A stretch of DNA of 64,000 nt from an uncultured Chloroflexia bacterium (GTDB taxonomy: Bacteria > Chloroflexota > Anaerolineae > Anaerolineales > UBA4823): assembly GCA_963829555.1 (NCBI GenBank), contig CAWHJB010000011.1, forward strand, positions 68,857 through 132,856. The letters are read 5' to 3'. Position numbers and translations under genes: made by a program. Of this stretch, positions 1 through 64,000 are shown one piece after another. Numbering within the stretch: the stretch's first letter is position 1; the number at the start of each line of letters is the position of its first letter. The notes under the pieces were generated by a model. It ran no database searches. It saw only the letters and a list, made by a program, of their open reading frames with translations, and had not been told where the DNA came from.

Positions 1-357
1 TTTTCCATTTGGATCCAGCTTGAAGCTGCTGACAAGTTGGGCTGTATCCAGCACATCTTTGCCCGGTAGGGCGGGGAAGAGGGGCATCAATGAAACGCGG
101 TTGCTGCTCGACACATTCATCAGCAGCCATAAGCCTTCCAAATTGGGTCTGTCACTGTCCATTCGATCGATGCCGATCAGAAGGATATTCCGCTGTCCAT
201 TCGGTGCAGCGCCAGTCGAATCGAGCTTTATATTCGGGTGAAGTCCGGCCTGCCCGTCGGCGCTGCCTGAACCCGTAACTGCGGAAGCGGCCAAAATACC
301 GCCGACCATAAATCCGATAAAGATACCGAACATCAATAGTAACTTGATCACTCGCAT
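1..357 (-). CDS. membrane-anchored protein, C-terminal part outside window (possibly LytR/CpsA/Psr-like)
   Basis: Minus-strand frame opens at ATG 355-357 and runs off the window start, so it has no stop and is absent from the ORF track. It has an N-terminal TM helix (MRVIKLLLMFGIFIGFMVGGILAAS) followed by ...NILLIGIDRMDSDRPNLEGLWLLMNV..., which only loosely resembles LCP proteins. Confidence 0.45.
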   Translation of the reverse strand, partial: MRVIKLLLMFGIFIGFMVGGILAASAVTGSGSADGQAGLHPNIKLDSTGAAPNGQRNILLIGIDRMDSDRPNLEGLWLLMNVSSSNRVSLMPLFPALPGKDVLDTAQLVSSFKLDPNGK

Positions 358-361
358 CAGA

Positions 362-592
362 TTACCAGCTTCCAGCTTTGAATAAGCCAATCACAAAGCC
401 AACGAATAAACCCATTCCTGCCAGTAAAGCCACCTGCTGCCATGCTTTCAAATGCCGGACTTTTTCGGTCAGGATGTAAACCCGGGTGATGAGGTCTCCG
501 ATAACATTTGAATCTTTCATCATCGGTATCACTGCAATCCAGAAAGCGATCTCGAGACGTTGAGGAATTTGTGTAAATGTCATCTGTTTCAC
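362..592 (-). CDS. small hypothetical membrane protein (76 aa)
   Basis: ORF-track entry. Its start overlaps the stop of the upstream gene by 4 nt (ATGA coupling). It has two hydrophobic segments. No family recognised. Confidence 0.55.
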   Translation of the reverse strand: MKQMTFTQIPQRLEIAFWIAVIPMMKDSNVIGDLITRVYILTEKVRHLKAWQQVALLAGMGLFVGFVIGLFKAGSW

Positions 593-831
593 CTCGAAGT
601 TGTTACTTTAATGATTTTGCCATTTTCATCCGTCACCACGCGCAAATTCCGGGTCATCATCTTGCCGTCACCCAGGGTAACTTTCTTGGAGAAAATTACC
701 AGGTAGGTTTTGGACGGGTTGCGGGCGCCTTCGGGCGGCGTCTGAACCCTTGCTTTGGGTCGGACACCATCAAATTCCGGGTACCGGCGGTGGATCTGTT
801 TGGCGATCTGGTTGAGGATTTCAGCTTTCAT
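589..831 (-). CDS. hypothetical protein (80 aa)
   Basis: From ORF 589..906. I moved the start to ATG 829-831 (MKAEILNQ...) so that it does not overlap the ftsZ 3' end. No family recognised. Confidence 0.5.
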   Translation of the reverse strand: MKAEILNQIAKQIHRRYPEFDGVRPKARVQTPPEGARNPSKTYLVIFSKKVTLGDGKMMTRNLRVVTDENGKIIKVTTSR

Positions 832-895
832 AGTGAATGTATATTCGTTACCGGGAGGATCATGCCGACGTTGATAAGAAACGAACCATCGAGTG

Positions 896-2110
896 TTAGC
901 CTGCAAACCGGGCCTGGCGGCGCATGAAAGCGGGGATGTCCAGGTTCTGTTTCATAGCAGCCAGGTCAGACCCATTTGATGTCAATCCCGTGATGCTTCG
1001 GATCTTAGGTTGAGCAGGTTCTTTCTGGACGGCAGGTGCTTCGGTGATGAGTGGCTCATGGGGAGGTGCGGGCGGCAGGTCCTCTTTCTGGACGGGTTTA
1101 TTGACATTGGACATCGCTTCTTCCAGGGTTGGAGCGCCTAACCCGGTCATTACCAGGATAACCTGAACCCGGTCATCCATGCGGTCGTCGTTGATCACGC
1201 CCATTACGATTTCGGCCTGGTTGCCGGTTTGGGTCTGAATGTAGTTGAGGGATTCATAGACTTCGTTCAGGGTCAGATCCTGCCCACCGGTGAAGTTGAC
1301 GATCACGCCGGCAGCATTTTCAACCGGCACGTTATCCAGCAGCGGGTGATGGAGAGCCTGTTCGACGGCTTCGCGGGCTTTATTTTTACCCTGGCCATGC
1401 CCGATCGACATCAACGCGCCGCCGCCAAGCTGGATCAGCCTGCGAATGTGGGCAAAATCGACATTGATCATTCCAGGTTGGGTAATCAGTTCCGAGATCC
1501 CTTCCACCGATTGCCGCAGCACGTCATCGGCCAGGCAGAAGGCTGTTTCTAAAGTCAGCGTCTTTGGAGCCACATATAAAAGCTGATCGTTGGGAATAGA
1601 GATCAGGGTGTTGGTTTCTTTGCGGAGCCGCTCGAGACCTTCACGGGCGTTTTTCTGGCGGCGGCCCATTTCAAATGAGAATGGCGTCGTGACGATGGCG
1701 ATCGTGACAGCCCCGAGGGAACGGGCGATCTTTGCTGCAACTGGGATCGATCCGGTACCGGTGCCCCCGCCCATACCGGCCGTCAGAAAAACCATGTCAG
1801 CGCCTTTAAGCGCGGCTGCAATCTCGCGCCAGCTCTCTTCTGCCGCCGCTTTGCCCACAGCCGGATCACCACCTGCCCCTAATCCGCGGGTAACTTTTGG
1901 ACCGAGCTGGATTTTGACGTCCGCCGGGTTGGATTTGAGAGCCTGATGATCCGTATTGGCAGCAATAAATTCCATTCCGCGTAAGCCCAGCTCCATCATA
2001 CGGGCGACAGCATTGCTACCCCCACCACCCAGACCGAGAACTTTCAGCACCGGCTGGTGCATCTGATTAGATGGGGATTCAGGTCGTGCGGCGTTAGGAA
2101 ATTGGGACAT
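896..2110 (-). CDS. ftsZ: cell division protein FtsZ
   Basis: From ORF 896..2200. Start set at ATG 2108-2110 (MSQFPN...) behind the SD AGGAGAGG. Motifs: VLGLGGGGSNAV, the tubulin signature GMGGGTGTG, and the C-terminal DIPAFMRRQ peptide. Confidence 0.97.
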   Translation of the reverse strand: MSQFPNAARPESPSNQMHQPVLKVLGLGGGGSNAVARMMELGLRGMEFIAANTDHQALKSNPADVKIQLGPKVTRGLGAGGDPAVGKAAAEESWREIAAALKGADMVFLTAGMGGGTGTGSIPVAAKIARSLGAVTIAIVTTPFSFEMGRRQKNAREGLERLRKETNTLISIPNDQLLYVAPKTLTLETAFCLADDVLRQSVEGISELITQPGMINVDFAHIRRLIQLGGGALMSIGHGQGKNKAREAVEQALHHPLLDNVPVENAAGVIVNFTGGQDLTLNEVYESLNYIQTQTGNQAEIVMGVINDDRMDDRVQVILVMTGLGAPTLEEAMSNVNKPVQKEDLPPAPPHEPLITEAPAVQKEPAQPKIRSITGLTSNGSDLAAMKQNLDIPAFMRRQARFAG

Positions 2111-2138
2111 GTTTCTACCTCTCCTGGCAAAGATACGC

Positions 2139-3548
2139 TTATAAGTTATCCAATTGTGATGCAATACTCGTGCCATCTCCGCTGATCCGCTCGACTGCAC
2201 AGCCAGCGGCGCCTAATTTTAAGATAGTCTCATCATTGAAGATCAGCGGGTCTCCAATTACGGTCACTTTTTCAGCCAGTTTGGCTTCTTCCAGCGAATA
2301 GCCGATTGTGGGATGATACTTTCTTACAAAGTTGCGGATGATATCGAGATGCCATTCTGCAATACCCCATTCATACAACGGCAGCAGTAAATAATGACTG
2401 ATCGGATGTGGCTGGAGGGCTGCTGCGTCTTCAGCTGGTGAAGGTGTGATTGCCCCTTTGGATGCCCAGACCCGGGAGGGCGCCAGGCGTTTGGGCTGCT
2501 GAGCGACCCATTGACGAAAAGACGCAACCACCGGCAGGGTCGCGCCGTCCGCCTGATACCAGGCCTGAGATGCATGAGGGCTGTCTGCTTCTGATCCCAG
2601 TAACCAGAAATTGCATGCCAGAACTTCTGCGGGCACGGGTTCCAACTTCTCAACCTCAAATGGAGAGGCTTTTCCGGCTTGATTGGCCGGATTGGATTGG
2701 GCGCCATTGGCGCGCATTGCCTGGGCAATCTGTAAGTTTCGGGACATATGCGCAGCCCGGTCAACCGGCGGTAAGTCCTGCTCCGATTGGGCCCCCAGGG
2801 CGCTGCCGGCTTCCATCAGGATAATCGGCAAAGTTTGACCCAATTCAGCCTGTGCCAGCGTCAGATACCAGTCGAATATCCTCAAGCCGCGCTGATCCTG
2901 AGATCCGGTCGGGGTTGTGTAAGGACGTGCCCCCGGCCAGCGTTCCGGGCCGCCTGCGCCCCAGTTTAGCGGCCGGTTGCCGGCCCTGGCGTAAGCGCTT
3001 AATACCAGGCGATCGAGCAGTTCCGCCGAGCTCCGGCGCTTCATATTGTTGAGAGTAGCCCGCAAAAAGGCTGTGTCCCAATAATCTCCACCTGGCTCAA
3101 GGGGTGGGAGCACCGGGTACAGGCCGCTGGCGACCAGGCGGTCAGCCAGTGGAAGATAAATATCCAGAAACCGTTCGACCAGATCGCTTTGAGCCCAACT
3201 GGAAGCCGGCCAGGCACTGCGGGTATTGGGACGATCAAACAGGATTGCATAATGCACGCCCCAGCGGTTATAATTCTCGAACAGCAACTGTAAATTTTCC
3301 TGATCTAATTCTTTGTCCAACGGCAAACGGAAGTGTACAATCGGCTCGATCTGGGCGCCAAGTAATCCCTGAATAAACGGTTCAGGGATGGCTCGCTCAC
3401 TTGGAGCCTGGAGAACTATCCAGCTGGCGCCCATGGCCTGCAATTCTGGCAGCCAGGTATGTAGATCGCTCTCCCGGTAATGGTACGTATCAGGGAAATA
3501 ATGAAAGCCGATCCGGGTATTTTTGAGCGGGGAGGGTGTCAGTCGCAT
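2139..3548 (-). CDS. conserved hypothetical protein, possibly a TIM-barrel glycosidase-like fold
   Basis: Long ORF 2139..3557. In-frame ATG 3546-3548 (MRLTPS...) is preferred over TTG 3557. Coding-like composition throughout. The fold suggestion is weak and rests on the pattern of hydrophobic strands (WIVLQAP, ILMEAGS). Confidence 0.6.
   Translation of the reverse strand: MRLTPSPLKNTRIGFHYFPDTYHYRESDLHTWLPELQAMGASWIVLQAPSERAIPEPFIQGLLGAQIEPIVHFRLPLDKELDQENLQLLFENYNRWGVHYAILFDRPNTRSAWPASSWAQSDLVERFLDIYLPLADRLVASGLYPVLPPLEPGGDYWDTAFLRATLNNMKRRSSAELLDRLVLSAYARAGNRPLNWGAGGPERWPGARPYTTPTGSQDQRGLRIFDWYLTLAQAELGQTLPIILMEAGSALGAQSEQDLPPVDRAAHMSRNLQIAQAMRANGAQSNPANQAGKASPFEVEKLEPVPAEVLACNFWLLGSEADSPHASQAWYQADGATLPVVASFRQWVAQQPKRLAPSRVWASKGAITPSPAEDAAALQPHPISHYLLLPLYEWGIAEWHLDIIRNFVRKYHPTIGYSLEEAKLAEKVTVIGDPLIFNDETILKLGAAGCAVERISGDGTSIASQLDNL
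2160..2175 (-). promoter_or_regulatory. sigma-54 -24/-12 promoter candidate upstream of ftsZ
   Basis: The minus strand reads GA-TGGCAC-GAGTA-TTGCA-TC, an exact TGGCAC-N5-TTGCA. The -12 element lies 50 nt upstream of the ftsZ ATG, inside the last codons of the upstream gene. Confidence 0.7.
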
Positions 3549-3648
3549 GTTTTTCAATCCTGGTTATCTGGGATAAATAATAAGGGTTACCTTGAGGTAA
3601 GTTAATCGCACAAGAATTGCCCGAATTATGTTAAATTGCCATAAAAGA

Positions 3649-3664
3649 TGCAAGAGATGTGCCA
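3649..3664 (-). promoter_or_regulatory. sigma-54 -24/-12 promoter candidate upstream of gene 2139..3548
   Basis: The minus strand reads CG-TGGCAC-ATCTC-TTGCA-TC (exact consensus). It is intergenic, about 100 nt upstream of ATG 3548. Confidence 0.7.
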
Positions 3665-3808
3665 CGGGCCAATTAGATTAAGGTATAATGAGTTTTGAAA
3701 TCAAGCAGGCGAGTGGTGCACCTGCTAACCGGGTTGCTATCCTCTTTGGTGCAATTATCTTGCCAGGTGGGTGATCGATGAAATCAGGGAAGAGAAAATC
3801 ATACAATC

Positions 3809-5258
3809 ATGCGTAGCGCCGCCAAGTCTCTTTCTTTACTCTTCTTGATCAGCGTCTTTATTGCTGCCTGCAGTCCGCTCGATGATTCCCACATTCCCCT
3901 ACGCACCCTTCCGGTAACGAAATATCAGGTAGATCCTTCTTTCCGTGAAATTTATGATTTTTATGGCGGGCGGGGCATTTTTGGTGAACCGATTACCCAG
4001 ATTCTGGAAAAAGGGAACCAAAAATTTCAATTTACCGTTTCTGGGCTGTGGGTATTCGACCAGAATGCCCCCGCCAACCAGAAAGTTCGCCTGGCTCCGC
4101 TTGGCGCATTGATGATCGATCCCGAACAACCTGTATCCCCACCGGAAGATCCCAACCAGTATTACGTCGACGGTCACATCATTTATGATGAGTTTGTCCA
4201 ACTTTATCGCCGGGTTGGTGGCGCGGCATTTGTTGGCAAGCCCCTGACAGAAGTGCGCTACAACTCGGAACGCGATCGATACGAACAATTCTTTGAGAAC
4301 CTGGGCTTTTTTATCGATCGCCAGGATGGCTCAGAAGCCCATTTGTTAGCCTATGGATTGTGGCTGTGTGATGATAAATGCCGGGCGTCTACCCCGGTTA
4401 ACGGCATCATCGATCATGTCCATCAGGTAAAACCCCCATTTTCACAGGTTGTCGAGAAGTGGGGGGCAAGTTTTACCGGCGACCCGCTCACCGATGCTTA
4501 CCCGAATGCCGATGGCAAACTGATCCAGGTGTTTGGGAATATGGTCTTGGTGGCAGATCCGATCGATCCCACCAATCCGGACCTGGTTTCGACCTTACCG
4601 GTCCTGCAGATCATCGGTCACGTACCCGATCCTCTCCAGCCGGCTACGGATAACCCCTTGTTGTATTTTTACCCAATTGAAGGTGACCGCGGCTATAACA
4701 TCCCCCTGGTGTATGTCGGTTACCTGGATTCTCGCGGCGGTTTCAAGACCTCCGGGCCGCCGCTCGATGAATTGACTCGCATCGATGACGATCTGTGGCG
4801 GCAGTGTTTTACAAATCTATGCCTTGATTTTGAACCCAACGCACCCGAACTCGCTGCAGATACGGCCTGCTCCTGTTGGCGTCGATTACTTAAATTTAAG
4901 CGCCCAGCCTTCACCGACGGCGGCGCCAGAAACCGGTCCTCAAAACCAGGTGACCGTCCAGATCTGGCAGAGTTTCCCGCAGGTCTCTTCAGGCCAGCAG
5001 CAGGAGATCTGGGTCTATGTGATGGAAAATGAAGAACCGCTTCCGGGAATCACGCCCGACCTGATCCTGACTTTCCCGGATGGCAGCCAGCAGCAGTTCG
5101 CTTTTCCACCGACCGGCCCCGATGGCCAGACCCACCTGCTGCTTCCGCCGATCACGGCTTCGAATGGGACCTTAATTCCCTACCAGGTATGTCTGCCCAC
5201 CTCGGCGAATGAGCGCTTCTGTAACCTGAAAGATTACCTGATTCTCAATTCACCTTGA
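3809..5258 (+). pseudogene. secreted lipoprotein of unknown function, reading frame interrupted once
   Basis: ORFs 3809..5032 and 4785..5258 overlap in different frames, and both look coding on their respective sides of about 4850-4880. The N-terminus has a signal peptide plus lipobox (LISVFIAAC). A single 1-nt indel would join them. Confidence 0.6.
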
Positions 5259-5296
5259 TACCCGGTAAACTGGGTTTGAGTTGAAAAAAGTTAGGC

Positions 5297-5346
5297 CAAA
5301 ATAAGGCGTCAGCCTGGGCATTTGCCCAGGCTGACGCCTTATTTTG
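5297..5346. repeat. palindromic element, family A copy 1
   Basis: CAAAATAAGGCGTCAGCCTGGGCA-T-TGCCCAGGCTGACGCCTTATTTTG. It lies between convergent genes. Confidence 0.95.
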
Positions 5347-5374
5347 ACAGAACATCTAATTTCATGAGAAGGGG

Positions 5375-6538
5375 TTAGATCATCTCGGCCGGCAGGTTTG
5401 GAAGGTCAAGGTACAACTCGTCGCAAAACAGCATTGCCCGTTCGATCACATTGCGGAGCTCGCGAATATTGCCAGGCCAGTTGTGCCTGATCAAGGCTTC
5501 CATCGCCCGGGGGGTGACATCCTGAATGTTGAGGCCCATCGCGGGGTTCAGCTTGCGAATGAACAGGCCCACCAGGTCGGGGATATCCTCTTTACGCACT
5601 CGCAGGGGGGGCAGATCCAGATCGACCACCTTCAGACGGTAATAAAGGTCTTCCCGGAATTTACCTTCCTTCATCAAGGCTTGCAAGTCCCGGTTCGAGG
5701 CCGCCAGTATCTGAACGTCCACTTTGATCAGGTTGGTTCCGCCAACCCGCCGGAAAGCGCGCTCTTCCAGGGCCCGCAGCAATTTCGCCTGCATATCGAC
5801 CGGCATGGAAGAAATCTCGTCCAGGAACAGGATCCCGCCATCGGCCACTTCCATCAAGCCGGGCTTGCGTTTTTCCGCTCCCGTAAAAGCTCCCGCTTCG
5901 TAACCGAATAATTCGGATTCCATCACGGTGCTTTGCATGGCGGCGCAATTGATGGCAATGTAGGGTTTATTGTTGCGCGGCCCAAAACGGTGGATCGCGC
6001 TCGCCAATACTTCTTTCCCGGTGCCGGTTTCTCCGGTGATCAGAACGGAGACCGAGGCGCTGGCGGCCCTTTGGGCCTGTTCGATGACTGACTTCATGCG
6101 TGGGCTTTTTCCAATAATGAAATCAAGTTCTCCCTGCCGGGTGCTACGCAAATGGGCCAGCTCTCGTCTCAGCGCGACAGTTTCAGCTGCCCGTTGGATT
6201 GATTTTTCTAATTGCGCCAGCCGGATGGGTTTTTGCAGGAAATCCTGGGCGCCGTTTTTCATGGCGTCGACGGCCATATCGATATCGCCATAAGCGGTGA
6301 TCAGGATGATCGGTGGGCGGGCGGGCAGATGTGCAGTTTCCTCTAACAGGACCGGTCCATAGCCATCCGGTAGTTGCACATCCAACAGGATAATATCCGC
6401 TTCCCCGCGCTGCAGGCAGGTGCGAGCATCCTCCAGGGTGGCGACGCCATTAATCTCATAGCCGCGGGAGGTGAGAAATGTGCCGATATTCTGGCGGGCA
6501 TTATCTTCGTCATCAACAATTAATACTGTAGCGCTCAT
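5375..6538 (-). CDS. sigma-54-dependent response regulator (REC + AAA+), no C-terminal HTH
   Basis: Receiver domain (VLIVDDED...ILLDVQLPDG). AAA+ domain with Walker A GETGTGKE, the GAFTGA loop (EAGAFTGAEKR) and WPGNIRELRNVIERA. The protein ends 18 aa after that motif (387 aa), so there is no room for a Fis-type HTH. Confidence 0.92.
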   Translation of the reverse strand: MSATVLIVDDEDNARQNIGTFLTSRGYEINGVATLEDARTCLQRGEADIILLDVQLPDGYGPVLLEETAHLPARPPIILITAYGDIDMAVDAMKNGAQDFLQKPIRLAQLEKSIQRAAETVALRRELAHLRSTRQGELDFIIGKSPRMKSVIEQAQRAASASVSVLITGETGTGKEVLASAIHRFGPRNNKPYIAINCAAMQSTVMESELFGYEAGAFTGAEKRKPGLMEVADGGILFLDEISSMPVDMQAKLLRALEERAFRRVGGTNLIKVDVQILAASNRDLQALMKEGKFREDLYYRLKVVDLDLPPLRVRKEDIPDLVGLFIRKLNPAMGLNIQDVTPRAMEALIRHNWPGNIRELRNVIERAMLFCDELYLDLPNLPAEMI

Positions 6539-6615
6539 GCTTTCCTCTCACTTGCCTCGCAAAATAATATTCGATCGACTGGTGATTCTTCAGAATTGGT
6601 CTCTGTGGTAGGGTA

Positions 6616-6668
6616 CCAGATTTGGGGGCGTGAGCGTGCTGATGCACGCTCGCGCCCCCAAATCTTGG
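6616..6668. repeat. palindromic element, family B copy 1 (core)
   Basis: CCAGATTTGGGGGCGTGAGCGTGC-TGAT-GCACGCTCGCGCCCCCAAATCTTGG. It sits between the kinase stop and the response-regulator start. Confidence 0.95.
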
Positions 6669-6718
6669 GTAGCGCCACAGGAATTCTCAAAGTCACTCAG
6701 GATTTCCCAGGGATCCGA

Positions 6719-8741
6719 TTAACCTGCCGCTTCCTGGGCGGGAATTTCAACTGTAAACACGGTCCCACCCGGGAAGCTTTCAACCTGGATCCGGCCTTTA
6801 TGGGCTGTGATAATTCGTTTTGCGATCGGCAATCCCAGCCCCGTGCCGTCATGTTTGGTCGTATAAAATGGCTGGAATATTTTGTCCAGATTTTCTTTGG
6901 CGATACCTGGTCCCGTGTCAGCGATGCTGATTTTAACATAGGTTAAACCATGCGGGTAAGCGGCCTTATTCAATTTGACGACTAACTGGCCTCCGCTGCC
7001 GCGCATTGCCTGAACCGCATTGGTGATCAGGTTATTAAACACCTGCTCCAGCACCTTGGGGCTGCCCTCAACTTTGGGCAGGTTATCATCTGCCTGGATC
7101 CGGTATTGGACATTTTCTTTCACGATTCTGGGTTTCAAACGGTCGAGAAGCGATTCGAGCAGCCGTTTAAGATCGATGCTTTCCATATCGTATTCAGCGG
7201 TCCGGGCGAACGAGAGGACTTGCCGCATCTGGTCGGTGAGCCGGTCGCAATCGGTCTGGAGGCGCATGACCACTTCATGATTAGGATCAGGCTCTGGGAT
7301 GGTCATCTCTAAAAGCTGCAGGCCGGTGCTGATATTGTTGATTGGATTACGGACTTCGTGAGCAAAGACAGCCGTGAATTCCCCCAGAAAGGCCTGTTGC
7401 TCCAGCTGGCGGGTCCTGTCCTGATACTGTTCTTGCTCGGTCAGGTCTTCGAATTGAATAATGATGGCGGTCACCTGATCGCCGATCATGACGGGCATCG
7501 TGCGGAGTTGGGCCAGGAATGCCTCACCATTGCGGCGATAGAGCTGGAGCTTACCGACGTCGTAGGTCGGGCGGCCCTGTTGGGCAACTTGCAGGGCAGT
7601 TGAAAGCTCGCCTTTGCCGATGATCACATTTTCAATTGGGATCCCAACAACTTCACGGCTGGTATACCCAAGAGTCATTTCAGCGGACGGGTTGATTTTT
7701 GTGATGATGAGTTCCGGTGTTGTGATTAACAATCCGTCTTTGACCGAATTTACAGCCGTAGAATAAACCGCCAGTTCATTGGTATTCGCCTTTAACCTGG
7801 CTTCCAGGTTGTTCAGCAGGTCGTGTTGGCGGGTCAGGGTTGTGATCGCCGCGGCGATCAACTGTGCCAATCGCAGGATAAAGGGATTGGGCTGCTTTTC
7901 GGCTTCACCGATGACGATAAACCCGTCGATCTCGGGTAATCCGGTAGGCGCGGTGGCAATGAAGCTGTATTCCTTGGAGCGGGCGGTGCGATGCAGAACG
8001 GAGGTCATGCGTTTCCCTGCCGTCCAGAGCTGAGTCGAACGCATATTCACCAATTCTTGGGGGGGAAGCGATTCGGGTAAAACCGTGCCATCGCCGACGA
8101 AAACCTTGCGTTTCAAGTAACTCTCGGCCAGTGGTCGAACCAAATTGCCCCGATGTTTCTTCGTCGCTCATCGCTTCCAGGCGATAGTATCCGATAGCGC
8201 TGGCTTTGGTGAGATCGTGTGCCGCCTGGATCGCCCTGGATAAGGCTGTTTTATCCTCAGTCTCATTGATTGCGGCAGCCATCTGGTACAGATTTTGCCA
8301 GATTTGATCTTGAAACTGCAAATCAGCCAGCGGAAGCGTTTGTATTCTGGTTGGTTCGAATTGAACCAGTTCGAATCGATCGGACTGCCCGAGCGTATTG
8401 CGGTTAATTTGAACGGCAAGTTTGCTCCCGTTACGTTTGATCAACATGCCCTTGCTTGCATCTTGAACGCCGGGAACATCATCGGGGGAGGTGGATGGTT
8501 CTTCTGTTCCCGGGTGGGAGCGTCCAGTGAACAGTTCGTTAAATTTGAGCTGACATAATTCAGCCCGGGTATAGCTGGTCAGTGCAGCGACCCTGGTATT
8601 TGCAAAAAGAACCTGACCATTGTTCTTATCGATCAGGATCGATGCGGCCGGGAGAAGTTCGACAAGTGCCTCGATCTCCGCATGGGTTGGCCTGGTTTTA
8701 CGTCCGGGATTAAAGAAAGAGAGGGGCGATGGAGGTTTCAT
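6719..8741 (-). pseudogene. PAS/GAF sensor histidine kinase, frame interrupted once
   Basis: ORF 7905..8741 covers the N-terminal PAS region. ORF 6719..8143 covers PAS, HisKA (FAHEVRNP) and HATPase (DTGPGI...GTGLGL). The two frames meet near 8144-8167, next to the C4 run at 8148-8151. Confidence 0.85.
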
Positions 8742-8743
8742 TA

Positions 8744-10147
8744 TTATGGATGGGCTGCTCTTAATCTCGCTGGTAAGATCCCCTCCATTGTACGATATTT
8801 TGCGACAGTTCGGCGAGCAACCGGGTAACCTCTTTCACCCAGTATTTTCGCAATTTGGGTATCACTCAAAGGTTTGCGTTCTTTATCAACAATTTCGCGC
8901 AGGGCGGTGCGAACGTGCAGGCTGCGATCGAAGAGTTTCGAGATGGAGATAATCCGGCCGTTGGGGAGTTGGAGGGCTTTTCCTGACACTGCCCGCGAAA
9001 CGGTCAATTCGTGTACGCTCAGCTCTTCAGCAATTTTTGCCCTGGTTACCGGGATCAGGTGCGCGTCCCCTTTTAATAGAAAACGCCGCTGTAAAACGAC
9101 CATTCGGGCCATTAATCGCACCAGGGTGTGATTGCGCTGCTGTAAACACTTGACCAGGAGATTGGCTTGTTCAATATCTGCCTGCCATTGTTCGGCTTTA
9201 TCAGCTGGGGCGTCAGGCAATGCTTCCCGGAAAAGCGGGTTCACGCGCAGCCTCCCGGCATAAGGGGAAATGATTTCGACAACCAGCGGCGAGTCTGGCT
9301 TGTCGTTCAATCGTGAAACCAACACATCCGGGGTCTGGTAAACCGTGCGCGGCGCCGTGCTGTGGCGTTGATCGCCCCAGTGGGCACGAGCAGGATAGGG
9401 ATTCAGATTTTCGCTGATGAAGCGCGACAAATTCTGAGCCTGCTTGGTGGAGATTTTTAGCCTTCTCCCCAGCTCCATATAAGCGTGCCGGGAGAGTAGA
9501 TCCATGCAGGTGAGGATCGCTTCGGCTGCCAGGTGAGGCACCTGGTGATTTTCGGCCAACACATCCAGTTGAACCAATAAGGCTTGCTGAGGGCTCCGGG
9601 AACCAACGCCAACCGGCTCGGCCCGTTGGATTAACTGGAGAACGCTTTCCACTCGCGACAAGCGGACATGATGATACATTGCGATCTCAGCAATTTCGAT
9701 GGGCAGCAATCCGTCATCATCCAGGCTGGTGAGAATGTGGGCAGCTAATGGACGGTCTTCGGGCGCCAATTCAGCCGAGATCTGGCGCAGGATGAAGGAA
9801 GGCAGATCTTCAACTGCCGCGGCCCATTCTTCGTCGGGCATGTCCTCGCCCGAGCGCGTGCCAGAATAATTCCGGAAATCGTCGCGCGGCGAAATGAATA
9901 CGATCGGCTCCTCTGGTTCGGTTTTTGCTGGCTTACTGCAAACCGGGCAAGGGCCCTTTTCAGGCAATTTGCGATTACAATTTGGGCATGTGCGGGTTTC
10001 GATCAATTCCAGGGCCGGGTTGGAGGCCAGGTCTGCTTCGATCTTTTGACCCAGTTCAGCGGAGGTCAGTTCAAGCAGTGTCATGGTCTGAGCCAGATGA
10101 GCGGTGGTCATCGGCCGGAGTGCTTGGGATTGCGTTTGGATAATCAT
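8744..10147 (-). CDS. rpoN: RNA polymerase sigma-54 factor
   Basis: From ORF 8744..10195. Start set at ATG 10145-10147 (MIIQTQSQAL...) behind the SD GGGAGTA. It has a Gln/Leu-rich region I and the RpoN box ARRTVAKYR near the C-terminus. It also carries an unusual CPNC-X9-CPVC insertion. Confidence 0.95.
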   Translation of the reverse strand: MIIQTQSQALRPMTTAHLAQTMTLLELTSAELGQKIEADLASNPALELIETRTCPNCNRKLPEKGPCPVCSKPAKTEPEEPIVFISPRDDFRNYSGTRSGEDMPDEEWAAAVEDLPSFILRQISAELAPEDRPLAAHILTSLDDDGLLPIEIAEIAMYHHVRLSRVESVLQLIQRAEPVGVGSRSPQQALLVQLDVLAENHQVPHLAAEAILTCMDLLSRHAYMELGRRLKISTKQAQNLSRFISENLNPYPARAHWGDQRHSTAPRTVYQTPDVLVSRLNDKPDSPLVVEIISPYAGRLRVNPLFREALPDAPADKAEQWQADIEQANLLVKCLQQRNHTLVRLMARMVVLQRRFLLKGDAHLIPVTRAKIAEELSVHELTVSRAVSGKALQLPNGRIISISKLFDRSLHVRTALREIVDKERKPLSDTQIAKILGERGYPVARRTVAKYRTMEGILPARLRAAHP

Positions 10148-10183
10148 ATTTACTCCCTGCTTACTTGGTTCTATTATACCTGT

Positions 10184-10199
10184 TGCAAGAAGCATGCCA
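10184..10199 (-). promoter_or_regulatory. sigma-54 -24/-12 promoter candidate upstream of rpoN
   Basis: The minus strand reads G-TGGCAT-GCTTC-TTGCA-ACA. The -12 element is 37 nt upstream of the rpoN ATG 10147. Confidence 0.6.
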
Positions 10200-10265
10200 C
10201 ATTAATATTTCGGGGGGGCTTTAGGAGATCCTGCAGCCGAGGCTATATGTGGGGGTAATTTTCTG

Positions 10266-10292
10266 CACTACTCCAGAGATTCCGGAAGACCC
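10266..10292. repeat. dispersed ~30-nt unit
   Basis: CACTACTCCAGAGATTCCGGAAGACCC. Compare copy 28409-28439. Confidence 0.7.
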
Positions 10293-10326
10293 GTTTCGGG
10301 TTTAGGCTGCACGATATATTTGTAGA

Positions 10327-10374
10327 TTTGGAGTTCAATTTGTGCGGTCTCAGCTGCACAAATTGAACTCCAAA
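10327..10374. repeat. long perfect palindrome (singleton in this window)
   Basis: TTTGGAGTTCAATTTGTGC-(10 nt)-GCACAAATTGAACTCCAAA, in the divergent rpoN/proline-dehydrogenase intergenic region. Confidence 0.9.
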
Positions 10375-10492
10375 AATAATTTTCTACTACATCTTCGTGC
10401 ACCCCGGGTTTATGCTACAATTCAGGTTATCCGGTGCTGTGGTCCTTGTGGAGAAGCTCAGGCTTTTACCGAGGAACCATAACCATTCAATT

Positions 10493-10543
10493 GGGTCTCT
10501 GGGAAACTCTGCAGGAGAGTCCCCCCAGGAATTGCCAAAGAAC
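10493..10543. repeat. dispersed ~55-nt unit, copy 1
   Basis: GGGTCTCTGGGAAACTCTGCAGGAGAGTCCCCCCAGGAATTGCCAAAGAAC. Confidence 0.85.
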
Positions 10544-10632
10544 TATTCAATCTGTCAATCGGATTCGATCCGATACATATGCTTCATGACTAAATGGTTC
10601 TTTCGCTAAATACCTTTAGGAAAAAGAGCAAA

Positions 10633-10681
10633 TGTAATGTTCATTTTTATGCGGCGTCGCCGCACAAAAATGAACATTACA
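10633..10681. repeat. long palindrome (singleton)
   Basis: TGTAATGTTCATTTTTATGCGGCG-TC-GCCGCACAAAAATGAACATTACA, with one mismatch. Confidence 0.9.
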
Positions 10682-10796
10682 ATCACTTTTCAAAGAAAAA
10701 GGACTTAGCGAGAAAATCACGAAAAGGGTTCATTCGGAAACTGTGTGAGACACCACCCGATGAATTCCCAGAGATCTTCTGAAAGGTTGCACAAAA

Positions 10797-11759
10797 ATGC
10801 TTCGTTCTTTGTTAATCTACCTTTCGAAAGCAAGTTGGGCGCGCAGAATGGTCACTCACTGGTCATTTGCCTGGCGCGCGGCTTCCCGATTTGTCGCTGG
10901 TGAGAAGCTTACAGACGCTATCGAGGCCATTCGTATCCTCAACTTGAAGGGGATTGATGCGACGCTTGACCATTTGGGGGAAAATACGACGACTGTGGAC
11001 GGCGCTAACCAGGCAACCGCAGATATCCTGGAAGCGCTCGATGCAATCCACTCATCTGGGGTCAGAGCCAATGTTTCAATTAAATTGACTCAGATTGGTT
11101 TGAAATTAGATCGAGGGCTCTGTGCTCAAAATCTGAAAAAGATTCTGTTACACGCCGGAGAACTGAATAATTTCATTCGAATCGATATGGAAGATTCTCC
11201 TTTCGTGGATGATACCCTGGATTTGTTTTACACCATGCGGGATCAGGAGAGTTTGCTCAATACCGGGGTCGTCATCCAGGCATATCTTTATCGCAGCGAG
11301 AAGGATATTTTGAAAATTGTTGGCGCCCGCGGCCGGGTTAGGTTATGCAAAGGGGCCTATCAAGAACCGCCCGAGGTGGCATACCCCAAGAAAAGCGATG
11401 TCGACAGGAACTATGACCATTTGGCCGAGATGCTTTTGGATGGGGCGGTAGCTGCCGGCGCGCCTGCACTCTCGCCGGATGGCAAAATACCGCCGCTGCC
11501 GGGCATCGCCAGTCACGATCCAGCCAGATTGGCGCATGCCAAGGCTTATGCCCAACAAATTAAACTGCCCAAGCAATCTTTGGAATTCCAGATGCTGCAT
11601 GGGATCCGGCGAGATTTGCAGGAACAGTTGGTAAATGAGGGTTACCCTGTACGAGTTTACGTACCCTATGGCACGGAATGGTACCCTTATTTTGTGCGCC
11701 GCCTGGCAGAGCGGCCGGCCAACCTGTGGTTTTTCATCAGCAATTTCTTTCGAAAGTAA
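10797..11759 (+). CDS. proline dehydrogenase family protein
   Basis: 320 aa with motifs typical of monofunctional PutA-like proline dehydrogenases: ...ATLDHLGE..., IRIDMEDS, QAYLYRSE, RLCKGAY. Confidence 0.8.
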   Translation: MLRSLLIYLSKASWARRMVTHWSFAWRAASRFVAGEKLTDAIEAIRILNLKGIDATLDHLGENTTTVDGANQATADILEALDAIHSSGVRANVSIKLTQIGLKLDRGLCAQNLKKILLHAGELNNFIRIDMEDSPFVDDTLDLFYTMRDQESLLNTGVVIQAYLYRSEKDILKIVGARGRVRLCKGAYQEPPEVAYPKKSDVDRNYDHLAEMLLDGAVAAGAPALSPDGKIPPLPGIASHDPARLAHAKAYAQQIKLPKQSLEFQMLHGIRRDLQEQLVNEGYPVRVYVPYGTEWYPYFVRRLAERPANLWFFISNFFRK

Positions 11760-11781
11760 ACCCCCAGGGGGCGGGAAACAG

Positions 11782-11838
11782 AGACAAAATGTAGAGCTCG
11801 CAGGGGCAATTTGCCCCTGCGAGCTCTACATTTTGTCT
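11782..11838. repeat. long palindrome sharing the AGACAAAAT outer module with family A copy 3
   Basis: AGACAAAATGTAGAGCTCGCAGGGGCAA-T-TTGCCCCTGCGAGCTCTACATTTTGTCT. Confidence 0.9.
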
Positions 11839-11912
11839 TTCTTGGTAAAGCCCTGATCCTTGGGGCTGGCAAACTTGACAACCGATCTAATTTGGCTTAT
11901 GATTTTTTGTAT

Positions 11913-11932
11913 ATCTGAACAACTATTCAGAT
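11913..11932. promoter_or_regulatory. ArsR/SmtB-type operator (inverted repeat ATCTGAA-N6-TTCAGAT)
   Basis: Perfect 7-6-7 inverted repeat ATCTGAACAACTATTCAGAT, 38 nt upstream of the arsR-like ATG. The TGAACA...TATTCA core resembles known SmtB/CzrA 12-2-12 operators. Confidence 0.65.
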
Positions 11933-11969
11933 AAGATCAACCTTTCCGGCTTAGTTTGAAAGAGATCGT

Positions 11970-12284
11970 ATGGATGATCCAGACGCAACCCTGGCGGTAA
12001 TTGATGAAGAGACTGCCGCTCGTTTGGCGGAATTGTTCCGTACGCTAAGCGATCCCAGCCGAATACGGATCATATCCGTCCTGTCCGATTCCGCTTGCAG
12101 TGTTGGCAGCATCGCCCAGGCGGTGGGGATCAGTAAATCGGCGGTTTCGCATCACCTGCGTGGGTTAAGGCAAATGCGGCTGGTTCGGGCCCGTAAAGTG
12201 GGTCGCCAGGTGTTTTATTCGCTGGATGATGAACATATTGCCGACCTGTTCCGTCGCAGCCTCGATCATGTTTTACACGGTTGA
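11970..12284 (+). CDS. ArsR/SmtB-family metalloregulator with a CzrA-type alpha5 site
   Basis: wHTH region (LSDPSRIRIISVL...SVGSIAQAVGISKSAVSHHLRGL). The C-terminal DEH-X10-H-X2-H spacing matches the alpha5 metal site D-x-H-x10-H-x2-H. Confidence 0.85.
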   Translation: MDDPDATLAVIDEETAARLAELFRTLSDPSRIRIISVLSDSACSVGSIAQAVGISKSAVSHHLRGLRQMRLVRARKVGRQVFYSLDDEHIADLFRRSLDHVLHG

Positions 12285-12319
12285 GCTGCATAGAACACGC
12301 AACCCAAAATAGTTTGTCA

Positions 12320-12367
12320 GAAAACAGGCGTGATGGCCGGTGTATACCGGCCATCACGCCTGTTTTC
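12320..12367. repeat. long palindrome (singleton)
   Basis: GAAAACAGGCGTGATGGCCGG-TGTATA-CCGGCCATCACGCCTGTTTTC, downstream of the arsR-like gene. Confidence 0.9.
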
Positions 12368-12403
12368 CGATATTCTGCTTCCCTTCGGGATGAGTCATAT
12401 CTT

Positions 12404-12433
12404 GGGTACCATCCCAGGCATTCCCAATGATCC
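12404..12433. repeat. dispersed unit (second half of the 55-nt unit)
   Basis: GGGTACCATCCCAGGCATTCCCAATGATCC. Compare CACCATCCCAGGAATTCTCAAAGAACC at 52738-52764. Confidence 0.7.
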
Positions 12434-12568
12434 AACTTATCGGTCTGATCTGCCCGATCCCCGGGTAGGTGAGACTTTGCTTAATAGGCGGTCTCTAGAA
12501 TTACATCCTGAGGTTGGGATGTGGTATCATGAGCCATCGAGCGATAATATTTGAGGAGGAATTTCTTA

Positions 12569-13042
12569 ATGGCAACTCATCGTGCTAATCGGTCCCTTGG
12601 CCCGGTGGTTTTGATCGCTGCTGGTGTTGTTTTGATGATTGGTGTGGCCATTTGGGCGCTGGTCCCAGGCCTGACCGGGAATGATGCTGCTGCCCCTGCT
12701 GCAGTTTCTAACCTTCCATATCCCGATGTGCCGCGTATCAGCCTGGCAGATGCGCATGCAGCCTGGGTAACCGGTAATGCGGTTTTTGTGGATGTGCGCG
12801 GCGATTTATTTTACGAAACGGCCCATATCCCAGGGGCATTGTCGATTCCGGAAGAAAATTTGCCGGAACTGCAGGATCAACTCAGCAAGGACGATTGGAT
12901 CATCACTTACTGTACCTGACCGTCCGAAGAGAGCAGCGCCCGTGTGGCGAATGACTTGCTGGTTGCCGGATACACACGTGTTATGGCTATTAAGGGCGGC
13001 CTGGACGCCTGGATTAATGCTGGATATGAGATTGAACCCTGA
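12569..13042 (+). CDS. rhodanese-domain protein with in-frame TGA at 12917-12919 (Sec candidate or nonsense lesion)
   Basis: ATG 12569 lies behind the SD GAGGAGG. An N-terminal TM helix is followed by a rhodanese domain (VFVDVRGDLFYETAHIPGAL...WIITYCT). A TGA follows, and the same frame continues for 40 codons as PSEESSARVANDLLVAGYTRVMAIKGGLDAWINAGYEIEP. That stretch is the missing C-terminal half of the domain. Confidence 0.65.
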
Positions 13043-13053
13043 GGAAGGGCCGT

Positions 13054-13527
13054 ATGACCGATACCGCCTCACGCCTGGCCGAACGATTAGAGACGGAAGG
13101 GATGAAGTCACTGGAGATCTTCCGTGCCCTCAGCCCGGAACAGTGGGAAATTACGGTTTACACCGATGGTTCAGCCTGGACAATCCGGCAGCTGCTGGCC
13201 CATTTTGTGACTGCCGAGAACGGCTTTCTGGGGCTGATCGATGATATTGTTGCCGGTGGACCGGGCTCACCGGAGGATTTTGATATCGATCTGTTTAATG
13301 AAAGCAAAGTTTCGGCCGTTGGCGATGAGCGACCGGAAAGCTTGCTGGCACAATATGAACAGGTCAGGCGGGCTACGATTGAGAAGGTCAGGAGTTTGCA
13401 GGATGAGGACCTGGAAAGAGTGGGCCGGCATCCATTTTTGGGAGTGGCTTTACTTTCGGATATCATTAAGCTGATCTATCGTCACAACCAGATTCATCAG
13501 CGGGATTTTCGTAAATTAATCAGTTGA
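13054..13527 (+). CDS. DinB-family protein
   Basis: 157 aa. Four-helix DinB_2-like pattern with conserved His residues (LLAHF..., IYRHNQIHQRD). Confidence 0.7.
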   Translation: MTDTASRLAERLETEGMKSLEIFRALSPEQWEITVYTDGSAWTIRQLLAHFVTAENGFLGLIDDIVAGGPGSPEDFDIDLFNESKVSAVGDERPESLLAQYEQVRRATIEKVRSLQDEDLERVGRHPFLGVALLSDIIKLIYRHNQIHQRDFRKLIS

Positions 13528-13570
13528 GGGGGACCATACTTATACAACTTTAGACAGCAGGCAATCGTTT

Positions 13571-14494
13571 ATGAATGAACCAACCAAGCCAAATCCGATC
13601 GTCCTATATCTTCGCCTGGTGCGGCCACTGTTTTTAATAGGCGGCATCCTGCTGTATGCGCTCGGAGCCGGTATAGCGCGTTATTTGGGGACAGATATCA
13701 GTTGGAGCGCCTACCTGATTGGACAGTTCTGGGTCAGCGTATTACAACTCAGTGCTCAATTTTTAAACGAATATTTTGATGTGGCGGGTGACATCAACAA
13801 TGAAAATCGAACCATCCTGACCGGGGGCAGCGGTTCATTAGGCCCCGGCAAGCTGCCCAGACAGGTGGCATTATGGTCTGCCCTGGGCTGCCTGGTGGTA
13901 TTAACCTTTATCACCTTTGTGATGATCCTTCAGATCAGCTTGCCGCCAGTCGCGGTGCTGATCATGCTGCTGGCCTTCTTTGGGGCTATCTTTTATTCGA
14001 CTCCACCGGTCAGGTTAGCTGCCAGTGGATATGGGGAATTAACCGCCTCGATCATGGTCTCTTTCTTACTCCCCGCGTTTGCGTTTGTGTTGCAAACCGG
14101 GGATTTACATCGTTTATTGACGATGGCCGGTTTTCCATTAACTGGACTGAACATGGCGATGTTGATCGCTTTCGACATGCCCGACTTTGCAGCCGATATC
14201 AAGTTTGACAAGCGCACGCTGCTGGTTCGATTAGGCTGGCAGGCGGGCATGAATGTGCATAATATTTTACTTTTGACTTCATTTTTTTTGCTGGCAGCAG
14301 CCACAAGTTTTGGTATGCCGTTGATGATCGCTTTGCCGGCAATGGTTCCGCTGGTCCTGGCAGTGCTGCAGATCTGGATGATGCGCAGAATTGCGGCTGG
14401 CATGAAGCCGAATTGGAATGCGCTTACCATCAATGCCATGGCGATCTATGTGTCGGTAGCCTACCTGCTGACTTTTGCTTTCTGGACGCGTTGA
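13571..14494 (+). CDS. UbiA-family prenyltransferase (MenA-like)
   Basis: Polytopic membrane protein of 307 aa with the Asp-rich motif NEYFDVAGD. Confidence 0.8.
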   Translation: MNEPTKPNPIVLYLRLVRPLFLIGGILLYALGAGIARYLGTDISWSAYLIGQFWVSVLQLSAQFLNEYFDVAGDINNENRTILTGGSGSLGPGKLPRQVALWSALGCLVVLTFITFVMILQISLPPVAVLIMLLAFFGAIFYSTPPVRLAASGYGELTASIMVSFLLPAFAFVLQTGDLHRLLTMAGFPLTGLNMAMLIAFDMPDFAADIKFDKRTLLVRLGWQAGMNVHNILLLTSFFLLAAATSFGMPLMIALPAMVPLVLAVLQIWMMRRIAAGMKPNWNALTINAMAIYVSVAYLLTFAFWTR

Positions 14495-14537
14495 TTGTCG
14501 TTGCGCTGTCCCGCCATCGATTGAGGATTCGCCCATC

Positions 14538-15770
14538 ATGCCAGAATTTTTACACTTACTGCCGCCACAGGATGCGCTTCAATACTTCCTGGATGAGCTA
14601 AACCCACACCCCGAACCGGAAGAAGCGCTAACCAGCGAAGCCCTGGGAAGGGTGACGCTGGTTGAAGTTCAGGCTCCCCATCCCTTACCGTCTTTTCCGC
14701 GCTCGACTGTCGATGGTTTTGCGGTGTTGGCCGCGGATACGCATGGCGCCAGTGATTCACTCCCGGCTTACCTGACTTTGCTGGCTGAGGTGCCGATGGG
14801 CGCAGCGCCGCAATTCGAACTAAAGCGCGGCCAGTGCGCGTTGATCCACACTGGTGGAATGCTTCCCAATGGCGCTGACGCCGTGGTCATGGTCGAACAG
14901 ACCCAATCTGCCAGGCCCGAAGAAGTGGAAATATTGCGAGCGGTAGCCGTGGGCGAGAATGTCCTCAAGGTCGGCGAAGATGTCAAACGCGGCCAGACCG
15001 TGATCGAGCCGGGCACCCGGCTGCGCCCTGCGGAGATCGGGGGCTTGATGGCCCTGGGTTTGACCCATGTTCAGGTCGCCCGCCAGCCCAGGGTCGGCAT
15101 TCTGTCTTCCGGCGATGAAGTTGTGCCGCCTTCCAGCGGACTCCAGCCCGGACAGGTGCGGGATGTAAACGCTTACACGCTTAGCAGCCTGGTAACTGCA
15201 TCCGGCGCGATTCCGGTCCGTTACGGGATCATCCCAGACAAAGCTGCAGCAATGCGGGAGGCGGTCCGCAAGGCCTGGCAGGAGAATGATCTGGTTGTGG
15301 TAACGGCTGGTTCGTCCGCCAGCACTCGCGATCTGACCGCCCAGATTATCGATGAGCTTGGACGCCCCGGCGTTTTGGTTCATGGAGTGAATGTCAGGCC
15401 CGGGAAACCAACCATTTTAGCAGTTTGTGATGGCAAAGCGATGATCGGTCTGCCCGGCAACCCTGTGTCTGCGTTGGTGATCGCTTCGCTGTTTGTTGTA
15501 CCCGTGATCGATGCCCTTTTGGGATTGAAAAAGCACCGGCCGCGCCCCAGTGTGCAGGCCAGCCTGACAATCAACCTTTCTTCCCAATCCGGACGGGAAG
15601 ACTGGGTGGCGGTTCGCCTCTTGCCTGATGAGGGCGGCCAAAAGGCAGATCCTATTTTTGGTAAGAGTAACCTTATATTCACCCTGGCTCAGGCCGACGG
15701 CTTGATCCGGATTCCCCCGGATGCCAATGGATTGAGCGCAGGTACCCGGGTGGAGGTTTTTCTGTTCTGA
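14538..15770 (+). CDS. moeA: molybdopterin molybdenumtransferase MoeA
   Basis: From ORF 14475..15770, with the start at ATG 14538 (MPEFLHLL...). Motifs: SFPRSTVDGFAV, ILSSGDEVV, VVTAGSSASTRD and LPGNPVSAL. Confidence 0.9.
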   Translation: MPEFLHLLPPQDALQYFLDELNPHPEPEEALTSEALGRVTLVEVQAPHPLPSFPRSTVDGFAVLAADTHGASDSLPAYLTLLAEVPMGAAPQFELKRGQCALIHTGGMLPNGADAVVMVEQTQSARPEEVEILRAVAVGENVLKVGEDVKRGQTVIEPGTRLRPAEIGGLMALGLTHVQVARQPRVGILSSGDEVVPPSSGLQPGQVRDVNAYTLSSLVTASGAIPVRYGIIPDKAAAMREAVRKAWQENDLVVVTAGSSASTRDLTAQIIDELGRPGVLVHGVNVRPGKPTILAVCDGKAMIGLPGNPVSALVIASLFVVPVIDALLGLKKHRPRPSVQASLTINLSSQSGREDWVAVRLLPDEGGQKADPIFGKSNLIFTLAQADGLIRIPPDANGLSAGTRVEVFLF

Positions 15771-16186
15771 TGCATGCACCTCCGCTGGACCAACCCGATC
15801 GGAACCGCTATACTTTGCGGAAACTCCCAGAGCGGTTGGCGGTTTGCCAGCTTCCGGCCGGAAAGAGCATTCCGGAATGGGCCTTCCTGGGTGAGCTGGT
15901 CTCGATTACCGGCACACCCGTCGAATTGAGCATCGTTTGCGCCCAAAATTTTGTGCCTGCGGAGGTGAAGGCCGAGCGCGATTGGCGGGCTTTTGAGGTT
16001 GTTGGACCGCTCGATTTCAGCCTGGTTGGCGTCCTGGCATCCTTAGCTGGTACGCTGGCTGAAGTCGGGATCAGCATATTTGCAATATCGACCTACAACA
16101 CGGATTATCTGCTCGTCAAGGATACGGAGTTTGACAATGCCGCTGCAGCGCTTGTTGAAGCGGGTCATTCCTTGGTAGTTCAATGA
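15770..16186 (+). CDS. ACT-domain protein
   Basis: 138 aa. Its start overlaps the moeA stop (TGATG). The C-terminal ACT-like segment reads GVLASLAGTLAEVGISIFAISTYNTDYLLV. Confidence 0.7.
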   Translation: MHAPPLDQPDRNRYTLRKLPERLAVCQLPAGKSIPEWAFLGELVSITGTPVELSIVCAQNFVPAEVKAERDWRAFEVVGPLDFSLVGVLASLAGTLAEVGISIFAISTYNTDYLLVKDTEFDNAAAALVEAGHSLVVQ

Positions 16187-16190
16187 TCGG

Positions 16191-17177
16191 ATGCGAGGAC
16201 CAACCATGCGGCACAGATCGGTTTGGCTTCTGGCTTTTCTGGCGCTGGGCATCGTCCTGACTGGCTGGCCATCTCAGTTTGTCTCCGCCAACTTGACGGA
16301 AGTCAGCCTGGATGAGGCCTCTGAGCAAACCACCCATCGGGTGGCGATCCCGTTACTGCTTGATAATATTCGAGTTAAGTTGCACGAGGCTGCTGTCGAT
16401 ACGAACCTGGAACCCCAGGAGGATTTACCGCCTGCTGAGCCCCTCGAAGCGCCGCTCGTCTGGAATCCGCCGGGTGAAGCGGACGTACCGATCTTGATGT
16501 ACCATCATGTGGCTGACTTCGACCCGCCTTTTCGATATGCAGTATCCTTGCAGGCTTTTGAAGCGCAAATGCAAAGTCTCCAGAACTGGGGATACACAGC
16601 TATTCCGATTGCCCGACTGATTGAAGCGCTGACGGTGGGCGCTAATTTACCTGAACGCCCGGTGGTGATCACTTTTGATGATGGATATATGGATGTCTAC
16701 GAAAACGCTTTCCCGATTATGGAAGCTTACGGGTATCAGGGGGTGGCTTACATCATCGCGGGGCAAGTCGAAATCGGTGGCTTTATGCATGCTGACCAGC
16801 TCAAAGAAATGCAATCTGCCGGATGGGAAATTGGCAGTCATACCTATCATCATCTCGACCTGAGCCAACCGGACACCAATTTGCAAATCGAGATCATGGA
16901 CGCCAGGAACGACCTCGAAGCCCTGATCGATGGCCCGGTGGATACGTTCTCCTTCCCTTATGGCCTGACAACTCCATATGCAACCATGCTCGTTGAGCAG
17001 GCGGGTTTTCAGAGTGCCGTTGGTCTGGGTGGTTTCAGCCATCACGTTATGGCAACCCGTCTCTACCTCAGCCGGATTGAAGTTCAAGGTGATTTTGATT
17101 TGAATGCATTCGCCGAAACGCTTCCTTGGGTTGGACCGATCGGCTCAGACGATCCATTTAATGGATCGGATCAGTGA
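16191..17177 (+). CDS. polysaccharide deacetylase (NodB homology) family protein, secreted
   Basis: Signal or anchor sequence at the N-terminus. Motifs: PILMYHHV, VVITFDDGY and SHTYHHLDL. Confidence 0.85.
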   Translation: MRGPTMRHRSVWLLAFLALGIVLTGWPSQFVSANLTEVSLDEASEQTTHRVAIPLLLDNIRVKLHEAAVDTNLEPQEDLPPAEPLEAPLVWNPPGEADVPILMYHHVADFDPPFRYAVSLQAFEAQMQSLQNWGYTAIPIARLIEALTVGANLPERPVVITFDDGYMDVYENAFPIMEAYGYQGVAYIIAGQVEIGGFMHADQLKEMQSAGWEIGSHTYHHLDLSQPDTNLQIEIMDARNDLEALIDGPVDTFSFPYGLTTPYATMLVEQAGFQSAVGLGGFSHHVMATRLYLSRIEVQGDFDLNAFAETLPWVGPIGSDDPFNGSDQ

Positions 17178-17224
17178 TAGGCCTGCTGCCAGGCAAATCT
17201 ATAGAAAGGTACTTCCACACATTT

Positions 17225-19212
17225 ATGTCTGATTCCGTCTATTTACACGACATTCCACTCGCTCAGGCGAAAGATCGCCTGGATAACGCCCTGCGTGCGG
17301 CAGGGCTGATGGGAATTCTGGGTGCGGAGCTGATCCCGCTCTCTGAATTGGCTATTGGACGCGTCCTGTCGGAACCGGTATGGGCAAAAATATCGTCGCC
17401 CCATTATCACGCTTCGGCGATGGACGGTTTTGCCGTGCGAGCGGAAGACACTGAAGAGGCGCTGCAGACCAATCCCGTCATGCTGGTTTGCGGACCGGTG
17501 GAAACGCAGCCGCAAGCCGCATACCTGGATACAGGCGACCCGCTGCCGGCCTGGGCGAATGCGGTTATCCCGATCGAGAATGTTGAGCCGCTGGTAGCGG
17601 GTGAGCCGGCGCCAAAAGCCCGCCAGCCGGAACTTATCCGGATCAGGGCTGCAGTCCCCCCTGGAGTCACGTCCGGCCGATGGGCGAAGACATGGTCGCA
17701 ACCCAGCTGGTGCTCCCATCTGGGCATAGCTTGCGACCGGTGGATTTAGGCGCGATTGCCGGTTGTGGGCATACTTCGATTAAAGTTGCCCGTAAACCAC
17801 GGGTGGCCGTCTTGCCGACTGGCAGTGAGTTGGTTCCGGTAGGTGTGGATGTAAAGCCGGGCGATATTATCGAATACAACTCCCTGGTGCTGGCAGCCCA
17901 GATCGTTGAATGGGGTGGGGAGGCTGAACGTTACCCGATTACGGTGGATGATTTCGACTTGATTCGGGATCGGGTTGCCGATGCCGCCCGCGGACATGAT
18001 TTGATCTTACTCAATGCCGGGTCGTCGGCCGGATCTGAGGATTTCTCCGCCGGCGTGGTGCAATCCCTGGGGCAATTGCTGGTGCATGGCGTCGCGGTTC
18101 GCCCGGGACACCCGGTCATTTTGGGGGTCATCAGCCCCCCGGACCAGCCTGATAAAAAAGTGCCCATCATCGGTGTTCCAGGTTATCCGGTATCGGCTGC
18201 CCTGACGGGCGAAATTTTTGTGGCGCCGTTGATTGCCCGCTGGCTTGGCCGTCCTGCCCGCCAACCGCAAGAGGTCACGGCCACGCTGACCCGAAAAATC
18301 ACTTCGCCGGCAGGCGATGAAGATTACCTGCGGGTGGCGGTCGGGCGGGTGGGCGAGAAGCTCCTGGCTGCGCCGCTGGCGCGCGGATCGGGGGTGATCA
18401 CCTCGCTCGTGCGCGCCGATGGCATTGCCGTCCTGCCGAGCGGCACGCAAGGTTTGCCAGCCGGCGCTCAGATCAACGTGCAGTTATACCGGCCCCTGGC
18501 CGATCTGGAAAAAACTATTTTTGCGATCGGTTCCCACGACATCACTTTAGATGTTATCGCCCAGTACCTGGCCGAAAAGAACCGACGCCTGGCCTCAGCC
18601 AACGCCGGCAGCCTGGGAGGCCTGATTGCCTTACGGCGGGGTGAAGCCCACCTGGCTGGTTCTCACTTATTAGATCCTGAGACCGGCGAATATAATCTTT
18701 CGTATATCCGCCAGTATTTGCCGAATGTTCCGGTGCGGGTGGTCAAGCTGGTCGATCGCCAGCAGGGTCTGATCGTTCGCAAAGGCAATCCCGATCAGAT
18801 CCTCTCGTTGCAGGATCTGGCCCGACCGGGAATTTCCTACGTGAACCGCCAGCGTGGCGCGGGCACCAGGGTGCTGCTCGATTACCACCTCGCAAGATTG
18901 TCGATTAAGCCGGAAAACGTCCTGGGCTACAATCAAGAGGAATACACTCATCTGGCGGTTGCGGCCGCGATCGCTTCGGGCCGGGCAAATTGTGGGCTGG
19001 GGATTGCTGCAGCCGCTCAGGCGCTGGATTTGGATTTTGTGCCCTTATACCAGGAACGTTATGACCTGGTGATCCCTTTAGCCTATTGTGATAGCGCGCT
19101 GCTGGCGCCGCTGTTCGATTTGCTGGCCGACCCGGCTTTTCAACAAGCGGTTGCCGCCATGCCGGGCTATGGCGTCTCCGGTATGGGTACGGTCATTGCC
19201 GAGATAAGCTGA
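17225..19212 (+). pseudogene. MoeA fused to a C-terminal periplasmic-binding-protein-like domain, frame interrupted in a C6 run
   Basis: ORFs 17174..17749 and 17680..19212 are the two halves of one MoeA (HYHASAMDGFAV ... MGEDMVATQLVL ... LPTGSELV ... LNAGSSAGSEDF ... VPGYPVSA), followed by a ~240-aa PBP-like domain. The frames switch at the CCCCCC run at 17656-17661. Confidence 0.85.
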
Positions 19213-19484
19213 CCACATTATCTCTTGCTTGTTACAGTCCTGGGAATTCTGCTGGAAGGTTCTTTGGGAAACTTTGTGGGATCCGTCACAGTAATTCACA
19301 ATGGGCGTGCCGGAATGCGTTGGATTTGGGGCAATTGGTGTTATGATTAAGCCTGCCAGAATTGGCATACTGGAAACATTGTTAAGCCAGTATCATATAC
19401 TGTCAAACCCAAATTTGTGATCGCGAATAGCTTCAACCTGGGCAAGAATCCATTTTTGGGTTAACCGCAAAATGGAGGTAAATT

Positions 19485-19949
19485 ATGCCGATTTCCGCTG
19501 GGGTTACAGCCCCTGATTTTACCCTGCAAGATGAAACCGGGACTGAGCGAACCCTGTCCGATTATCGCGGCGCTCCGGTTGTTCTGTACTTTTATCCAAA
19601 GGATGATACCCCTGGATGCACGACCGAAGCCTGCAACTTCAGGGATGATTACAGCGCTTATGAGCAAGCCGGGGTCCGGATATTAGGCGTCAGCCCGGAT
19701 TCGCCCAAGTCCCATGCCAAGTTTAAAGCGAAATACGATCTGCCGTTCACGCTCCTGGCAGATGATGGGCACGAGGTTTGCAATGCCTACGGTGTCTGGG
19801 GCGTGAAAAAACGCTATGGCCGTGAGTATGAGGGCGTTTACCGCACCACTTTTCTGATTGATAAGGGTGGTCAAATCGCTAAAGTTTTTGAAAATGTCAA
19901 ACCAGCGGCCCACAGCGCCGAAATCCTGGAGGCCTTGCAGGCGGTTTGA
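19485..19949 (+). CDS. bcp: thioredoxin-dependent peroxiredoxin Bcp
   Basis: 154 aa with YFYPKDDTPGCTTEACNFRD (peroxidatic Cys in the PxxxTxxC context). Confidence 0.93.
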   Translation: MPISAGVTAPDFTLQDETGTERTLSDYRGAPVVLYFYPKDDTPGCTTEACNFRDDYSAYEQAGVRILGVSPDSPKSHAKFKAKYDLPFTLLADDGHEVCNAYGVWGVKKRYGREYEGVYRTTFLIDKGGQIAKVFENVKPAAHSAEILEALQAV

Positions 19950-20005
19950 TCAAGAAAGACCCGGACGTGTTCAGCGTCTTGGGGACACGGTATCCGAAGA
20001 ATGCT

Positions 20006-20052
20006 AAAAAAGTGCCGGCGTGGGTAGTGAATATCCACGCCGGCACTTTTTT
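20006..20052. terminator. bidirectional intrinsic terminator-like hairpin downstream of bcp
   Basis: AAAAAAGTGCCGGCGTGG-(11 nt)-CCACGCCGGCACTTTTTT. A 13-bp GC-rich stem flanked by an A-run and a T-run. Confidence 0.8.
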
Positions 20053-20105
20053 CGTGCGTTTATCGCTGGTCAATGAGCAGTTTGAAAATTGGATACAATT
20101 GGGCT

Positions 20106-20168
20106 CTTTGGTATTTTCTGTGGTGGTACCCCAAATCTGGAATAAATCACAGAATTCCCAATGAGCGC
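20106..20168. repeat. family-B flanks without the GC-rich core (core-less site)
   Basis: CTTTGGTATTTTCTGTGGTGGTAC-CCCAAATCTGG-AATAA-ATCACAGAATTCCCAATGAGCGC. The left and right flanks match those of family B copies 3 and 4, but only 11 nt of the core are present. Confidence 0.7.
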
Positions 20169-20344
20169 TACATTTGAGGGCTACTGAACCGGTCGGGGTA
20201 TAATACCAAAAGTCACAAATGGGCTGCCCAAGGACGCTTCAATTGTGCTGATAACAGCTTGCGACTTGGGACTCTATTATCTCTGTTCAGACAGAGTTGC
20301 TTGCCGGTCCTTCTTAGTTTGACCCTTAAGGCTACGGAGAAGAA

Positions 20345-20803
20345 ATGCACAAATATTTTCCACTTCTGTTTGCTTTACTATTGATCAGCAGTGCAGGGCT
20401 TGCGAGCTGCGCTGGAAGCGATGTGGATGCTATCGAATCTGGCAGCGTGAATAGCCCCACAGCAGTTCAGGCCACGCCGCCAGCCGAGTATGCCAGCCAG
20501 ACGAACCCATTTGGCGGCCAGGCTGCCGCCGCTGAAGATGGGAAAGCTATATACAAGGCGAATTGCGCTGCTTGCCATGGAGAATCGGCCCAGGGTGATG
20601 GCCCCGCGGCCATCTCGCTGGACCCAAAGCCTCAGGATCTGGCCAATACTGTGGCCAATCTGTCGGATGGATATCTGTTTTGGCGGATTTCAGAGGGTGG
20701 GGCAATGGCGCCTTTCCATTCCACCATGCCGGCCTGGAAGACCATCCTGACTCCAGATCAAATCTGGCAGGTCATTACCTATTTGCACACGTTAAGCGGA
20801 TAA
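20345..20803 (+). CDS. c-type cytochrome, lipoprotein-anchored
   Basis: Signal peptide with lipobox (GLASC). One CAACHG haem-binding motif and a distal Met region (HSTMPAW). Confidence 0.88.
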   Translation: MHKYFPLLFALLLISSAGLASCAGSDVDAIESGSVNSPTAVQATPPAEYASQTNPFGGQAAAAEDGKAIYKANCAACHGESAQGDGPAAISLDPKPQDLANTVANLSDGYLFWRISEGGAMAPFHSTMPAWKTILTPDQIWQVITYLHTLSG

Positions 20804-20880
20804 CCGAAATCTGCGGTCCTTTCCCAGGAATTCCTAAAGCTATCCACTGTCAGGAGTTATGGGTATTTCTGAAGTGGTAT

Positions 20881-20934
20881 CCCAGATCTAAGGGTGTGAG
20901 CGTGCATCCGCACGCTCACACCCTCAAATTTGGG
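20881..20934. repeat. palindromic element, family B copy 2 (core)
   Basis: CCCAGATCTAAGGGTGTGAGCGTGC-ATCC-GCACGCTCACACCCTCAAATTTGGG. Confidence 0.95.
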
Positions 20935-20962
20935 ACTCTCCCACAGAGTTTCCTAGGGAGCC
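20932..20962. repeat. dispersed ~30-nt unit abutting family B copy 2
   Basis: GGGACTCTCCCACAGAGTTTCCTAGGGAGCC. Confidence 0.8.
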
Positions 20963-21009
20963 CCACAGCCCCATTTTGAGTAGGTAACGTTTTCGGGTAA
21001 AATAGGCCT

Positions 21010-22878
21010 GTGAAGATCAAAAATGTATTCAAGCCATTCAAAGAAAATCCCGGCCATCTCAGATGGCTGGCTCTGGCGGTATTCATTGTTGTACTGTCCT
21101 TCGTTTGGACGAGTTTGCCTTACCTTTTTGGCGAATTCGTCGATCACCGGGTTTTGGGGATCTGGCTGTCGGTTATTTTGGCTGCCCTGGCCGCATTCCT
21201 GACAGACTTGTTCATACGGATGCGGTTGGAGCGAACACGATTGTTGGGGGAAGCCAACCAGGCCCAAAAGCTGGCTGAAGATACCAGCCTGCGCCTGGCA
21301 ACTGTTTTCCAGTTGAGCAAGAAATTTGTGGAAGCGGATGATGAGGATCAGATCATCACCCAGCTGCTCAAGATCAGTATCGATCTGGTTGGCGCCCGGG
21401 GGGCCTCGTTTGTCCCGATCGACGAGCGCGGCCAACCCTTTGCTGCCGTAAGCCAGGGCGAGTTGCCGTTTCCGGCCCTGGATGCCTGGGTGGAATACCT
21501 GGCATCTCCAACCATCCGCCAGCGGTGCACCACCTGTGAGCACCATGGCAGATTAATGACGGTTTGTCCGCTGCTCAAAGGCCCGTATGCCGATGTAATC
21601 GGTCTGTATTGCCTGCCTCTGAAACTTGGGGACCGGGAAATGGGGGTCCTGAATCTGTACATGCCCGATTCGGATGGTTTCGAGGCCGGAGTCCAGGATT
21701 TTTTGCTGGCCATGTTGGATGAAACCGCCCTGGCTTTGGAGAGCGTCCGGCTGAGGCAGCGTGAATTGGCGGCGCTGCGCCAAATGCAATCCGTCCGGCG
21801 TAAGACCGACCTGACCGGGATGCTCACCAGCCTGCTGGTCGATGTACAAAGCAATCTGGAGTCGGATTTCGCCCGCCTGGAATTGAGCGATGCCCATCCG
21901 GATCAATCCACGCTGGTGGTTGGTAATCTCCCGCAGCAGGTCACACCTTTCCTGGACGGGATCGCCCAGGGGGTGCGCGCGACCGGTGAGCCGGTGTTAT
22001 TAGGGGATGTTGCCGGTGATCCAGCTTCAAGCCCGGCCGTGCGGTCTCTGCTGGCAGTGCCACTCATCTCCTCGAAAAATGAGACCTTCGGCGTGCTGCT
22101 GGTTGGCAACCGGCGATCCCAGAGCTTCCAATCCCGGCAGCTCACGCTTTTACAAACCGTATGTGACCAGGCTGCCATGATTATCGAGAACGCCAGCCTG
22201 TTGGCCGAACTCGAATACAAAACCATGATCCAGGAACGCACCCGCCTGGCGCGTGAGATCCACGATGGCCTGGCGCAGACACTCGGCTTTCTTAAATTAC
22301 AGACTTCCCAGATGGGCAACTATCTCAACCGGGGCGAAACGGAACGTTTGCGCCAGGCGCTGCAGATCTGTTATTCAACTCTGAGTGATGCTTACCAGGA
22401 TGCCCGATTGGCGATCGATGGTTTGCGGATTAACTCATCGGAACAAGGTCTGCGTGGCTGGTTGGAACAGACGGTGGTTGAGTTCCAGGAACTTACCGAG
22501 ACGAAAGTCCTGCTGGAAGAAGTCGATATCCATATCGAACTACCGCCGGAAATTCACGCTCAACTGATCCGGATCGTTCAAGAAGCCCTGAACAATGTCC
22601 GAAAACATGCCCAGGCCAGCCGCGTTCTGGTCAGCTTCAAACAGGTTAATGAAGATCTTTGGTTGGAAATTAAGGACGATGGTGTGGGGTTTTCGCCCCT
22701 GGATGTACCCGAACTTTCTCGATATGGGCTGCGCGGCATGCGCGAACGGGCTGAACTCATGGGCGCTGACTTTCAAGTGATCAGCCGTCCGGATGATGGG
22801 ACCTCTGTGCGGGTCCGGCTGCCGTTGATTGCGATAAATCGCTATTCTGGCTTTGGCCAGGAAGAGGTGAATGGATGA
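21010..22878 (+). CDS. GAF-domain sensor histidine kinase (HisKA_3/NarL-type)
   Basis: GTG start. Two TM helices, GAF-like regions, the HisKA_3 box LAREIHDGLAQTL, and HATPase (NNVRKHA...DDGVGF...GLRGMRER). Confidence 0.9.
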   Translation: MKIKNVFKPFKENPGHLRWLALAVFIVVLSFVWTSLPYLFGEFVDHRVLGIWLSVILAALAAFLTDLFIRMRLERTRLLGEANQAQKLAEDTSLRLATVFQLSKKFVEADDEDQIITQLLKISIDLVGARGASFVPIDERGQPFAAVSQGELPFPALDAWVEYLASPTIRQRCTTCEHHGRLMTVCPLLKGPYADVIGLYCLPLKLGDREMGVLNLYMPDSDGFEAGVQDFLLAMLDETALALESVRLRQRELAALRQMQSVRRKTDLTGMLTSLLVDVQSNLESDFARLELSDAHPDQSTLVVGNLPQQVTPFLDGIAQGVRATGEPVLLGDVAGDPASSPAVRSLLAVPLISSKNETFGVLLVGNRRSQSFQSRQLTLLQTVCDQAAMIIENASLLAELEYKTMIQERTRLAREIHDGLAQTLGFLKLQTSQMGNYLNRGETERLRQALQICYSTLSDAYQDARLAIDGLRINSSEQGLRGWLEQTVVEFQELTETKVLLEEVDIHIELPPEIHAQLIRIVQEALNNVRKHAQASRVLVSFKQVNEDLWLEIKDDGVGFSPLDVPELSRYGLRGMRERAELMGADFQVISRPDDGTSVRVRLPLIAINRYSGFGQEEVNG

Positions 22879-23531
22879 GTAGATTGCGCCTGGTTGTAGT
22901 GGATGATCATTCTTTATTCCGGGCAGGTTTAATTAATTTGCTGGAAGAGATGCAGGATTTTGTGGTTGTGGGGGAGGCAGGTGAAGGCGCCGAAGCCCTG
23001 GAAATCATCCTCGAAAAACAACCCGACGTGGTGCTGCTGGATGTGAATATGCCCGGGGTGGGGGGCGTAGAAACGGTGACTGCGTTACGCAAAAATCCTG
23101 CTACCCGATCGATCCATATCCTGATGTTGACGATCTCTAAAAGTGAGCAGGACCTGTTTGGCGCGATCGATGCCGGCGCTGATGGCTATTTGCTGAAAAA
23201 TGCTGAGCCCACGGAACTGCGTAAAGCGATCCATCAGGTTCACCAGGGAAACGCTGTGCTGGCGCCTCAGGTGACCCGCCAGGTGCTTCAGGCGGTGAAT
23301 ACCGGACCGGACAGGCGCCTGGATTACGGATTGAGCGATCGCGAAATGGACGTTTTAGAGACCCTGGCGCATGGTATGACCACGACTCAGATCGCCGACG
23401 AACTGGTCATTTCAGAAAATACCGTCAAGACGCACGTGCGCCATATCCTGGAAAAATTGCAGGCTTCCAATCGGGCCGAGGCCGTCAGTAAGGCCATCCA
23501 AATGGGCCTGATTGGCAAAAAAAATGGGTGA
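22875..23531 (+). CDS. LuxR/NarL-family response regulator
   Basis: ATGA overlap with the kinase gene. REC domain (VVVDDH...LLDVNMPG) plus a C-terminal LuxR HTH (REMDVLETLAHGMTTTQIADELVISENTVKTHV). Confidence 0.93.
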   Translation: MSRLRLVVVDDHSLFRAGLINLLEEMQDFVVVGEAGEGAEALEIILEKQPDVVLLDVNMPGVGGVETVTALRKNPATRSIHILMLTISKSEQDLFGAIDAGADGYLLKNAEPTELRKAIHQVHQGNAVLAPQVTRQVLQAVNTGPDRRLDYGLSDREMDVLETLAHGMTTTQIADELVISENTVKTHVRHILEKLQASNRAEAVSKAIQMGLIGKKNG

Positions 23532-23539
23532 TGCGGCAG

Positions 23540-24304
23540 TCAGGTCCCGATCACCATACCCCCATCTACCCGTAATGTAATCCCGTGAATAAATGAAGCT
23601 TCGTCCGACGCCAGGAACAGGTACGCGCTGGCGATTTCGTGCGGTTGACCGAGACGGGCTAACGGCGTGCGGGCCAACATGCCGTCCAAAATTTTCTTTG
23701 GCATTGAATGGACCAATTCCGTGGCCGTGAAACCGGGGGCAACGGCATTGACGCGAATATTGTAACGGCCCAGCTCACGCGCCCATACGCGGGTCATCCC
23801 GATGATGCCGGCTTTGCTGGCGGCATAATTGGTCTGGCCGAAATTGCCGTCCAGCCCGATGATCGAACTGGCATTCAGGATTACACCGCTCCGCTGCCGG
23901 ATCATGATTGGAGCGACTGCCTGGGTCACATTGAAGGTCCCTTTGAGGTTGACGGAGATGACCATGTCAAAGTCCATTTCGGACATTTGCCTGACCAGCT
24001 CGCCGTTCTGCATTTTGACCAGGGTATCATCCCGGATGATGCCGGCATTGTTCACCACGATATCGATGCGATCAAAACGAGCGATCACTTCGTCGATCAT
24101 CACCTGGACAGCCTGACGGTCGGCGATGTTGACTGGGAAAAACACCGCCGGAGGGCCGAGTGCAGCCACGATTTCCGGGCCGGCCTCGTCATTAATGTCC
24201 GCAACGATAACGATTGCGCCCTCCTGGGCAAATCTTTCAGCAGTCGCTTTGCCGATACCTGCGGCGCCTCCAGTGATGATAGCTACCCGGTCTTTCAATC
24301 GCAT
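23540..24304 (-). CDS. short-chain dehydrogenase/reductase (3-oxoacyl-ACP reductase-like)
   Basis: Motifs TGGAAGIGKA, NNAG and Y-AASK. 254 aa. Confidence 0.88.
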   Translation of the reverse strand: MRLKDRVAIITGGAAGIGKATAERFAQEGAIVIVADINDEAGPEIVAALGPPAVFFPVNIADRQAVQVMIDEVIARFDRIDIVVNNAGIIRDDTLVKMQNGELVRQMSEMDFDMVISVNLKGTFNVTQAVAPIMIRQRSGVILNASSIIGLDGNFGQTNYAASKAGIIGMTRVWARELGRYNIRVNAVAPGFTATELVHSMPKKILDGMLARTPLARLGQPHEIASAYLFLASDEASFIHGITLRVDGGMVIGT

Positions 24305-24369
24305 TGCCTACCTCGCAATCTCTCCTGTCATCAGGATTGGGAAAGGATCCTTCAATGCCTGAGAACCGG

Positions 24370-24423
24370 GGGCGAAATAGGTGTGCGTGGGGGTGTACAC
24401 CCCCACGCACACCTATTTCGCCC
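24370..24423. repeat. palindromic element, family D copy 1
   Basis: GGGCGAAATAGGTGTGCGTGGGGG-TGTACA-CCCCCACGCACACCTATTTCGCCC. Confidence 0.95.
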
Positions 24424-24524
24424 ATCTCCCGTAATCATGCCTGAGTAGATCCGCTAAATTTAGTATAAACCATATTCCTGGAGGGCGCGGGATGAACTTT
24501 TGCCGCAACTCACCACGGGTTATG

Positions 24525-24576
24525 GCAAAATCAGGGGGCAGCGTGGGCATTTGCCCACGCTGCCCCCTGATTTTGC
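24525..24576. repeat. palindromic element, family A variant (copy 5)
   Basis: GCAAAATCAGGGGGCAGCGTGGGCA-T-TGCCCACGCTGCCCCCTGATTTTGC. It shares the GCGTGGGCA/TGCCCACGC core and the AAAAT/ATTTT ends with family A. Confidence 0.9.
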
Positions 24577-24609
24577 TAGATCCTCCCGAACCAATGAGCT
24601 GTACCTGAA

Positions 24610-26868
24610 TTATGGTTGGGATGGGCGCAGCACAGGCTGTGGGCGTTCACGCACATCCTCGATATCGGGCAGCGGCATCGGCTTGTATTCCGCCCCGGTG
24701 CCCAGGCTCCCGTACGGGATCATATAAATCCTGGTCACGCTGTCCGCGCCCAGGCGTAGATCTTGAAAAGCTACAACCAGGAAATTACCATCCGGGCTCC
24801 AGGATGCATCCCGATAGCAGCAAACATTATCCACTGGATTCGCGGCTTTTTGGACTTTATGCAGGTCGGTATTATAGATGTAAAGATCGCCAAACCCATC
24901 GTTCCGGATGTTATTGTTCAGAGTGAACAGGAAACTTCCATCCCATCCAAAATTCTGCAGATTGGGGGATTTCTCGTAACCCGACATCTCAAACCGTGGT
25001 GGTGGGAAATTGTCCAGGATCTTTGGGCTGGCAGAGCAGGCGCTCACGTCGAGCAGTTGGATGATATCCGCCCGGATCCCATCTTTGACGCCCATCACCA
25101 TCGCTGCCAGCGTCTGTCCATCTGTCGACCAGCGCGCCAATTTGACCGCATTCCTGCCATACGGAGCGTAATCTTGGCAGGCCGCCATGGCGATCAAATT
25201 ATTGCGGTTGGAGACCTGATTGAGCGCCGCAAGATCGTAGGGCACGATATAAAGCTGATTGTCCAGGCTGATGGCCACCTGGCTCATATCCGGGGAAATG
25301 GAAAAGCCGGTCAGGTAATCCACGAAGTTGAAACAGCTGATGTTGTCCACCCGCCCCGTTGTCATTTCTACAGATTGAATGCACTTGCCCGTAATATAGG
25401 TCAAGGCCTGTCCATCCGGTGTCCAGCTCAAATCGGTTTTGACAGTTCCGTCTGTTGTCAATTGTTGCAGGTCAGTGCCATCCAGGTTGGCGATCCACAG
25501 GTTGCGTCCGGCCAGGTAGGCGATTTTATCCGATCCGCCCAGTACCGGCGCTTGAGGCGCTTCGGTTGGCGTGATGGTTGGGCTGGGAGCGGGTGTGTCG
25601 GTTGGGCTGGATGTTTCTGACGGCGCGGGCGCTTGGGTCGCGACAACCACGATGGTTTCGGTTGGCGCAGGGGGCGGGAGGGTCGGGGAAGGGGGCGGCT
25701 GCGTGGGCGCCGGGGTAGGGCTGGCTGTGGGCTGGGCCAACATGGCCAAAGGGCCATTGCCCTGAACGCCCATCGCTCCCAGAATTCCAACGACCACAAC
25801 GCCGATGCACAGCAGCGCCACGACCGGTATGGCTGTGGCCAGCCAGCGCGAGCGTTTCGGTTGTGCCGGCAAAGGGGCTGGCCCGGCTGGAATATCCGGG
25901 CGGGCGGCTACCACGGTTGCGGCAGGCTGGTCCGGATCGAGAACGGGCCGGCCGGCAATCCGGGTCGCACCGGCAACGATGGTCGCATCGGCACCGATGG
26001 TTGCATCGGCACCGATGGTTGCATCCATGGCTGATTGTGGAAGAGGCGTTTCGCCTCGCAAACTTTTTTCGAGGGCCTCGGCAAAATCAGCCGCAGTCTG
26101 GAAACGGTCGTCCGGATTCTTGGCCATAGCCCTGGAAATAACGGCCTGGACTGCTTCAGGCAGATCTGCTTTGCTTTGACGAATATCGGGAACCGGCTCA
26201 AGCAGATGCATCATCATGAGCTTGGTGGGCGTATCGCTGTGATACGGCGCTTGCCCGGTCAACATCTGGAATGTCAGCACGCCGAAAGCATACAGATCGC
26301 TTCGGCCATCTACCGCCCGGTCTCCCTGAACCTGTTCGGGGCTCATATAGGCCGGCGTGCCAACAATATTACTGCCGGTCAGGGTAGCCGAACCCTCCTG
26401 AGCCAACCGGGCGATCCCAAAATCAGACAGGAAGGCGTTGTCATATTGATCGAACAGGATATTGCCCGGTTTCAGGTCGCGGTGAACGATGCCGCGCGCA
26501 TGAGCGGCGTCCAGGGCTGGTGCTAACCGGGTTATGATCCGGGCAGTTTCATCCGGCGGGATCGCGCCTTGCTTGATCCGGTCCGCCAGCGAGCCACCGG
26601 ACATATATCGCATGACAATGTACGGCTGTTGGTTGTGTTCGCCAAAATCATAGACCGGAACGATCGCGGGATGTTCCAGCAGGGCGATCATTTTAGCTTC
26701 ACGCTGAAAACGAGTTCGAAATTCCGGGTCGTGAAGAAAGGCTTGTGGTAAAACTTTGATGGCAACGTTGCGCTCGAAACTGGGGTCGTAAGCATTGTAA
26801 ACAGTCGCCATGCCCCCGCGTCCAAGTTCTGCTTTGATTTCGTAGCGGCCAATGGTTTCAGCGATCAT
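24610..26868 (-). CDS. Ser/Thr protein kinase with TM helix, Pro/Thr-rich linker and C-terminal beta-propeller-like domain
   Basis: Hanks kinase motifs (GRGGMATVY, VAIK, HRDLKPGNIL, DFG, TPAYMSPE). An internal ATIGAD tandem repeat, a TM segment, a PT-rich linker, then a ~330-aa repeat-like domain (TolB/PD40-like; weak call). Confidence 0.9.
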   Translation of the reverse strand: MIAETIGRYEIKAELGRGGMATVYNAYDPSFERNVAIKVLPQAFLHDPEFRTRFQREAKMIALLEHPAIVPVYDFGEHNQQPYIVMRYMSGGSLADRIKQGAIPPDETARIITRLAPALDAAHARGIVHRDLKPGNILFDQYDNAFLSDFGIARLAQEGSATLTGSNIVGTPAYMSPEQVQGDRAVDGRSDLYAFGVLTFQMLTGQAPYHSDTPTKLMMMHLLEPVPDIRQSKADLPEAVQAVISRAMAKNPDDRFQTAADFAEALEKSLRGETPLPQSAMDATIGADATIGADATIVAGATRIAGRPVLDPDQPAATVVAARPDIPAGPAPLPAQPKRSRWLATAIPVVALLCIGVVVVGILGAMGVQGNGPLAMLAQPTASPTPAPTQPPPSPTLPPPAPTETIVVVATQAPAPSETSSPTDTPAPSPTITPTEAPQAPVLGGSDKIAYLAGRNLWIANLDGTDLQQLTTDGTVKTDLSWTPDGQALTYITGKCIQSVEMTTGRVDNISCFNFVDYLTGFSISPDMSQVAISLDNQLYIVPYDLAALNQVSNRNNLIAMAACQDYAPYGRNAVKLARWSTDGQTLAAMVMGVKDGIRADIIQLLDVSACSASPKILDNFPPPRFEMSGYEKSPNLQNFGWDGSFLFTLNNNIRNDGFGDLYIYNTDLHKVQKAANPVDNVCCYRDASWSPDGNFLVVAFQDLRLGADSVTRIYMIPYGSLGTGAEYKPMPLPDIEDVRERPQPVLRPSQP
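25969..26027. repeat. 18-nt tandem repeat inside the Ser/Thr kinase gene
   Basis: CATCGGCACCGATGGTTG occurs twice exactly, plus a diverged copy. It encodes (ATIGAD)n. Confidence 0.85.
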
Positions 26869-27103
26869 AGTATTTTATCCATGGAGACAACAAGGCTGGT
26901 TAAGTACGGAGGCACAGAGAAGCCGCTCAAACCCAACATCAAGGCACTTCCAAGTTAAGGCCGGGGGATCAGCTTACAGCTCCTTTCCGGCAGGCCCCAA
27001 TGAAATTATAATTCGGAGGCATCTTGAGATACATAAAAGTTGTGTGAAATGCATTCGTTTGAAGGGTAATGGGCCCTTGCAAATTTATCAGAATCCAATT
27101 TCA

Positions 27104-27158
27104 GGGTCTCTGGGTAACTCCATGGGAGAATTCCATCTCAGGAATTCCCAAAGGATCC
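27104..27158. repeat. dispersed ~55-nt unit, copy 2
   Basis: GGGTCTCTGGGTAACTCCATGGGAGAATTCCATCTCAGGAATTCCCAAAGGATCC. Confidence 0.85.
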
Positions 27159-27184
27159 AATTTTAAGCTGGGGAAAGAGTTGAA

Positions 27185-27802
27185 ATGAAGCATAAACTAT
27201 TCATCGATAGCAATAAAGGCTTTACACCGATATTTTTTCTGATTCTTATGGCGGTTTTCAATCAGTGGCAAAATCCAACCGCTTTTATCTATCTGGCGCT
27301 GCATGGTTCCTACGGCATTCTGTGGGTCGTTAAAAGCAAGATTTTCCCGGATAGAAGCTGGGAAAAACCGGTGAGCTGGTCGTATGGGCTGCTAAGCTGG
27401 TTCAGTTTATGCCTTTACTGGGTTGCCGGATGGATCATCTTCAGCCGCTCTGTCCAGGCCCCGGCCTGGTGGTTGGGATTGTGTGTAACCAGCTATATTT
27501 TTGGTGTATTTTTTCAGTTCACGGCTGACATGCAAAAATATGTAAGTCTGCAGCTTCGTCCGGGGCACCTGATCACAGACGGCTTGTTCGGCCGGATCCG
27601 CAATATCAATTATTTCGGTGAATTCCTGATCTATGCCGGGTTTGGTCTGCTGGCTATGCATTGGCTGCCGATCGCCATTTTGCTTTTATGGGTGGCTGTG
27701 GTCTGGTTGCCGAATATGATCCGAAAGGACCGTTCTTTGGCGCGCTATCCCGACTTCGATGCCTACCGGCAGCGGACCAGCCTGTTTCTCCCATTCTTAT
27801 AG
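27185..27802 (+). CDS. DUF1295 / isoprenylcysteine carboxyl methyltransferase-like membrane protein
   Basis: Polytopic protein of 205 aa with the C-terminal motif RNINYFGEFLIYAGFGL. Confidence 0.65.
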   Translation: MKHKLFIDSNKGFTPIFFLILMAVFNQWQNPTAFIYLALHGSYGILWVVKSKIFPDRSWEKPVSWSYGLLSWFSLCLYWVAGWIIFSRSVQAPAWWLGLCVTSYIFGVFFQFTADMQKYVSLQLRPGHLITDGLFGRIRNINYFGEFLIYAGFGLLAMHWLPIAILLLWVAVVWLPNMIRKDRSLARYPDFDAYRQRTSLFLPFL

Positions 27803-28357
27803 GCAGGACAGCCTTAGGACTTCATCCACGGTGCCTGACCACAGAGTGCCTCACTAATCAGAGTTACAGTTCCTTAGGATTTCCTCCACAGCGCCGCAGC
27901 GCCCTTCTTTCTCAATGAAACTGTTTTTGCGAGGAGGGCGTTCTTTGCCCAAGCCGGCACTTCACGGCCAAGCAATCTATCTTATTATTGCGATAGGATC
28001 GGTTATGAAGATTGCTTGCCAAAGAGAACACGGCATGCCCAAGTTCGGCTCCTAAGGAACTGTCATTACCATTTCGAGGCACCCTGAGTGGAAGCTGAAG
28101 GAGCGTTCTTTGCTCTGGAGGCTGTAATCGCAGAGCGGTTTCTAATTCAAACCTGGTCATCCTTCGATTACGTTCGGTGAGCAAAAAACGCTCACCTCTC
28201 TCCACTCAGGATGCCTGCTTTCTGGCACTGTCAGGTTCCTTTCTGATTGAAATGTGCGCCAGCATTGTGGAGTTACTCGCAAAGACATTACCAACAAGAA
28301 CAGTTTCCAAAGATCTTGTTGGCGAAGGGGGTCTTTGGGGAATTCCTGTGGTGCTAC

Positions 28358-28411
28358 CCCAGATTTGGGGGTGTGAGCGTGCATCCGCACGCTCACACCC
28401 CCAAATCTGGG
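28358..28411. repeat. palindromic element, family B copy 3 (core)
   Basis: CCCAGATTTGGGGGTGTGAGCGTGC-ATCC-GCACGCTCACACCCCCAAATCTGGG. Confidence 0.95.
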
Positions 28412-28439
28412 ACCCTCCCACAGAGATTCCGGAAGAGCC
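28409..28439. repeat. dispersed ~30-nt unit abutting family B copy 3
   Basis: GGGACCCTCCCACAGAGATTCCGGAAGAGCC. Confidence 0.8.
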
Positions 28440-28496
28440 GGCGAAGGCCGGTCCGTTTTCCGATTGTTGCCTTTAATTTCTAAAAAACGGTTGAAG

Positions 28497-28540
28497 AATA
28501 AAAAACGGCGGGTACTGCTGTTACTCAGCACCCACCGTTT
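28497..28540 (-). terminator. intrinsic terminator downstream of upp
   Basis: The minus strand reads ACGGUGGGUGCUG-(8 nt)-CAGUACCCGCCGU followed by UUUUUU, 22 nt after the upp stop. Confidence 0.8.
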
Positions 28541-28561
28541 GAAAACGAGGTGAAAGCGTCT

Positions 28562-29188
28562 TTATCCGGTGCCAAACTGGCGATCCCCGGCATCCCCTAG
28601 CCCGGGTAAGATGTAGCCGTGTTCGTTTAGCCGTTCGTCGATGGCTGCCAGGTAAATCGGGACCTCGGGATGATGCAACTGCATCAATCGAATACCTTCC
28701 GGCGCGCCGATGATGCCGACAAACTTGATTTTCTTCACGCCCCAGCGTTTGAGCACATCCACGGTAGCAACCGCAGAGCCACCGGTTGCCAGCATGGGAT
28801 CCAGAATCAGGCAGACCGAGACGGTCGGTTCAACCGGCAGCTTGTTGTAATATTCGACCGGTTTGAGCGTGCGCTCATCCCGGTAAAGCCCAATATGCCA
28901 TACTTCTGCACTGGGCATTAACCCCCAGACCCCTTCAACCATCCCCAGGCCGGCCCTCAAGATTGGCACCAAACCAATTTTTTCTTCCAACTCAAACCCG
29001 TTGGTAACTGCCAGCGGCGTCTGCACGCTCCGGGTTTTAATAGCCAGATCATCCGTCGCTTCGTATGCCAGTAATGCGCTGATCTCCCGGATAAGCTCCC
29101 GAAATTTCTTCGGGTTCGTGCGCGTATCTCGCAGGCGGCTTAATTTGTGCTTGACAAGGGGGTGGCTGGATGCAAAAACATTGGACAT
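28562..29188 (-). CDS. upp: uracil phosphoribosyltransferase
   Basis: From ORF 28562..29221, with the start at ATG 29186-29188 ([21 protein letters not shown]). PRPP loop: [13 protein letters not shown]. Confidence 0.95.
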
Positions 29189-29298
29189 AGCTGTGCTCCT
29201 CCTGGTGGCCGGTTCTTTCAAAGCGAAGCTTATGAGCAGCGAGATACTGCCCTGCAGTGTTTCCTAAAACGCACTTTCAATGGCTCCTTGGCAAATCC

Positions 29299-29330
29299 GG
29301 GGACTCTCCCACAGCGTTTTCCAAAGACCC
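29299..29330. repeat. dispersed ~30-nt unit (CCCACAGAGTTTCC type)
   Basis: GGGGACTCTCCCACAGCGTTTTCCAAAGACCC. This is the reverse-complement orientation of the first half of the 55-nt unit. Confidence 0.8.
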
Positions 29331-29373
29331 GTCCTTTCAATTATAGCTGCAAATCCGAGTTATAATCAGGCTT

Positions 29374-30399
29374 ATGAGTGAAATGCCTGATCGGATTGTC
29401 AATCCAAATTCGCAAACTGAAGACCGTCTCGACCAGACTATCCGTCCTAAAATGATGGTAGATCTGATTGGCCAGGATCGGGTCAAAGAGAATTTAAAGA
29501 TCCTGATTGAAGCAGCCCGCCAGCGCCAGGAACCCCTGGATCACGTTCTTTTCTACGGGCCACCCGGCCTGGGAAAGACCACCCTGGCGCACATCCTGGC
29601 GAATGAGATGAACGTCAACATCAAAATAACCGCCGGTCCGGCGATCGAGCGGCCCGGCGACCTGGCTGCCATCTTAACCAATCTGCGCGCCGGGGACATC
29701 CTGTTCATCGATGAAGTCCATCGATTGGGACGTTCGATCGAAGAAGTTCTCTACCCGGCTATGGAGGATTTTGCCCTCGATATTGTGATTGGTAAAGGCC
29801 CCTCAGCCCGTTCGATTCGTTTAAAACTGCCGCGTTTCACCGTGATCGGCGCCACAACCCGATTGGCGCTGGTCACAGCGCCTTTGAGAGCCCGCTTTGG
29901 AGCGGTCTATCGCTTAAATTTCTATGAATTGCCCGCCATGGAAGCCATCGTCAAACGTGCCGCGGGTGTTTTGGGGGTGGAAACCGAGACTGAAGGCGTC
30001 GGTGAAATTGCCCGGCGAGGCCGTGGAACGCCACGCGTGGCGTTGCGCTTACTGCGCAGGGTGCGCGACTACGCGGAAGTGCGTGGAGAAGGCGTGATCT
30101 CACAACAGGCAGCCAAAGAGGCGTTGGATCTGCTTGAGGTTGATGCGCTGGGATTGGATGATATCGATCGCCGTGTCCTCCAGACTGTCATTGAAAAGTA
30201 TAATGGCGGCCCCGTTGGCCTTAGCACGATTGGCGCTTCGATCAGCGAGGAACCGGATACGATCATGGATGTTGTCGAACCCTATCTGCTCCAATTGGGT
30301 TTTCTCGAACGCACGCCCCAGGGCCGGGTTGCTACCCGGCGGGCCTATGACCACCTCAAGCTGCCCTATCGCGAAGATGGCCAAAAGCGATTGTTTTAA
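29374..30399 (+). CDS. ruvB: Holliday junction branch migration helicase RuvB
   Basis: Motifs: [19 protein letters not shown] and the sensor region [16 protein letters not shown]. 341 aa. Confidence 0.97.
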
Positions 30400-30460
30400 G
30401 CCATTGCGGGAAGTCTGGTACTTTCCCACAGTGTCGCACAAAAACCCTGTTTGAGTATCG

Positions 30461-30694
30461 ATGAATCTGGATGCAATTGCTCGTTTGCTGGTAATTCTGG
30501 GAGTTATTCTGATCCTGGCTGGAGGGGCAGTCTGGCTGGCGGCGCGCTTTAACCTGCCGCTCGGACGTCTGCCGGGAGATATCCTCGTTCAGCGGGGGAA
30601 TTTCACCTGCGCGTTTCCGGTCGTCACCATGATTTTATTGTCGATCGTGCTTACCGTTATTCTGAATATCATTGTGCGTTTGCTCAACAAATAA
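30461..30694 (+). CDS. DUF2905-like small membrane protein
   Basis: 77 aa with two TM helices flanking LGRLPGDI. Confidence 0.7.
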   Translation: MNLDAIARLLVILGVILILAGGAVWLAARFNLPLGRLPGDILVQRGNFTCAFPVVTMILLSIVLTVILNIIVRLLNK

Positions 30695-30733
30695 TCCCCC
30701 TTGTCTTAACTCAGAAATGAGAGAAAGCGTTCA

Positions 30734-30783
30734 GCGAAATATGTGTGCGTGGGGGCGTACGCCCCCACGCACACATATTTCGC
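30734..30783. repeat. palindromic element, family D copy 2
   Basis: GCGAAATATGTGTGCGTGGGGG-CGTACG-CCCCCACGCACACATATTTCGC. The AGG-to-ATG change in one arm is mirrored in the other. Confidence 0.95.
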
Positions 30784-30823
30784 CTTATTTTTCCTGAAAA
30801 CGATTGATTATACAAAAAACCTG

Positions 30824-31846
30824 ATGAAAACTGACGATTTCAATTACGACCTGCCTCCGGAACATATTGCTCAGACCCCGGCTACCCCGCGTGACGCTTC
30901 TCGTTTGCTGGTGTTGAACCGCCAGACGGGTATGGTTCAGCACAGCATATTCCATCAATTGCCCGAATTTTTACAGCCGGGTGATTTGCTGGTTTTGAAT
31001 GAAACCCGGGTCATCCCCGCCCGCATTTTTGCTCGTAAAGTTCCAACCGGTGGGCGAGTGGAAATATTACTGCTCCACCAGGAAAATGAACGAACCTGGG
31101 AATGCCTGGTCGGCGGGAAAGGCCTTTCCGCAGGCAGGCAGCTCCAACTGGAGGACGGACCGGCTGCCCAAATTCTCGAGGTGCTGGATGGACCGCGCCG
31201 CCTGGTTCGGTTCGAACAAGCCCTGGATACTTATCTGGCCGGTTCCGGGCAGATGCCGCTTCCGCCGTATATCCATACGCCGCTGGCAGACCCGGAACGA
31301 TACCAGACGGTTTATGCCCGCCAACCCGGTTCAGCGGCTGCTCCGACCGCCGGGCTGCACTTCACACCTGGCCTTCTGGAGCATCTGCGTGAAATCGGGA
31401 TCGGTCTGACGACGGTTACCCTGCATGTCGGCCTCGATACTTTTGCTCCCGTGACCGAAGAATCCCCAGAAGAGCACAAAATCCACACAGAATGGTGCCA
31501 GCTTTCATCCCAAGCCGCCGAACTTATCAACCGTACCCACCAGCAAGGCGGGCGTATCATCGCAGTTGGCACGACCAGCGTGCGCACACTGGAGACTGCC
31601 GCCCAAAGGGCCCTTCCGGGGGAACTGGTCAAACCCTTCAGTGGTTCAACCGACTTATTCATCCTACCCGGCTATCAATTTAAAGCTATTGATGCTATGA
31701 TCACCAATTTCCATTTGCCCCGTTCGACCCTGATCATGCTGGTGAGCGCGTTTGCAGGTCGCGAAAAAATTCTCGACACCTACCAACTGGCAGTTCAGGC
31801 GGGCTATCGTTTTTACTCTTTTGGCGATGCCATGCTGATTCTATAA
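30824..31846 (+). CDS. queA: S-adenosylmethionine:tRNA ribosyltransferase-isomerase
   Basis: From ORF 30743..31846. Start moved to ATG 30824 (MKTDDFNYDLPPEHIAQ), because the upstream part of the ORF is only the family-D palindrome. Motifs: GSAAAPTAGLHFT and AVGTTSVRTLE. Confidence 0.95.
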   Translation: MKTDDFNYDLPPEHIAQTPATPRDASRLLVLNRQTGMVQHSIFHQLPEFLQPGDLLVLNETRVIPARIFARKVPTGGRVEILLLHQENERTWECLVGGKGLSAGRQLQLEDGPAAQILEVLDGPRRLVRFEQALDTYLAGSGQMPLPPYIHTPLADPERYQTVYARQPGSAAAPTAGLHFTPGLLEHLREIGIGLTTVTLHVGLDTFAPVTEESPEEHKIHTEWCQLSSQAAELINRTHQQGGRIIAVGTTSVRTLETAAQRALPGELVKPFSGSTDLFILPGYQFKAIDAMITNFHLPRSTLIMLVSAFAGREKILDTYQLAVQAGYRFYSFGDAMLIL

Positions 31847-31964
31847 GAATCCCCAGTCATGTCTTGCTCGCGATTTATATCTGAGCGATTTCGGCACGAT
31901 ATTTCAGAGTACTGTATATTTCGTTCTACAAATTCATCAACACCCTACTGATATGCAATGATAA

Positions 31965-32018
31965 GGAAAAATTAGGCGTCAGCCTGGGCATTCGCCCACG
32001 CTGACGCCTAATTTTTCC
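31965..32018. repeat. palindromic element, family A copy 2
   Basis: GGAAAAATTAGGCGTCAGCCTGGGCATTCGCCCACGCTGACGCCTAATTTTTCC. One arm position is unpaired (CCTGGG vs CCCACG). Confidence 0.95.
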
Positions 32019-32087
32019 AGAATTCCCGCATATTTCATGCTATGCTGATCCTGTAAGGGCGCACGAAAATGCTGTAGAAAATTATTT

Positions 32088-32133
32088 TTGGTATTCGATT
32101 TGGGCGGCCTCAGCCGTCCAAATCGAATACCAA
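32088..32133. repeat. long palindrome (singleton)
   Basis: TTGGTATTCGATTTGGGCGG-CCTCAG-CCGTCCAAATCGAATACCAA, with one G-T position. Confidence 0.9.
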
Positions 32134-32162
32134 TCTACAGGATCATTCTCTAAGGAGAAACG

Positions 32163-33645
32163 ATGCCAATTTTTAATGACGCTCGTCTCAGCCCGTTCGT
32201 TGATATTCCCCTCTACCAGCAAGTGTACGCAAACCTGCGAGCATCCATTCTCTCGGGAGAGCTAAAAGCAGGGTTGAAGCTGCCATCGACACGTGCCCTG
32301 GCGGAGGAACTCAACGTATCCCGCAACACCATTCTCAATGCCTACCAACAATTAGTCGCGGAAGGCTATGTAGAAAGTGTCGAGGGTAGTGGCACCTATG
32401 TTGCCCAGATTGCCCCCGACCGTTTATTGGCGCCACAGATAAAGGAAGCTTCTTCGGATGAAGGCTGCTCCTGAGCCTCCCAAACCGCGTTTTTCGGATC
32501 ATGCCAGGCTGCAACTGGCAGCCCCTCAAATGTCCCGGTTGGCTCCATCGCCGATCGAAGTGTCACGACGTCCCTTTCGTTTCGGTATACCGGCCTTGAT
32601 GAACTTCCCTTACAAACTCTGGACGAGGCTGGTCGTTCGCCAGGCCAGGCGGTTGCCCGCCAGTGCCTTTACCTACCAGCATGCGGCCGGTTATCTCCCC
32701 TTGCGGGAAGCGATCGCCGCTCATGCCGTAGCTTCCCGTGGGGTCCATTGCTCTCCAGAACAAATCATCATCGTGCCGGGCGCTCAGGGAGGGCTCGATC
32801 TGGTTACCCGGTTGCTGATCAATGCCGGCGATCCGGTTTGGATGGAAGACCCCGGTTATCTCAAAGCGCGCGGCGCTTTCCTGGGATCAGGGGCGAAAAT
32901 CATCCCTGTTCCGGTGGATCAAGAAGGTATCGTTGTCGAGGTAGGCATTGATCGCGCTCCGCAGGCGCGCCTTGCTTACCTGACTCCCTCGCACCAATTC
33001 CCGCTGGGGGTAACGCTCAGCTTGCCGCGCCGGCTGGCCCTGCTCGACTGGGCCAAACACGCCAACGCATTCCTGATCGAGGACGATTACGACAGCGAAT
33101 ATCACTACACCGAACGTCCCCTGCCGGCTTTGCAGGGGTTGGACAGCGCCGGTCGAGTGATTTATATCGGTACGTTCAGTAAAGTACTCTTTCCGGCTTT
33201 GCGCCTGGGCTATCTGATCCTGCCTCCCAGCCTGGTCGAAGCCTTCCAGACTGTACGCAATCTCATCGATTTACATCCTCCAATTTTGGAACAGGCGGTG
33301 CTCACAGATTTCATTGTTGATGGGCATCTGGCGCGCCATCTGCGCAGAATGCGCAGGTTGTACGCAGAGCGAAGATCGACTTTGCTCGAAGCTGCCCAAG
33401 AGCTACCGCTGGAAATCCGTTCTGCGGAGGCGGGCATGCACTGTGTTGGCTGGCTGCCAGCCGGTATGGATGAGCGTTCGCTGGTTCGGGCAGCTGCCTC
33501 CCGGGAAGTCGATCTTGTGCCAGTTGCCAACTTCAGCATTGAGCCCATGGAGCGCAAGGGGGTCTTGCTGGGCTACAGCGAATACACCGTGGAACAGATC
33601 CGGGAAGGGATGCGTCGGCTGGCCGAAGCGATGCGCTCCCTCTGA
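32163..33645 (+). pseudogene. MocR/GabR-type regulator (GntR wHTH + class-I aminotransferase-like domain), split into two frames
   Basis: ORF 32163..32474 is a GntR HTH (LPSTRALAEELNVSRNTILNAYQQLVAEGYVESVEGSGTYV). ORF 32458..33645 is the aminotransferase-like domain. The frames can only switch within 32440-32474. Confidence 0.8.
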
Positions 33646-33675
33646 CGCTACCGATCATTGAGAATTTCTATGATA

Positions 33676-33704
33676 GGGTACTCCTCAGAGTTTCCCAAAG
33701 ACTT
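33676..33704. repeat. dispersed ~30-nt unit
   Basis: GGGTACTCCTCAGAGTTTCCCAAAGACTT. Confidence 0.75.
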
Positions 33705-33759
33705 GACTATACGGGTGTTATCCTTGAAGTGGTACCATGGTTTGGTCACAAACTGGTGC

Positions 33760-33787
33760 TTGTCAGTTTGAAGTGGTACTATATAAT
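33760..33787 (+). promoter_or_regulatory. sigma-70-like promoter candidate (TTGTCA-N16-TATAAT) overlapping a direct repeat
   Basis: TTGTCA at 33760-33765 and TATAAT at 33782-33787. The spacer contains copy 2 of the direct repeat TTGAAGTGGTAC (33768-33779); copy 1 is at 33724-33735. Confidence 0.4.
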
Positions 33788-34163
33788 CCATTTAAGATGA
33801 AAAATATCTGATATAGCGCTTATACTTCAAACAGGTTTGCTGGTTTGTAGATTTTGTGTTTGGAAAGATCTTGATCGGTCAAACACCCTAATCATTGAAC
33901 ATCTGGGCTTTCACAAAATCCACAGAATGAGCAATTTGGTGTTGGGATCGGGGATTGCGATTTAGATCGAGGTTGTGTGTTTAGATTTCGAAATCGAACA
34001 GCCTGGAGGGTGGGATGAATTCGCAAGGGGGAAAGAATCAATGACGGGCAAAATAGCCGCTTGAACTTCGTATCCCCACAATATGCTTTTCATTCCGAGC
34101 ACAGTGAAAGATCTGGATTCGTGGTTGCACACAGAATGACTCTTATCAAATAGGACAGTAACG

Positions 34164-34748
34164 ATGAGTAAAGTTATTTTCGATATCAGCATGTCCCTGG
34201 ATGGATTTATCACTGGGGCGAACAGAACTTCCGCACAACCACTGGGAGATGGGGGCGAACACCTTCATGATTGGGCGTTCAACAGCCAGGACGAGTATAA
34301 CCGCAGCCTGATTTCTCAAAGTGTGAGTAGGCTTGGAGCGGTTATTTGTGGGCGGCGAACATATGATGATTCGCTCTCAGGTTGGGGCGCAGATGGGCCG
34401 ACCGGCGCTGCCCGAGTGCCGGTATTCGTCGTCACTCATAAGTCACCTGAAGGATCACCAGAAGCCGGTGTTTATACCTTCGTGACGGACGGAATTGAAA
34501 GCGCACTACAAAATGCGAAAAGGGCGGCCGGCGACAAAAATGTCACCGTGATGGGGGGCGCGGATATCGGCCAGCAGTACATCCTGGCCGGATTGCTAGA
34601 CGAGCTTTCCATTCATCTTGTCCCCATACTCTTCGGGAGCGGAACACCGATGTTTGCAAACCCTGGAGAGGCGAATATCCAGCTCGAATCCGCGGAAACG
34701 ATTGGAACTCCTGAAGCCACTCATCTACGGCTTCGAATTGTCAAATAG
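34164..34748 (+). CDS. RibD C-terminal domain / dihydrofolate-reductase-like protein (paralog 1)
   Basis: Motifs: MSKVIFDISMSLDGFITG..., GRRTYD, MGGADIGQQYI, DELSIHLVPILFGSG. Confidence 0.85.
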   Translation: MSKVIFDISMSLDGFITGANRTSAQPLGDGGEHLHDWAFNSQDEYNRSLISQSVSRLGAVICGRRTYDDSLSGWGADGPTGAARVPVFVVTHKSPEGSPEAGVYTFVTDGIESALQNAKRAAGDKNVTVMGGADIGQQYILAGLLDELSIHLVPILFGSGTPMFANPGEANIQLESAETIGTPEATHLRLRIVK

Positions 34749-34764
34749 GTAGAGGAGTTGCTGG

Positions 34765-35241
34765 ATGGTTCAGCAGGCAGATTTTACAGCCATGGCAAAA
34801 ACGATCATCGACTCAATATTTTACTTGGTGCTTGGAACGGCCGATGAGTTTGGGCAACCCTGGGTTTCGCCCGTCTATTTCACAGCTGCAAAATACAAGG
34901 AGTTCTACTGGATCTCATCTCCGGAGGCGAAGCATTCGCGCAACATTGCGAAGTATTCATACATCAGCATTGTAATTTTCAACTCGCAGTTGCCGGTTGG
35001 CGAAGCGCAGGCTGTTTGCATGGTTGCCGAGGCTGAAGAATTGACTGGCAAAGACCTTGAGCGCGGTCTCCTTGTCTACAGTGGACGGTTCCCGGACCCT
35101 GCCCAGTATGGTGTGCGGGAAACCAGACTGGAAGAAGTGCGCCCACCTGGCCTTTATCGCCTGTACCGTGCCGTTGCGCTGGAGCATTGGGTACTCGATC
35201 CATATACTTCACCGGATCGCAGGGCGCCGGCGACTTTATAG
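34765..35241 (+). CDS. pyridoxamine 5'-phosphate oxidase family protein
   Basis: 158 aa. Split-barrel PNPOx-like N-terminus (YLVLGTADEFGQPWVSPVYF). Confidence 0.7.
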   Translation: MVQQADFTAMAKTIIDSIFYLVLGTADEFGQPWVSPVYFTAAKYKEFYWISSPEAKHSRNIAKYSYISIVIFNSQLPVGEAQAVCMVAEAEELTGKDLERGLLVYSGRFPDPAQYGVRETRLEEVRPPGLYRLYRAVALEHWVLDPYTSPDRRAPATL

Positions 35242-35264
35242 GAGCAAGAAAAGGAGGTGTATCG

Positions 35265-35726
35265 ATGACCTTGCTAACCTGGTTAAGATTTGGTCATATC
35301 CTGGGCGCCATCATTTGGATTGGTGGAGGAGTGATGCTCAGTTTAATCGGTATTCGCACGCGACAAAGCGAAGATCCCAACTACATTCGGGAGTTCTCCC
35401 AGACTCTATCTTATGTCGGCTTGCGTGTGCTTATGCCCGCCGTAATCGCAGTGCTGGTTTTTGGCGTCTGGATGGTTCTGGCATTCTCGGGCTGGCGGTT
35501 TACGCAATTGTGGATTTTGCTGGCGCTCGGAGCGTTCGCACTGGCCTTCGTGATTGGCGCAATGTACCTGAGCCGCATCGCGCTGGCGCTGGATAAACTC
35601 ACCGCTACAGATTTTGATTTGGAGACAGCCCGCGCTCTGTTCAGCCGCTGGATCGTCGGCTACCAGATCGTACTGATCGTTCTCATCTTTGCTGTGTGGG
35701 ACATGGTTTTTAAACCAGGTCTTTAG
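35265..35726 (+). CDS. DUF2269-like integral membrane protein
   Basis: From ORF 35187..35726, with the start at ATG 35265 (MTLLTWLRFGHILGAIIWIGGG). Four predicted TM helices. Confidence 0.6.
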   Translation: MTLLTWLRFGHILGAIIWIGGGVMLSLIGIRTRQSEDPNYIREFSQTLSYVGLRVLMPAVIAVLVFGVWMVLAFSGWRFTQLWILLALGAFALAFVIGAMYLSRIALALDKLTATDFDLETARALFSRWIVGYQIVLIVLIFAVWDMVFKPGL

Positions 35727-35790
35727 AAAGAAAGTGAAATGAATCCGGCCTCGTAGGTTTACAGTTCATTTATTATGAGGATAAATCGAT

Positions 35791-36347
35791 ATGAGAAAAA
35801 TAATTGTAGAAGCTGAAGTATCTGTTGATGGGATCTATGGGTACGGAAAACACGGATTTTTGGGAACAGGTCTTCCCATTCCATACCCCTGATGTTCAGG
35901 AGTATCTCGATGAACTCTTGTTCATGCCAGACGCGCTTTTGATGGGTCAGAAAACATACACGTTCTTCGCCCAGGTCTGGCCAGAAAGGCAAGGAGAACA
36001 GGCGGATAGGATCAACAGTATGCCTAAGTATGTCGCCCTCCCGAACCCTGAAGGAGCCGCTTCAATGGAATGCTACGCTCCTAAAGGGGGATGTCGCTGA
36101 GAAAATCAGGAAGCTCAAACAAGAGCCGGGCAAGAACTTGCTGCAATATGGCGTGGGCGAGCTGACAAGTACGATGCTCAAGCATAACCTCGTGGATGAG
36201 TTTCACCTTCTCGTGTTTCCATTCACCTTCGGAGAAGGGCCGCGCATTTTTGAGGGAATGGAGATCAATACGTTGAAACACTTAAATACCAGGACATTCA
36301 GTTCAGGGGCTGTTGCGCTCGTTTACCAACCTGCAAAAACTGAGTGA
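35791..36347 (+). pseudogene. RibD C-terminal domain / DHFR-like protein (paralog 2), two frame interruptions
   Basis: ATG 35791 gives MRKIIVEAEVSVDG. The family then continues in a second frame (TENTDFWEQVF...LLMGQKTYTFF...NSMPKYVA) and a third (RTLKEPLQWNATLLKGD...). The switches lie near 35833-35845 and 36030-36045. Confidence 0.75.
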
Positions 36348-36447
36348 ATCGATTTTCGGCTTATTCGAATTTAGCAGCTACCCGGCCCTTTTAGGTTTAG
36401 ATCTTTCACATGAGGTCGGGTAGTTACCATTTTATAGGAGTAAATCT

Positions 36448-37095
36448 ATGTCTAAACTTCGTGTCCACGGTTTCTCAATATCCATCGATGGATACGGCGC
36501 CGGACCAAATCGAACTCTCGAAAATCCGCTTGGCGTCGGAGGCGAAGCTCTGCACGAGTGGATCGTCGCAACCCGAACATTTCAACAGATGTCTGGAAAA
36601 GAAAGCGGCACTACAGGCGAGGATGACGGGTTTGTAGCCCGCGGTTTCGAAAACATCGGCGCCTGGATTTTGGGTCGCAACATGTTCGGCCCGGTCCGAG
36701 GCTTCTGGCCGGATGATAGCTGGAAGGGATGGTGGGGCGATACACCTCCTTACCATACCCAGGTGTTCGTGCTAACCCATTATCCCCGTGAGTCTTTTGC
36801 TATGGATGGCGGCACTACCTTCCACTTCGTCACCGACGGCATTCACGCTGCGTTAGCCCACGCTCGCCAGGCAGCCAACGGTAAAGACGTTCGGCTGGGC
36901 GGGGGTGTGGCAACAATCCGCCAATATCTTGAAACCGGGCTCATCGATGAAATCCATATCGCCATCAGTCCGATTCTGTTGGGTTCAGGCGAACACCTAT
37001 TCGCAAACCTCAATGCGGTCGCACTGGGCTATCAATGTACCGAGCAAGTTGCCACTGCCAGTGCGATGCACTACGTTCTGACGAAGCAGTCATAA
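36448..37095 (+). CDS. RibD C-terminal domain / DHFR-like protein (paralog 3)
   Basis: Motifs: MSKLRVHGFSISIDGYGAGP..., LGGGVATIRQYL, DEIHIAISPILLGSG. Confidence 0.85.
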   Translation: MSKLRVHGFSISIDGYGAGPNRTLENPLGVGGEALHEWIVATRTFQQMSGKESGTTGEDDGFVARGFENIGAWILGRNMFGPVRGFWPDDSWKGWWGDTPPYHTQVFVLTHYPRESFAMDGGTTFHFVTDGIHAALAHARQAANGKDVRLGGGVATIRQYLETGLIDEIHIAISPILLGSGEHLFANLNAVALGYQCTEQVATASAMHYVLTKQS

Positions 37096-37174
37096 GGGAA
37101 TGCCGGTAACGCACCCGAAGAAAACTTGATCTTTTGGTATGGAATACTTCATAAATGATCGAAAGGAGAGCAAT

Positions 37175-37762
37175 ATGAAATCTGTATCCGTGCTCTACAT
37201 GTCGATGTCACTGGACGGGTATATCGCCGGTCCGAACGACGAACCGGGCAATCCTGGCGGCGACGGTTTCATGCGGCTGCACGAGTGGTACGGGATCGAA
37301 GGACAACCCCCCAACACGAAGGAGACCGGCTGGGGGGCGTATTTCATCGACGAAGGCAATGCGACGGGCGCAGTGCTTGCCGGCCGGCGTACTGTTGAGC
37401 AGGTCGATCACTGGGGTGGAAATCATCACGGCGTCCCGATTTTCGTGCCAAGTCACCGGCCACCTGGCCCTTCCGTTGCAAAGTATCCGCTGGTGACATA
37501 CGTGACCGATGGGATCGTCAGCGCGATGGCACAGGCCAGGGCCGCCGCAAAAGACAAGAACGTCATGGTGCACGGCGCATATACGGCCCAACGCGCCCTG
37601 GAGGCCGGCGTGCTGGATGAGTTGCAGATCCATCAGTTCCCGGTGCTGTTTGGTGGTGGCCGGCAGCTGTTCGAGGGGCTGAAAAAACACATCGAGTTGG
37701 AGATCGTCCGGGTGATCGACACCCCGGAAGCCACCCACATCCGCTACCGTGTCCGCCGCTGA
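37175..37762 (+). CDS. RibD C-terminal domain / DHFR-like protein (paralog 4)
   Basis: From ORF 37139..37762, with the start at ATG 37175 behind the SD AGGAGAG. Motifs: MKSVSVLYMSMSLDGYIAGP..., GRRTVE, DELQIHQFPVLFGGG. Confidence 0.85.
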   Translation: MKSVSVLYMSMSLDGYIAGPNDEPGNPGGDGFMRLHEWYGIEGQPPNTKETGWGAYFIDEGNATGAVLAGRRTVEQVDHWGGNHHGVPIFVPSHRPPGPSVAKYPLVTYVTDGIVSAMAQARAAAKDKNVMVHGAYTAQRALEAGVLDELQIHQFPVLFGGGRQLFEGLKKHIELEIVRVIDTPEATHIRYRVRR

Positions 37763-37860
37763 CCCGGTCGACCAGCAGTTTGTTGATGCACCCATTTGAT
37801 TTTGTCGACGGCGACATTGTCAAAATAATCAACCGGGCTAAACAATCAACCACAGCGTAT

Positions 37861-40800
37861 TTATCGAACGGCAATCCGGTTGCGCCCGGCGTGTTTGGCA
37901 TCATAGAGCGCCTGATCGGCCAGATCGATCAGGGCAGCCAGGTCCGGTGTGCCTGAATGATTGCTGGCAATCCCCAGGCTGATCGAAATATTGAATAAAA
38001 AGCCTCTTGCCGTGAATGGTGTGTGGCTGATTTCCTTGCGAATCCGCTCGGCAATTGCAATCGCCTCCACGGCATTTGTTTCTGGCACCAGGATTGTAAA
38101 TTCTTCGCCCCCATATCGGGCCAGGATGTCGATATCGCGGGTGATGGCTTGCATTCGTTGGGCCAATTCAATCAGCACTTCATCGCCGGTAGCGTGGCCG
38201 AAATTGTCATTCACCCGTTTGAAATGATCGATGTCAATCATGATGGCAGTGATTGGACGTTTAAACCGCAGTGCTCGAAAAAATTCGCGCTGGCCCAACT
38301 CAAACAGGTGCCGGCGATTAAATATCCCCGTCAACGGGTCGGTGATGGCCAATTGTTGAACGGTTTGGAACAGGTACGTATTGGACAACGCAATGGCTGC
38401 ATAAGATGCCAGCATTTCTATTAAATACTGGTCTTCGGATGAATAGGCAAAAGGCGAATAGCTTTGGGTGGATAATACCCCCATAACCTGATTGCCCAGG
38501 CGCATTGGCACAGCCAGAACCGAGCGAACGGTGTCTTTTGAACCAAAATGAATTCCCTGGACCGGCGTGGCTGGGTTCTCAAGGTCCGGGATATTCAAAG
38601 ATCGTCCGGTTTGAAGAACATAACCGCTCAGGCCCTGCTCGATTGGTACCCGGCGGGAAGGAGTTCTCCCGCCTCGATCAACCAGGTAGACGGCCTCGAT
38701 TTCATTCTTTTCGTAATCGACCAGAGAAATCACAAATGATTCACAAACCGTCAGCTGGCTGGCAGCTTTGTGGATCGCGAAATAAATATTCTCCGGCTCG
38801 AGATTCGCGGTGACAATTTCCTGGCTGATCGAATGTAAGATAGCGCGTCTTTCAGCAGCTTCTCTAGCCGATTGGTACAAACGGGCATTCTCTACGGCGA
38901 TGGCTGCTTGTTGAGCGAAAAGGTTCAACAACTTCTGATCGTCCTGGGTAAATTTCCGCTTTTGGTGGAGATCGACGATACCAATACATCCCACCAGGCG
39001 ACCACCAATCAATAAAGGCGTCGCCAGGGCGGCCTGCCAGGGTTCATCTGGAAGATTCGGTATGCGACCCAGCCAATTCGGATAATTATTCAGTAAAAGC
39101 GGCTGCAGGGAGGCGGCTACCTTTCCAAGGATGCCCTCCCCAATATCCAAACGATTGCCGGATCGATCGATGCCCATGTTGTGGCTGGCGACAATGACAA
39201 GATCGTTCTGATTTTCCTGATACAAGGCCAAATCGCCCCCGCTGGCATTCAACAAGCCGATTGCCCGGATCAGAATCGCCCGCAGTAATTTCGATAGCTC
39301 CAGTTCGGAAGAAATATCCGTCATCGTCGCTCGCAGTGCATCCAATTGGCGGACCCGGCCCTGTTCAGCCATGTACATACGTGCGTTTTCAATTGCAATA
39401 GCTACCTGGTCGGCGAACAGGGACACCAGATGGGAGTCTTCTTCGTTGTAAAAATTCTCTTTATGGTGGTCGAGTACCAGCACGCCAATCAAATGCTCGT
39501 GGACAATCAGCGGAACCCCCAGCCAGGAGCGAATAGGTTGGTGTTGGGCAGTTTGCATACCTGGAAATTTGATGCTGGCGCTGCCGGTAAAATAGGGCTG
39601 GCGAGTTTCGATAACAAGCGTGTTGGGGTTGTCACCCGGGATCGGGAAGCGCATCCCAATAACCGCGTCTTGATCCAACCATCCGCGCCCGCCTACGATG
39701 ACGAGTTCATGGTCTTCGTAAATTTGCACCGAAGCGCTGTCATAAGGGATCACTTTTTCGAGCTGAACCAGGATGCGTTCAATCGCTTCTTCCTGGTCGA
39801 GCGTGCTGACAATCGCAGAGGTTGTCTCGCGCAGGGTCTCTGCCTGTTCGCGCTGTTTCCTTTCAAAGTCGAGTAAGCGATTGTTTTCAATCACTATTGC
39901 GGCCTGATTTGCAATGGCTACTAACAGCTCCTGATCCTGAAGTGTAAATTGGTTTTGATCGGATCGCTTAATGGCGGTGATGGTCCCAAGTTTTTTCGTC
40001 TGAAAAAGCAAAGGGGCTACCAATATGGAACCGGATTGGGTCTTGATTCTCCTTTGCCGAACACTGGCTGATTCCCTCGCATCCGGTTGGCAACCATCGG
40101 AAATGGCCGGCCGAGCTTCCCGCAGACACCAGCCGGTCAACCCATTCATCAACTCCTGGTAAGAAACGACTTCAATGTGAGATTTTCCCTCGCCGCCCAC
40201 AAATTGCTTGAGAATGGTTTCTCGTTTCGTGTCTAAAAGTATCAGGCTTACCCGGTCGCTGTTCAGCACCTGAGCCACTTTCGCCAAAATAGATTGCAGG
40301 GCGGTATCCAAAGTGCCAATGCTGATCAATGTGCGGCTGATGTCATACAAAGTTTCAGTGATGGCCAGTCGCTCGGTTATTTTTTGTTTGGCTGCTTTCT
40401 CTTCGCTGATATCTCTAACATGAACGACCAGCCGGGGTTCCCCTGAAATATTCATCAGCCGGCTGCGTACCTTGGAGGGGAAGACGCTCCCATCCTTGCG
40501 TCTTCCCAGGCTTTCCTTGACAATTTCTTGATCTTCCAGGATGGTTTTGAACTCGTACATAAGCGCTTCATGCTGCTCATCCGGAACCAGTTCGGTAACA
40601 TTAATGGCCTGGAATTCACTCAATGTATAATCGTAGGTTTCACAAGCAGCGGCATTGCAATCCAGGATGTTTCCTGCCAAATCCTCAATAAAAATACATT
40701 CGTTGGTCGATTCAAATAAGGTTCGGTATTTAAGTTCACTTTCCTCGACTGCTTTTTGGGTATTGATATATGCGCTGATCTGGTGATTGATGATGATTTC

Positions 40801-41787
40801 GCCAATTTCCTTATCAGACGAATCCGTTAACTGCCTGACCAGCATCTCATAATAGTTGTGATTGTGTTCATGCTGCCAGATGACTTCATGATGGGTGTTT
40901 TTAGCCACTTGAAACCCATTGTAAAAACTCTGGAGAGCTTGAACTGCATGTTCCAATAATTGTCCGGCATAAAGTTTGCCCTCATCATCGATCATTTGAT
41001 TGGCGGCTGGATTAAAACTGATGATCTGTTCATCCATATCCAGAATGATGATCGCTGCACTGAGGTTGTTGATAATCGTATGATAAGAAATGGGTAAATT
41101 TTTGAAAGCTGATTTGCGGAACAATATCCAGGCGATCACGCATCCAGATACAGCAAAGATTGCCGGCGTAGGATCGATTTGGAACGGGCGGAAGATGCTG
41201 GTGATAAACAGCAAGTTGGCGACCATTGGCAGACTAATGGCTGACACCAATGCCAGGATTGGAAATTGGTAATACTTCGGGCTGGAAAACGAGAATTTTA
41301 TTAGAATGAGATTTGCAGCCAGCAATAAGCCGTAAGAATACAAGGCATGTACCCAGAATAGCGGCTTGAATATGGTCAGCCAGTTGGCATGCAGGATTCC
41401 TGGGCTGATATCGACATTGACCCAAAGGAGATGGTGTTGCGCATTGGTCCATGCCAGGATGACTGTTGCCAGCGGAATGATCGCAAGCACAGCCAGTTTC
41501 TTAAAGCTGATCCACTCAGACTGACCTGTGTAAATTAAAGCAATCAGGAACCAGTTGGTTGGGATCAAAACAATCCCGATGTACTCAAACTGAATTGCAA
41601 AAAGCTTCAGGTTTGCCTGGGTAGCGCTGATCTCGATCAGGTTGCCCAATGACCAGATTGCGGCGCCAAGCATAAAGAAAATAAAGGGCTTTGCCGCTGG
41701 TCTGTGGGAATTGCGAGCGCCCAGGATTGCCAGGGTTAAAGCAATCCCACAGGTAATGGTCAAAGAGATAATCATCGGATCAGACAT
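37861..41787 (-). CDS. multidomain diguanylate cyclase (N-terminal 7-TM sensor, PAS, several GAF domains, GGDEF)
   Basis: 1308 aa. About 230 aa of TM helices, then PAS regions and at least four GAF-like blocks. C-terminal GGDEF domain (RYGGEEFTIL) with an RxxD-like I-site context. Confidence 0.9.
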   Translation of the reverse strand: MSDPMIISLTITCGIALTLAILGARNSHRPAAKPFIFFMLGAAIWSLGNLIEISATQANLKLFAIQFEYIGIVLIPTNWFLIALIYTGQSEWISFKKLAVLAIIPLATVILAWTNAQHHLLWVNVDISPGILHANWLTIFKPLFWVHALYSYGLLLAANLILIKFSFSSPKYYQFPILALVSAISLPMVANLLFITSIFRPFQIDPTPAIFAVSGCVIAWILFRKSAFKNLPISYHTIINNLSAAIIILDMDEQIISFNPAANQMIDDEGKLYAGQLLEHAVQALQSFYNGFQVAKNTHHEVIWQHEHNHNYYEMLVRQLTDSSDKEIGEIIINHQISAYINTQKAVEESELKYRTLFESTNECIFIEDLAGNILDCNAAACETYDYTLSEFQAINVTELVPDEQHEALMYEFKTILEDQEIVKESLGRRKDGSVFPSKVRSRLMNISGEPRLVVHVRDISEEKAAKQKITERLAITETLYDISRTLISIGTLDTALQSILAKVAQVLNSDRVSLILLDTKRETILKQFVGGEGKSHIEVVSYQELMNGLTGWCLREARPAISDGCQPDARESASVRQRRIKTQSGSILVAPLLFQTKKLGTITAIKRSDQNQFTLQDQELLVAIANQAAIVIENNRLLDFERKQREQAETLRETTSAIVSTLDQEEAIERILVQLEKVIPYDSASVQIYEDHELVIVGGRGWLDQDAVIGMRFPIPGDNPNTLVIETRQPYFTGSASIKFPGMQTAQHQPIRSWLGVPLIVHEHLIGVLVLDHHKENFYNEEDSHLVSLFADQVAIAIENARMYMAEQGRVRQLDALRATMTDISSELELSKLLRAILIRAIGLLNASGGDLALYQENQNDLVIVASHNMGIDRSGNRLDIGEGILGKVAASLQPLLLNNYPNWLGRIPNLPDEPWQAALATPLLIGGRLVGCIGIVDLHQKRKFTQDDQKLLNLFAQQAAIAVENARLYQSAREAAERRAILHSISQEIVTANLEPENIYFAIHKAASQLTVCESFVISLVDYEKNEIEAVYLVDRGGRTPSRRVPIEQGLSGYVLQTGRSLNIPDLENPATPVQGIHFGSKDTVRSVLAVPMRLGNQVMGVLSTQSYSPFAYSSEDQYLIEMLASYAAIALSNTYLFQTVQQLAITDPLTGIFNRRHLFELGQREFFRALRFKRPITAIMIDIDHFKRVNDNFGHATGDEVLIELAQRMQAITRDIDILARYGGEEFTILVPETNAVEAIAIAERIRKEISHTPFTARGFLFNISISLGIASNHSGTPDLAALIDLADQALYDAKHAGRNRIAVR

Positions 41788-41894
41788 GCCAACCAGGCGC
41801 GTGTCCTCAACTCATTTAAGGTGAGGAATCAGAATAATTATCAATTCTAACCAGTTTACAGAGGGGGAAACCTACCAAATATGCAAAATGTTCT

Positions 41895-43322
41895 TTAAGC
41901 TGCGACCGTGCGGTCTCTTCCGTCGGATTTTGCCCGGTATAAAGCCTGGTCGGCCAGTTCCAACAGGCTTTTCAAATCCCCCATATCATCGGTGATACCG
42001 GCGATGCCCAGGCTGATGCTCACCGCGATGCGGGCTATCGGTGTTTTGAGCGCGGTTGTCTTTATCCTTTCACGCAGCCGATCCGCGACAATCTGGCCTC
42101 CCGACATGTCAATTTCCGGCAGGAGCACAACGAATTCATCCCCGCCATAACGCCCGATGATATCTACCTTGCGGACGCTGTTCGTCAGGGCAACTGCAAC
42201 CAATTTGAGAACATCATCGCCGACCGAATGCCCAAAGTTATCGTTAACTTGTTTGAAGAAATCGATATCGCCCATGATCGCGGTCAAGGGTCTCCCAAAT
42301 CGGTGAGCACGCTCAATTTCCCGTTCGCCCAGTTCGAACAATCCTCGGCGATTATATAAGCCGGTCAGTGCATCGGTAATCGCCAGTTTTTGAACTTCCG
42401 TGTGCAATTGCGCATTGTGGATCGCGGCCGTCACGGTGGCTGCAAAGCTGACCAGCAAACTCAAATCTGACTGGCTGAAAGCCGATTCGGTATTCGCCTC
42501 GAGGGATACTGCCCCTAATACATCCCCTTCCAGGATTAAAGGCGCAACGATTGCGGATTGCGACAATTCCAGTTCATCAGCTTTTTCCTGAACATCATTG
42601 GGCAGGTTTCCGTTTTCTATTTTGGGAATCAGTAAAGGTTTCCGGGTCCGCACGGATTGGGCCACAAAGCCGCGGCTGGTCTGGGTGGACAGCCTTTGAA
42701 TCCTGGGATTATGCTCTCCATATCCAAGCGTGGCGCGCATTTCCAGTTTGCCGGTATCCTTGGCAATGATGTGCAGGGTACCCTTATGGGCTGCCGGGAT
42801 GGCATTCGTCGCTGCATCCAGGATTTGATTCAAGAGATCTTCGAGGTTAAGCGTCGTCAGTAAAGCCCGTGTGGCTGTGTACAGCCCCTCGATCTTGCGG
42901 TTGACATATTTTTGGGCGATATCTTGAACTTGCTGTTCATTAAAGGGAACACCGACCGCCATCACTTCCTGCAAATTCCCATCCTCAGAAAATTTACCAG
43001 ATAATTTCCAATGCAGGATGTCGTGATGGCTTTCAGAGAATTTATCCGTTCGGTTAACTTCGAGCTGGGGGTGATCTTCGACCAGAGCGGTAAAATGGGT
43101 TTGAATTTCGGTGTGCTGTTCCTTTGGAAGCGCCTTAAAGACATTCAAACCAATAATTTTCTCAGCCGGGATGGCATAATATTCCTCAAATGCCGGATTT
43201 ACGTAAAGAACGGTCCCATCTGGCTTTAGCTGGCAGATGAGTTGGGTCTGATCTTCGACGATCGCACGGAACTGCGCGTCGTCATCGTGCTTTCGTCTGT
43301 CATTATGGAAAGATCGCAGCAT
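41895..43322 (-). CDS. PAS-GAF-GGDEF diguanylate cyclase
   Basis: 475 aa. C-terminal GGDEF domain (RYGGDEFVVLL) preceded by LTGLYNRRG. Confidence 0.9.
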   Translation of the reverse strand: MLRSFHNDRRKHDDDAQFRAIVEDQTQLICQLKPDGTVLYVNPAFEEYYAIPAEKIIGLNVFKALPKEQHTEIQTHFTALVEDHPQLEVNRTDKFSESHHDILHWKLSGKFSEDGNLQEVMAVGVPFNEQQVQDIAQKYVNRKIEGLYTATRALLTTLNLEDLLNQILDAATNAIPAAHKGTLHIIAKDTGKLEMRATLGYGEHNPRIQRLSTQTSRGFVAQSVRTRKPLLIPKIENGNLPNDVQEKADELELSQSAIVAPLILEGDVLGAVSLEANTESAFSQSDLSLLVSFAATVTAAIHNAQLHTEVQKLAITDALTGLYNRRGLFELGEREIERAHRFGRPLTAIMGDIDFFKQVNDNFGHSVGDDVLKLVAVALTNSVRKVDIIGRYGGDEFVVLLPEIDMSGGQIVADRLRERIKTTALKTPIARIAVSISLGIAGITDDMGDLKSLLELADQALYRAKSDGRDRTVAA

Positions 43323-43418
43323 TATATCCTGGGCCCCGGATGATTTGATTATTCCAAAGTGACCTGATTATAATCTATCATCGTATCTACTTCGACAATA
43401 TCACATTAAAAAAAGATA

Positions 43419-43473
43419 CCCAAATTTTGATGTGTGTGGCGGGAGTTGCCCGCCACACACATCAAAATTTGGG
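43419..43473. repeat. palindromic element, family C copy 1
   Basis: CCCAAATTTTGATGTGTGTGGCGGG-AGTTG-CCCGCCACACACATCAAAATTTGGG. Confidence 0.95.
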
Positions 43474-43500
43474 CTAATCGTAATAGTTGGCTGGTTGAAG

Positions 43501-44052
43501 TCAGGCTACCACGCGGTGGGCAAACGCGACCACATCCCGTTTCGCCAGCGCCATCGGTACCCGGATGACTCCCATCGCAGGGATTGCTGGCTGGCTGATC
43601 GCGACTTCGTAGATCATGGTGTAGCGTTCGGAAGTAACATCCAGGTAGCGTTCAAGGTTGGTCTGGTTGGACATTCGCAGGGTACCATCAAACCGGAAAC
43701 TGCCGACCAGCGCGGTGATTGGTTCCATTTTTCGGTTGGGCTCATCAGGATCATAATCCAGGGGTTCGCGATCCGGGGGTTTGATGTGAAACGCGAACAC
43801 CTGCGGCGTGGGAATGTGCAATTCGGCATAACTGTATGGCTTGATCGGCCCTGCGCCACCAAGGGTGATCACCTGGGCCTGCCGCAGGGTGATATATTGG
43901 GGGGCCATGGCGGTACGCAGCCAGACACTGACTTTGATCGCCTCCCTGGTGTACAGGTCTCCCCAAACCATCGTATTGAGTGTATAGATCATCACGGGGG
44001 TTAGCTTTTCCCCGGCGGCTGGTCCAGTAGAAGTGCTGGGGATTTGATCCAT
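43501..44052 (-). CDS. hypothetical protein (183 aa) behind a sigma-54-type promoter
   Basis: From ORF 43501..44253. Start set at ATG 44050-44052 (MDQIPST...), which has the SD AAAGGAG 8 nt upstream. The longer ORF would include the promoter motif (44166-44181) and a repeat element. No family recognised. Confidence 0.6.
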   Translation of the reverse strand: MDQIPSTSTGPAAGEKLTPVMIYTLNTMVWGDLYTREAIKVSVWLRTAMAPQYITLRQAQVITLGGAGPIKPYSYAELHIPTPQVFAFHIKPPDREPLDYDPDEPNRKMEPITALVGSFRFDGTLRMSNQTNLERYLDVTSERYTMIYEVAISQPAIPAMGVIRVPMALAKRDVVAFAHRVVA

Positions 44053-44165
44053 GTCCACGGCTCCTTTCGCAAGCGGGTGCAAGGTTTCAACTGAGAAGCT
44101 CAACTTGACGGAGGTCCAGGCGCCTGCCGGGTTGAGCTGAGTCTCTTCAATCTTGGTGTTTACAT

Positions 44166-44181
44166 TGCAACCGTCGTGCCA
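44166..44181 (-). promoter_or_regulatory. sigma-54 -24/-12 promoter candidate upstream of hypothetical gene 43501..44052
   Basis: The minus strand reads CC-TGGCAC-GACGG-TTGCA-AT (exact consensus). It lies 114 nt upstream of ATG 44052. Confidence 0.7.
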
Positions 44182-44248
44182 GGGACCATTCCACGGAGTT
44201 TCCAAAGACTCTTTCCTGATTCTCTGGGAAATTCTGTGGGAGGGTACC
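44182..44248. repeat. inverted pair of ~30-nt units directly upstream of the sigma-54 promoter candidate at 44166-44181
   Basis: GGGACCATTCCACGGAGTTTCCAAAGACTC ... TCTCTGGGAAATTCTGTGGGAGGGTACC. Confidence 0.75.
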
Positions 44249-44402
44249 ACCACAGAAATACCGATAGATTCCCTTTCCTGAACGGCTGCATGAACGGTTA
44301 AGAGATTATAATGAGCCTGGTCAAAATTTGGATAAATTCCTCAAATCGGGAACTATCCATCATGATACCAGACAGGTTATCAATCTTATTTCGGAGAACA
44401 AC

Positions 44403-45710
44403 ATGCGCGCAGTAGATATCATCATTAAAAAACGTGATCGAGGAGAATTGACTCGTCAAGAGATTGACTATTTCATTCAGGGATATACCAGCGGTCAGAT
44501 ACCGGACTATCAGGCAGCTGCCTTCGCGATGGCAGTCTTGTTAAACGATATGACCGAGGAGGAAACGACTAACCTGACTTTAGCGATGGCTGCTTCGGGT
44601 GATATTCTGGATTTTTCCGATGTCGTGCCGATTGCAGTCGATAAACACTCAACCGGTGGGGTGGGCGATAAGACGACCCTGGTCGTCGAACCGGTGGTGG
44701 CTGCCTGCGGACTGCCGGTGGGCAAGATGTCTGGCCGGGGCTTAGGCTTCAGCGGTGGGACGCTGGACAAGATGGAATCGATCCCTGGCTACCGTACGGA
44801 CCTCACGACCGCCGAGTTTATGCACCAGCTTGGCGATATTGGTCTGGTACTGACTGGCCAAACCGGCGACCTGGCCCCGGCAGATGGCAAGCTCTATGCG
44901 TTGCGGGATGTCACCGGGACGGTTCAATCGATCCCATTGATCGCCTCATCCGTGATGAGTAAAAAAATCGCGGCTGGAGCCGATGCGATTGTGTTGGATG
45001 TCAAATTGGGAGCGGGCGCGTTTATGAAGAATTTGGAGCAGGCCCGCAAGTTAGCCTCTCTGATGGTTTCGATCGCCCGGCTTGCTCGCCGGAGAGCGGT
45101 CGCGTTGCTTGCAGATATGAACCAGCCGCTTGGCCAGGCAGTGGGGAATGCCCTGGAAGTGCAGGAATCCATCGAAACCTTGCATGGCGGCGGCCCGGCG
45201 GACTTTCGGGAACACTGCCTCATCGTAGCCGCTCATATGTTGTCTTTGGGCGGTAAAGCCGTTTCCGAAGCAGAAGGACGCCAGTTGGCGGAACAGGCGC
45301 TCGCCGATGGGCGGGCCTGGGAAAAATTTGTCGAGCTGGTCAATGCCCAGGGCGGGGATGTCAGTACGGTTGAAAACCCTGACAGGCTGCCTAAGGCAAA
45401 CCTGATCGAAACCATCAAGGCGCCTCGGGCCGGCTATTTGAGCGAGATTAACGCCCGCATGATTGGTGAATCGGCTGTAACGCTGGGAGCTGGCAGGCTG
45501 CGTTTAGAGGATCCCATCGATCACTCGGTTGGCATCGAGATTCTGCATAAGGTTGGCGATTGGATTGCCAGTGGCGATGCGCTGTTTGTGATCCATGCCC
45601 GTCAGCAGGATGAGCTGGAGGAAGCCTGCCATCGAATCCTGGCTGCGCATAGCTGGTCGGATTCGCCGGTGGAGCCGCTGCCGCTTTTTTATGAGGTCAT
45701 TAAAGAATAG
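44403..45710 (+). CDS. pdp: pyrimidine-nucleoside (thymidine) phosphorylase
   Basis: From ORF 44328..45710, with the start at ATG 44403 (MRAVDIIIKKRDRGELT). Motifs: DKHSTGGVGDKT and SGRGLGFSGGTLDK. Confidence 0.93.
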   Translation: MRAVDIIIKKRDRGELTRQEIDYFIQGYTSGQIPDYQAAAFAMAVLLNDMTEEETTNLTLAMAASGDILDFSDVVPIAVDKHSTGGVGDKTTLVVEPVVAACGLPVGKMSGRGLGFSGGTLDKMESIPGYRTDLTTAEFMHQLGDIGLVLTGQTGDLAPADGKLYALRDVTGTVQSIPLIASSVMSKKIAAGADAIVLDVKLGAGAFMKNLEQARKLASLMVSIARLARRRAVALLADMNQPLGQAVGNALEVQESIETLHGGGPADFREHCLIVAAHMLSLGGKAVSEAEGRQLAEQALADGRAWEKFVELVNAQGGDVSTVENPDRLPKANLIETIKAPRAGYLSEINARMIGESAVTLGAGRLRLEDPIDHSVGIEILHKVGDWIASGDALFVIHARQQDELEEACHRILAAHSWSDSPVEPLPLFYEVIKE

Positions 45711-45723
45711 CCTGAAAACGTGT

Positions 45724-45763
45724 CGGTGGTATGTTAGGCGATCCCCTGCCCAACATACCACCG
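45724..45763. repeat. palindrome between convergent pdp and panE
   Basis: CGGTGGTATGTTAGGC-GATCCCCT-GCCCAACATACCACCG. The inner end of the stem is imperfect. Confidence 0.85.
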
Positions 45764-45794
45764 AATTCTTCTTGCTCGCCCAAATCCGGCCGGG

Positions 45795-46868
45795 TCAGGG
45801 TTTGAACCTGCGGGCGTAATCGGACAGGAATTTTTCCGGTTGGCGGGTATACGTATCCCGGGGCAGATCACCCCGGGTGAGCGCCAGCAGGGTTTCATTT
45901 AGCATTGTGTTGGCTGGCGCCGGAAGGCCGAGCTCTGTGGCCCGGCGCACGACTGCCCCGTTCAGGTAATCGACTTCGCTTTTACCGCGCCCGCTGACCA
46001 GATCGATATGGAAAGAAGGCATTTTGCCGCCCCGTCCGCCGCCCACCGCCCGGGTTAACAACGGCCTGGAAAGCGCCAGGGGCAGCCGCTCGACGCCGAA
46101 GGCCAGTAAGCGCACAGGTGTGCCGGGCAGGTCGACCACGTCGATATTGAGAGACTGCATCACCCGCAGCGCTTCCCTTATCTGCGTGTTTTCCAATCGA
46201 TACAGACCGGGATGCGAGAAGATCTCCCCGGGGGTCATATCCAGGATCGCAGAACTGGCATTTGCCAGTAAATTGGTCAACATTTTGGACCATTTCATCG
46301 GCGCAGGTTGGGGGTAAAGCCGGGCATTCAGGCCTGCCTGGTTCAAAGCTGCCACCAGCGCTTCGGATAGCGGGTGACCGCCGGCGACGCCCATGCCTCT
46401 TAATCGCTCTAATACGATGTTACCGGCAGCTCGCCTGCCAATTGCGCTGGTGACCGTGCCGGCGATGACCCGCTCCGCTCCCAGAACACCCGCCAGGGAA
46501 GCTTCGTTCTCAACCCCATTTTGCAGGCATAAAACCGGCGGAAACCGGTCAGCAAGCGGAGCGATTGCCTTTAATGCTGACTCTGTGTCGAAAGATTTCA
46601 GCGCAAAGAGGACGACATCCACCGGCGCAATATCCAGGGCCTCTTCCAATGAGCCTGCTACCAGGGGTTGGTGGATGGCGTGGGTCTGGCCGTTGATGGT
46701 CAACTGCAGGCCGCGCTGTTTCAGTTCTTCAGCTACCTCCGGCCTTTCCAGAAAGATCACCCGGTTACCATGCAGCGCCAGGCTGCCGCCGATATAACTG
46801 CCGATGGCCCCGGCTCCAAAAGAAAGCACAGACAATGGTTGAAGCATACTTTTGGCGTTCGATTCCAT
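45795..46868 (-). CDS. panE: 2-dehydropantoate 2-reductase (ketopantoate reductase family)
   Basis: N-terminal Rossmann motif (FGAGAIGSYIGG) and an ApbA/PanE-like C-terminal domain. An alternative start is ATG 46847. Confidence 0.75.
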   Translation of the reverse strand: MESNAKSMLQPLSVLSFGAGAIGSYIGGSLALHGNRVIFLERPEVAEELKQRGLQLTINGQTHAIHQPLVAGSLEEALDIAPVDVVLFALKSFDTESALKAIAPLADRFPPVLCLQNGVENEASLAGVLGAERVIAGTVTSAIGRRAAGNIVLERLRGMGVAGGHPLSEALVAALNQAGLNARLYPQPAPMKWSKMLTNLLANASSAILDMTPGEIFSHPGLYRLENTQIREALRVMQSLNIDVVDLPGTPVRLLAFGVERLPLALSRPLLTRAVGGGRGGKMPSFHIDLVSGRGKSEVDYLNGAVVRRATELGLPAPANTMLNETLLALTRGDLPRDTYTRQPEKFLSDYARRFKP

Positions 46869-46940
46869 CTTGGATCCTCGTTTCTGGGCTAACCAATCAG
46901 ATGTCTGCTTAACGATACGATCGATCGAAAGCTTACGGCG

Positions 46941-47591
46941 TTATCGTTTGTTCGCCCAATGAGCCTGGTCGTTGGCCCCTTCCAGAGTCCAGTGATGGGA
47001 ACCGGGCGAATAAACGAAAGTCGCAAAGGCTGTGTTCCGAAAGCGAAACTGCGGCCCCAGGAAATCGGCCTGGGGGGTTAACCCAAGAATCGTATACATG
47101 ACCATTTGCAGCAGTCCGCCGTGGGAAACAACCAGGTATCTGCCAGGTGGCCGAACCATGATTTCCCGGATAGCCTGGCCGGCGCGCAGGTAGAGGTCCC
47201 ATTGGCTCTCACCGGTTTCACCGATCGGCATATAAGGGTGGATGAATTTCGGGCGCGGATAGCGTTCGGCAGCCTCATTCGGATGTAATCCGGCCAGCTG
47301 GCCGTTATCCCGCTCCATCCAGAGCGGATTCAGTTCCAGCTGGAGCTCAAGCGCGGCGGCGATGATCTCAGCCGTTTGGCGGGCGCGTGCCAGGGGACTG
47401 GTGATTGCGGTGTCGAATTGGACCCCCTCGCATTTCCAGCGCTCCGCCAGCGCATGAGCCTGGGCCCGGCCGCGTTCATTCAGCTCAAAATCTGCCTGCC
47501 CCTGGTAATAGCCTAACGCATTACCAACCGATTCGCCATGCCGGACCAAAACTAAACGGTAACGTTGTTCATCAACAGCCTTCGTAAACAT
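46941..47591 (-). CDS. histidine phosphatase (phosphoglycerate mutase-like) family protein
   Basis: From ORF 46941..47627, with the start at ATG 47591 (MFTKAV...). RHG motif LVLVRHGES and a later VVSHGG. Confidence 0.85.
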   Translation of the reverse strand: MFTKAVDEQRYRLVLVRHGESVGNALGYYQGQADFELNERGRAQAHALAERWKCEGVQFDTAITSPLARARQTAEIIAAALELQLELNPLWMERDNGQLAGLHPNEAAERYPRPKFIHPYMPIGETGESQWDLYLRAGQAIREIMVRPPGRYLVVSHGGLLQMVMYTILGLTPQADFLGPQFRFRNTAFATFVYSPGSHHWTLEGANDQAHWANKR

Positions 47592-47681
47592 CGACAAGCC
47601 CTCATCGAAGAAAGATTTTTCGCCCAAGGTTCGTACATAGGCTTGAGTAGTGTGAAAATGTCATATTAATATACAGGATAC

Positions 47682-47735
47682 CCAAATTTTGATGTGTGTG
47701 GCGGCCGCCCGCCCGCCACACACATCAAAATTTGG
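47682..47735. repeat. palindromic element, family C copy 2
   Basis: CCAAATTTTGATGTGTGTGGCGG-CCGCCCGC-CCGCCACACACATCAAAATTTGG. The left flank CAGGATAC is shared with copy 3. Confidence 0.95.
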
Positions 47736-47791
47736 ACGATTTCTTCGAATGTGACATTGTCAAGGTAGATACGAATTTTCTCAGCCCAGTT

Positions 47792-49130
47792 TCAGGTTAT
47801 CATTCGGTCTTGCCGGAGTAAATCGTCGGGCTTTTCCCGCTCCTGGATCAGGCTGGCCTGCTGCCTTTCCAGCCACAGCACTGCCGGCCGCAAAGCCCCA
47901 TTATAATGGCTGCTCATGCTGAGCTGGTAGGCGCCGGATGCGGGGACAGCCAGCAGTTCACCGGAAGATAGCTTGGGCAAGGCCAAATCCTTGGCCAGGA
48001 TATCGCCGCTCTCACAGGCCGGACCACCCAGCCAAAACGCGCCTGCAGCCGGTCGCCTAATTGCCTCAACTGGCAGCGCGCTGTATTGGCTACCATATAA
48101 GGCCGGCCTGGGGTTATCAGCCAGCCCGCCATCCAGCAAGATCCAATGCCGGTCGCCGCTCTGTTTCAGAGTGCCTACCCGGTAAAGCGCCACGCCGGCT
48201 CGTCCAACCAGGCTGCGTCCCGGTTCAAGTTGCAGGTGGGGTAAGGGCAGGGCATAGTTCTGGCAGACTTTCTGTAAATTGGAAGCGATGGTATGTACAA
48301 ATGTCTCGATGGAAGTACCCGGCAGATCGCTTTCATGATAGGCAATTCCTAACCCGCCGCCGGGGCAAAAATACCTGGCTGTCCAGCCGGTTGAAGTGCG
48401 CAGGGCAGCCAGCAGCCGGCCTCCTTTTTGAATGGCAACTTCAAGCGGGGTTAAATTCTTGCATATTCGAGCCGAGATGGAAGTGCAACCCGGTCAATGG
48501 TAAGCTGCTCTCCAGGCAAAGCCGTACAGCCTGAAAGATCTCCTCACTGGAAAAGCCAAATTTACTTTCCGCCCGGGCTGTCTGTACGTGGCTGTGGGTT
48601 TCAACGCTCAATCCTGGACGCCACCGGAGCCAGATTTCAGGAAAAGTCGTCAACCCGGAACGGAACTGCTCCCGAAGCATGATTAACTCTTCCATGTGAT
48701 CCACGACCAGGATACCCGCCTGCCGGATGCCGGCCAGGATATCCTGCCTGCGCTTGTTCACACCATGCTGAACGGTCAGCTCGCGGGGTACCCCGGCTTG
48801 TTTAACGATGTGAAGTTCGCTGGCACCGCTGCAATCGATCTTGATACCCTGGGCGCTCATCCAGTGCGCAATGGCCAGGCACAGGTAAGCTTTACCGGCA
48901 TAGGTAAGCCCACTGGCGGCGGGATATTCCCGGTCCAGTGCCTGACGATAGCGCTGAACAGCATCCAGAATGGTAGCCTGGTCATAGATGTATAAAGGCG
49001 TGCCATATTCTTCCGCCAGCCTCCCAAGTTCTAAACCCCCAATCTGCAAGGAATTCTTCTCTGAATGGATGGCTGCACTGATCGGAAATAAGGCCAGGCG
49101 CTGGTCGATTGGATAATTGCTATTGGCCAT
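47792..49130 (-). pseudogene. lysA: diaminopimelate decarboxylase, frame interrupted at a C4 (plus-strand G4) run
   Basis: N-terminal ORF 48441..49130 (TPLYIYD, YAGKAYL). The other frame reads straight through from about 48440 to 47792 (CPGGGLGIAYHE, EPGRSLVGRAG, ...LAVPASGAYQLSMSS). The switch is at GGGG 47-50 of 48447-48450. Confidence 0.9.
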
Positions 49131-49135
49131 TACGA

Positions 49136-50050
49136 TTATGAAGAGCTCCAGTCCCGGGCGCCGCGCAGGAAGATCTCTCCGGGCATGGAACGTTTTCCAG
49201 CCGGTTGGACTTCGTCCAGGACCAGCACATTCTGGGCTGTCCCGATGGCCGGCCGGTCCTCCACGACCAGTTTTTTCCCCGGTTGGGCCGGTCCCTGCGC
49301 AACATGGGCTTGATGCACCTTAAAGGGCTGATCCTGCCAGGTGGTGAAAGCGCCTGGCCAGGGCTGCATGGCTCGTACCCGGCGTTCGAGTTCGGCGGCT
49401 GTCTGGGTAAAATCCAAAAGACCATCCTCCTTTTGCAGCATGGGAGCGTAAGTGGCAGCCTCTTCATTCTGAGGAACCGGTTGAAGCCTGCCCTGTAAAT
49501 AATCCGGCAGGGTCTCTATGAGCAGTTCAGCCCCGCTCTGGGCCAGGCGCTGGCTGAGGCTTTCGGCAGTATCCGTCGGAAGAATAGGCAGCACTCGCTG
49601 GCTCAAAATAGCGCCGGTATCAATGCCCGCATCCATCTTCATGATGGTAATGCCGGTTTCCGCATCGCCATGCAGGATCGCAGCGTTGATGGGCGCTGCT
49701 CCCCGCCAGCGAGGCAGCAGGGAGGCATGCACGTTTATGCAGCCGAAAGGAGGCAAAGTCAGCACCTCCTGGCGCAGGATCTGTCCAAAAGCGGCAACCA
49801 CAATCACATCCGGCTGCCAGGCAGTTAGCTGCTGCATGGCATCTGGCTCTCGTAACCGGCGCGGCTGGATCACAGGTAGGCCCAGCATTTCGGCCAGCAC
49901 TTTGACAGGCGGCGGGGTCAGGACACGGCCCCGTCCAGCCGGCCGGTCAGGCTGAGTGACCACCCCGGCCAGCTGGTATTGATCGGCCAGATTCTTTAGG
50001 GTTGGCAGTGAAAATTCTGGTGAGCCCATGAAAACAATGCGAGTATTCAT
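49136..50050 (-). CDS. fmt: methionyl-tRNA formyltransferase
   Basis: From ORF 49136..50119, with the start at ATG 50048-50050 (MNTRIVFMGSPEF). Motifs: INVHASLLPRWRGAAPI and the SLKD-like region. Confidence 0.95.
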   Translation of the reverse strand: MNTRIVFMGSPEFSLPTLKNLADQYQLAGVVTQPDRPAGRGRVLTPPPVKVLAEMLGLPVIQPRRLREPDAMQQLTAWQPDVIVVAAFGQILRQEVLTLPPFGCINVHASLLPRWRGAAPINAAILHGDAETGITIMKMDAGIDTGAILSQRVLPILPTDTAESLSQRLAQSGAELLIETLPDYLQGRLQPVPQNEEAATYAPMLQKEDGLLDFTQTAAELERRVRAMQPWPGAFTTWQDQPFKVHQAHVAQGPAQPGKKLVVEDRPAIGTAQNVLVLDEVQPAGKRSMPGEIFLRGARDWSSS

Positions 50051-50113
50051 GGGCCTGATTTTAACATAATCAGGTACGCAATATGAGCGACGTTCCCATA
50101 AAATAGACATTAA

Positions 50114-50170
50114 AGACAAAATAAGGCGTCAGCCTGGGCATTGCGCCCAGGCTGACGCCTTATTTTGTCT
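50114..50170. repeat. palindromic element, family A copy 3
   Basis: AGACAAAATAAGGCGTCAGCCTGGGC-ATTGC-GCCCAGGCTGACGCCTTATTTTGTCT. Confidence 0.95.
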
Positions 50171-50209
50171 CATTATCGGTTTATTAAGAACCTATCCGAT
50201 AATTGTTAT

Positions 50210-50250
50210 TGTGGTTGTTGATGCGTGCGGAGCACGCATCAACAACCACA
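50210..50250. repeat. long palindrome (singleton)
   Basis: TGTGGTTGTTGATGCGTGC-GGA-GCACGCATCAACAACCACA, 40 nt from family A copy 3. Confidence 0.9.
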
Positions 50251-50277
50251 TACCCTTTCGAATTTTCGGATAGATAT

Positions 50278-52464
50278 TTAATTAGAGGAGGAATGAACTT
50301 CTTCGCCGGGACGATAGGAACGCTCAAGATTTGCTTCGATCATTGAACGGTCCATCCAGGCCGGCTTGAGTTGATGGGCAGCGAACAGGGGCGATTGATC
50401 GGCGTAGTGAGGGGAGTCAGAATCGAGCGTCGCGCTGCCATACTGGTGAATGCTGAAAGCCTGCAGTTCTCCGTTTCGATCCCATTTTGCGAGTAATACA
50501 TACAAATCGCCGGTGTATCCGATCAGGCGGCCGTCTTCCGCCAGATGACCATAAACAGCTCGCAGGATATCCGGGCCCCCGTCCAGCCCAATATCGACCG
50601 AACCACGTACCAACCGGTTCGCTTCGCTCCAGGGGACATCGATGGTGCCGTATTTTTGCCGGATCAGTTTAACGGCTTCGGTCAGAGAGTTCAACAAGGC
50701 TTTATCGGGGATCATTGTATTGACCATTGCCGAGGCGTTAATGGGCAGATCATTTTCCAACATGCGAACCAGGGTGAAAACCCAGATCGTTGCAGCCGGG
50801 CTATCGGCCGACATACGCAGGTCCCAGCTGGTCAGCAGATCGAGGGCGTGTTGGAGATCGGGATCATCCGGTATCTTCATGTGGGAAAGATGTTCGATGA
50901 AATGAGGCGGATCGGAAAATCTGGAGTAGCTGTTATCGAACTTATATCCGATGAATTCCTCAAAGCCAATCGATGGGTCACCTCCAAACAGTTCCAGGGC
51001 CCTTAAGGCGCGGTTGCTCATATTCTTTTCAATGCCCAGAGTCTCCGAGTACTGGTTGGGATCCGGGTTCCAGGGATCCAGGGTTGTCTGGAAGGGAGTG
51101 CTGTTTGCGTTTTGAACGAATCCAGAGGGGGGATTAAGCACCTGGGGCAGCGCATCGAACGGCAGGGTCTCCGTCCAGAGCGTCTCCGAGGTGTTCCCCG
51201 GCAGGTAAAGCGACCAATCGTAGCCTTCCTGACGGATAGGCAGCAAAGCATTGTAAACATAATAAATATTGCCATCCCGATCTGCATAACCGACATTGAA
51301 GCTTGGCAGACCGCCATCACTCAGGGCGTCTCGCCACTCTTCAAAATTTGTGGCTTTATTCATCCGGTACAGCTGTTGAAAAATATCCACCCGTCCGTAA
51401 CCGGCATACCTCAGTGCATATGTCCCGTGTTTCTGGCGCACGACCGGACCGTAGACAGACCAGTAGACCTTTTCTTTGACCGTCCAGGTTAACCGACCCA
51501 ACAGCTTAACCTTGATGGGGGCATCGCGTTCTTCCAGGGTTAACCAATCGCCATCGAACTGGTAGCGTTTGGGCTGGTAATAATCTGTTTCCAGGACATA
51601 AACGTCGGTCAGGTCGGGATGATTGACTGTGAAAGCCCAGCCCAGGTTACGGTTGGCGCCGTGAATAATGACCGGTGTGGCGGGAAAAGTTGCCCCGGTC
51701 ATATCCCAGCCGGTCTCGCTGTGGACGTGGGCTTCATACCAGGTGGTGGGCCCTTCCCAGGGCTGATGCGAGTTGACCGCCAGAAAGGTTGACCCGTCTT
51801 CACTCCGCCCGGGACCGATGCTAAAGGTGTTGGAACCGAAGCGTTCATCCACGTTGAACAACCCACTGGTTGGAGAGGGGGATAATTCGCTCTGGCGGCT
51901 GTCGGCAAACAATTCGGCCAGGGTATCGTCCAGACCGAAGAAAAGCGGTGATTTATGGATCGAGGCAGCCGCCAGGTCGCGGCCGGTGACCGGGTAGAGG
52001 CCGGCTGTCAGCACTTCTTTGGGATGCAGGGCGGCATAAACATTGACCCCATCCGCATACGCTTCCAACAAGGCCCGCGTGTCCGGCGTCAAATCCCGCT
52101 CGTAAGTCTCGGCGACCACATCCCAGATCCGTAGAAGCTGGACCATGTAATCGTTCGGGGCGGCATCTTTACCATAGACGCTGGCAAGCTGCCCGCGGGC
52201 AGCCAGGAGGGTTTGTTGGATGGTGAGAAAATCATCCTCGGCGTGCGCATATGCCAGACCATAAGCCGCATCCGCGTCCGTCTGTCCAAAAATATGTGGT
52301 ACCCCCCAGGTGTCCCGTAAGATTTCGACTTGATAAGCTTCACCGCGCTGAGCCAGGTCCGATAAATCGACGCGTTCCGGGCTCAAAATGAACACGATGG
52401 CTGCAACGCAGACCACGATCAAGACGAAACCGATGCGTTTTATCAGTGAGAGGTAGTTTTTCAT
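50278..52464 (-). CDS. penicillin/acyl-homoserine-lactone acylase family (Ntn hydrolase) protein
   Basis: From ORF 50278..52557, with the start at ATG 52462-52464 (MKNYLSL..., TM/signal anchor). Candidate Ser nucleophile context GSNTFSIG. Size and domain order are typical of the penicillin amidase family. Confidence 0.8.
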   Translation of the reverse strand: MKNYLSLIKRIGFVLIVVCVAAIVFILSPERVDLSDLAQRGEAYQVEILRDTWGVPHIFGQTDADAAYGLAYAHAEDDFLTIQQTLLAARGQLASVYGKDAAPNDYMVQLLRIWDVVAETYERDLTPDTRALLEAYADGVNVYAALHPKEVLTAGLYPVTGRDLAAASIHKSPLFFGLDDTLAELFADSRQSELSPSPTSGLFNVDERFGSNTFSIGPGRSEDGSTFLAVNSHQPWEGPTTWYEAHVHSETGWDMTGATFPATPVIIHGANRNLGWAFTVNHPDLTDVYVLETDYYQPKRYQFDGDWLTLEERDAPIKVKLLGRLTWTVKEKVYWSVYGPVVRQKHGTYALRYAGYGRVDIFQQLYRMNKATNFEEWRDALSDGGLPSFNVGYADRDGNIYYVYNALLPIRQEGYDWSLYLPGNTSETLWTETLPFDALPQVLNPPSGFVQNANSTPFQTTLDPWNPDPNQYSETLGIEKNMSNRALRALELFGGDPSIGFEEFIGYKFDNSYSRFSDPPHFIEHLSHMKIPDDPDLQHALDLLTSWDLRMSADSPAATIWVFTLVRMLENDLPINASAMVNTMIPDKALLNSLTEAVKLIRQKYGTIDVPWSEANRLVRGSVDIGLDGGPDILRAVYGHLAEDGRLIGYTGDLYVLLAKWDRNGELQAFSIHQYGSATLDSDSPHYADQSPLFAAHQLKPAWMDRSMIEANLERSYRPGEEVHSSSN

Positions 52465-52567
52465 CGGATAGCTTCCATGTAGCAGTAAGGTTGACTGACA
52501 GGCTGCGGCGACTGATTGCTCTGATAACGGACAGAAGCAATATGAACGTTGATACAATGAAGGTCAT

Positions 52568-52583
52568 TGCAATGCTTATGCCA
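52568..52583 (-). promoter_or_regulatory. sigma-54 -24/-12 promoter candidate upstream of the acylase gene
   Basis: The minus strand reads AC-TGGCAT-AAGCA-TTGCA-AT. It lies 104 nt upstream of ATG 52464. Confidence 0.6.
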
Positions 52584-52709
52584 GTTCGTTTTGATGGTAG
52601 AGATAAGTATTCATTTATTGAACCACATCTCTGGCAAAGCGATCGTGGGATGTATCTCCTCCCATGAACGGGATTCCGGCAATTTTGCTGGAGGGTCGAA
52701 AGAATGCTT

Positions 52710-52764
52710 GGGGACTCTGGGAAACTCTGCGGAAGAGCACCATCCCAGGAATTCTCAAAGAACC
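52710..52764. repeat. dispersed ~55-nt unit, copy 3
   Basis: GGGGACTCTGGGAAACTCTGCGGAAGAGCACCATCCCAGGAATTCTCAAAGAACC. Confidence 0.85.
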
Positions 52765-52857
52765 AATGCTTGCATCACGAAGATGATTCTGCTATAGTGA
52801 TATCGAAGGGGATAATCGATAAATCCTGACGGCGCCTTTCTAAACTGGAGGTGGACG

Positions 52858-53775
52858 ATGTGCAGTGCAATGAATCAGCAACCTCGTCATATAGTGCTTG
52901 CCCTGGATGGATCTGAACACTCTCAAGCTGGTATTCAACTCATCGCCGATTTGCCCTTGCCGCCCGGCAGTAAACTGACCGCTGTGACGGTCTATAGCGC
53001 TGGCGGGCCGGCGGTTTCGATCGCCTTACAGGCTTCATTCCGGCAGCGTTCTCATGGGATTTTCCAGGATAGACAGGTGGAGGTTGAAACCCAGGTCCTG
53101 GAAGGGCATCCGGCTGAAGCGCTGATCGGGTATGTAGATCAGGTCCATCCGGATTTACTGGTCATGGGCGCGAAAGGCCTGCGGGCCACTTTGGGCATTT
53201 TGTTGGGTGGGATCGCCCAGCAGGTGGTGGAATATGCTCACCGGCCCGTTCTGGTTGTGAGAGCGCCTTATCGCGGCTTGCAGCGAATCCTGTTTGTCAA
53301 TGATGGTTCGCTTCACAGCCAGGAGGCTGAGAGCTTCCTGGGTGATTTTCCACTGCCAACCGATGTGGATCTTCGGGTGTTACACATTTTACCACCTCCG
53401 CCCAGCCAGGATTTGCTCGCCCAGGCCTGGCCATTAGGTCCGGAGCTGCAGGTGCCTATGCCGCCAAATCTGTTAAAAGAAAACCAGGAGTGGTTGCAGG
53501 AAGAAGAGAAGCGGGCTCAGGCGCTGGTGGAGCGGTCGGTACAGGCGCTCCGTTCCCAGGGGTTGAAGCGCGTCAGGGGTGAAGTCCGGCGGGGAGATGC
53601 TGCCACGGTGGTGCTGGCGTACGCCAGCGAGCACGAGATTGATTTGATTGTGGCCGGCTCTCGGGGGTTGAGCCGCATTCAGGGATGGTTATTGGGCAGC
53701 GTTTCGCGCAAGCTTGTCCATTACGCCAGCTGCTCGGTGCTGATCATCAAGTCGCCGGAGATGAACTCCAAATAA
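52858..53775 (+). CDS. tandem universal stress protein (2 x UspA domain)
   Basis: Two Usp-like halves ending in ...LLVMGAKG...VVEYAHRPVLVV and ...LIVAGSRG...LVHYASCSVLII. Confidence 0.88.
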   Translation: MCSAMNQQPRHIVLALDGSEHSQAGIQLIADLPLPPGSKLTAVTVYSAGGPAVSIALQASFRQRSHGIFQDRQVEVETQVLEGHPAEALIGYVDQVHPDLLVMGAKGLRATLGILLGGIAQQVVEYAHRPVLVVRAPYRGLQRILFVNDGSLHSQEAESFLGDFPLPTDVDLRVLHILPPPPSQDLLAQAWPLGPELQVPMPPNLLKENQEWLQEEEKRAQALVERSVQALRSQGLKRVRGEVRRGDAATVVLAYASEHEIDLIVAGSRGLSRIQGWLLGSVSRKLVHYASCSVLIIKSPEMNSK

Positions 53776-53791
53776 CAACCTCGCACATTTA

Positions 53792-53820
53792 GCTCCACTC
53801 TCAGAGTTTCCCATGGACCC
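53792..53820. repeat. dispersed ~30-nt unit
   Basis: GCTCCACTCTCAGAGTTTCCCATGGACCC. Confidence 0.75.
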
Positions 53821-53847
53821 GAAGGATTGCCCTCCGTTCGTGGTCAA

Positions 53848-54099
53848 TCAGATCCGCGTTGATGCACCCAGGTTTCCTTCGTGGTGATGCGCCTGGCTGT
53901 CGCCCGGTATAAACAGCTCATCCCGGGGACAGCGTTCACAACCGGAACCATCCTGGATAATCACGATGGCCGGGCAGGCTGAATAGGCGATAAATTGCAC
54001 CGGATGCATCTGGTCTGCGTTCGGATTGTTTATCCTGCGAAGATAGATCCCGCCGAATTCCAGACTTGCAGGACGGGTAAAAACCTGTTGGTGAGTCAT
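53848..54099 (-). CDS. hypothetical protein (83 aa)
   Basis: ORF-track entry with coding-like composition. No family recognised. Confidence 0.4.
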   Translation of the reverse strand: MTHQQVFTRPASLEFGGIYLRRINNPNADQMHPVQFIAYSACPAIVIIQDGSGCERCPRDELFIPGDSQAHHHEGNLGASTRI

Positions 54100-54178
54100 T
54101 GCGCTGCTCCAATCTTGTTTGAAACCGTTTTCTTTTCCCAGCTTAGCACGATAAAAATTTGAAAACGATCACCTGCGC

Positions 54179-54215
54179 GGGGGATTTAGGGGTGGATTCG
54201 GGGGGATCAAGGGGG
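54179..54215 (+). other. G-quadruplex-forming motif (G5-N5-G4-N7-G6-N5-G5)
   Basis: GGGGGATTTAGGGGTGGATTCGGGGGGATCAAGGGGG, in the divergent intergenic region 54100-54450. Confidence 0.6.
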
Positions 54216-54233
54216 CGCAGTCAAAATGTGTAG

Positions 54234-54283
54234 ATCCAGCGTTCGGTTTGGCCGGCGGATGCCGGCCAAACCGAACGCTGGAT
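54234..54283. repeat. long palindrome (singleton) with GGAT loop
   Basis: ATCCAGCGTTCGGTTTGGCCGGC-GGAT-GCCGGCCAAACCGAACGCTGGAT, 48 nt from family B copy 4. Confidence 0.9.
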
Positions 54284-54330
54284 TTCATTTTCTGCAACTT
54301 TTGGGTCTTTAGGAAAATCTTTGGAATAGT

Positions 54331-54384
54331 CCCAGATTTGGGGGTGTGAGCGTGCGGATGCACGCTCACACCCCCAAATCTGGG
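54331..54384. repeat. palindromic element, family B copy 4 (core, loop inverted)
   Basis: Arms are identical to copy 3, but the loop is GGAT, the reverse complement of ATCC. This copy is therefore inserted in the opposite orientation. Confidence 0.95.
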
Positions 54385-54450
54385 GCACCACCACAGAAAT
54401 TCCCAATGGGCGCACCTTTGAGCGCTTCCTTATGAGGGCCGTCATGTATA

Positions 54451-55320
54451 ATGGGGCTTTCTATAACGATGAAATGGATAACAGGTGCGATGACCGGAAT
54501 CATTTTTGCCATCTTAAGTGCGATCACCTGGGGGACCGGGGATTTTTGTGGCGGCCTGGCCACCCGTCGAAACTCACAATTCCAGGTGCTTGTGCTGGTT
54601 TCGATCATCGGGACCGGGCTGATGCTGGCGGCGGGATTGATCCTGCGAGAATCCTGGCCAAGCTTGTTGGATGTATTTTGGGCGGCTGGCGCTGGACTGG
54701 GCGGGGCAATTGGCATTTTGGCCCTGTATTACGGCCTATCGCGCGGCAACGCTGCCCTGGTGTCTCCGGTAGCGGCTGTTTTGAGCACGGCTTTGCCCCT
54801 GGTGATCAGTTTGCTGGTCGAGGGTCTCCCAGCTCCGCTTAAGCTGGCCGGCCTGTTCATCGCTATTCCAGGCATCTGGCAGGTGACGCGTTCAACTGAA
54901 CGTAGCGGGGGCGCCCAGGAAAGCAGCCTGGGATTGGCCATTCTGGCCGGGGTCGGTTTTGCAGCTTTTTTCGTCCTGATCGCTCAAATCAATGAAGGCC
55001 AGGTCTTTATGCCGTTGGTGATCTCGAAGCTGACTGCCGTTGGGGTGGGGCTGTTGTTTCTGGTGAGACGCCAGGAACGCTTAGCCCTGGCGGGCGGCAG
55101 ATCGGCAGTGGTTCTGGCAGCGATTTTTGATTCGGGGGGCAATGTATTTTTTCTGCTGGCGGAACAGAGCACGCGCCTGGATATCGCCGCAGTGCTTGCT
55201 TCGATGTATGCAGCTGTTACCGTCCTGTTATCTCGAAACTTATTAAAAGAAAACGTGACCTCTGGCCAGTGGCTGGGTGTCGGTCTGTGTCTGCTGGCCA
55301 TAGGTCTGATTGTGGTTTAA
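54451..55320 (+). CDS. EamA/DMT-family transporter
   Basis: About 10 TM helices with the two-EamA-repeat architecture. An alternative start is ATG 54469. Confidence 0.8.
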   Translation: MGLSITMKWITGAMTGIIFAILSAITWGTGDFCGGLATRRNSQFQVLVLVSIIGTGLMLAAGLILRESWPSLLDVFWAAGAGLGGAIGILALYYGLSRGNAALVSPVAAVLSTALPLVISLLVEGLPAPLKLAGLFIAIPGIWQVTRSTERSGGAQESSLGLAILAGVGFAAFFVLIAQINEGQVFMPLVISKLTAVGVGLLFLVRRQERLALAGGRSAVVLAAIFDSGGNVFFLLAEQSTRLDIAAVLASMYAAVTVLLSRNLLKENVTSGQWLGVGLCLLAIGLIVV

Positions 55321-55367
55321 TCGTCCCGATCCAACGCTCATGATTTAAACAGCAGTGCTTGAAAATT

Positions 55368-55405
55368 AAAGTACCAGCGTGGGCGTTCGCTCAGGCTGGT
55401 ACTTT
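55368..55405. repeat. imperfect palindrome with a family-A-like core
   Basis: AAAGTACCAGCGTGGGC-GTTC-GCTCAGGCTGGTACTTT, with two mismatches. Confidence 0.8.
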
Positions 55406-55560
55406 ATTTGTGGGTGCATTCGAGATGTTTTAACCACCACAGGTATTCCCAATGAGGCATTTGTTTGCCTCTGGCATTTTTGGCAGCGATCGATTATAAT
55501 TAGAACAAATGTACTAATCTCTAAGAATATTGGTATCTGCTTTGACAATGTCATCTTAAT

Positions 55561-55620
55561 AAACAGGATACCCAAATTTTGAGGTGTGTGGCGGGCAGCC
55601 GCCCGCCACACACCTGTTTC
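55561..55620. repeat. chimeric palindromic element (family C left half, family-D-like right half)
   Basis: AAACAGGATACCCAAATTTTG-AGGTGTGTGGCGGG-CAGCC-GCCCGCCACACACCT-GTTTCGCC. Only the 14-bp inner stem pairs. Confidence 0.85.
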
Positions 55621-55783
55621 GCCACCAATCCCAGGCAATGGCTGGGTAGTTACGAATATTGGTAAATTTTGACCACACAGTGAGCAAATCACTGCTTTGT
55701 TCGTTCGCTGCAATCCGTACAATTCCTGCCTGTGCTCTTCATTACCAAATACCGGATTGTCTGATCGTTGAGGTCAACCTTCT

Positions 55784-57187
55784 ATGCAAGGTCGTGTTAA
55801 ACAAACCAACCGGGCATGGCCTGGTTTGATAGGATGGCTTTTTCTCCTCGCACTGGTTGGAACCTGGCTGGCGCAGCCCGCTAAAACCCTCGCTCAGGCC
55901 GGTGTCCCTCCGGGATTCAGGCTGCTCGCCCAGCAGCCAGGAGTGGCGTTGTATCGCAAGGACTACCCGGGCGGCTCACCTGACTTCGTCCAGGTGGTCA
56001 ATCTAGCAGCCGGCGCCTCGATCGATTTATTGCACGGGAATCCGGTAGCCATGAACAACGCCCATAATCAGGGTGAATTTGGCGGTCCAAATCCATCCTT
56101 CCATCAAAAATCGATCCAATCGTACTGGCAGGCATACGCCTCCGACCGCGAGAACGCTTTCTGTGTCACCAATGGCACGTTCTTTTATATGCCCGAAAGC
56201 CCGACGCCGCTGGCTCTGCCGCTGCTGGTCGATCATCAACTTCTGGCGGAAGGATTCGGATACCCGCAATATCCGGAGAAGCAGTTGATCCTGGCCTTGT
56301 GGGCCGGCCGGGCCGATATTCTCCCGCTCACGCCCGAGATTTTGGCCTCAATCGATGCTGACCAGGTCATTGGCGGCCTGACTGAAGAGGCCAACAAGAA
56401 ACCGAAAAACGCGGTTGGAAGGACTTTCGTTGGGATCTGGGATAACGACGGCGACCAAATTACTGAAACCGTCGCGATTTACACGACCCAGACCGCTACC
56501 CAGGCTGAAGCCGCCCGAACGGTGCGCAGTTTTGGCGCCAGTAAAGTGATGATGCTGGATGGGGGTGGGTCAACCCAATTGATCTGTCAGGGACAAGCCT
56601 ATATCGATACCACCCGGGCGATCCCACAGGCTTTAGGTGTGTCTGCCGGCGTTCAGGCCGGCCTCGTCAGGGCGGATTCAGCGCCCACGGTTCGTGAGGA
56701 TCCGCCACCCTCAGGCGAGGTCGCCTCCTTGGCGGTTGAAAACCTCGGCCCTGAAAATTCGACTGCCCAAGCGGTTCCCCAGGCGCCAACCCAGGAATCG
56801 GGCGCCGGGCTGGATTCCGGGCTGTCGCCACAAGCACCCTTACCGGTTGAAGTTCATCCGGTTGAGAAAGGCCAGGTTCAGCCAGGGAGCCAGGCAATTA
56901 TGCCAACAGCCGTGCCTGATTCGTCCGGCCCGATGGACGAGCCAGCTCTGTCTCAAGCGCCGGATGAGCCAGCTCTCGCTCAGCCCCAGGATGAACCCTC
57001 TGTTGGAAATGTCAGCCCCACCAGTTCAGCTCTGAGCGCCTCTGCTCCAGCAGCTTCCGGGAGCCTGGTAAAAGCTCAAGCCAATGGTTTGGATGTGCTC
57101 TTGTTGCCGGCGATCATTTCTCCGCTTTCGGTACTGCTGATCGTTATCGTTCGTAAACAAATCTTCTTGCTTTACCGGGATGGTTGA
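55784..57187 (+). CDS. secreted phosphodiester-glycosidase-like protein with Pro-rich spacer and C-terminal TM anchor
   Basis: Signal peptide, then the core ending ...VMMLDGGGSTQL (NAGPA/DUF2233-like; moderate call). This is followed by a Pro/Ala/Gln-rich low-complexity region with DEPAL repeats and a terminal TM helix. Confidence 0.6.
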   Translation: MQGRVKQTNRAWPGLIGWLFLLALVGTWLAQPAKTLAQAGVPPGFRLLAQQPGVALYRKDYPGGSPDFVQVVNLAAGASIDLLHGNPVAMNNAHNQGEFGGPNPSFHQKSIQSYWQAYASDRENAFCVTNGTFFYMPESPTPLALPLLVDHQLLAEGFGYPQYPEKQLILALWAGRADILPLTPEILASIDADQVIGGLTEEANKKPKNAVGRTFVGIWDNDGDQITETVAIYTTQTATQAEAARTVRSFGASKVMMLDGGGSTQLICQGQAYIDTTRAIPQALGVSAGVQAGLVRADSAPTVREDPPPSGEVASLAVENLGPENSTAQAVPQAPTQESGAGLDSGLSPQAPLPVEVHPVEKGQVQPGSQAIMPTAVPDSSGPMDEPALSQAPDEPALAQPQDEPSVGNVSPTSSALSASAPAASGSLVKAQANGLDVLLLPAIISPLSVLLIVIVRKQIFLLYRDG

Positions 57188-57198
57188 ACGGCAATGTC

Positions 57199-57246
57199 AA
57201 AACAAGGCGTCAGCGTGGGCAAACGCCCACGCTGACGCCTTGTTTT
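57199..57246. repeat. palindromic element, family A copy 4
   Basis: AAAACAAGGCGTCAGCGTGGGC-AAAC-GCCCACGCTGACGCCTTGTTTT. Confidence 0.95.
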
Positions 57247-57389
57247 AACAGAACCTCTGGGATCAGAAACTGGAGGTATAATTAATCCGATATAGTTGAT
57301 CGGAAATAGGCTGGGGGACAGCCCGCGGCAGGGAACGGCCTGCTGGTTCGTTTGTTCTCAAATGGGGGAAGAAACATGAGAGGTTCATA

Positions 57390-59348
57390 ATGGATATGAA
57401 TGTGTCGCAAAAGATTATCAAGGCGCATCTGCTCAACGGAGAGATGAAGCCCGGGGTTGAGATTGGGATCCGGATCGATCAAACCCTGACCCAGGATGCC
57501 ACCGGCACGCTGGTGATGTTGGAACTCGAAGCCATGGATCTTGACCGCACAAAGACGGAAGTTTCCGTCCAGTATGTCGATCATAATCTGATCCAGGCCG
57601 ACTTCAAAAATCCCGATGACCACCTGTTCCTGCTGAGCGCCTGCCAGCGGTTTGGCTTGTGGTTCAGCCGCCCTGGCAACGGGGTCAGCCACCCACTGCA
57701 TATGCAAAGGTTTGGCAAGCCGGGCAAGACTTTATTGGGTTCAGACAGCCATACCCCGGCGGCTGGCTCTTTGGGCATGCTGGCGATTGGGGCCGGCGGG
57801 CTGGACGTCGCCATGGCGATGGCTGGAGAACCTTTCTATGTGAAAATGCCGCTTATCTGGGGCGTCAGGCTGACCGGTGCACTGCCTGATTGGGTCAGCG
57901 CCAAAGATGTCGTCCTGGAGATGCTGCGCCGTCATGATGTGGATGGCGGCGTGGGCGCCATCTTTGAATACTATGGCCCGGGCCTTGCCTCACTTTCGGC
58001 GATGGACCGCCACGTGATTGCCAATATGGGCACTGAAATGGGCGCCACCTCCACAGTGTTTCCCTCGGATGCAGTTGTGCGGCAGTTTCTGGAATCGCAG
58101 GGCAGGGGCGAAGATTGGGTCGAGCTATCGGCCGATCGCGACGCAAGCTATGACCGTCATGATGAGCTTGACCTGTCTGCAATCGAACCGATGATTGCGA
58201 AACCCAGCAGCCCCGGAGCGGTCGTGCCGGTGCGCGCAGTCGCCGGCGCCCCGATTTACCAGGCTTACATCGGTTCTTCGGCTAACCCCGGGTATCGCGA
58301 TTTCGCGGTCGCAGCTGAGATCGTCAAGAGTCAAAAGGTGGCTCAGGATGTCTCTTTCGATATCAACCCCACTTCGCGCCAGCTGTTGGAAGAGCTGGCC
58401 CAATCCGGTGAACTTAATCATTTAATCCATGCCGGCGCCCGGCTGCATCAAGCCGGGTGTAACGGCTGCATTGGGATGGGTCAGGCGCCTGCCAGTGGCA
58501 GGATCAGCCTGCGTACAGTTCCACGTAACTTCCCTGGGCGGTCTGGCACCAAGGAAGATCAGGTCTACCTGTGCAGCCCTGAAACTGCTGCAGCCTCAGC
58601 GCTGACCGGGAAGATCACCGACCCGCGCCGGCTGGGCCAGGCTTACCCGCGAGTGAAGCTTCCTGAACAGCGTATCACCAATCCAGACAGCTTTGTGCCG
58701 CCCCTTCCTGTTGAGCAGGCGCGCCAGGTTGAGCTTGTGAAGGGCCCCAATATCGCATCTCTGCCAGAATTAGAGCCGCTGCCCGATGAATTTACCTTAC
58801 CGATTTTACTGAAAGTTGGCGATAATATTTCCACCGATGAAATCATGCCGGCCGGGGCGCGCGTGCTGCCCTTCCGGAGCAATATCCCGAGAATCAGCGA
58901 TTTCGTCTTTGAAATTATCGACCCGGACTATACCAACCGGGCCAGGCAAGCAAAACTCACGGGTGGCCATGCAGTTATCGGTGGTTTGAACTATGGGCAG
59001 GGTTCCAGTCGTGAACACGCGGCCCTGGCGCCGCGCTACCTTGGTTTGCGGGTCGTGATCGCAAAGAGCTATGCCCGGATCCATCGCAAGAATTTGATCA
59101 ACTACGGCATCCTGCCCTTGACCTTTGATGACCCTGGCGTCTATGCACAATTAGAGCAAGGGGATACATTGATACTGAAGGGTTTACGCTCGCTTTTAGC
59201 GGAAGAGGCTGAAAAGGATGCTTTGAAAGTCCAGGTCCCTGAAAAGGGGTTGTCATTTTCTGTCAGCCATCTTCTGACCCCGCATATGGCCAGGGTGATG
59301 CTCGCCGGCGGCTTAACCAACTGGGTGCGTGTAAAGAATAAGGGTTGA
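57390..59348 (+). CDS. aconitate hydratase (aconitase family, ~650-aa type)
   Basis: Motifs: IDQTLTQDATG, GSDSHT, and the Fe-S cluster ligand region CNGCIGMG. The swivel domain is fused at the C-terminus. Confidence 0.85.
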   Translation: MDMNVSQKIIKAHLLNGEMKPGVEIGIRIDQTLTQDATGTLVMLELEAMDLDRTKTEVSVQYVDHNLIQADFKNPDDHLFLLSACQRFGLWFSRPGNGVSHPLHMQRFGKPGKTLLGSDSHTPAAGSLGMLAIGAGGLDVAMAMAGEPFYVKMPLIWGVRLTGALPDWVSAKDVVLEMLRRHDVDGGVGAIFEYYGPGLASLSAMDRHVIANMGTEMGATSTVFPSDAVVRQFLESQGRGEDWVELSADRDASYDRHDELDLSAIEPMIAKPSSPGAVVPVRAVAGAPIYQAYIGSSANPGYRDFAVAAEIVKSQKVAQDVSFDINPTSRQLLEELAQSGELNHLIHAGARLHQAGCNGCIGMGQAPASGRISLRTVPRNFPGRSGTKEDQVYLCSPETAAASALTGKITDPRRLGQAYPRVKLPEQRITNPDSFVPPLPVEQARQVELVKGPNIASLPELEPLPDEFTLPILLKVGDNISTDEIMPAGARVLPFRSNIPRISDFVFEIIDPDYTNRARQAKLTGGHAVIGGLNYGQGSSREHAALAPRYLGLRVVIAKSYARIHRKNLINYGILPLTFDDPGVYAQLEQGDTLILKGLRSLLAEEAEKDALKVQVPEKGLSFSVSHLLTPHMARVMLAGGLTNWVRVKNKG

Positions 59349-59413
59349 TTTTTCGGATTGAGAGATCACCTGCCCACCTGGCCAGTAGAAAACAGGCCAG
59401 ACGGCTACGGCCG

Positions 59414-59445
59414 AACTCCCCCTGAGACCGGGGGAGTTTGGCGTT
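59414..59445 (+). terminator. terminator-like hairpin downstream of the aconitase gene
   Basis: AACTCCCCC-TGAGACC-GGGGGAGTT followed by TGGCGTTT. The T-tract is weak. Confidence 0.5.
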
Positions 59446-59499
59446 TAAAGAGCTATGATATGGATAGAATATTCAACATCATTTGAAAGAAGGCAAACT

Positions 59500-59916
59500 A
59501 TGGATAACCAGTATTTCGATCAAAATGACCAATCTGAAACGGTTGACTACGATGGGATGCGCCCGCGCCGGCGGGATCGCTCTCGAATGGGTTCGTCTGG
59601 CGGCTGGCTGGGGGGCGCTTTTCTCGTTGCCTTAGGTTTGATCTTGATGCTCCAAAACCTGGGGACCCTGCCAAACGCCAACTGGTGGGCCTTATTCATC
59701 TTGCTGCCTGCGGCCGGAGCCTTCACCAAGGCCTTTAGCATCTATCAGACGACCGGCAGCTTCACCACCCAGGCCCGCGGCTCCCTATGGGCCGGGCTGA
59801 TGTTCTCGGTTGTAGCCGGGATGTTCCTGTTTGATCTGAATTGGGTGATCCTCGGACCGGTATTGCTTATTCTGGCGGGCGCCGGCCTCCTGATCAATGC
59901 AGTCCTGCCGGGATAG
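59500..59916 (+). CDS. small membrane protein (LiaF/DUF5668-like)
   Basis: From ORF 59455..59916, with the start at ATG 59500 (MDNQYF...). Charged N-terminus followed by four TM helices. Confidence 0.5.
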   Translation: MDNQYFDQNDQSETVDYDGMRPRRRDRSRMGSSGGWLGGAFLVALGLILMLQNLGTLPNANWWALFILLPAAGAFTKAFSIYQTTGSFTTQARGSLWAGLMFSVVAGMFLFDLNWVILGPVLLILAGAGLLINAVLPG

Positions 59917-59971
59917 GACTGCGCCAGCAGCATAAACAATATGGTCATTACTCAGCCACAGCAGAATAGAC

Positions 59972-60025
59972 GCCTAAATGGGTGTAGGTGGTAGGCGTAC
60001 GACCACCACGTACACCCATTTAGGC
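59972..60025. repeat. long palindrome (singleton)
   Basis: GCCTAAATGGGTGTAGGTGGTAGGCGTACGACCACCACGTACACCCATTTAGGC. The outer 15 bp pair perfectly; the inner part is imperfect. Confidence 0.85.
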
Positions 60026-60149
60026 CACATTTTTACATCCGGCTGAGATGAACCAAAATATTATTGCGGATTTCTAAAAGATTGGCCTTTCAGAAATTCG
60101 CATGTTCTTTACTGCTGAAAATATGAGGCTGACCAGAGTAGAACCTACC

Positions 60150-61652
60150 ATGAAAAAATTCATCCGCGAGAATATTCACTTGTTGATCCTTGGCCTGGTG
60201 GTAACGATGATCCATGGCCTTACGAACGGTCAATATGGCTTTCATCGGGATGAGCTGGATATTATCCTGAACGCCCGCCAGCTGGATTGGGGGTATGTTG
60301 CCTATCCGCCCTTCACACCCTGGATAGCCAGTCTGGGCCTGGCCTTATTTGGCAATTCCCTGCAGGGGCTGCGGTTGTTTTCAGCCTTGGGCCAGGGTAT
60401 TTGTGTTGTGTTGGTTGGATTGATAGCCCGTGATTTGGGCGGCAGCCGGTCGGCTCAGATCATGGCAGCCATCGCGGCTGCGGTTGCGCCGGTGGCGCTG
60501 ACTGCCGGCACCATGATCCAGTATATGTCCTTCGATTATCTCTGGTGGGTGGCAATCGCTTTCTGCTTCGTGCGCCTGCTGGCAAGCGAGAATCCTCGCT
60601 GGTGGCTGGGTGTTGGGATTGCCATTGGCATGGGCATGATGACCAAATACACGGTGGTTTTCTTTGTCGCCGGATTGGTGGCGGCAACCCTGCTCACCGG
60701 GTATCGCCGCTATTTGCGCTCACCCTGGCTGTGGGCAGGCGCCGGATTGGCCGTATTGATCTGGCTTCCCAACCTGCTCTGGCAGATCCGGCACGACTTT
60801 ATTTCGCTGGAGTTCCTGAGCGCCATCCACGCCCGTGACATCGAGTGGGGCCGTACCCAGGGCTTTCTGCCCGAGCAGCTCTATATCGCCGCGAATCCAC
60901 TCACGCTGCCGCTGTGGCTGCTTGGATTGTACCTGATCTTGTTTACCCGGCGCATGCGGCGATTTTTCGTCCTGGGTGTCGCCTTCCTGATAACATTTAT
61001 TTTATTGTGGGCTTCGCAGGGCAGATCCTACTATGTCGGCCCGGCTTACACCCTGCTGTTGGCCGCCGGGGCGGTGGGCCTGGAGGGCTGGATCCGACAA
61101 CTGCGTGCTCCCTGGCAGAAGCTCGGACAATCACTGGCCTGGGGTTTGTTAGGGTTGGCAGCCGTACTTGGCGTCGCCCTGGTCAAGCCTATTCCACCCA
61201 TCCAATCCGCCTGGTGGGATGTGCTCGCTTCCGTCAATGGCGAGGTGGTGGAAATGGTCGGCTGGCAGGATCTGACCGCCCAGGTGGCCGATATCTACGC
61301 CGGGCTGCCATCCGAGGAAAAAGCACGCACTGCCATCCTGGCAGGAAATTACGGCGAAGCCGGGGCTCTGGATCTATACGGTCGGGACTACGGTTTGCCC
61401 CTGGTTATCAGCGGCTCGAACAGTTTGTGGGCGCGGGGGTATGGCAGCATCGATCCGGAGACGATCATCGTGGTTGGGTTTGAAGCCGCCTACGCCAGTT
61501 ATTTTTTCAAAGAATGCGATTACGCCGGGCGAGTGACAAACCAGTACAATGTCTCCAATGAGGAAACCAGCGATCATACCGGGTTGTATGTGTGCCGCCA
61601 GCCTCGTAACCCCTGGGCGGAAATGTGGCCGCAAATGCAGTGGTTTCAATAA
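60150..61652 (+). CDS. glycosyltransferase family 39 (ArnT/PMT-like) membrane protein
   Basis: From ORF 60102..61652, with the start at ATG 60150. The polytopic N-terminal two-thirds begins with the first-loop motif FHRDELD. Soluble C-terminal domain. Confidence 0.75.
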   Translation: MKKFIRENIHLLILGLVVTMIHGLTNGQYGFHRDELDIILNARQLDWGYVAYPPFTPWIASLGLALFGNSLQGLRLFSALGQGICVVLVGLIARDLGGSRSAQIMAAIAAAVAPVALTAGTMIQYMSFDYLWWVAIAFCFVRLLASENPRWWLGVGIAIGMGMMTKYTVVFFVAGLVAATLLTGYRRYLRSPWLWAGAGLAVLIWLPNLLWQIRHDFISLEFLSAIHARDIEWGRTQGFLPEQLYIAANPLTLPLWLLGLYLILFTRRMRRFFVLGVAFLITFILLWASQGRSYYVGPAYTLLLAAGAVGLEGWIRQLRAPWQKLGQSLAWGLLGLAAVLGVALVKPIPPIQSAWWDVLASVNGEVVEMVGWQDLTAQVADIYAGLPSEEKARTAILAGNYGEAGALDLYGRDYGLPLVISGSNSLWARGYGSIDPETIIVVGFEAAYASYFFKECDYAGRVTNQYNVSNEETSDHTGLYVCRQPRNPWAEMWPQMQWFQ

Positions 61653-61662
61653 TTAAGACAGG

Positions 61663-61707
61663 CCCGAACGGGATGGATGGCGTACCTCGCCATCCATCCC
61701 GTTCGGG
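61663..61707. repeat. long palindrome between convergent genes
   Basis: CCCGAACGGGATGGATGGCG-TACCT-CGCCATCCATCCCGTTCGGG. Confidence 0.9.
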
Positions 61708-61745
61708 AAATTTCCTGGAAGTTGTATTCTAGCGGTAATGGCTTT

Positions 61746-62315
61746 TTAGGGGTTGAGATAGGGCGCTACGATTTCCTGGAGGGTTTCCGCTTCTTTGATG
61801 CCATAATCCAATAAATGAACGCTGCCCGCCCGGTCGATGATCAGCATGGGAGACAGGGGAGGATTGAGATACTGGGCGCTGTACAGGTTGCCCAGGGCGC
61901 GGGCAACCTGGCGCGGCGCTACGGCAAAATGCCAATCAAAGCGATAACCGGCCGCAAAATCCTTGAGGGAGGCCTCATCTTCGTTCGCATCGACATCCAG
62001 GCTGATCGAAATCAGGTCATCCGGATAACCGAGCGCTTCATGCAGTTTACCCACCTGGCTGGCCTGAATGACGCAGTTTGGGCACCAGATAGCCATGGTC
62101 TCGACCAGCACAACCTTGCCGGTAAAGTCGTTCATCGTAAAGGTCGCACCGGTCTGCACGTCGGTCAGTTCAACGTCGAACCATTCCGGCGTCGTCGTTG
62201 GGGAAGGCTGAACCGTTTGCAGTGCGGGATTAAGCGTATCTGCCTGTGCACCCGCACAGGCAGATATCACGAACACCCATCCAAGGAGAATTAGGAAGAC
62301 TCGAACTCTATTCAC
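61746..62315 (-). CDS. TlpA-like thiol:disulfide oxidoreductase lipoprotein
   Basis: Lipobox (FVISAC) and the thioredoxin-fold motif WCPNC. Confidence 0.85.
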   Translation of the reverse strand: MNRVRVFLILLGWVFVISACAGAQADTLNPALQTVQPSPTTTPEWFDVELTDVQTGATFTMNDFTGKVVLVETMAIWCPNCVIQASQVGKLHEALGYPDDLISISLDVDANEDEASLKDFAAGYRFDWHFAVAPRQVARALGNLYSAQYLNPPLSPMLIIDRAGSVHLLDYGIKEAETLQEIVAPYLNP

Positions 62316-62365
62316 GATCTTTCTCCGGTTTAATAATTACCAATAAAGCAGCATCTAAATCAGCA

Positions 62366-63400
62366 CTACGAGTGTTTTTTCCGCATGTAAAACAGGCTTT
62401 GGATGCCGATAAAGATCAGAGTTAGCAAGCCAACCCCGATCCGCGTCCACCAGGAGCTCAATGTGCCGTTGAACTGCAAAATGGTGACGATCGTACCGTT
62501 GATCAATACCCCAAACAACGTACCGATCACGTTGCCCACGCCGCCTGTCAGCAGGGTACCACCGATCACAACGGATGAAATCGCATCCAATTCCATCCCC
62601 GGGGCGTAGCCGCCGTAGCCTGAAAGCAACGAGATACTCCAGACAATCCCGGCCAGGGCGGAGCAAAAGCCGCCGAAGGCGTACACTGCGATTTTTGTAC
62701 GCCCAACCGGCAAGCCCATCAGCCTGGCGGACTGCTCGTTATTACCGATCGCATAGACGGTCCGGCCAAAGCGGGTAAAAAAAGACAGATAAATGACCAC
62801 CAACAACAGGATCGGCCCGATCAGTGTCGGTATATACACATACACTTTTTCGAGAAACGGGATCGGGATTTTCGTCAGCGCCAGGTAGCGATAGAAAGGA
62901 TTGGTGATCGGCAGCGCGGACAGTGTGATAATGTAGGCCATACCGCGGGCAAAAAAGAGGCCCATCAGGGTTACGATAAAGGGCTCGACCTTGAAGAAGT
63001 GAATGATACTACCCAGGGTGAACCCAAACACAATCCCCATAATTAACATCGACGGCATAACGACTGCAGGACTCATGCCTTTTTCCAGCAGGGCGGCTGA
63101 GGCAGCCGAGGTCAGAGCAATCATGCCAGCCACCGAAAGGTCAATTCCTTTCGAGATGATCACCAAAGTCGTCCCGATGGAAACAATCATCAGACTGGCG
63201 GTGTTAATAAACAGGTTGACAAATACCTGAGGTTTCTGCATGGCGGGATATAATCGCCCACCGATATTATAGACCAGGATAAAGACGATGATGGTGGTCA
63301 GCAGTGGGGCATTATTCACCACAAAGATCTTGATCCGTTGGGCGACGCTGGTCAATTGAGAACTGGTATCCATTCCAATGGACTTAGTTTGTTGCGCCAT
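62366..63400 (-). CDS. sugar ABC transporter permease (ribose/YjfF-like)
   Basis: From ORF 62366..63421, with the start at ATG 63398-63400 (MAQQTKS...). Polytopic BPD_transp_2-type permease. Confidence 0.85.
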   Translation of the reverse strand: MAQQTKSIGMDTSSQLTSVAQRIKIFVVNNAPLLTTIIVFILVYNIGGRLYPAMQKPQVFVNLFINTASLMIVSIGTTLVIISKGIDLSVAGMIALTSAASAALLEKGMSPAVVMPSMLIMGIVFGFTLGSIIHFFKVEPFIVTLMGLFFARGMAYIITLSALPITNPFYRYLALTKIPIPFLEKVYVYIPTLIGPILLLVVIYLSFFTRFGRTVYAIGNNEQSARLMGLPVGRTKIAVYAFGGFCSALAGIVWSISLLSGYGGYAPGMELDAISSVVIGGTLLTGGVGNVIGTLFGVLINGTIVTILQFNGTLSSWWTRIGVGLLTLIFIGIQSLFYMRKKHS

Positions 63401-64000
63401 GTCGGGAGCCTCTCCGTTCAAGAAATTGATTGATGAAACGCCGGGTGTAATCGGAATAAAGCAGGATCACAACCAGAACTAGTGCAGCCCTGCCTGCCAA
63501 CAAGGCGTTTGCCGGTACGCCGAAAGTGTACATGGTGATGGTAAAGGTCCAGATAATCAGCGCCCCAAGCACGCTTGCAAACAAAGAGAAACGCCCGCCG
63601 GTCATCATCGTACCACCGATGACGACTGCCAGGATCGCGTCCAGTTCGTAGTTAAGCCCAATATTGTTCGCGTCGGCGCTGTGAACATAAGAACTCAAAA
63701 TCAGTCCGGCGATGGCTGCGCAAAAGCCGCAGAAAGTGTAAACAAAGAGTTTGATATTTTTTTCGCTGATACCGCTGTAATATGTGGCTTTGGCGTTGAC
63801 GCCTACGGATTCGATGAACAAACCGATGGATGTTTTCCGAACCAGCATCCAGGCAAATATAAATACGGCGGCGACGATATAAATGGATACCGGCAGCCCC
63901 AGGATAAATCCATTGCCAAAGAAGAAATAAGGCGTGTAATAAATGGTCATGATTTGACCGTTCGTGATCAATTGGGCAATCCCGCGGCCAGCCACCATCA
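63384..64000 (-). CDS. sugar ABC transporter permease (ribose/YtfT-like), N-terminal part outside window
   Basis: The ORF reaches the window end. It is a paralog of the downstream permease and overlaps it by 17 nt. Confidence 0.8.
   Translation of the reverse strand, partial: MVAGRGIAQLITNGQIMTIYYTPYFFFGNGFILGLPVSIYIVAAVFIFAWMLVRKTSIGLFIESVGVNAKATYYSGISEKNIKLFVYTFCGFCAAIAGLILSSYVHSADANNIGLNYELDAILAVVIGGTMMTGGRFSLFASVLGALIIWTFTITMYTFGVPANALLAGRAALVLVVILLYSDYTRRFINQFLERRGSRHGATN

Follow-up and report, generated by a model that had tools for sequence, protein, structure and literature searches.

A predicted sigma-54 promoter for ftsZ embedded in the final codons of the preceding gene in Anaerolineales

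Sigma-54 promoters are silent unless an activator consumes ATP, and are therefore used for tightly switched functions. Promoters described for ftsZ include sigma-70 and sigma-S promoters of E. coli ftsQAZ, sigma-A and sigma-H promoters of B. subtilis ftsAZ, a sigma-73 promoter with CtrA/DnaA control in Caulobacter and the developmental promoter ftsZ2p in Streptomyces. To our knowledge, all known ftsZ promoters belong to the sigma-70 family and none needs an ATP-hydrolysing activator. They resemble the arrangement described here in that several occur in tandem and some lie inside upstream genes.

The CtcB-CtcC two-component system of Chlamydia is similar to FlgS-FlgR of Helicobacter. Like the locus described here, the Chlamydia CtcB-CtcC-sigma-54 system combines a two-component kinase with a REC-AAA+ activator devoid of a DNA-binding domain (Soules et al. 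2020, PMC7482065). CtcC is most similar to AtoC and presumably needs no enhancer to act on the holoenzyme (PMC7482065). Its regulon concerns membrane and T3SS genes of the late stage (PMC7482065), and ftsZ is missing from Chlamydia. Here, unlike in Chlamydia, a single operon next to ftsZ comprises rpoN, kinase and activator, and a sigma-54 site precedes rpoN.

Intragenic sigma-54 promoters are known from E. coli, where they lie within nagB for nagE, within rlmD for relA and within yqeC for yqeB (Bonocora et al. 2015, PMC4591121). The likeness to the present case is a conserved, sense-oriented -24/-12 element inside the coding sequence of the upstream gene, which in E. coli drives the downstream gene (PMC4591121). 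In E. coli the 5'UTRs measure 360-760 nt and the promoters need the enhancer-binding NtrC (PMC4591121). In contrast, the Anaerolineales sites occupy the last codons of the upstream gene, have predicted UTRs of about 14-140 nt and no conserved enhancer, and have ftsZ as the candidate target.

In Myxococcus and Geobacter, sigma-54 is either essential or required for cells to divide normally (PMC2725144), and the same tie is attributed to Caulobacter (Brun & Shapiro 1992, as cited in PMC2725144). These cases link sigma-54 to core growth or division, but no direct ftsZ promoter is reported; in Geobacter, dcuB and nitrogen assimilation are given as the reason why sigma-54 is essential, and the Geobacter regulon paper does not mention ftsZ (PMC2725144). 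Francke et al. 2011 found no enrichment of the cell-division COG category near sigma-54, its activators or its promoters, and recorded sigma-54 in 'some Chloroflexi' (PMC3162934). A 2025 cross-phylum survey of sigma-54 regulons mentions neither Chloroflexi nor ftsZ as a target, and our search of the literature on sigma-54/RpoN with ftsZ, Chloroflexi or Anaerolinea returned no prior description of a sigma-54-dependent ftsZ. The features reported below appear to be new in combination: ftsZ as the target, order-wide conservation, embedding in coding sequence, and linkage to a module of rpoN and an activator lacking a DNA-binding domain.

We analysed a 64-kb stretch of DNA (the window), which FtsZ homology places in the Anaerolineales, Chloroflexota. 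The original prediction for this stretch was a sigma-54 promoter directly before ftsZ. Comparative evidence from the motif, its conservation, synonymous sites and linked sigma-54 and activator genes supports that reading. With a probability of about 0.8, positions 2160-2175 would be an active sigma-54 (RpoN) promoter that serves ftsZ and is embedded in the final codons of the gene before it, here called X.

Sigma-54 sites in the window

Both strands of the window were searched for exact TGGCAC-N5-TTGCA. The minus strand carries three copies, at 2160-2175, 3649-3664 and 44166-44181, and the plus strand none. By chance 0.04 are expected (about 0.03 in the original prediction), and three matches occurred in 0 of 100 shuffled sequences. 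Relaxing the pattern to TGGCAY and TTGCW brought in 10184-10199 and 52568-52583, giving five sites against 0.28 expected. The three exact copies and two TGGCAT variants of the original prediction were thereby all re-found on the coding strand before start codons, with gaps of 36-113 nt. A PWM trained solely on sites from relatives, with a cut-off of 12 bits, gave six matches at or above this value, again exclusively on the minus strand. The sixth, at 3750-3765, reads TGGCAAGATAATTGCA. All six lie on the coding strand, 5' of minus-strand genes.

The best PWM match in the window (26.8 bits) is the -24/-12 element TGGCACGAGTATTGCA at 2160-2175 on the minus strand, hereafter P_ftsZ. It stands in sense orientation 49 nt from the ATG (2110) of ftsZ (896-2110, minus strand; 404 aa; Tubulin/FtsZ GTPase domain, 1.9e-43; FtsZ_C, 8.3e-27), confirming the exact consensus and the good Shine-Dalgarno (SD) sequence originally noted there. 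P_ftsZ is not intergenic. It sits within the final 13 codons of X (2139-3548, minus strand; 469 aa, a conserved hypothetical protein), in the frame GAT GGC ACG AGT ATT GCA, which encodes D G T S I A (codons D458-A463) within the C-terminus ...S G D G T S I A S Q L D N L stop. The GG and GC dinucleotides are exactly 10 nt apart, and the match to a YTGGCACG-N4-TTGCW-like consensus is exact. Judged by its sequence, P_ftsZ is a member of the canonical sigma-54 promoter class and carries every defining feature that can be computed. Standard sigma-54 geometry, with C2161 taken as -12, predicts a transcription start at 2147-2151 (about 2149) on the minus strand, 8-10 nt before the X stop codon. The predicted 5'UTR of about 39 nt contains the ftsZ SD AGGAGAGG (2118-2125, minus strand). 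No terminator-like or sigma-70-like site was found in the stretch between the P_ftsZ motif and ftsZ.

The other five sites precede four genes on the same strand. Proximal P_X, TGGCACATCTCTTGCA (3649-3664, 22.1 bits), lies 100 nt before the X ATG (3548), and distal P_X (3750-3765; one mismatch, 19.7 bits) lies 201 nt before X, with an identical sequence at the equivalent position in two related loci (L083 and L086). P_rpoN, the TGGCAT variant TGGCATGCTTCTTGCA (10184-10199, 22.4 bits), is 36 nt from the rpoN ATG (10147). The exact site at 44166-44181 scored 13.7 bits and stands 113 nt before an ATG at 44052; the gene encodes a hypothetical protein of 183 aa and is followed by two GGDEF (diguanylate cyclase) genes. 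The TGGCAT variant at 52568-52583 (20.2 bits) is located 5' of a gene for a penicillin-amidase/PvdQ-like acylase, about 103 nt from its likely ATG at 52464; this start is uncertain, as the first start given by the ORF finder is a TTG at 52557. A 50-nt palindromic repeat, GTTCTTTGGnAATTCCTGGG...GCAGAGTTTCCCAGAG, occurs near three other sigma-54 sites. It was absent from the rpoN upstream regions of relatives and had no occurrence in 970 kb of their loci; as it is not kept in relatives, it was rejected as a conserved enhancer/UAS.

Conservation in Anaerolineales and linkage to rpoN

Conservation upstream of ftsZ orthologs had been set beforehand as a test of the promoter, and the site passed it. 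Among 80 ftsZ loci from species-representative Anaerolineales genomes (FtsZ 54-74% identical), a GG/GC-anchored site with at most 2 mismatches and at most 250 nt upstream was present before ftsZ in 65, of which 46 were exact; about one locus is expected by chance. An exact copy stands 47 nt before ftsZ in the locus of an Anaerolinea thermophila MAG (L040). Allowing up to 3 mismatches raised this to 74 of 80, the added loci forming a Brevefilum-like clade with the sequence CGGAATAGAAATTGCA. Ten of the 15 relatives without a site at the stricter threshold keep CGGAAT-N5-TTGCA, and the other five have lost the ftsZ-proximal site but retain P_X. In essentially all 80 loci, X immediately precedes ftsZ. 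A second site ahead of the preceding gene, which the original prediction had read as a possible tandem arrangement, also held up: in 68 of the 70 loci that could be evaluated, the 300 nt before X contain a site. These include the clades devoid of P_ftsZ, so that no evaluable locus is without a site ahead of ftsZ. The related loci, 909 kb in all, contain 68 exact matches, all on the ftsZ strand, and 65 of them fall at the P_ftsZ or P_X position.

The distance between the site and the start codon is bounded in relatives. The gap from TTGCA to ATG has a minimum of 24 nt before ftsZ and 23 nt at P_X; a minimum of about 24 nt provides just enough space for the roughly 11 nt to the transcription start plus an SD. 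An SD-like motif was found inside the predicted 5'UTR in 74 of 74 relatives. This geometry bears on the possibility that P_ftsZ is a conserved site that binds the sigma-54 holoenzyme unproductively, and instead blocks or attenuates read-through from P_X, or acts as a sink for sigma-54. In E. coli, binding at most intragenic sigma-54 sites was not accompanied by transcription that could be detected in the conditions used (PMC4591121), and sigma-54 is known to form stable closed complexes. However, the sites always point in the sense direction toward ftsZ, and a roadblock needs neither the minimum gap nor an SD within the predicted UTR. The same motif is also found between genes, where promoters classically lie, ahead of X and of rpoN. 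We therefore regard a non-productive site as unlikely.

The window also encodes candidate partners for these promoters. The rpoN gene (8744-10147, minus strand; 467 aa) encodes a sigma-54 with Sigma54_AID, CBD and DBD domains and a canonical RpoN box, ARRTVAKYR, at residue 444. It scored 252 bits against an NCBIfam equivalog cut-off of 277, and is thus somewhat divergent. Directly downstream, at 6719-8741 (minus strand), lies a PAS-HisKA-HATPase sensor kinase gene, split by a 1-nt indel at about 8117. In a 99.5%-identical assembly (L086) the kinase is intact at 673 aa, and that assembly has different indels elsewhere; an assembly error is therefore more likely than a pseudogene, and the latter was rejected. 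The kinase sequence contains no TM-like segment, which suggests a soluble, cytoplasmic sensor.

The third gene of the module (5375-6538, minus strand) encodes an NtrC-family activator (bEBP) with REC and AAA+ domains, the latter with GAFTGA and lid (Sigma54_activat, 2e-70). GAFTGA is at residue 216 and the protein ends at residue 387, right after AAA_lid_14. No C-terminal HTH DNA-binding domain was detected in the activator, and NtrC and AtoC profiles matched only to about position 381 of about 463. Its orthologs (386-396 aa) likewise have no HTH family. By domain content this is a CtcC/FlgR-type bEBP, for which activation would be enhancer-independent. It is the sole bEBP in the window. In 22 ftsZ-centred loci the activator gene lies just upstream of X-ftsZ, and its product, 65-80% identical, is better conserved than X or FtsZ.

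The order rpoN-PAS-HK-bEBP-X-ftsZ is contiguous and co-directional in four relatives (L033, L036, L037 and L061). Six rpoN-centred loci were obtained through RpoN homologs of 63-84% identity, while a metagenome scan with RpoN gave two distant matches only. Five of the six carry rpoN-HK-bEBP, then one or two divergent hypothetical genes, then X-ftsZ; in L084 a short-chain dehydrogenase gene additionally separates the module from X-ftsZ. In the sixth (L089) the module is on a separate contig, and the ftsZ locus of the same MAG (L026) keeps both sites. A sigma-54 site was found 35-43 nt before rpoN in 7 of 7 rpoN-centred loci, counting the near-identical L086.

This distribution also weighs on a reading of the element as a site for another protein, or as an RNA-level signal in the X-ftsZ mRNA for processing or translational coupling. 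The site is indeed transcribed within the X mRNA, and in many relatives the ftsZ SD overlaps the X stop region. Yet the sigma-54 consensus is matched base for base with GG-N10-GC spacing, and the element co-localises with rpoN and bEBP genes. It is also present before rpoN and X, where no mRNA need contain it, and a search of Rfam families gave no match at the gathering threshold or at E<=1. Another protein or an RNA signal is accordingly very improbable.

Codon use at the embedded motif

As P_ftsZ lies in coding sequence, codon use at the motif was compared with that at control columns. Across X plus ftsZ, GGC accounts for 38% of Gly codons, GCA for 21% of Ala, ATT for 37% of Ile, CTT for 13% of Leu and GTT for 26% of Val. 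The motif Ala is encoded by GCA in 69 of 72 sequences (binomial p ~7e-43), compared with 14/76 and 16/74 at equally invariant Ala columns nearby. For the motif Gly, GGC is used in 60 of 73, against 34/76 and 37/74 at control Gly columns. The motif Ile is ATT in all 51 cases. Where Ile is replaced, the codon is CTT in 8/8 (Leu), GTT in 8/10 (Val) and TTT in 2/2 (Phe). The xTT form is kept through these changes, and the TT of TTGCA thus survives amino-acid replacement. Replacement of Thr by Ile or Met yields the tolerated TGGCAT. The Thr wobble position, which is the first base of the spacer, varies (ACA 22, ACG 22, ACT 4, ACC 3); it is a purine in 44 of 51 and avoids the otherwise preferred ACC, which fits TGGCAC-R.

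Constraint was also compared along the whole gene. In the 51 conserved four- or six-fold-degenerate columns of X, the third position carries a median of 0.14 bits of information. Constraint is strongest at A463 (1.61 bits) and G459 (1.11 bits), which correspond to the -12 and -24 elements. Scanning the whole of X gave no other island of synonymous-site conservation. This pattern of codon use indicates that selection at the motif is acting on DNA, not on protein, and P_ftsZ is very probably a selected sigma-54 site.

Could the motif instead be a by-product of a conserved peptide, G-D-G-T-S-I-A, combined with codon bias or shared ancestry and without function at the DNA level? Close X homologs show no variation at G459, T460 and A463, and hardly any at G457 and I462. 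However, the synonymous positions that carry consensus bases are near-fixed, whereas the Gly and Ala control columns follow background, and the motif recurs in non-coding DNA before X and rpoN. Together with the swaps at the Ile and Thr codons described above, the synonymous-site controls effectively refute this explanation.

A sigma-70-type promoter with TTGCA(A/T) as its -35 box is scarcely credible: the window's P_X is readable as TTGCAT-N17-CATAAT and a TATAAT-like box lies downstream of the rpoN site, but a -10-like hexamer (at least 4/6, 16-18 nt downstream) is not enriched (6.1% of 132 sites against a 4.7% background), many sites are just 23-27 nt from the ATG and so leave no room for a -10 box, transcription start and SD, and such a reading gives no account of the TGGCAC that is conserved exactly 5 nt upstream.

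Proposed control of ftsZ and the nature of X

With P_ftsZ as an active sigma-54 promoter, we propose the following mechanism. P_X (3649-3664, with the weaker 3750-3765) would drive X and, by read-through, ftsZ. The sigma-54 holoenzyme (E-sigma54) is predicted to sit as a closed complex at both P_X and P_ftsZ. The soluble PAS kinase would phosphorylate the REC domain of the activator, at the Asp in IILLDVQLPDG. Because the activator has no DNA-binding domain, it would engage the holoenzyme from solution and without an enhancer, in the manner of CtcC. ATP hydrolysis would then open the promoter, and transcription starting near 2149 would yield a leader of about 39 nt with the ribosome-binding site of ftsZ. 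The sigma-54 site of the rpoN-kinase-activator operon may provide feedback through autoregulation. This architecture appears to be ancestral to the order Anaerolineales and maintained throughout it.

Consistent with this scheme, the synonymous-site scan gave no conserved candidate in X for an enhancer about 80-150 bp upstream of P_ftsZ. The lack of a second conserved island in X argues against a conserved enhancer anywhere in the gene, as anticipated for an activator devoid of a DNA-binding domain. By analogy with CtcC (PMC7482065), membership of the sigma-54 promoter class does not strictly require an enhancer.

Division in these bacteria is probably gated by a signal-dependent ATPase switch. 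An additional sigma-70 promoter may also feed ftsZ. A stricter version, in which ftsZ in Anaerolineales has no sigma-70 promoter at all and depends wholly on sigma-54 and a single activator without a DNA-binding domain, under control of a cytoplasmic PAS kinase, is possible but doubtful. If it were true, a signalling switch that depends on ATP and feeds back on rpoN would license septation in these filamentous bacteria, and Anaerolineales would have sigma-54 as an essential factor. An order-wide, selected pair of sigma-54 promoters on ftsZ, linked to rpoN and a two-component activator, would represent a different logic of division control. It would offer an entry point to the control of septation in filamentous Chloroflexota, which is barely studied, and a clean natural case of a promoter overlapping coding sequence with measurable constraint at synonymous sites.

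The upstream gene merits attention in its own right. X had no match in Pfam or NCBIfam, and each named protein among its 2150 homologs is a 'hypothetical protein'. A sequence search against the PDB returned DARPin matches only, which were judged spurious. The AlphaFold model (pLDDT 83.7) shows a (beta/alpha)8 barrel with a small C-terminal alpha/beta domain. The best solved match in a fold search was 4zn2, a Pseudomonas glycosyl hydrolase, with a TM of 0.42-0.47. The model is suggestive only of a glycoside-hydrolase-like fold, and as the TIM-barrel similarity is weak we make no functional claim for X beyond 'GH-like'. As a large, uncharacterised GH-like family that is always paired with ftsZ, X is a candidate division or cell-wall factor.

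Gene X and the genes around ftsZ

Gene X (2139–3548(-)), a conserved hypothetical gene, founds a large uncharacterised family of 2150 homologs. No Pfam or NCBIfam match was obtained for it, and modelling predicted a glycoside-hydrolase-like TIM barrel fold for its product. In Anaerolineales it always lies immediately 5' of ftsZ, filling a slot that ftsA usually holds in other bacteria. We regard its product as a candidate division or cell-wall factor. The MAG CAWHCC01 carries two X–ftsZ loci on different contigs (L015 and L017), with sigma-54 sites at each, the result of either a genuine duplication or a bin of mixed origin.

Directly 3' of ftsZ, a small gene without a family match (589–906(-), 80–105 aa) is kept in 70 of 80 relatives. 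Next toward coordinate 1 come a membrane-like ORF of 73 aa and, after it, a protein of ~257 aa. All three are possibly co-transcribed division partners.

Sigma-54-type sites beyond ftsZ

An extra sigma-54-type site, AGGCAC-N5-TTGCA, was seen in relatives past coordinate 1 of the window, both in rpoN-centred loci (L083:20777–20792 and L086:12747–12762) and in an ftsZ locus (L010:8560). It lies ~45 nt 5' of a small gene preceding a TPR protein of ~1880 aa, and both genes come just 3' of ftsZ and the small genes that accompany it. In L086 the TPR protein gene is followed by a peptidase-C25-like gene. The whole ~20 kb region looks like a sigma-54 regulon island. Within the window, the 44166 site precedes a hypothetical gene and then two large PAS/GAF-GGDEF diguanylate cyclase genes (region 37861–44181(-)), at 41895–43322(-) and, with a 7TM sensor domain, at 37861–41787(-). 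This arrangement hints that the same regulon reaches c-di-GMP signalling.

The rpoN upstream region and a palindromic repeat

The rpoN promoter alone shows a conserved TATAAT-like box (GGTATAAT, GATAGAAT or TTTATAAT) 5–7 nt 3' of its -12 element (window 10170–10180(-); about 9967–9980 in the relatives' loci L083, L084 and L085). The box may be an overlapping sigma-70 -10 element, in which case sigma-54 binding would be repressive, giving negative autoregulation of rpoN. Alternatively, it could be mere start-site context.

The rpoN/proline dehydrogenase intergenic region (10148–10796) spans 650 nt, compared with roughly 150–260 nt in relatives. Inside it are a perfect 19-bp hairpin (10327–10345/10356–10374) and an imperfect 62-nt inverted repeat (10595–10656/10658–10719), which may be inserted palindromic elements.

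An imperfect palindrome of ~50 nt, GTTCTTTGGnAATTCCTGGG...GCAGAGTTTCCCAGAG, occurs 5' of three sigma-54 sites (10497–10545, 44222–44270 and 52715–52765, all (-)), at varying distances of ~300, ~40 and ~130 nt; a weaker copy lies at 10740–10790. The palindrome was not found in rpoN upstream regions of relatives, which makes it a genome-specific repeat rather than a conserved enhancer.

Single-nucleotide indels

A 1-nt insertion at about 8117 (within 8100–8120) splits the PAS-histidine kinase into two overlapping ORFs (7905–8741 and 6719–8143). A pseudogene is disfavoured, since the kinase is unbroken (673 aa) in L086, a 99.5%-identical assembly that has 1-nt indels elsewhere, truncating rpoN and shifting the tail of X (equivalents of window 9074 and 2225). 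The indels in both assemblies are probably long-read assembly errors. A further indel position in the window is 4847. The divergent gene 3809–5032 encodes 407 aa in the window versus 482 aa in L086, the same kind of indel effect as the kinase split.

Follow-up and report, generated by a model that had tools for sequence, protein, structure and literature searches.

In a 64-kb window of DNA from an uncultured Anaerolineales (Chloroflexota) bacterium (the window being the whole stretch analysed), long palindromes recur in the gaps between genes, which raises the question whether they are stop signals for transcription, mobile repeats, or both, and how stems of such length are kept perfect. The reading preferred here, to which we assign a probability of about 0.7, is that small palindromic repeats without coding capacity, in seven or more families together with single copies, have come to populate the intergenic DNA of this organism. 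These are of two kinds, MITEs and bare palindromes, and the reading includes their placement, their putative function and the proposed maintenance of their stems.

Census and genomic placement

Nineteen perfect palindromes with a stem of at least 12 bp and a loop of at most 10 were found in the window; the stem reaches at least 18 bp in 16 of them, the longest being 28 bp (11782-11838), and a loop is absent in two, 24370-24423 (27+27) and 30734-30783 (25+25). An earlier note on this DNA had counted at least 25 long perfect palindromes, whose existence and positions stand, but a total of 26 is reached only when copies with one to three mismatches are included (6618, 10633, 20880, 31965, 32088, 45723, 55367, 57195, 59972). 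Twenty dinucleotide-preserving shuffles of the window never gave a stem longer than 12 bp, and palindromes with stems of at least 14 bp number 18 in the 64-kb window versus 6 in 842 kb of unrelated prokaryotic DNA. The families A, B, C and D proposed in the earlier note proved real on sequence comparison, as did the module AGACAAAAT common to 11782 and 50114. The copy at 55561 does belong to family C, but its pairing is half-degenerate and limited to 55582-55615; the elements of B and E and that at 10633 are longer, extending over about 100-125 nt with imperfect outer arms.

All 26 palindromes are intergenic, and none lies in coding DNA of the window. Almost every intergenic region had been said to hold one, which is overstated, as 20 of the 41 gaps of at least 40 nt are occupied: 4 of 6 convergent gaps, 14 of 20 tandem gaps of at least 100 nt and 2 of 7 divergent ones. 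The elements persist only in intergenic DNA, typically 7-76 nt past a stop codon (median about 38 nt). Divergent promoter regions harbour four of them, and some separate genes whose co-transcription is probable, namely a kinase/regulator pair and DUF2905 with queA. Mosaics of different units occur inside single gaps (24305-24609, 50051-50277, 54100-54450). The elements are compiled below in window coordinates, with the strand in brackets.

5297..5346 (.) family A palindrome; arms of 24 bp, fully paired around a tt loop; bears an A-tract and a T-tract; convergent genes, 38 and 28 nt past both stops
6583..6696 (.) family B element; core 6618-6665, 1-2 mismatches; histidine kinase/response regulator gap, 53 nt past kinase stop
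10298..10413 (.) family E MITE (assigned by build); terminal repeats 10306-10326 and 10383-10405, core 10327-10374 (19 bp); divergent rpoN/proline dehydrogenase region
10298-10305 GGGTTTAG and 10406-10413 GGGTTTAT (.) target duplication of the preceding element
10598..10716 (.) family F element of about 120 nt; outer arms 10598-10620 and 10704-10716 imperfect, core 10633-10681
11782..11838 (.) single-copy palindrome; 28-bp perfect arms; 22 nt past proline dehydrogenase stop; T-tracts both sides
12320..12367 (.) single-copy palindrome; 22-bp arms; 35 nt past ArsR stop; T-tracts both sides
20006..20052 (.) single-copy palindrome (AAAAAAGTGCCGGCGTGG...); classic two-way terminator shape; 56 nt past AhpC stop
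20853..20963 (.) family B element; core 20880-20935 with 3 mismatches, all transitions; behind cytochrome c gene
24370..24423 (.) family D palindrome; 27+27 bp, zero loop; F-like element in its place in sister strain
24525..24576 (.) family A variant (GGGGGCAGCGTGGGCA); 25-bp arms; 33 nt past Ser/Thr kinase stop; sister-strain copy diverged, imperfect
28321..28447 (.) family B MITE (assigned by build); terminal repeats 28329-28351 and 28418-28439, core 28358-28411 (25 bp perfect); convergent genes
30734..30783 (.) family D palindrome; 25+25 bp, zero loop; between DUF2905 and queA
31827..32036 (.) 210-nt segment with family A palindrome 31965-32018; flanked by imperfect 21-nt direct repeat of queA 3' end; missing in sister strain
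32057..32141 (.) family E element; terminal repeat on the left at 32057-32078; core 32088-32133; degenerate at its right end
43419..43473 (.) family C palindrome; 25-bp arms; 27 nt past stop codon
45723..45764 (.) single-copy palindrome; 17 bp, 1 mismatch; convergent PYNP/ApbA gap
47682..47735 (.) family C palindrome; 23-bp arms; 56 nt past diaminopimelate decarboxylase stop
50114..50170 (.) family A palindrome; 26-bp arms; T-tracts both sides
50210..50250 (.) family G palindrome (TGTGGTTGTTGATGCGTGC); 27 nt past penicillin amidase stop
54211..54303 (.) family E element; core 54234-54283, 23 bp perfect; divergent region
54303..54415 (.) family B element, reverse orientation; core 54331-54384, 25 bp perfect; directly adjoins the preceding E element on its right
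55367..55406 (.) single-copy palindrome; stem of 19 bp with 2 mismatches; T-tracts; 46 nt past EamA stop
55561..55615 (.) family C copy; inner 15 bp perfect (55582-55615); outer left arm retained, right partner lost
57195..57250 (.) family A palindrome; 22 bp perfect in window, 26 bp in sister strain; 7 nt past stop codon
59972..60025 (.) single-copy palindrome; stem of 21 bp with 1 mismatch, loop of 12 nt
61663..61707 (.) single-copy palindrome with a perfect 20-bp stem; convergent genes, 10 and 38 nt past stops

Two kinds of element

Judged by their build, families E and B are non-coding MITEs of 100-125 nt: a central hairpin that pairs perfectly over 19-25 bp lies between terminal inverted repeats that match imperfectly, and the target site is duplicated over 8-9 bp. 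Family F is probably a MITE of the same construction. In family E the conserved terminal repeat GGGAGCACTCAAAnnTTGTAGA is found at both ends (9 copies), and each of the nine complete copies, from at least five organisms, is flanked by 8-9-bp direct repeats that match at 7 or more of 8 positions, such as ACCCAGAG, GAAGAGGC and CACGCATCC. Recent mobility is seen in a filled site set against an empty one, in that the sister strain carries an E copy between duplicated TGAATTATG (9-11 bp) while the window site is empty; family E is found in further species as well. Its terminal repeats contain TGTAGA, yet E makes target duplications. Family B has the terminal repeat GGGTCTTTGGGGAATTCCTGTGG and a convincing target duplication in just two of six copies; the element at 28321..28447 shows a perfect 8-bp duplication, GGCGAAGG, at 28321 and 28440. 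A second, internally deleted copy of family F resides in the sister strain at the position of the family D palindrome 24370 of the window.

The members of families A, C, D and G, like the single copies, are bare palindromes of 40-57 nt that have neither terminal repeats beyond the palindrome itself nor a target duplication, and they appear REP-like in kind. Relatives of family G with compensated changes are known (L124 and L248). Because neither a target duplication around the A, C and D copies was seen in the flank comparison nor a clean empty site for them in the strain comparison, the mobility of these three families rests on near-identical dispersed copies and complex polymorphisms. They may have spread by a mechanism that leaves no target duplication and regenerates the perfect palindrome from one arm.

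Comparison with related strains and species

Insertion polymorphism between strains, proposed in the earlier note as a check, was found: further cases of presence/absence or replacement relative to the sister strain are located at 24370, 31827-32036 and 36390. Copies outside the window, likewise looked for, exist in the sister strain, other species and other assemblies, the same or related palindromes being present in the sister contig, in two congeners, in unrelated JGI metagenome contigs and in the RRYU01 metagenome organism, which harbours about 90 palindromes of at least five families in about 330 kb. In related species the DUF2905/queA junction is a 64-70-nt gap with no hairpin, and the short gap downstream of queA is also hairpin-free; since they are missing at the same junctions there, the hairpins of the window are insertions, not ancestral signals. 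The PYNP/ApbA gap holds an unrelated palindrome in one related species and none in another. The form of the contig names ('contig_NNNN') hints at long-read assembly, and single-base indels that break genes distinguish the window from the sister contig.

The mobilising enzyme

Terminal inverted repeats combined with 8-9-bp duplications are the mark of a DDE-type cut-and-paste transposase, so a hairpin-mobilised Y1 mechanism does not fit E and B. These two families, and probably F, would be moved in trans by a DDE-type transposase encoded elsewhere; an autonomous partner with matching terminal repeats around a gene was not found in any locus examined. The earlier note had suggested REP/BIME-like mobile intergenic palindrome families with conserved pairing, which is supported, and mobilisation of the hairpins by a RAYT or IS200/IS605 Y1 enzyme, which fails for E and B and finds no tag beside A-D: a GTAG or CGTC tag is not conserved in the flanks of the A, B, C and D palindromes. 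The gene calls covering the window from 1 to 62 kb include neither the Y1 transposase it had proposed to look for nor any other transposase or RAYT; there is no RAYT (Y1 HUH) gene in the 8.5 kb beyond the window either, and no transposase of any kind in about 85 kb of the sister contig examined.

It is improbable, in this context, that the families as a whole, or A, C and D if not the others, are REPs or REPINs mobilised as single-stranded hairpins by a RAYT (IS200/IS605 Y1) encoded elsewhere. Short intergenic palindromes in several families, lying downstream of genes and with complementary stem variants, agree with REPs as described (PMC3733652), and the lack of target duplications around A, C and D is expected of Y1 transposition. 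On the other hand, Y1 enzymes do not make the terminal inverted repeats and 8-9-bp duplications of E and B, the GTAG or CGTC tag is missing from A-D, and a Y1_Tnp domain is missing from the gene calls over 1-62 kb. Furthermore, the stems here are 15-28 bp long and mostly perfect (18-28 bp in the perfect ones), outside the REP range of 6-9 bp (12-13 at the utmost, G-T pairs or bulges being frequent), and RAYT cleavage in vitro was lost once a REP stem had been strengthened (PMC3733652).

How the stems stay perfect

The claim that pairing is kept through compensated arm changes is borne out by family A, in which 10 of 23 pairs have changed on both sides and 96% of cells are paired, a result equalled in 0 of 500 shuffles. 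The palindrome at 5297 differs from that of the sister strain at 5306/5337 and 5308/5335, both differences being compensated, within flanks diverged by 0.4%. In the 40-62-kb part, however, the palindrome cores of the two strains are identical but for one change, so that the palindromes are no hypermutable sites in general, and recombination could have imported the compensated changes at 5297. The inner stems of family E comprise 193 bp with zero mismatch, while the outer terminal repeats of the same copies are 70% complementary. In the inner 12 bp of 14 independent families, G-C to C-G pairs stand at 84:28 and T-A to A-T pairs at 40:16, the 5' arms of the palindromes being G/T-rich; this asymmetry is weak in the other genomes. 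Among the RRYU copies the loop is inverted relative to fixed flanks in 11 of 24. The excess of G-C and T-A is in the direction predicted for replication template switching, where the 5' base settles which pair becomes fixed (PMC8794818).

It can be rationalized that stems remain perfect despite sequence drift if, as is probable, both arms are reset together, either by replication template switching within the palindrome or by gene conversion between copies; selection for hairpins on both strands possibly reinforces the joint reset. A more far-reaching proposal, that perfect stems are not mainly selected but continually re-symmetrised in the DNA by intrastrand template switching or arm-to-arm conversion, with the 5' base deciding, is tentative and somewhat doubtful. 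If true, it would make these 'self-correcting' palindromic elements and a large natural demonstration of hairpin maintenance by template switching.

A probable role in transcription termination

Transcribed from either strand, the elements would fold into very stable hairpins, and the palindromes probably act in part as transcription stop signals. The shape of a two-way intrinsic terminator, a GC hairpin with a T-tract in both directions, is displayed by 9 of the 26 (five A copies, 11782, 12320, 20006 and 55367), and the canonical form is absent in B, C, D, E, F and G. The U-tract is missing in 17 of 26, and termination by these copies is doubtful because mycobacterial RNA polymerase requires a U-tract at intrinsic terminators (PMC3993855). 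The A-type copies and four single copies, with their A-tract, GC core and T-tract, are probably two-way intrinsic terminators; the remaining elements are probably 3'-end barriers, processing sites or neutral passengers. The earlier remark that termination is not the whole story holds, with T-tracts in only 9 of 26 and some elements in divergent promoter regions.

Alternative explanations

Ordinary two-way intrinsic terminators could have evolved in place, the 'families' then reflecting convergence on a terminator grammar instead of copying. The position close behind stop codons, the A-tracts and T-tracts in 9 of 26 and the unrelated palindromes in the convergent PYNP/ApbA gap of two species are in line with this; family copies 45 kb apart, however, are 96% identical over 51 nt, the same junctions are hairpin-free in related species, 17 of 26 have no U-tract, four elements sit in divergent promoter regions and some between probably co-transcribed genes. 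Together with the target duplications and the clean empty site, this makes evolution in place very unlikely; as a sole explanation it has been largely refuted, given those duplications and the polymorphism between strains. Slimmer still is the chance that the palindromes are paired, inverted copies of a DNA uptake sequence, an arrangement that doubles as a terminator in Neisseria and Pasteurellaceae. Repeated sequences forming terminator-like hairpins are a known signature of uptake signals, as Kingsford et al. reportedly described in 2007, but the 10-12-mers of the arms are almost confined to the palindromic elements instead of being scattered singly through genes, and there are many unrelated arm sequences, not one motif.

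Least credible of all are assembly or base-calling artefacts of a long-read metagenome assembly. Single-base indels between the window and the sister contig do break genes, and a systematic motif error would strike both palindrome arms symmetrically; yet two strain sequences, assembled independently, share the palindromes, other A copies with the GGCGTC motif are called alike in both strains, and related families appear in other contigs, in JGI and in other metagenome assemblies. Moreover, artefacts would be expected inside genes too and would lack target duplications. For the palindromes as such this reading is refuted, a small residual doubt attaching only to the two compensated differences at 5297. 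Integron attC sites, which belong to gene cassettes of single orientation and have conserved RYYYAAC / GTTRRRY core sites, were also considered and rejected: the flanking genes are housekeeping genes on both strands, and no core sites were seen by eye in the arms.

Significance

If colonisation by small mobile palindromes is the correct reading, an abundant group of uncultured soil Anaerolineales shows to what extent such repeats can remodel gene boundaries, with about half of the gaps holding an element, gaps that exceed those of related species in length several times over, and hairpins of two-way terminator form arriving behind genes ready for use. The combination of 18-28-bp perfect stems, paired changes between near-identical strains, outer repeats that drift versus inner stems that stay perfect, and a 3:1 excess of G-C over C-G is rare, and would offer a useful natural test of replication template switching against selection alone in keeping hairpins perfect. 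In practical terms, metagenome-assembled genomes suffer from such repeats, which disrupt or mislead both the assembly and the annotation of gene boundaries; the repeats can also serve as strain-level markers.

Relation to known systems

The elements are a variant of already known MITE, REP and TRIT-like repeats. Bacterial MITEs that fold over their whole length into a hairpin include the Correia elements of Neisseria, which duplicate TA, Nezha of cyanobacteria and Chunjie of Geobacter. With these, E and B share a length of 100-125 nt, the non-coding character, terminal inverted repeats and target-site duplications, and they are likewise multi-copy, intergenic, strain-polymorphic and common to several species. 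They differ in a central 19-25 bp that is always perfect and varies by paired changes, next to outer repeats only about 70% complementary, and, from the Correia elements, in a duplication of 8-9 bp instead of TA.

The families A, C and D resemble the REP/BIME/REPIN system (PMC3733652) as short extragenic palindromes, mostly downstream of genes, with complementary stem variants, mosaics of units in one gap and no target duplication; unlike there, no GTAG/CGTC tag is present, the perfect stems measure 18-28 bp versus 6-13 bp, and the sequence examined contains no RAYT. Template-switch (quasipalindrome) mutation (PMC8794818; in E. coli, PMC7202029) offers parallels in multi-base compensated changes, perfect stems by the loop, inverted loops and G-C and U-A pairs that outnumber C-G and A-U, although it is a mutational mechanism, not an element family, and is read here from its footprints only. 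The TRIT of mycobacteria (PMC3152330) is likewise a sequence-conserved palindrome, and so a bidirectional hairpin, with many copies closely tied to gene ends and the classical U-tail mostly missing. It is, however, a single family whose copies run into the final stretch of the coding sequence (around position -8), whereas the elements described here form many families, stand 7-76 nt past the stop codon and have in some cases demonstrably transposed.

A dense population of intergenic palindromes

The palindromes of the window are real and form a dense intergenic population of several mobile families, singled out by unusually long perfect stems and by template-switch-like footprints. An exact scan (stem of at least 12 bp, loop of at most 10 nt) returned 19 perfect palindromes, 16 of which have stems of 18–28 bp; two palindromes are loop-free. 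The longest stem in 20 dinucleotide-preserving shuffles of the window never exceeded 12 bp. As a background control, 842 kb of unrelated prokaryotic DNA, reused from loci with chance matches to the 16-mer AGGCGTCAGCSTGGGC, contained six stems of at least 14 bp and one of at least 18 bp, compared with 18 and 16, respectively, in the 64-kb window. The 16-mer, too short a pattern for the 596-Gb contig collection searched, had given at least 120 chance matches, with no palindrome among the matches listed.

The earlier note had counted at least 25 perfect palindromes. Long perfect palindromes do exist, but this figure was too high, and a total of 26 is reached only if one to three mismatches are allowed. 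To place them in almost every intergenic region was also too strong, as 20 of the 41 gaps of at least 40 nt hold at least one. Its families A, B, C, and D reappeared in an all-against-all comparison, and three further families (E, F, and G) were shown. Families E, B, and probably F are MITEs of 100–125 nt; A, C, D, G, and the single copies are bare palindromes of 40–57 nt. Rfam families were found neither in the window nor in four related loci, tRNAs were absent from the window, and literature searches did not turn up repeats of this kind for Anaerolineae or Chloroflexi.

Palindromes, elements, and mosaic gaps of the window
10327, 32088, and 54234: copies of family E
10598–10716: family F
24305–24609: mosaic gap, D and A
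24370–24423: loop-free palindrome (27+27)
28329–28439: copy of family B
30734–30783: loop-free palindrome (25+25)
31847–32162: mosaic gap, A and E
50051–50277: mosaic gap, G and A
54211–54415: mosaic gap, E and B, abutting

Conserved pairing

The proposal that both arms change together, such that the hairpin is maintained, agrees with the alignment of eight A-type copies, in which 10 of 23 pairs are altered on both sides and 96% of the cells remain paired, a covariation unmatched by 500 shuffles or by slid registers. A close comparison is provided by the ENA metagenome contig ERZ25039549:contig_12767 (140 kb), nearly identical to the window and distinct in sequence, which was treated as a sister strain. 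The A copy at 5297 differs from its sister counterpart in exactly two pairs, 5306/5337 and 5308/5335, within flanks diverged by 0.4%; the GGCGTC motif in other A copies is called identically in both sequences, which argues against a base-calling artefact. In family E, 60 of 198 positions are mismatched in the outer terminal repeats (only 70% complementarity), against none in the adjoining inner stems, which pair perfectly over 17–25 bp in each copy even though their sequence varies from copy to copy.

One A-type stem position, CAGC[C/G]TGGGC, toggles between C and G among copies (5315–5316, 24544, 31983, and 55378, with their partners), and is the sole mismatch of three palindromes (31965, the sister counterpart of 24525, and 55367), as though recombination between the two variants were continuing.

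Placement relative to genes and possible function

None of the 26 palindromes lies within a gene, with intergenic DNA making up only 14% of the window. According to a curated gene list (gaps of at least 40 nt, the tandem class of at least 100 nt), palindromes occur in four of six convergent, 14 of 20 tandem, and two of seven divergent gaps. The first palindrome follows the stop codon by 7–150 nt (median ≈ 38 nt), the same placement as in REPs (PMC3733652); such proximity does not separate function from survival bias. On the minus strand, positions 53848–54099 encode an 83-residue reading frame with Cys-Pro motifs, no Pfam match, and 48% identity over 62 residues in a related species. It probably represents a genuine small gene, in which case 54100–54450 is a divergent promoter region.

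Nine palindromes (five A copies, 11782, 12320, 20006, and 55367) combine a GC core with at least five to six T within 8 nt in both directions, a two-way intrinsic terminator shape that fits their position. This count was made separately because the built-in terminator scan (1–20 kb; 20 counted pairs maximum, strict tail), which flagged 11782, 10327, and 10633, missed 5297, 12320, and 20006, which are the remaining T-tract copies there. The U-tract, reported in PMC3993855 as required at intrinsic terminators by mycobacterial RNA polymerase, is absent in B, C, D, E, F, and G, whose copies may represent 3'-end barriers, RNase III-type processing sites, or passengers.

Mobility and turnover

Window and sister strain differ by 0.3–2.6% depending on the region, in addition to single-base indels that break some genes. 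Homologues of the window's QueA and penicillin-amidase-like proteins are labelled Anaerolineales or Chloroflexota by their sources, and syntenic loci of three more distant relatives were compared as well; exact-protein matches for RuvB, MocR, and Usp were not obtained, start codons or residues being different.

Syntenic relatives
L124: QueA 83% identity
L125: QueA 78% identity, on a 2.5-Mb contig
L247: amidase 85% identity

The strain comparison called for by the earlier note revealed insertion and replacement differences at four sites. An extra E copy in the sister lies directly 3' of the stop codon of a Ser/Thr kinase gene, between duplicated (CC)TGAATTATG, where the window has a clean empty site. 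Conversely, a 210-nt segment (31827–32036) that includes the A copy at 31965 is missing from the sister; at its bounds the 3' end of queA is repeated imperfectly over 21 nt. The site of the D copy at 24370 is occupied in the sister by an internally deleted F-like element, and the site equivalent to window ≈ 36400 carries a D-like palindrome there. Within the 210-nt segment, positions 31893–31935 (GGCACGATATTTCAGAGTA ... TTCTACAAATTC) resemble both E terminal repeats devoid of the central hairpin, and could derive from an E copy by loss of the palindromic centre.

General hypermutability was considered and rejected: over 40–62 kb all 12 palindromes are common to window and sister, and a single core change in twelve shows that the elements do not generally mutate fast. 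In related species, the DUF2905/queA and queA/next-gene junctions are short (54–70 nt) and hairpin-free, whereas in the window they measure 129 and 316 nt and contain D, A, and E; the palindromes there are thus insertions and not ancestral signals. At the convergent PYNP/ApbA gap, the palindrome of the window is unrelated to that of L247, and L125 is devoid of one. Density is lower in the relatives (two per ≈ 20 kb each in L124 and L125, seven in 22 kb in L247) than in the window (≈ 8.5 per 21 kb). In the sister, the 8.5 kb past the window end add one more palindrome, a G-like copy with compensated differences from the window G. Among the relatives, L125 carries a unique loop-free perfect palindrome of 30+30 bp at 3089–3148 (TTGTCCCAAAAAATATCCATAGGTACCTGC...), 30 nt after a LuxR-type regulator gene, and the corresponding gap after the regulator gene of L124 a G-type palindrome ≈ 110 nt from the stop codon.

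Identity to the sister is uneven, being 97.4–98.8% with several indels in one region (24.6–42 kb; window 24600–42000) and 99.67% with almost none in the other (40–62 kb; window 40300–62460), and substitutions cluster at 6086–6152 and 6566–6715. Such a distribution suggests that tracts were imported by recombination from a less closely related lineage. Single-base indels (window 4847, 8117, 9071, 10521, and others) split genes in one or the other sequence: the histidine kinase occupies 6719–8143 and 7905–8741 in the window and one gene of 673 residues in the sister, RpoN has 483 residues in the window vs 363 as called in the sister, and a hypothetical gene of 482 residues is likewise interrupted in the window. 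Long-read assembly errors seem more likely here than pseudogenes. The diaminopimelate/ornithine decarboxylase at 47792–49130, two frames in window and sister and intact (452 residues) in L247, could reflect a genuine pseudogene or else a homopolymer error common to both sequences.

Anatomy of the MITE-like families

The sole complete E copy of the window (10306–10405) measures ≈ 100 nt, with terminal inverted repeats GGGAGCACTCAAAnnTTGTAGA, a one-sided A/T-rich bulge of ≈ 10 nt, and a perfect central hairpin. The family is also found in the sister strain, L125, and several unrelated JGI metagenome contigs, a scan with the E core having given many low-GC unrelated matches, from which only contigs of GC 0.48–0.59 were kept. 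All nine complete copies are flanked by direct repeats of 8–9 bp, unrelated in sequence between copies (ACCCAGAG, GAAGAGGC, CACGCATCC, TGAATTATG, GGGTTTAG/T, and others), each matching at seven or more of eight positions, a match that would arise by chance with a probability of ≈ 4e-4 per copy if the position is fixed. Family B (≈ 110 nt, terminal repeats GGGTCTTTGGGGAATTCCTGTGG) shows a perfect 8-bp duplication, GGCGAAGG, in the copy at 28329–28439, and TTTCGCC in one L247 copy; four further copies inspected had no visible target duplication. Family F has the same build as E and B. None of the loci compared contained an autonomous element whose terminal repeats match those of E or B.

A solitary CCAGATTTGGGG, an outer-arm piece of family B, lies at 20129–20140 in the gap after AhpC, with no full B element near. 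The only transposase-related call in any syntenic locus is a DDE_Tnp_1_6 fragment of 67 residues downstream of queA in L124 (11062–11265).

Possible template switching and the perfection of stems

According to Mönttinen and Löytynoja, template switching during replication can make perfect stems, fix several pairs per event, and invert loops, and intrastrand switching sets a pair by its 5' base, such that G-C and U-A become enriched (PMC8794818). Template switching would explain four footprints, namely perfect inner stems, multi-base paired changes, G/T asymmetry, and loop inversion. Paired multi-base changes do occur between close strains. G outnumbers C in the 5' arm of 26 of 26 palindromes, and the inner 12 bp of 14 independent window families show G-C:C-G of 84:28 and T-A:A-T of 40:16, an asymmetry that is weak in other genomes (84:70 and 41:33). 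Loop inversion comes from RRYU01, a metagenome organism (GC 54%) brought to light by the scan with the E core, with ≈ 90 perfect palindromes (stem of at least 16 bp) in ≈ 330 kb. They belong to five or more families (including GTTCGGTTTGGTGTGGCGGC, GGGGCGTCCTGGCGGCACACGC, and TTTTTTCAAAAAATGTTCCC), have 3-nt loops, and are embedded in ≈ 240-nt composite repeats of several perfect hairpins (contigs L126–L245, e.g. L183 5430–5670), in which the flanks keep one orientation and the central loop reads AAA in 11 and TTT in 13 of 24 copies. Searches with tblastn found no close orthologues of window proteins in the metagenome loci, RRYU01 among them. With window and RRYU01 taken together all four footprints are present, from which we infer that template switching may keep the stems perfect; conversion among copies could play a part too, as could selection that favours a hairpin on either strand.

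Relation to known systems

An assembly artefact, for which the earlier note had proposed genome-wide counts, is excluded by palindromes in independent assemblies: the sister strain, the relatives, and JGI contigs carry the same or related families, and the RRYU01 palindromes extend the phenomenon beyond this window, strain, and assembly. Four other readings were rejected: DNA uptake sequences, ruled out by how the k-mers are distributed; CRISPR repeats, as the palindromes are not arrayed; hairpin-telomere sites, as dozens of sites lie within one chromosome; and attC sites. Viral contigs scanned for A and B contained neither.

Families E and B behave as MITEs, with terminal repeats, target duplications, and both filled and empty sites, the partner transposase being absent from the loci compared. 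For A, C, D, and G, similarity ends at the palindrome edge (40–57 nt), and no duplication is visible. A, C, and D would work in the manner of REPs or of the mycobacterial TRIT motif (PMC3152330), but they differ from REPs in the features compared: the GTAG/CGTC tag is absent, and their stems are perfect and two to three times the length of a REP stem. The gene calls covering ≈ 70 kb include no RAYT gene.

Follow-up and report, generated by a model that had tools for sequence, protein, structure and literature searches.

A DNA-binding-domain-less sigma-54 activator in a conserved and probably self-activating rpoN–kinase–activator module of Anaerolineales

Experimental work on sigma-54 activators lacking a DNA-binding domain is, to our knowledge, confined to a handful of reduced or specialised systems, namely FlgR of Helicobacter and Campylobacter, CtcC of Chlamydia and FleT of Rhodobacter. 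FlgR governs flagellar genes, and flgR, flgS and rpoN are dispersed in the Helicobacter and Campylobacter genomes; in Chlamydia, rpoN lies, as far as we know, outside the ctcBC operon. FlgR and CtcC represent a recognised class of response-regulator activators without DNA-binding domain, designated group 5 (PMC7175178) or type Ic (PMC3162934). CtcC comprises 386 aa with an ATPase domain spanning residues 142-386 and no DNA-binding domain, its ATPase activity rises about fourfold upon removal of the receiver domain, and rpoN transcript levels in Chlamydia are roughly constant (PMC7482065). The transcription of rpoN from a sigma-54 promoter has been described for the prxS-rpoN2 operon of Rhizobium etli and Mesorhizobium loti, where it results in feed-forward amplification of sigma-54 (PMC3538637). 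Our literature search found nothing on sigma-54 in Anaerolineae or on a sigma-54-dependent ftsZ, and the searched literature contained no description of a sigma factor, a kinase and an activator sharing an operon with its own sigma-54 promoter.

The analyzed window, a stretch of 64 kb, harbors such a set of genes on the minus strand: rpoN (8744-10147, 467 aa from a conserved ATG at 10147), a PAS histidine kinase gene (6719-8741, with the frame broken at 8117) and a gene encoding a REC-AAA+ sigma-54 activator without DNA-binding domain (5375-6538, 387 aa). The coordinates and shared direction of these genes, given in a previous sequence-only reading, were verified, whereas its description of them as tightly spaced applies to rpoN and the kinase gene (2 nt apart) and not to the kinase and activator genes, which are separated by 180 nt. 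No convincing terminator was seen between the three genes, and their order was retained in each of the 82 related loci long enough to show it, which bears out their treatment as a unit; the synteny was also kept at 48-49% identity. We read the three genes as a predicted single operon, and we consider it probable that they form a conserved self-activating sigma-54 module of Anaerolineales, composed of rpoN, the kinase, the DNA-free activator, the operon's own promoter and neighbouring target genes.

Domain annotation of the activator revealed Response_reg (residues 5-114, 89 bits), Sigma54_activat (Pfam: PF00158; residues 141-307, 236 bits against a cut-off of 20) and AAA_lid_14 (residues 313-386, 81 bits against a cut-off of 27). 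The receiver residues D9, D10, D53, T81 and K103 were all present, and D10, D53 and K103 were invariant among 82 orthologues. The GAFTGA loop at residue 216, previously claimed to be intact, was accompanied by Walker A (GETGTGK at 169), Walker B (LFLDE at 237), the arginine finger (REDLYYR at 295) and sensor II (GNIREL at 356), with G216, A217, F218, T219 and A221 invariant in the same 82 orthologues. By these sequence criteria the protein qualifies as a sigma-54 activator, for which promoter-opening activity is predicted. Its C-terminus falls within the AAA+ lid, 24 residues past the WPGNIRELRN motif rather than the 18 counted previously. The check for the HTH_8 profile proposed by the sequence-only reading gave no Pfam match in the window activator even at E ≤ 1, nor was HTH_8 among the families matched by the 82 Anaerolineales orthologues (68-95% identity), which end 0-13 residues past the same point and corroborate the reported lack of a DNA-binding domain. 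Among representatives clustered at 50% identity, full-length proteins without C-terminal extension (390-407 aa) occurred only among hits of 48-73% identity, and most of the remaining representatives with 39-48% identity were 440-510 aa long. Judged from these comparisons, the absent DNA-binding domain is a family trait of this activator.

The nearest solved structure was the receiver and ATPase construct of Aquifex aeolicus NtrC1 (PDB: 1NY5; E 3e-96), in an alignment that covers the linker and reaches the end of the window activator; the activator terminates where the construct does. NtrC1 (PDB: 1NY5, 4L4U), the best structural relative over receiver, linker and ATPase together, serves as the model for how a receiver inhibits ring assembly; in negative control of the NtrC1/DctD type, a linker helix keeps the ATPase domains as an inactive dimer prior to phosphorylation. 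The presence of a receiver, the lack of an HTH and the adjoining predicted cognate kinase would assign the activator to group 5 or type Ic. It closely resembles Chlamydia trachomatis CtcC in size (387 versus 386 aa) and in the start of the ATPase domain (141 versus 142); in both systems the gene of a cognate soluble kinase adjoins that of the activator, the kinase here being predicted, and both pairs are annotated as AtoS/AtoC-like. Unlike in Chlamydia, however, rpoN is here the first gene of the operon and has its own sigma-54 promoter, and the two systems belong to different phyla and lifestyles, with predicted targets in ftsZ and neighbouring genes here as opposed to type III secretion and membrane genes there. 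With FlgS/FlgR of Helicobacter and Campylobacter the module shares, on sequence evidence, a cytoplasmic kinase and a response-regulator activator, predicted here to work independently of DNA binding. Because the FlgR model of NCBIfam scored lower against the activator (281 bits) than AtoC (381) and NtrC (375), the domain loss was probably independent of that in FlgR. The prxS-rpoN2 operon likewise places rpoN behind a sigma-54 promoter, but that rpoN is a second copy, the operon contains neither kinase nor activator, and its activator NifA, encoded elsewhere, contains a DNA-binding domain and has an upstream site. In these respects the module represents a variant of the FlgR/CtcC class that is new in its lineage and its operon layout. 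The filaments of Anaerolineales inhabit wastewater sludge, sediments and soils, and in this order of free-living, filamentous Chloroflexota, whose genomes measure 3.6-5.4 Mb, the DNA-free activator appears as a trait fixed throughout.

The sigma-54 protein itself was examined on the basis of the conserved ATG at 10147, which has a GGGAG Shine-Dalgarno sequence in front of it and lies within the mechanical ORF 8744-10195. Sigma54_AID, Sigma54_CBD and Sigma54_DBD all scored above their Pfam cut-offs, the RpoN box ARRTVAKYR was present and conserved, and sigma-54 chains in the PDB were matched at E 2e-41. Since the score against the NCBIfam equivalog TIGR02395 (252.5 bits) lies under its cut-off of 277.35, the protein can be regarded as a divergent sigma-54 member. 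Region II carries a lineage-specific Cys4 motif, CxxC-N9-CxxC (CPNCNRKLPEKGPCPVC, 9938-9988, minus strand), that was found in all 69 orthologous RpoN proteins and was lacking from the stretch over which the displayed solved sigma-54 chains align.

A sigma-54 -24/-12 element (TGGCATGCTTCTTGC, 10185-10199, minus strand) occupies the operon promoter region at 10173-10200, and a TGGCAY-N5-TTGC element with at most one mismatch was detected 5' of rpoN in 70 of 71 loci. As an alternative to self-activation, this site could mediate negative autoregulation of rpoN by promoter occupancy, a behaviour for which PMC3538637 cites a report from Rhizobium leguminosarum. Two palindromes at 10327-10374 and 10634-10680 were discarded as enhancers, since they belong to roughly 400 nt of inserted sequence that the next relatives lack, the intergenic region 5' of rpoN measuring about 650 nt in the window versus 225-306 nt in those relatives. 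A sigma-70-like promoter (GTGGCA-16 nt-TATAAT), absent from the sequence-only reading, overlaps the sigma-54 element before rpoN, and at 58 of the 71 rpoN loci a distance of 16-18 nt separates a TATAAT or TATACT box from the -12 or -24 element. A sigma-70-type promoter would get around the start-up problem that arises when a sigma factor transcribes its own gene.

Beyond the activator gene, two further promoters exhibited comparable conservation. The first (TGGCACATCTCTTGC, 3650-3664, minus strand; 27 of 28 loci), with a weaker second site at 3751-3765 (minus strand), precedes a conserved glycosidase-like gene of 469 aa (2139-3548, minus strand), which this conserved promoter marks as a predicted sigma-54 target. 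The second (TGGCACGAGTATTGC, 2161-2175, minus strand; 27 of 27 loci) is located 51 nt ahead of the ftsZ start, within the last codons of that preceding gene; ftsZ (896-2110, minus strand, 404 aa) encodes the Pfam domains Tubulin and FtsZ_C and scored 387 bits against NCBIfam TIGR00065, above the cut-off of 295. The corresponding counts for seven control genes were 0-2 each, and the reversed sequence gave 0. Exact TGGCAC-N5-TTGC sites were likewise enriched, with 72 in 1.47 Mb of related loci versus about 2.8 expected, and 4 in the window versus 0.2 expected. On the strength of this conservation, we take the sigma-54 promoters of rpoN, the glycosidase-like gene and ftsZ to be real. A sigma-54 motif was also found in 35 of 55 loci before the gene of a small membrane protein, after which comes the gene of a giant TPR protein (~1800 aa).

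Two other candidates lie farther away on the minus strand, one (TGGCATAAGCATTGC, 52569-52583) in an intergenic region 5' of a penicillin-amidase gene and one (TGGCACGACGGTTGC, 44167-44181) 5' of a 183-aa gene and a PAS-GAF-GGDEF gene. The latter gained no support as a conserved regulon member, as no site was present in the orthologous loci of three more distant species (42-58% identity); among the promoters listed in the sequence-only reading, those of rpoN, ftsZ and the glycosidase-like gene stood. An additional exact match at 32390-32404 is a coding coincidence, encoding GSGTYVA of a GntR-type HTH in a frameshifted MocR-like gene. Away from the operon neighbourhood, the promoter motif occurred 6 times in 892 kb versus 1 for the reversed-motif control, which lends no support to the global reach that had been proposed; the conserved sigma-54 regulon found in these sequences is small and local.

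The product of the gene upstream of ftsZ produced no match in Pfam or NCBIfam, and every one of its more than 2000 homologues is named hypothetical. Its AlphaFold2 model (pLDDT 80) retrieved GH164, GH35 and GH84 enzymes with Foldseek (E down to 1e-6, TM ~0.43), and the protein is accordingly predicted to be a glycoside-hydrolase-like TIM barrel. An identity as FtsA or FtsQ was ruled out, given this predicted fold and the lack of a family match.

In the mechanism that we propose, the sigma-70 promoter would maintain a basal level of sigma-54, kinase and activator, and a cytoplasmic signal perceived at the PAS domains would cause the kinase to phosphorylate Asp53 of the activator. Phosphorylation would lift the inhibition exerted by the receiver domain and permit assembly of the ATPase ring, as in Aquifex NtrC1 and Chlamydia CtcC. 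Because it has no DNA-binding domain, the ring would act from solution, contacting the promoter-bound sigma-54 holoenzyme through its GAFTGA loops and opening every sigma-54 promoter with no enhancer. Some intergenic regions carrying a sigma-54 promoter are too short for an enhancer, and in Longilinea the 62-nt intergenic space after the activator gene contains only the promoter. As the operon's own promoter is among the predicted targets, activation would raise sigma-54, kinase and activator jointly and so generate positive feedback, and the output kept across species would consist of a few genes adjoining the operon and tied to cell division and the cell envelope. A more far-reaching version, which we put forward as speculation and hold to be rather unlikely, is that sigma-54, the kinase and the DNA-free activator constitute a self-amplifying, possibly bistable circuit on which ftsZ transcription depends mainly or wholly, such that one cytoplasmic signal gates division and filament growth, with the Cys4 motif of sigma-54 region II as a dedicated docking or control site replacing the enhancer. 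If ftsZ truly depends on the circuit, sigma-54 would be linked to the core division machinery, which would provide a testable handle on the control of growth and septation in abundant, hard-to-culture filaments. With its predicted enhancer-free action, the system may also serve as a minimal sigma-54 unit for in vitro work.

Rather than acting freely from solution, the activator might be tethered to its targets by a protein partner such as the Cys4 motif of sigma-54, the presumably co-regulated giant TPR protein or some other protein that binds DNA. The conservation of the Cys4 motif in sigma-54 orthologues and its absence from the aligned solved chains are compatible with this, as is the standing of the giant TPR protein as both a conserved neighbour and a predicted target; furthermore, another lineage of Anaerolineae has a C-terminal fusion of the activator to TPR repeats and a cyclic-nucleotide-binding region. 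The TPR similarity between this fusion and the giant protein is, however, generic (28-37% identity over short stretches), and FlgR and CtcC act untethered according to reviews (PMC7175178, PMC3162934), so that we judge tethering to be unlikely.

Other activators with DNA-binding domains could instead drive these promoters, leaving the protein studied here as a minor, dedicated or modulating partner, which is the role of FleT toward FleQ in Rhodobacter. Genome size correlates positively with activator number (Francke et al., PMC3162934), and the genomes concerned measure 3.6-5.4 Mb. No second activator gene was nevertheless found in the window or in the 1.47 Mb of related loci, all of which represent the same neighbourhood, and the regions upstream of the six window promoters shared no k-mer beyond chance, as counted over these six regions only. 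Moreover, the linkage of activator and rpoN in all 82 loci, with the promoters packed beside them, argues that the activator is the cognate one. In the 2011 census by Francke et al., which included no Anaerolineae, sigma-54 occurred in a single Chloroflexi genome, that of Herpetosiphon, and this had one activator (PMC3162934). We regard a leading role of other activators as unlikely, and continue to favour the self-activating module.

The kinase of that module exhibits, by Pfam, a PAS domain, about 200 unassigned residues, a second PAS domain, HisKA and HATPase_c. No transmembrane segment was found, and by its sequence the protein is a cytoplasmic sensor histidine kinase; the PAS/GAF histidine kinase described earlier was confirmed in its PAS domains, HisKA and HATPase_c, and not in GAF, for which no Pfam match appeared even at E ≤ 1. 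In the window an additional C at 8117 divides the kinase into two ORFs that overlap (7905-8741 and 6719-8143), the insertion being placed by DNA alignment with the same-species assembly L084 (99.48% identical), a frameshift that the sequence-only reading did not contain. This division would be expected if the module were decaying here, with the kinase a pseudogene and the activator unregulated or silent. The kinase is, however, unbroken in L084 (673 aa) and, at 673-695 aa, in L084, L002 and L001, while L084 instead has rpoN broken by a one-base deletion; given the whole kinase in so similar an assembly, the split is best explained as an assembly error. At least three further one-base frameshifts occur in the window (in the convergent gene, a MoeA fusion gene and the MocR-like gene), with 4847, about 17700 and about 32460 as their positions, and apart from the break each half of the kinase is intact and shares about 81% identity with relatives. 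We therefore consider decay of the module very improbable.

The proposal that the short activator is itself an artefact, either because the gene call was cut short or because a sequencing frameshift removed an HTH, could appeal to the indel errors that the assembly does have, yet it can be dismissed with near certainty, since only 116 nt follow the stop codon, mostly hairpin, and the same length recurs in the 82 orthologues and in the best 120 database homologues, which are 350-405 aa long and all without PF02954. These 116 nt (5259-5374) correspond to the palindromic element followed by a convergent gene in the sequence-only reading: they include a 25-bp perfect hairpin of 54 nt at 5295-5348 (no strand assigned), flanked by an A-run and a T-run (dG -58.5 kcal/mol, z -10.8), and the convergent gene ends at 5258. 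We read this hairpin as a bidirectional intrinsic terminator common to the activator and the convergent gene.

The core of the sequence-only reading, a set of co-directional genes for sigma-54, a histidine kinase and an activator without a DNA-binding domain, proved right: the trio was found on the minus strand of the window and is conserved across the related loci of other genomes. The rpoN ORF (8744-10195) has its true start at the ATG at 10147, preceded by a GGGAG ribosome-binding site, as 70 aligned upstream regions of orthologues indicate. Pfam matched all three sigma-54 domains (activator-interacting, core-binding, and DNA-binding), and the RpoN box ARRTVAKYR is kept in the orthologues. 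The sensor histidine kinase gene begins 2 nt past the rpoN stop codon on the same strand and encodes a PAS domain, about 200 residues without a family match, a second PAS, HisKA, and HATPase_c; the GAF domain formerly ascribed to it was not detected by Pfam. Given that no hydrophobic segment was found, the kinase is cytoplasmic. After a 180-nt gap, the activator gene (5375-6538, minus strand) encodes 387 aa comprising Response_reg (5-114), Sigma54_activat (141-307), and AAA_lid_14 (313-386), with a complete set of functional residues (D9, D10, D53, T81, K103, Walker A, GAFTGA, Walker B, arginine finger, and sensor II).

The claimed absence of an HTH was borne out, with no HTH_8 in the activator even at E ≤ 1, and the tail following WPGNIRELRN comprises 24 residues, not 18 as first counted. 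The 116 nt leading to the convergent gene, where a palindromic element had been noted, indeed carry a 25-bp perfect hairpin, with the stop of the convergent gene beyond. Flanked by an A-run and a T-run (dG -58.5 kcal/mol, z -10.8), this hairpin is read as a putative bidirectional terminator. The possibility of a truncated annotation was dismissed by a common stop in 82 loci and the same length range in the best 120 homologues. A scan using one genome per species yielded 80 loci, all from Anaerolineales or relatives and including the cultured Longilinea arvoryzae; the activator ORF stops 0-13 residues past the last residue of the window protein in 82/82 loci. REC, Sigma54_activat, and AAA_lid_14 were matched in all 82 members scanned (window protein included), HTH_8 not being among the families listed. 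The best 120 homologues in the protein database have 350-405 aa, none with PF02954, and the named organisms among them are all Anaerolineales or Chloroflexi/Chloroflexota. Among the 50%-identity cluster representatives, full-length proteins of 390-407 aa occurred only among matches at 48-73% identity, and most of the other representatives at 39-48% identity have 440-510 aa, the usual HTH-bearing length. Among solved structures, Aquifex NtrC1 is the closest; its alignment spans receiver, linker, and ATPase and ends at the end of the window protein. By these comparisons, the lack of a DNA-binding domain characterizes the whole family.

In every locus of sufficient length, the tblastn search of the window proteins against all loci revealed the order rpoN, kinase, activator on a single strand. 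More distant relatives lacking the DNA-binding domain retain this arrangement. Downstream of a 49%-identical Chloroflexota protein come a 103-aa gene and then a giant gene. In a locus of another Anaerolineae lineage (L083, 4137-7148), a 48%-identical activator lies behind rpoN and a kinase; its C-terminus is extended by fused TPR repeats, a cyclic-nucleotide-binding region, and a cyclase-like segment, for a total of 1003 aa.

In the window, the kinase is split into two overlapping ORFs (7905-8741 and 6719-8143); in close relatives it is a single protein of 673-695 aa. Decay of the module was judged unlikely after comparison with L084, a same-species assembly reached via a neighboring gene, whose contig aligns to window positions 1-13551 with 99.48% identity, 63 mismatches, and 8 indel positions. 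That assembly has whole kinase and convergent genes and an rpoN shortened by one A missing from an AAAA run. The window holds an extra C at 8117 (kinase) and at 4847 (convergent 482-aa gene), neither present in L084, and splits a MoeA-PBP fusion gene near 17700 (ORFs 17174-17749 and 17680-19212) and a MocR-like GntR-aminotransferase regulator gene near 32460 (ORFs 32163-32474 and 32458-33645), which brings the one-base frameshifts in otherwise whole genes to at least four. Since two assemblies of one species break different genes, these frameshifts are most likely assembly consensus errors, and the module is treated as intact in the organism.

The exact TGGCAC-N5-TTGC motif occurs four times in the window (0.2 expected) and 72 times in 1.47 Mb of loci (about 2.8 expected). 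Counting per locus TGGCAY-N5-TTGC with at most one mismatch, up to 260 nt upstream of a gene on the same strand, sites were found at rpoN (70/71), at ftsZ (27/27), at the glycosidase-like gene preceding it (27/28), and at a small two-helix membrane protein that precedes a TPR protein some 1800 aa long (35/55). The controls gave 1/37 for the kinase, 2/83 for the activator, 2/27 for the convergent gene, 0/16 and 0/17 for the two genes after ftsZ, 1/40 for the TPR gene, 0/30 for proline dehydrogenase, and 0 sites in reversed sequence. The rpoN site lies 22-62 nt ahead of the start codon (median about 40), and 58 of the 71 loci have a TATAAT or TATACT box 16-18 nt from its -12 element (39 loci) or -24 element (19 loci, among them the window, with GTGGCA-16-TATAAT at 10173-10200, minus strand). 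This makes a predicted sigma-70-like promoter overlapping the sigma-54 one, its -35 box being the reused -24 (nTGGCA) or -12 element (TTGCAn). Such a promoter would supply the first sigma-54, kinase, and activator molecules; an rpoN driven by sigma-54 alone could not provide them.

Outside the operon neighborhood, the motif was found 6 times in 892 kb, three of them in the window, versus once for the reversed motif. An exact sigma-54 consensus at 44167-44181 (minus strand) stands 115 nt ahead of an uncharacterized 183-aa gene, after which comes a gene for a PAS-GAF-GGDEF diguanylate cyclase (region 41895-44181); this site is missing from three more distant species, and orthologous loci at 42-58% identity have a sigma-70-like promoter in its place. 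A candidate site at 52569 is intergenic, at a penicillin amidase gene. The exact match at 32390-32404 (plus strand) was rejected as a promoter, being a coincidence of coding sequence (the GSGTYVA motif that closes a GntR-type winged-helix domain). The conserved regulon is therefore the local cluster. Neither the window nor the 1.47 Mb of loci contains a second activator gene; in a 2011 census, Herpetosiphon was the only Chloroflexi genome with sigma-54 and had one activator (PMC3162934). The proposal of a single-input global switch is plausible and only partly supported: the sites at rpoN, ftsZ, and the glycosidase-like gene are conserved, and the conserved sites seen in these loci belong to the local cluster.

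From the NtrC1 structure family together with FlgR and CtcC (PMC7175178, PMC3162934, PMC7482065), we infer that the kinase would phosphorylate D53 of the activator, that inhibition of ring assembly by the receiver domain would then cease, and that the ring would reach the sigma-54 holoenzyme from solution via GAFTGA, opening all sigma-54 promoters without an enhancer. The six promoter upstream regions have no sequence in common beyond chance, and in Longilinea the 62-nt gap past the activator gene holds the promoter only; both are consistent with enhancer-free action. As the operon's own promoter is among the targets, the circuit would be self-amplifying. In the window's clade, sigma-54 promoters stand at ftsZ and at the preceding gene, and the next gene upstream is convergent, so ftsZ transcription may depend largely on the sigma-54 circuit.

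In domain and residue content, the activator agrees with the FlgR/CtcC class, response-regulator sigma-54 activators without a DNA-binding domain, on every testable criterion. CtcC, with 386 aa and an ATPase domain from residue 142 (PMC7482065), is almost equal in size and domain borders. The NCBIfam model of Campylobacter FlgR scores the window activator lower than the AtoC and NtrC models do, and the closest longer relatives resemble ordinary NtrC/AtoC proteins; hence, the domain was probably lost independently. An rpoN gene transcribed from a sigma-54 promoter is already known from rhizobial prxS-rpoN2; the activator in that case, NifA, has an upstream site, and its gene lies elsewhere (PMC3538637). 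Our literature search turned up nothing published on sigma-54 in Anaerolineae, nor on any sigma-54 promoter at ftsZ. The module is a real, conserved feature, representing a known class in a new lineage and in a new operon arrangement.

The most widely conserved operon neighbor is the two-helix membrane protein (about 110 aa) followed by the TPR-rich protein of 1800-1900 aa. In many genera this pair lies directly 3' of the activator gene with a sigma-54 promoter ahead; the window's clade has the ftsZ cluster inserted between them, and the pair falls just outside the window's left end (17224-21164, 11245-17033, and 14248-20305 in the related loci L001, L050, and L084). The conserved gene before ftsZ (2139-3548, minus strand) matches no family, and its homologues, of which there are more than 2000, are annotated as "hypothetical". 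The protein lacks a signal peptide; its AlphaFold2 model (pLDDT 80) exhibits a TIM barrel and an alpha/beta domain and resembles GH164, GH35, and GH84 glycosidases in Foldseek (E 1e-6, about 10% identity).

The intergenic region between rpoN and proline dehydrogenase (10200-10796) spans about 650 nt in the window and L084 versus 225-306 nt in the next relatives, L001 and L002. The extra DNA holds inverted repeats at 10327-10374 and 10634-10680, one with 18-nt perfect arms and the other with a stem of about 20 pairs, and may be a small inserted element. Within sigma-54 region II, between the core-binding domain and the activator-interacting region, a CxxC-N9-CxxC motif (CPNCNRKLPEKGPCPVC; 9938-9988, minus strand) was observed in 69/69 orthologues. 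In the solved sigma-54 chains shown, the aligned region lacks this motif, which looks like a zinc ribbon.

Follow-up and report, generated by a model that had tools for sequence, protein, structure and literature searches.

How does transcription of a sigma factor gene begin when the promoter in front of it appears to be one that the same sigma factor would serve? The question is raised by a stretch of 64,000 nucleotides from an uncultured Chloroflexia bacterium (hereafter, the window), in which rpoN, the gene for sigma-54, is the first gene of an operon and is preceded by an element of the sigma-54 type. Nearly all that is known of sigma-54 biology comes from Proteobacteria, Firmicutes, Chlamydia, and spirochaetes, and we found no studies of sigma-54 in Chloroflexota or Anaerolineae in the literature. 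An earlier note on this DNA raised the possibility that rpoN is positively autoregulated from a sigma-54-type promoter, and took as its premise that rpoN is usually transcribed by sigma-70 holoenzyme. The premise is a fair one, but exceptions are documented (PMC12316311, PMC6925177, PMC3538637).

The rpoN gene and the element upstream of it

The rpoN gene occupies positions 8744..10147 of the minus strand and encodes a protein of 467 residues with the Pfam domains Sigma54_AID (PF00309), CBD (PF04963), and DBD (PF04552), together with an RpoN box (ARRTVAKYR). Residues 14–463 align to the sigma-54 of solved holoenzyme structures in the PDB, and the top protein-database matches include proteins labelled Anaerolineales bacterium. 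The match to TIGR02395 reaches 252 bits, which is below the 277-bit cutoff, and we therefore regard the protein as a divergent member of the sigma-54 family. Within the 64-kb window we found neither a second rpoN nor a second sigma-54 activator (bEBP).

Two observations concern the protein itself. In this clade, residues 54–70 of RpoN (9938–9988, minus strand), which fall in the variable Region II, contain a CPxC-N9-CPxC motif whose four cysteines are invariant in 26 aligned homologues; the insertion resembles a zinc ribbon and, in alignment, falls opposite the acidic Region II of sigma-54 from Klebsiella. In addition, a 363-residue protein (P0006) from a 140-kb ENA contig is 100% identical to the first 77% of RpoN and ends without a DNA-binding domain; it represents a truncated allele or else a frameshift in an assembly of the same organism.

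The sigma-54-type −24/−12 element, TGGCATGCTTCTTGCA, lies at 10199..10184 on the minus strand, which is the coding strand of rpoN, with its GG at 10198–10197 and its GC at 10186–10185 (minus-strand context, aatgTGGCATGCTTCTTGCAacaggTATAATagaaccaagtaagcAGGGAGtaaatATG). Its first base is 52 nt, and its 3′ end 37 nt, upstream of the rpoN ATG at 10147, and an AGGGAG Shine-Dalgarno sequence (10158..10153) ends 5 nt before that codon. The element agrees with the sigma-54 consensus TGGCAC-N5-TTGCW at 11 of 12 core positions, and its GG–GC spacing is exactly 10 nt. The predicted start of sigma-54-dependent transcription, at ~10172–10173, would give a leader of ~25 nt that contains the AGGGAG. An alternative ATG (10195..10193) falls inside TGGCATGCTTCTTGCA; the earlier note had preferred the start at 10147, and the homologues bear out that choice, in that they begin with MIxQSQS and do not conserve the extra 16 codons of the longer open reading frame. 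In one relative (L084), the stretch matching these codons even contains a 1-nt gap, and we therefore rejected the start at 10195.

We also considered how often such a sequence would arise by chance. The pattern TGGCA-N6-TTGCW occurs six times in the window, compared with 0.35 occurrences expected (a 17-fold excess), and none of 100 shuffles reached six. When ten non-rpoN sites alone (the ftsZ and orf472 promoters described below) are used to train a weight matrix, the rpoN site of the window receives 20.4 bits out of a maximum of 24.1; for shuffles of the rpoN upstream region (150 nt), the 99.9th percentile is 13.8 bits. When the whole window is scanned with a weight matrix, seven sites score at least 12 bits, as opposed to ~1–2 in most of 20 shuffles (range 0–6), and all four of the best (17–24 bits) fall near the rpoN locus, within 2.1–10.2 kb. 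Chance occurrence of TGGCATGCTTCTTGCA was ruled out by the pattern count and by the matrix score relative to shuffled sequence. Elsewhere in the window are two further sigma-54-like motifs, namely TGGCATAAGCATTGCA (52568–52583, minus strand; 16.8 bits), which precedes the probable start of a 759-residue open reading frame (50278..52557) by ~100 nt, and TGGCACGACGGTTGCA (44166–44181, minus strand; 12.7 bits), near the 5′ end of an open reading frame at 43501..44253.

For the comparison across relatives, we used 21 orthologous loci, whose RpoN proteins are 37–91% identical to that of the window, and which with the window make 22 sequences. A scan of genome contigs with the single RpoN protein returned one relative, a Chloroflexota MAG, whilst a scan of metagenomes with very conserved peptides gave mostly distant sigma-54 genes, which served as negative controls. 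As the earlier note had claimed, a sigma-54-type promoter, correctly oriented and spaced, stands ahead of rpoN: an intact GG-N10-GC element (xGGYAY-N5-CTTGCA) is found at the same place in 20 of the 22 loci (RpoN 44–100% identical), at 50–64 nt from the ATG in all of them except L011, where the distance is 111 nt. At the same position, L009 has a degenerate TAGCAT-N5-TTGCC. The most distant locus, L015 (RpoN 37% identical), has no intact element upstream of rpoN, and a look-alike there, TGGCCTGAACTTGCA, was excluded from the count because its GG–GC spacing is 9 nt and not 10 nt.

In alignments of the orthologous loci, the flanking DNA diverges around the conserved element. Among the four closest relatives, no more than the last ~62 nt of the intergenic DNA can be aligned. 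This block (10148..10209, minus strand) comprises the promoter, the short leader, and the AGGGAG, and nothing else in the rpoN-proximal intergenic DNA is strongly conserved. The rpoN upstream regions of the clade score a median of 19.9 bits with the matrix from non-rpoN sites, compared with 1.8 bits at 37 distant rpoN loci, and the exact pattern TGGCA-N6-TTGCW was not found in 36 distant rpoN loci (RpoN 26–32% identical). On this evidence, TGGCATGCTTCTTGCA is very probably a genuine binding site for sigma-54 holoenzyme. In two relatives, rpoN is preceded by a tandem pair of sigma-54 elements that stand 17 nt apart: TGGTATAAAACTTGCAT then TGGCACGTTACTTGCA in L005 (~4924–4956), and TGGTACGAAACTTGCAT then TGGCATATTACTTGCA in L006 (~621–653).

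A sigma-70-type promoter on the same DNA

A dependence of rpoN on sigma-54 alone is not supported, since a conserved sigma-70-type promoter overlaps TGGCATGCTTCTTGCA. The promoter, GTGGCA-16-TATAAT (10200..10173, minus strand), consists of a −35 hexamer at 10200..10195, a 16-nt spacer, and a −10 TATAAT at 10178..10173. It matches 10 of 12 positions (four of six in the −35 and all six in the −10) of the consensus TTGACA/TATAAT, which is assumed to hold for the Chloroflexota housekeeping sigma, and would start transcription at ~10166, again upstream of the AGGGAG. The earlier note had suggested looking for an additional sigma-70 promoter further upstream; the one described here, which is conserved, sits on the motif itself.

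Such an overlap is present in 19 of 21 loci, and takes two forms. In geometry A, the −35 coincides with the −24 element (nTGGCA-16/17-TATAAT, with TAGAAT as the −10 in L085); this holds for 13 loci, comprising L004 and every locus whose RpoN is at least 63% identical. In six of the eight more distant loci, it is the −12 element, TTGCAA (TTGCCA in L009), that doubles as the −35 and is followed, after 16–18 nt, by TATAAT or TATACT (geometry B). Only L007 and L013 among the 21 lack an overlapping sigma-70-type promoter. The −10 box moves between the two geometries, and the sigma-54 element is their sole constant, which argues that the 16-mer is not merely sigma-70 promoter sequence.

The same comparison bears on the idea that GTGGCA-16-TATAAT is an ordinary sigma-70 promoter that drives rpoN by itself, and that the resemblance to a −24/−12 element is incidental. 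We consider this improbable. The 10 of 12 matches, the perfect −10, and the TATAAT of all near-clade loci are what such a promoter would be expected to show. However, CTTGCAAC would then be mere spacer in the near clade, and the TGGCAC of the far clade would sit upstream of the −35, and yet both halves hold a fixed 11-bp register even though the −10 moves by ~12 nt. Nor would an incidental resemblance be expected to yield the median of 19.9 bits with a matrix from independent sites, or the 17-fold enrichment of a motif that clusters around the rpoN locus.

As a control, we inspected ten other conserved sigma-54 sites of the lineage (five at ftsZ and five at orf472). An overlapping sigma-70-type promoter occurs at one of them, where it is not conserved, compared with 19 of 21 at rpoN (Fisher p = 2.5e-5, in a test on related sequences that are not independent). 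By this comparison, the sigma-70-type promoter is retained specifically at rpoN.

The operon and its neighbors

Downstream of TGGCATGCTTCTTGCA, the operon encodes both sigma-54 and at least one bEBP. A gene for a cytoplasmic sensor kinase with the Pfam architecture PAS-PAS-HisKA-HATPase (6719..8741, minus strand) starts 2 nt after the rpoN stop codon, and is followed by a gene for a 387-residue REC + AAA+ sigma-54 activator (5375..6538, minus strand), which has a GAFTGA loop and no C-terminal HTH. The Pfam domains of the activator stop at AAA_lid_14, at residue 386 of 387, and its match to NtrC covers profile positions 1–381 of 463, from which we conclude that it has no DNA-binding domain. Its orthologues, of 387–396 residues, have no HTH family listed. 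A kinase paired with a REC-AAA+ activator that lacks a DNA-binding domain is familiar from Helicobacter, where FlgS/FlgR activate sigma-54 promoters from solution. The CtcB/CtcC pair of Chlamydia trachomatis likewise comprises a sensor kinase and a REC-AAA+ activator that lacks a DNA-binding domain and works on sigma-54 promoters from solution, but chlamydial rpoN has not been reported to share an operon with the pair or to lie under its own promoter, and the level of its transcript was roughly constant (PMC7482065).

The order rpoN-kinase-activator is kept in every related locus that is long enough to show it, which favors the co-transcription of the activator assumed in the earlier note. However, the gap between kinase and activator is 180 nt and includes a palindromic element in the window, as opposed to 2–125 nt in relatives, and co-transcription is therefore less certain in this genome than in the others. 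The kinase gene of the window is split over two frames, with the switch near 8100–8149, whereas relatives have a single gene for 652–695 residues (674 in L083). A second split gene lies nearby on the plus strand, where open reading frames 3809..5032 and 4785..5258, divided near ~4821–4849, correspond to a single 482-residue unknown protein in L082. Both were judged against 77–80%-identical orthologues with single genes, and two frameshifts within 4 kb suggest assembly indels, the alternative being that both are pseudogenes. If the kinase frameshift is real rather than an assembly error, the signal path to the activator would be defective in this strain.

The intergenic region upstream of rpoN, which the earlier note gave as 650 bp, is indeed 649 nt long in the window, but that length is peculiar to the window, where insertions of palindromic repeats have inflated it; in relatives it measures 107–360 nt. 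The alignment of relatives contains no conserved upstream block that could be an activator sequence for the bEBP, and L087, in which the whole divergent intergenic region is only 107 nt, offers no room for one. The missing enhancer is expected, and is not disqualifying, for an activator without a DNA-binding domain. Three palindromes lie in the rpoN locus (10327–10374, 10595–10719, and 6618–6665). They cannot be considered part of the promoter, given that close relatives lack them and that members of the same repeat families occur at scattered sites across the window. An RNA element in the intergenic region was rejected on similar grounds, as Rfam returned only sub-threshold matches there, to microRNA hairpin models, on two of the palindromes. 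Altogether, the window contains 35 inverted-repeat pairs, many of them long and GC-rich, that fall into a few sequence families (e.g., AGATTTGGGGGTGTGAGCGTGC... and AAAATAAGGCGTCAGCCTGGGC...), with copies at, for example, 20880, 28339, and 54309, and at 5290, 24518, 31965, 50114, and 57195; they look like REP/MITE-type intergenic palindromes or shared terminators. The only other intergenic block conserved in close relatives is an extended −10, TGcTACAAT (10413–10421, plus strand), which probably serves the divergent proline dehydrogenase gene (10797..11759) as its promoter, and which palindrome insertions have shifted to ~375 nt from the ATG of that gene in the window.

Beyond the activator gene, two further genes on the minus strand are preceded by promoters of the same type. 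The first, orf472 (2139..3557; 472 residues), has no Pfam, NCBIfam, or meaningful PDB sequence match and is preceded by one or two conserved sigma-54-type promoters, TGGCACATCTCTTGCA (3649..3664, minus strand), which is conserved in five of five lineages, and a second sigma-54-like element, TGGCAAGATAATTGCA (3750..3765, minus strand), which is conserved with its flanks in L082. It always adjoins the second gene, ftsZ (896..2110, minus strand), a TIGR00065 equivalog at 387 bits against a cutoff of 295 bits. The ftsZ promoter, TGGCACGAGTATTGCA (2160..2175, minus strand), lies 49 nt upstream of the ftsZ ATG at 2110, inside the 3′ end of orf472, and is kept in all five lineages (the window, L013, L082, L090, and L091). 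In four of the five, the last codons of orf472 contain it, whereas in L013 orf472 is shorter and the motif (10899–10914) is non-coding, 46 nt before the ftsZ ATG, so that coding constraint does not explain its conservation. In that same lineage orf472 directly follows the activator gene, making rpoN-kinase-activator-orf472-ftsZ collinear, and, judged by gene order and promoters, the rpoN cassette seems to be tied to cell division. We found no report of a sigma-54-dependent ftsZ in the literature, including a survey of predicted sigma-54 regulons.

These neighbors also help to judge whether TGGCATGCTTCTTGCA might be the site of some other transcription factor, such as a response regulator bound to a direct repeat, TKGCA, one helical turn apart. 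The halves of the 16-mer do form an imperfect direct repeat 11 bp apart, and sequence alone cannot identify what binds it. Nevertheless, a factor of this kind is very improbable, as it would have to account for agreement with an extended sigma-54 consensus at 11 of 12 core positions and for the presence of the element ahead of other genes in the orientation of their transcription, at a locus which encodes sigma-54 and a DNA-binding-domain-less activator and where no such factor is evident.

Predicted regulation, precedents, and meaning

Based on the observed sequence elements, their conservation, and the gene and domain content of the locus, we infer the identity of the bound holoenzyme, the sites at which transcription starts, and the direction of regulation. 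The reading that we favor on balance is that a composite sigma-70/sigma-54 promoter of 28 bp (10200..10173) serves the rpoN-PAS histidine kinase-activator operon. Holoenzyme with the housekeeping sigma-70-type factor would use GTGGCA-16-TATAAT to provide basal amounts of sigma-54, kinase, and activator. This would solve the bootstrap problem, since a sigma factor that needs itself at its sole promoter cannot start. Sigma-54 holoenzyme would then occupy the interleaved TGGCAT-N5-TTGCA as a closed complex, and the cytoplasmic PAS kinase would phosphorylate the REC-AAA+ activator, which would remodel the complex so that transcription starts near 10172–10173. Having no DNA-binding domain, the activator should act from solution, without an upstream enhancer. 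Sigma-54, kinase, and activator would rise together, which amounts to positive autoregulation with feedback on three limiting components, and such feedback suits an activator whose action from solution depends on its concentration. The same activated holoenzyme would be expected to fire the sigma-54 promoters of orf472 and ftsZ. That TGGCATGCTTCTTGCA is a productive promoter through which rpoN is positively autoregulated is, in our estimation, probable.

Since the two promoters lie on common DNA, competition between the sigma-54 closed complex and the housekeeping holoenzyme is also to be expected, and, as long as active activator is lacking, the closed complex probably occludes the sigma-70 promoter and caps the basal level. 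Occlusion might even be the whole of the matter. Under that rival explanation, the sigma-54 element is an operator, and an unproductive closed complex on the sigma-70-type promoter keeps sigma-54 constant by negative autoregulation. The overlap conserved in 19 of 21 loci fits this equally well, as in both geometries the −35 or the spacer comes under the sigma-54 footprint, and negative autoregulation by occlusion would be no less classical: at glmY, the binding of sigma-54 represses the sigma-70 promoter (PMC3045617), as it does overlapping sigma-70 promoters elsewhere (PMC4591121, citing Zafar 2014), whilst negative autoregulation has been reported for rpoN of R. leguminosarum (PMC3538637). 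Competition at sigma-70 promoters by a stable sigma-54 complex is also treated in that review (PMC4591121). The positive autoregulation proposed in the earlier note is therefore plausible, given the activator in the operon, but sequence alone cannot separate it from negative autoregulation by occlusion. On the other hand, the element has the full geometry of a promoter, with consensus −24 and −12 parts on the correct strand, 50–64 nt to the ATG, and a Shine-Dalgarno sequence downstream. Moreover, it is not evident how an active activator that lacks a DNA-binding domain could spare the closed complex at rpoN and yet fire those at orf472 and ftsZ. For this last reason, we rate occlusion by itself below the composite promoter, and think it rather unlikely. 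With a composite promoter, basal transcription, feedback, and occlusion in combination could cap the basal state and amplify the induced one.

Partial parallels exist in better-known systems. The nifU2-rpoN “autoactivated superoperon” of R. capsulatus (Cullen et al. 1994) has a weak constitutive promoter and one activated by NifA-RpoN, as described in PMC6925177, and there, as predicted here, a basal promoter and sigma-54-dependent amplification give positive autoregulation with a bootstrap. In that system the two promoters are separate, the sigma-54 promoter preceding nifU2 and the constitutive one preceding rpoN, and the activator, NifA, uses an upstream activator sequence (UAS) and is encoded elsewhere. 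In the operon of the window, by contrast, the promoters overlap, rpoN comes first, and the kinase and DNA-binding-domain-less activator are part of the same operon. In prxS-rpoN2 of Rhizobium etli and Mesorhizobium loti, rpoN is likewise transcribed from an RpoN-dependent promoter. However, it is a second, symbiosis-specific copy that could be bootstrapped by RpoN1, its expression is NifA/UAS-dependent, it is not the first gene, and no overlapping sigma-70 promoter is described (PMC3538637).

The interleaving of a sigma-54 with a sigma-70 promoter has its counterpart at glmY of E. coli and Salmonella, where the two-component sigma-54 activator system GlrK/GlrR is encoded next door, but the target is a small RNA, and GlrR binds three upstream sites and needs IHF (PMC3045617). 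In E. coli, both glmY transcripts start at the same nucleotide (PMC3045617), whereas the starts predicted here are ~6–7 nt apart in the near clade and ~20 nt apart in the far clade. A survey of predicted sigma-54 promoters found them upstream of rpoN (COG1508) in Bacilli, Clostridia, Planctomycetia, Proteobacteria, and others, and drew from the −24/−12 motif the same inference of autoregulation as we do; it makes no mention of Chloroflexota, of an rpoN-kinase-activator operon, or of an overlapping sigma-70 promoter (PMC12316311). RpoN3/AprX of C. sphaeroides was considered as an analogue and set aside, as the paper is uninformative on rpoN autoregulation. Taken one by one, the ingredients each have a precedent, namely sigma-54-driven rpoN, overlapping promoters (glmY), and enhancer-independent activators (CtcC). 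For the combination of an rpoN-first operon with a kinase, a DNA-binding-domain-less activator, and a fused dual promoter, we found no description in the literature.

The locus offers a compact and widely conserved test case for the bootstrapping of a sigma factor that is unable to initiate alone. It also bears on the targets of an enhancer-independent activator and on the generality of sigma-54/sigma-70 promoter overlap, a question which the authors of the glmY study left open (PMC3045617). As a tentative and more far-reaching possibility, the cassette may be self-contained, with the fused promoter acting as a two-state switch (low by occlusion, high by positive feedback) whose targets include ftsZ and orf472, such that sigma-54 might gate division or septation in filamentous Anaerolineales-like Chloroflexota. 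The linked, conserved sigma-54-type promoters of ftsZ suggest, in any event, an unexpected output for this system: cell division.
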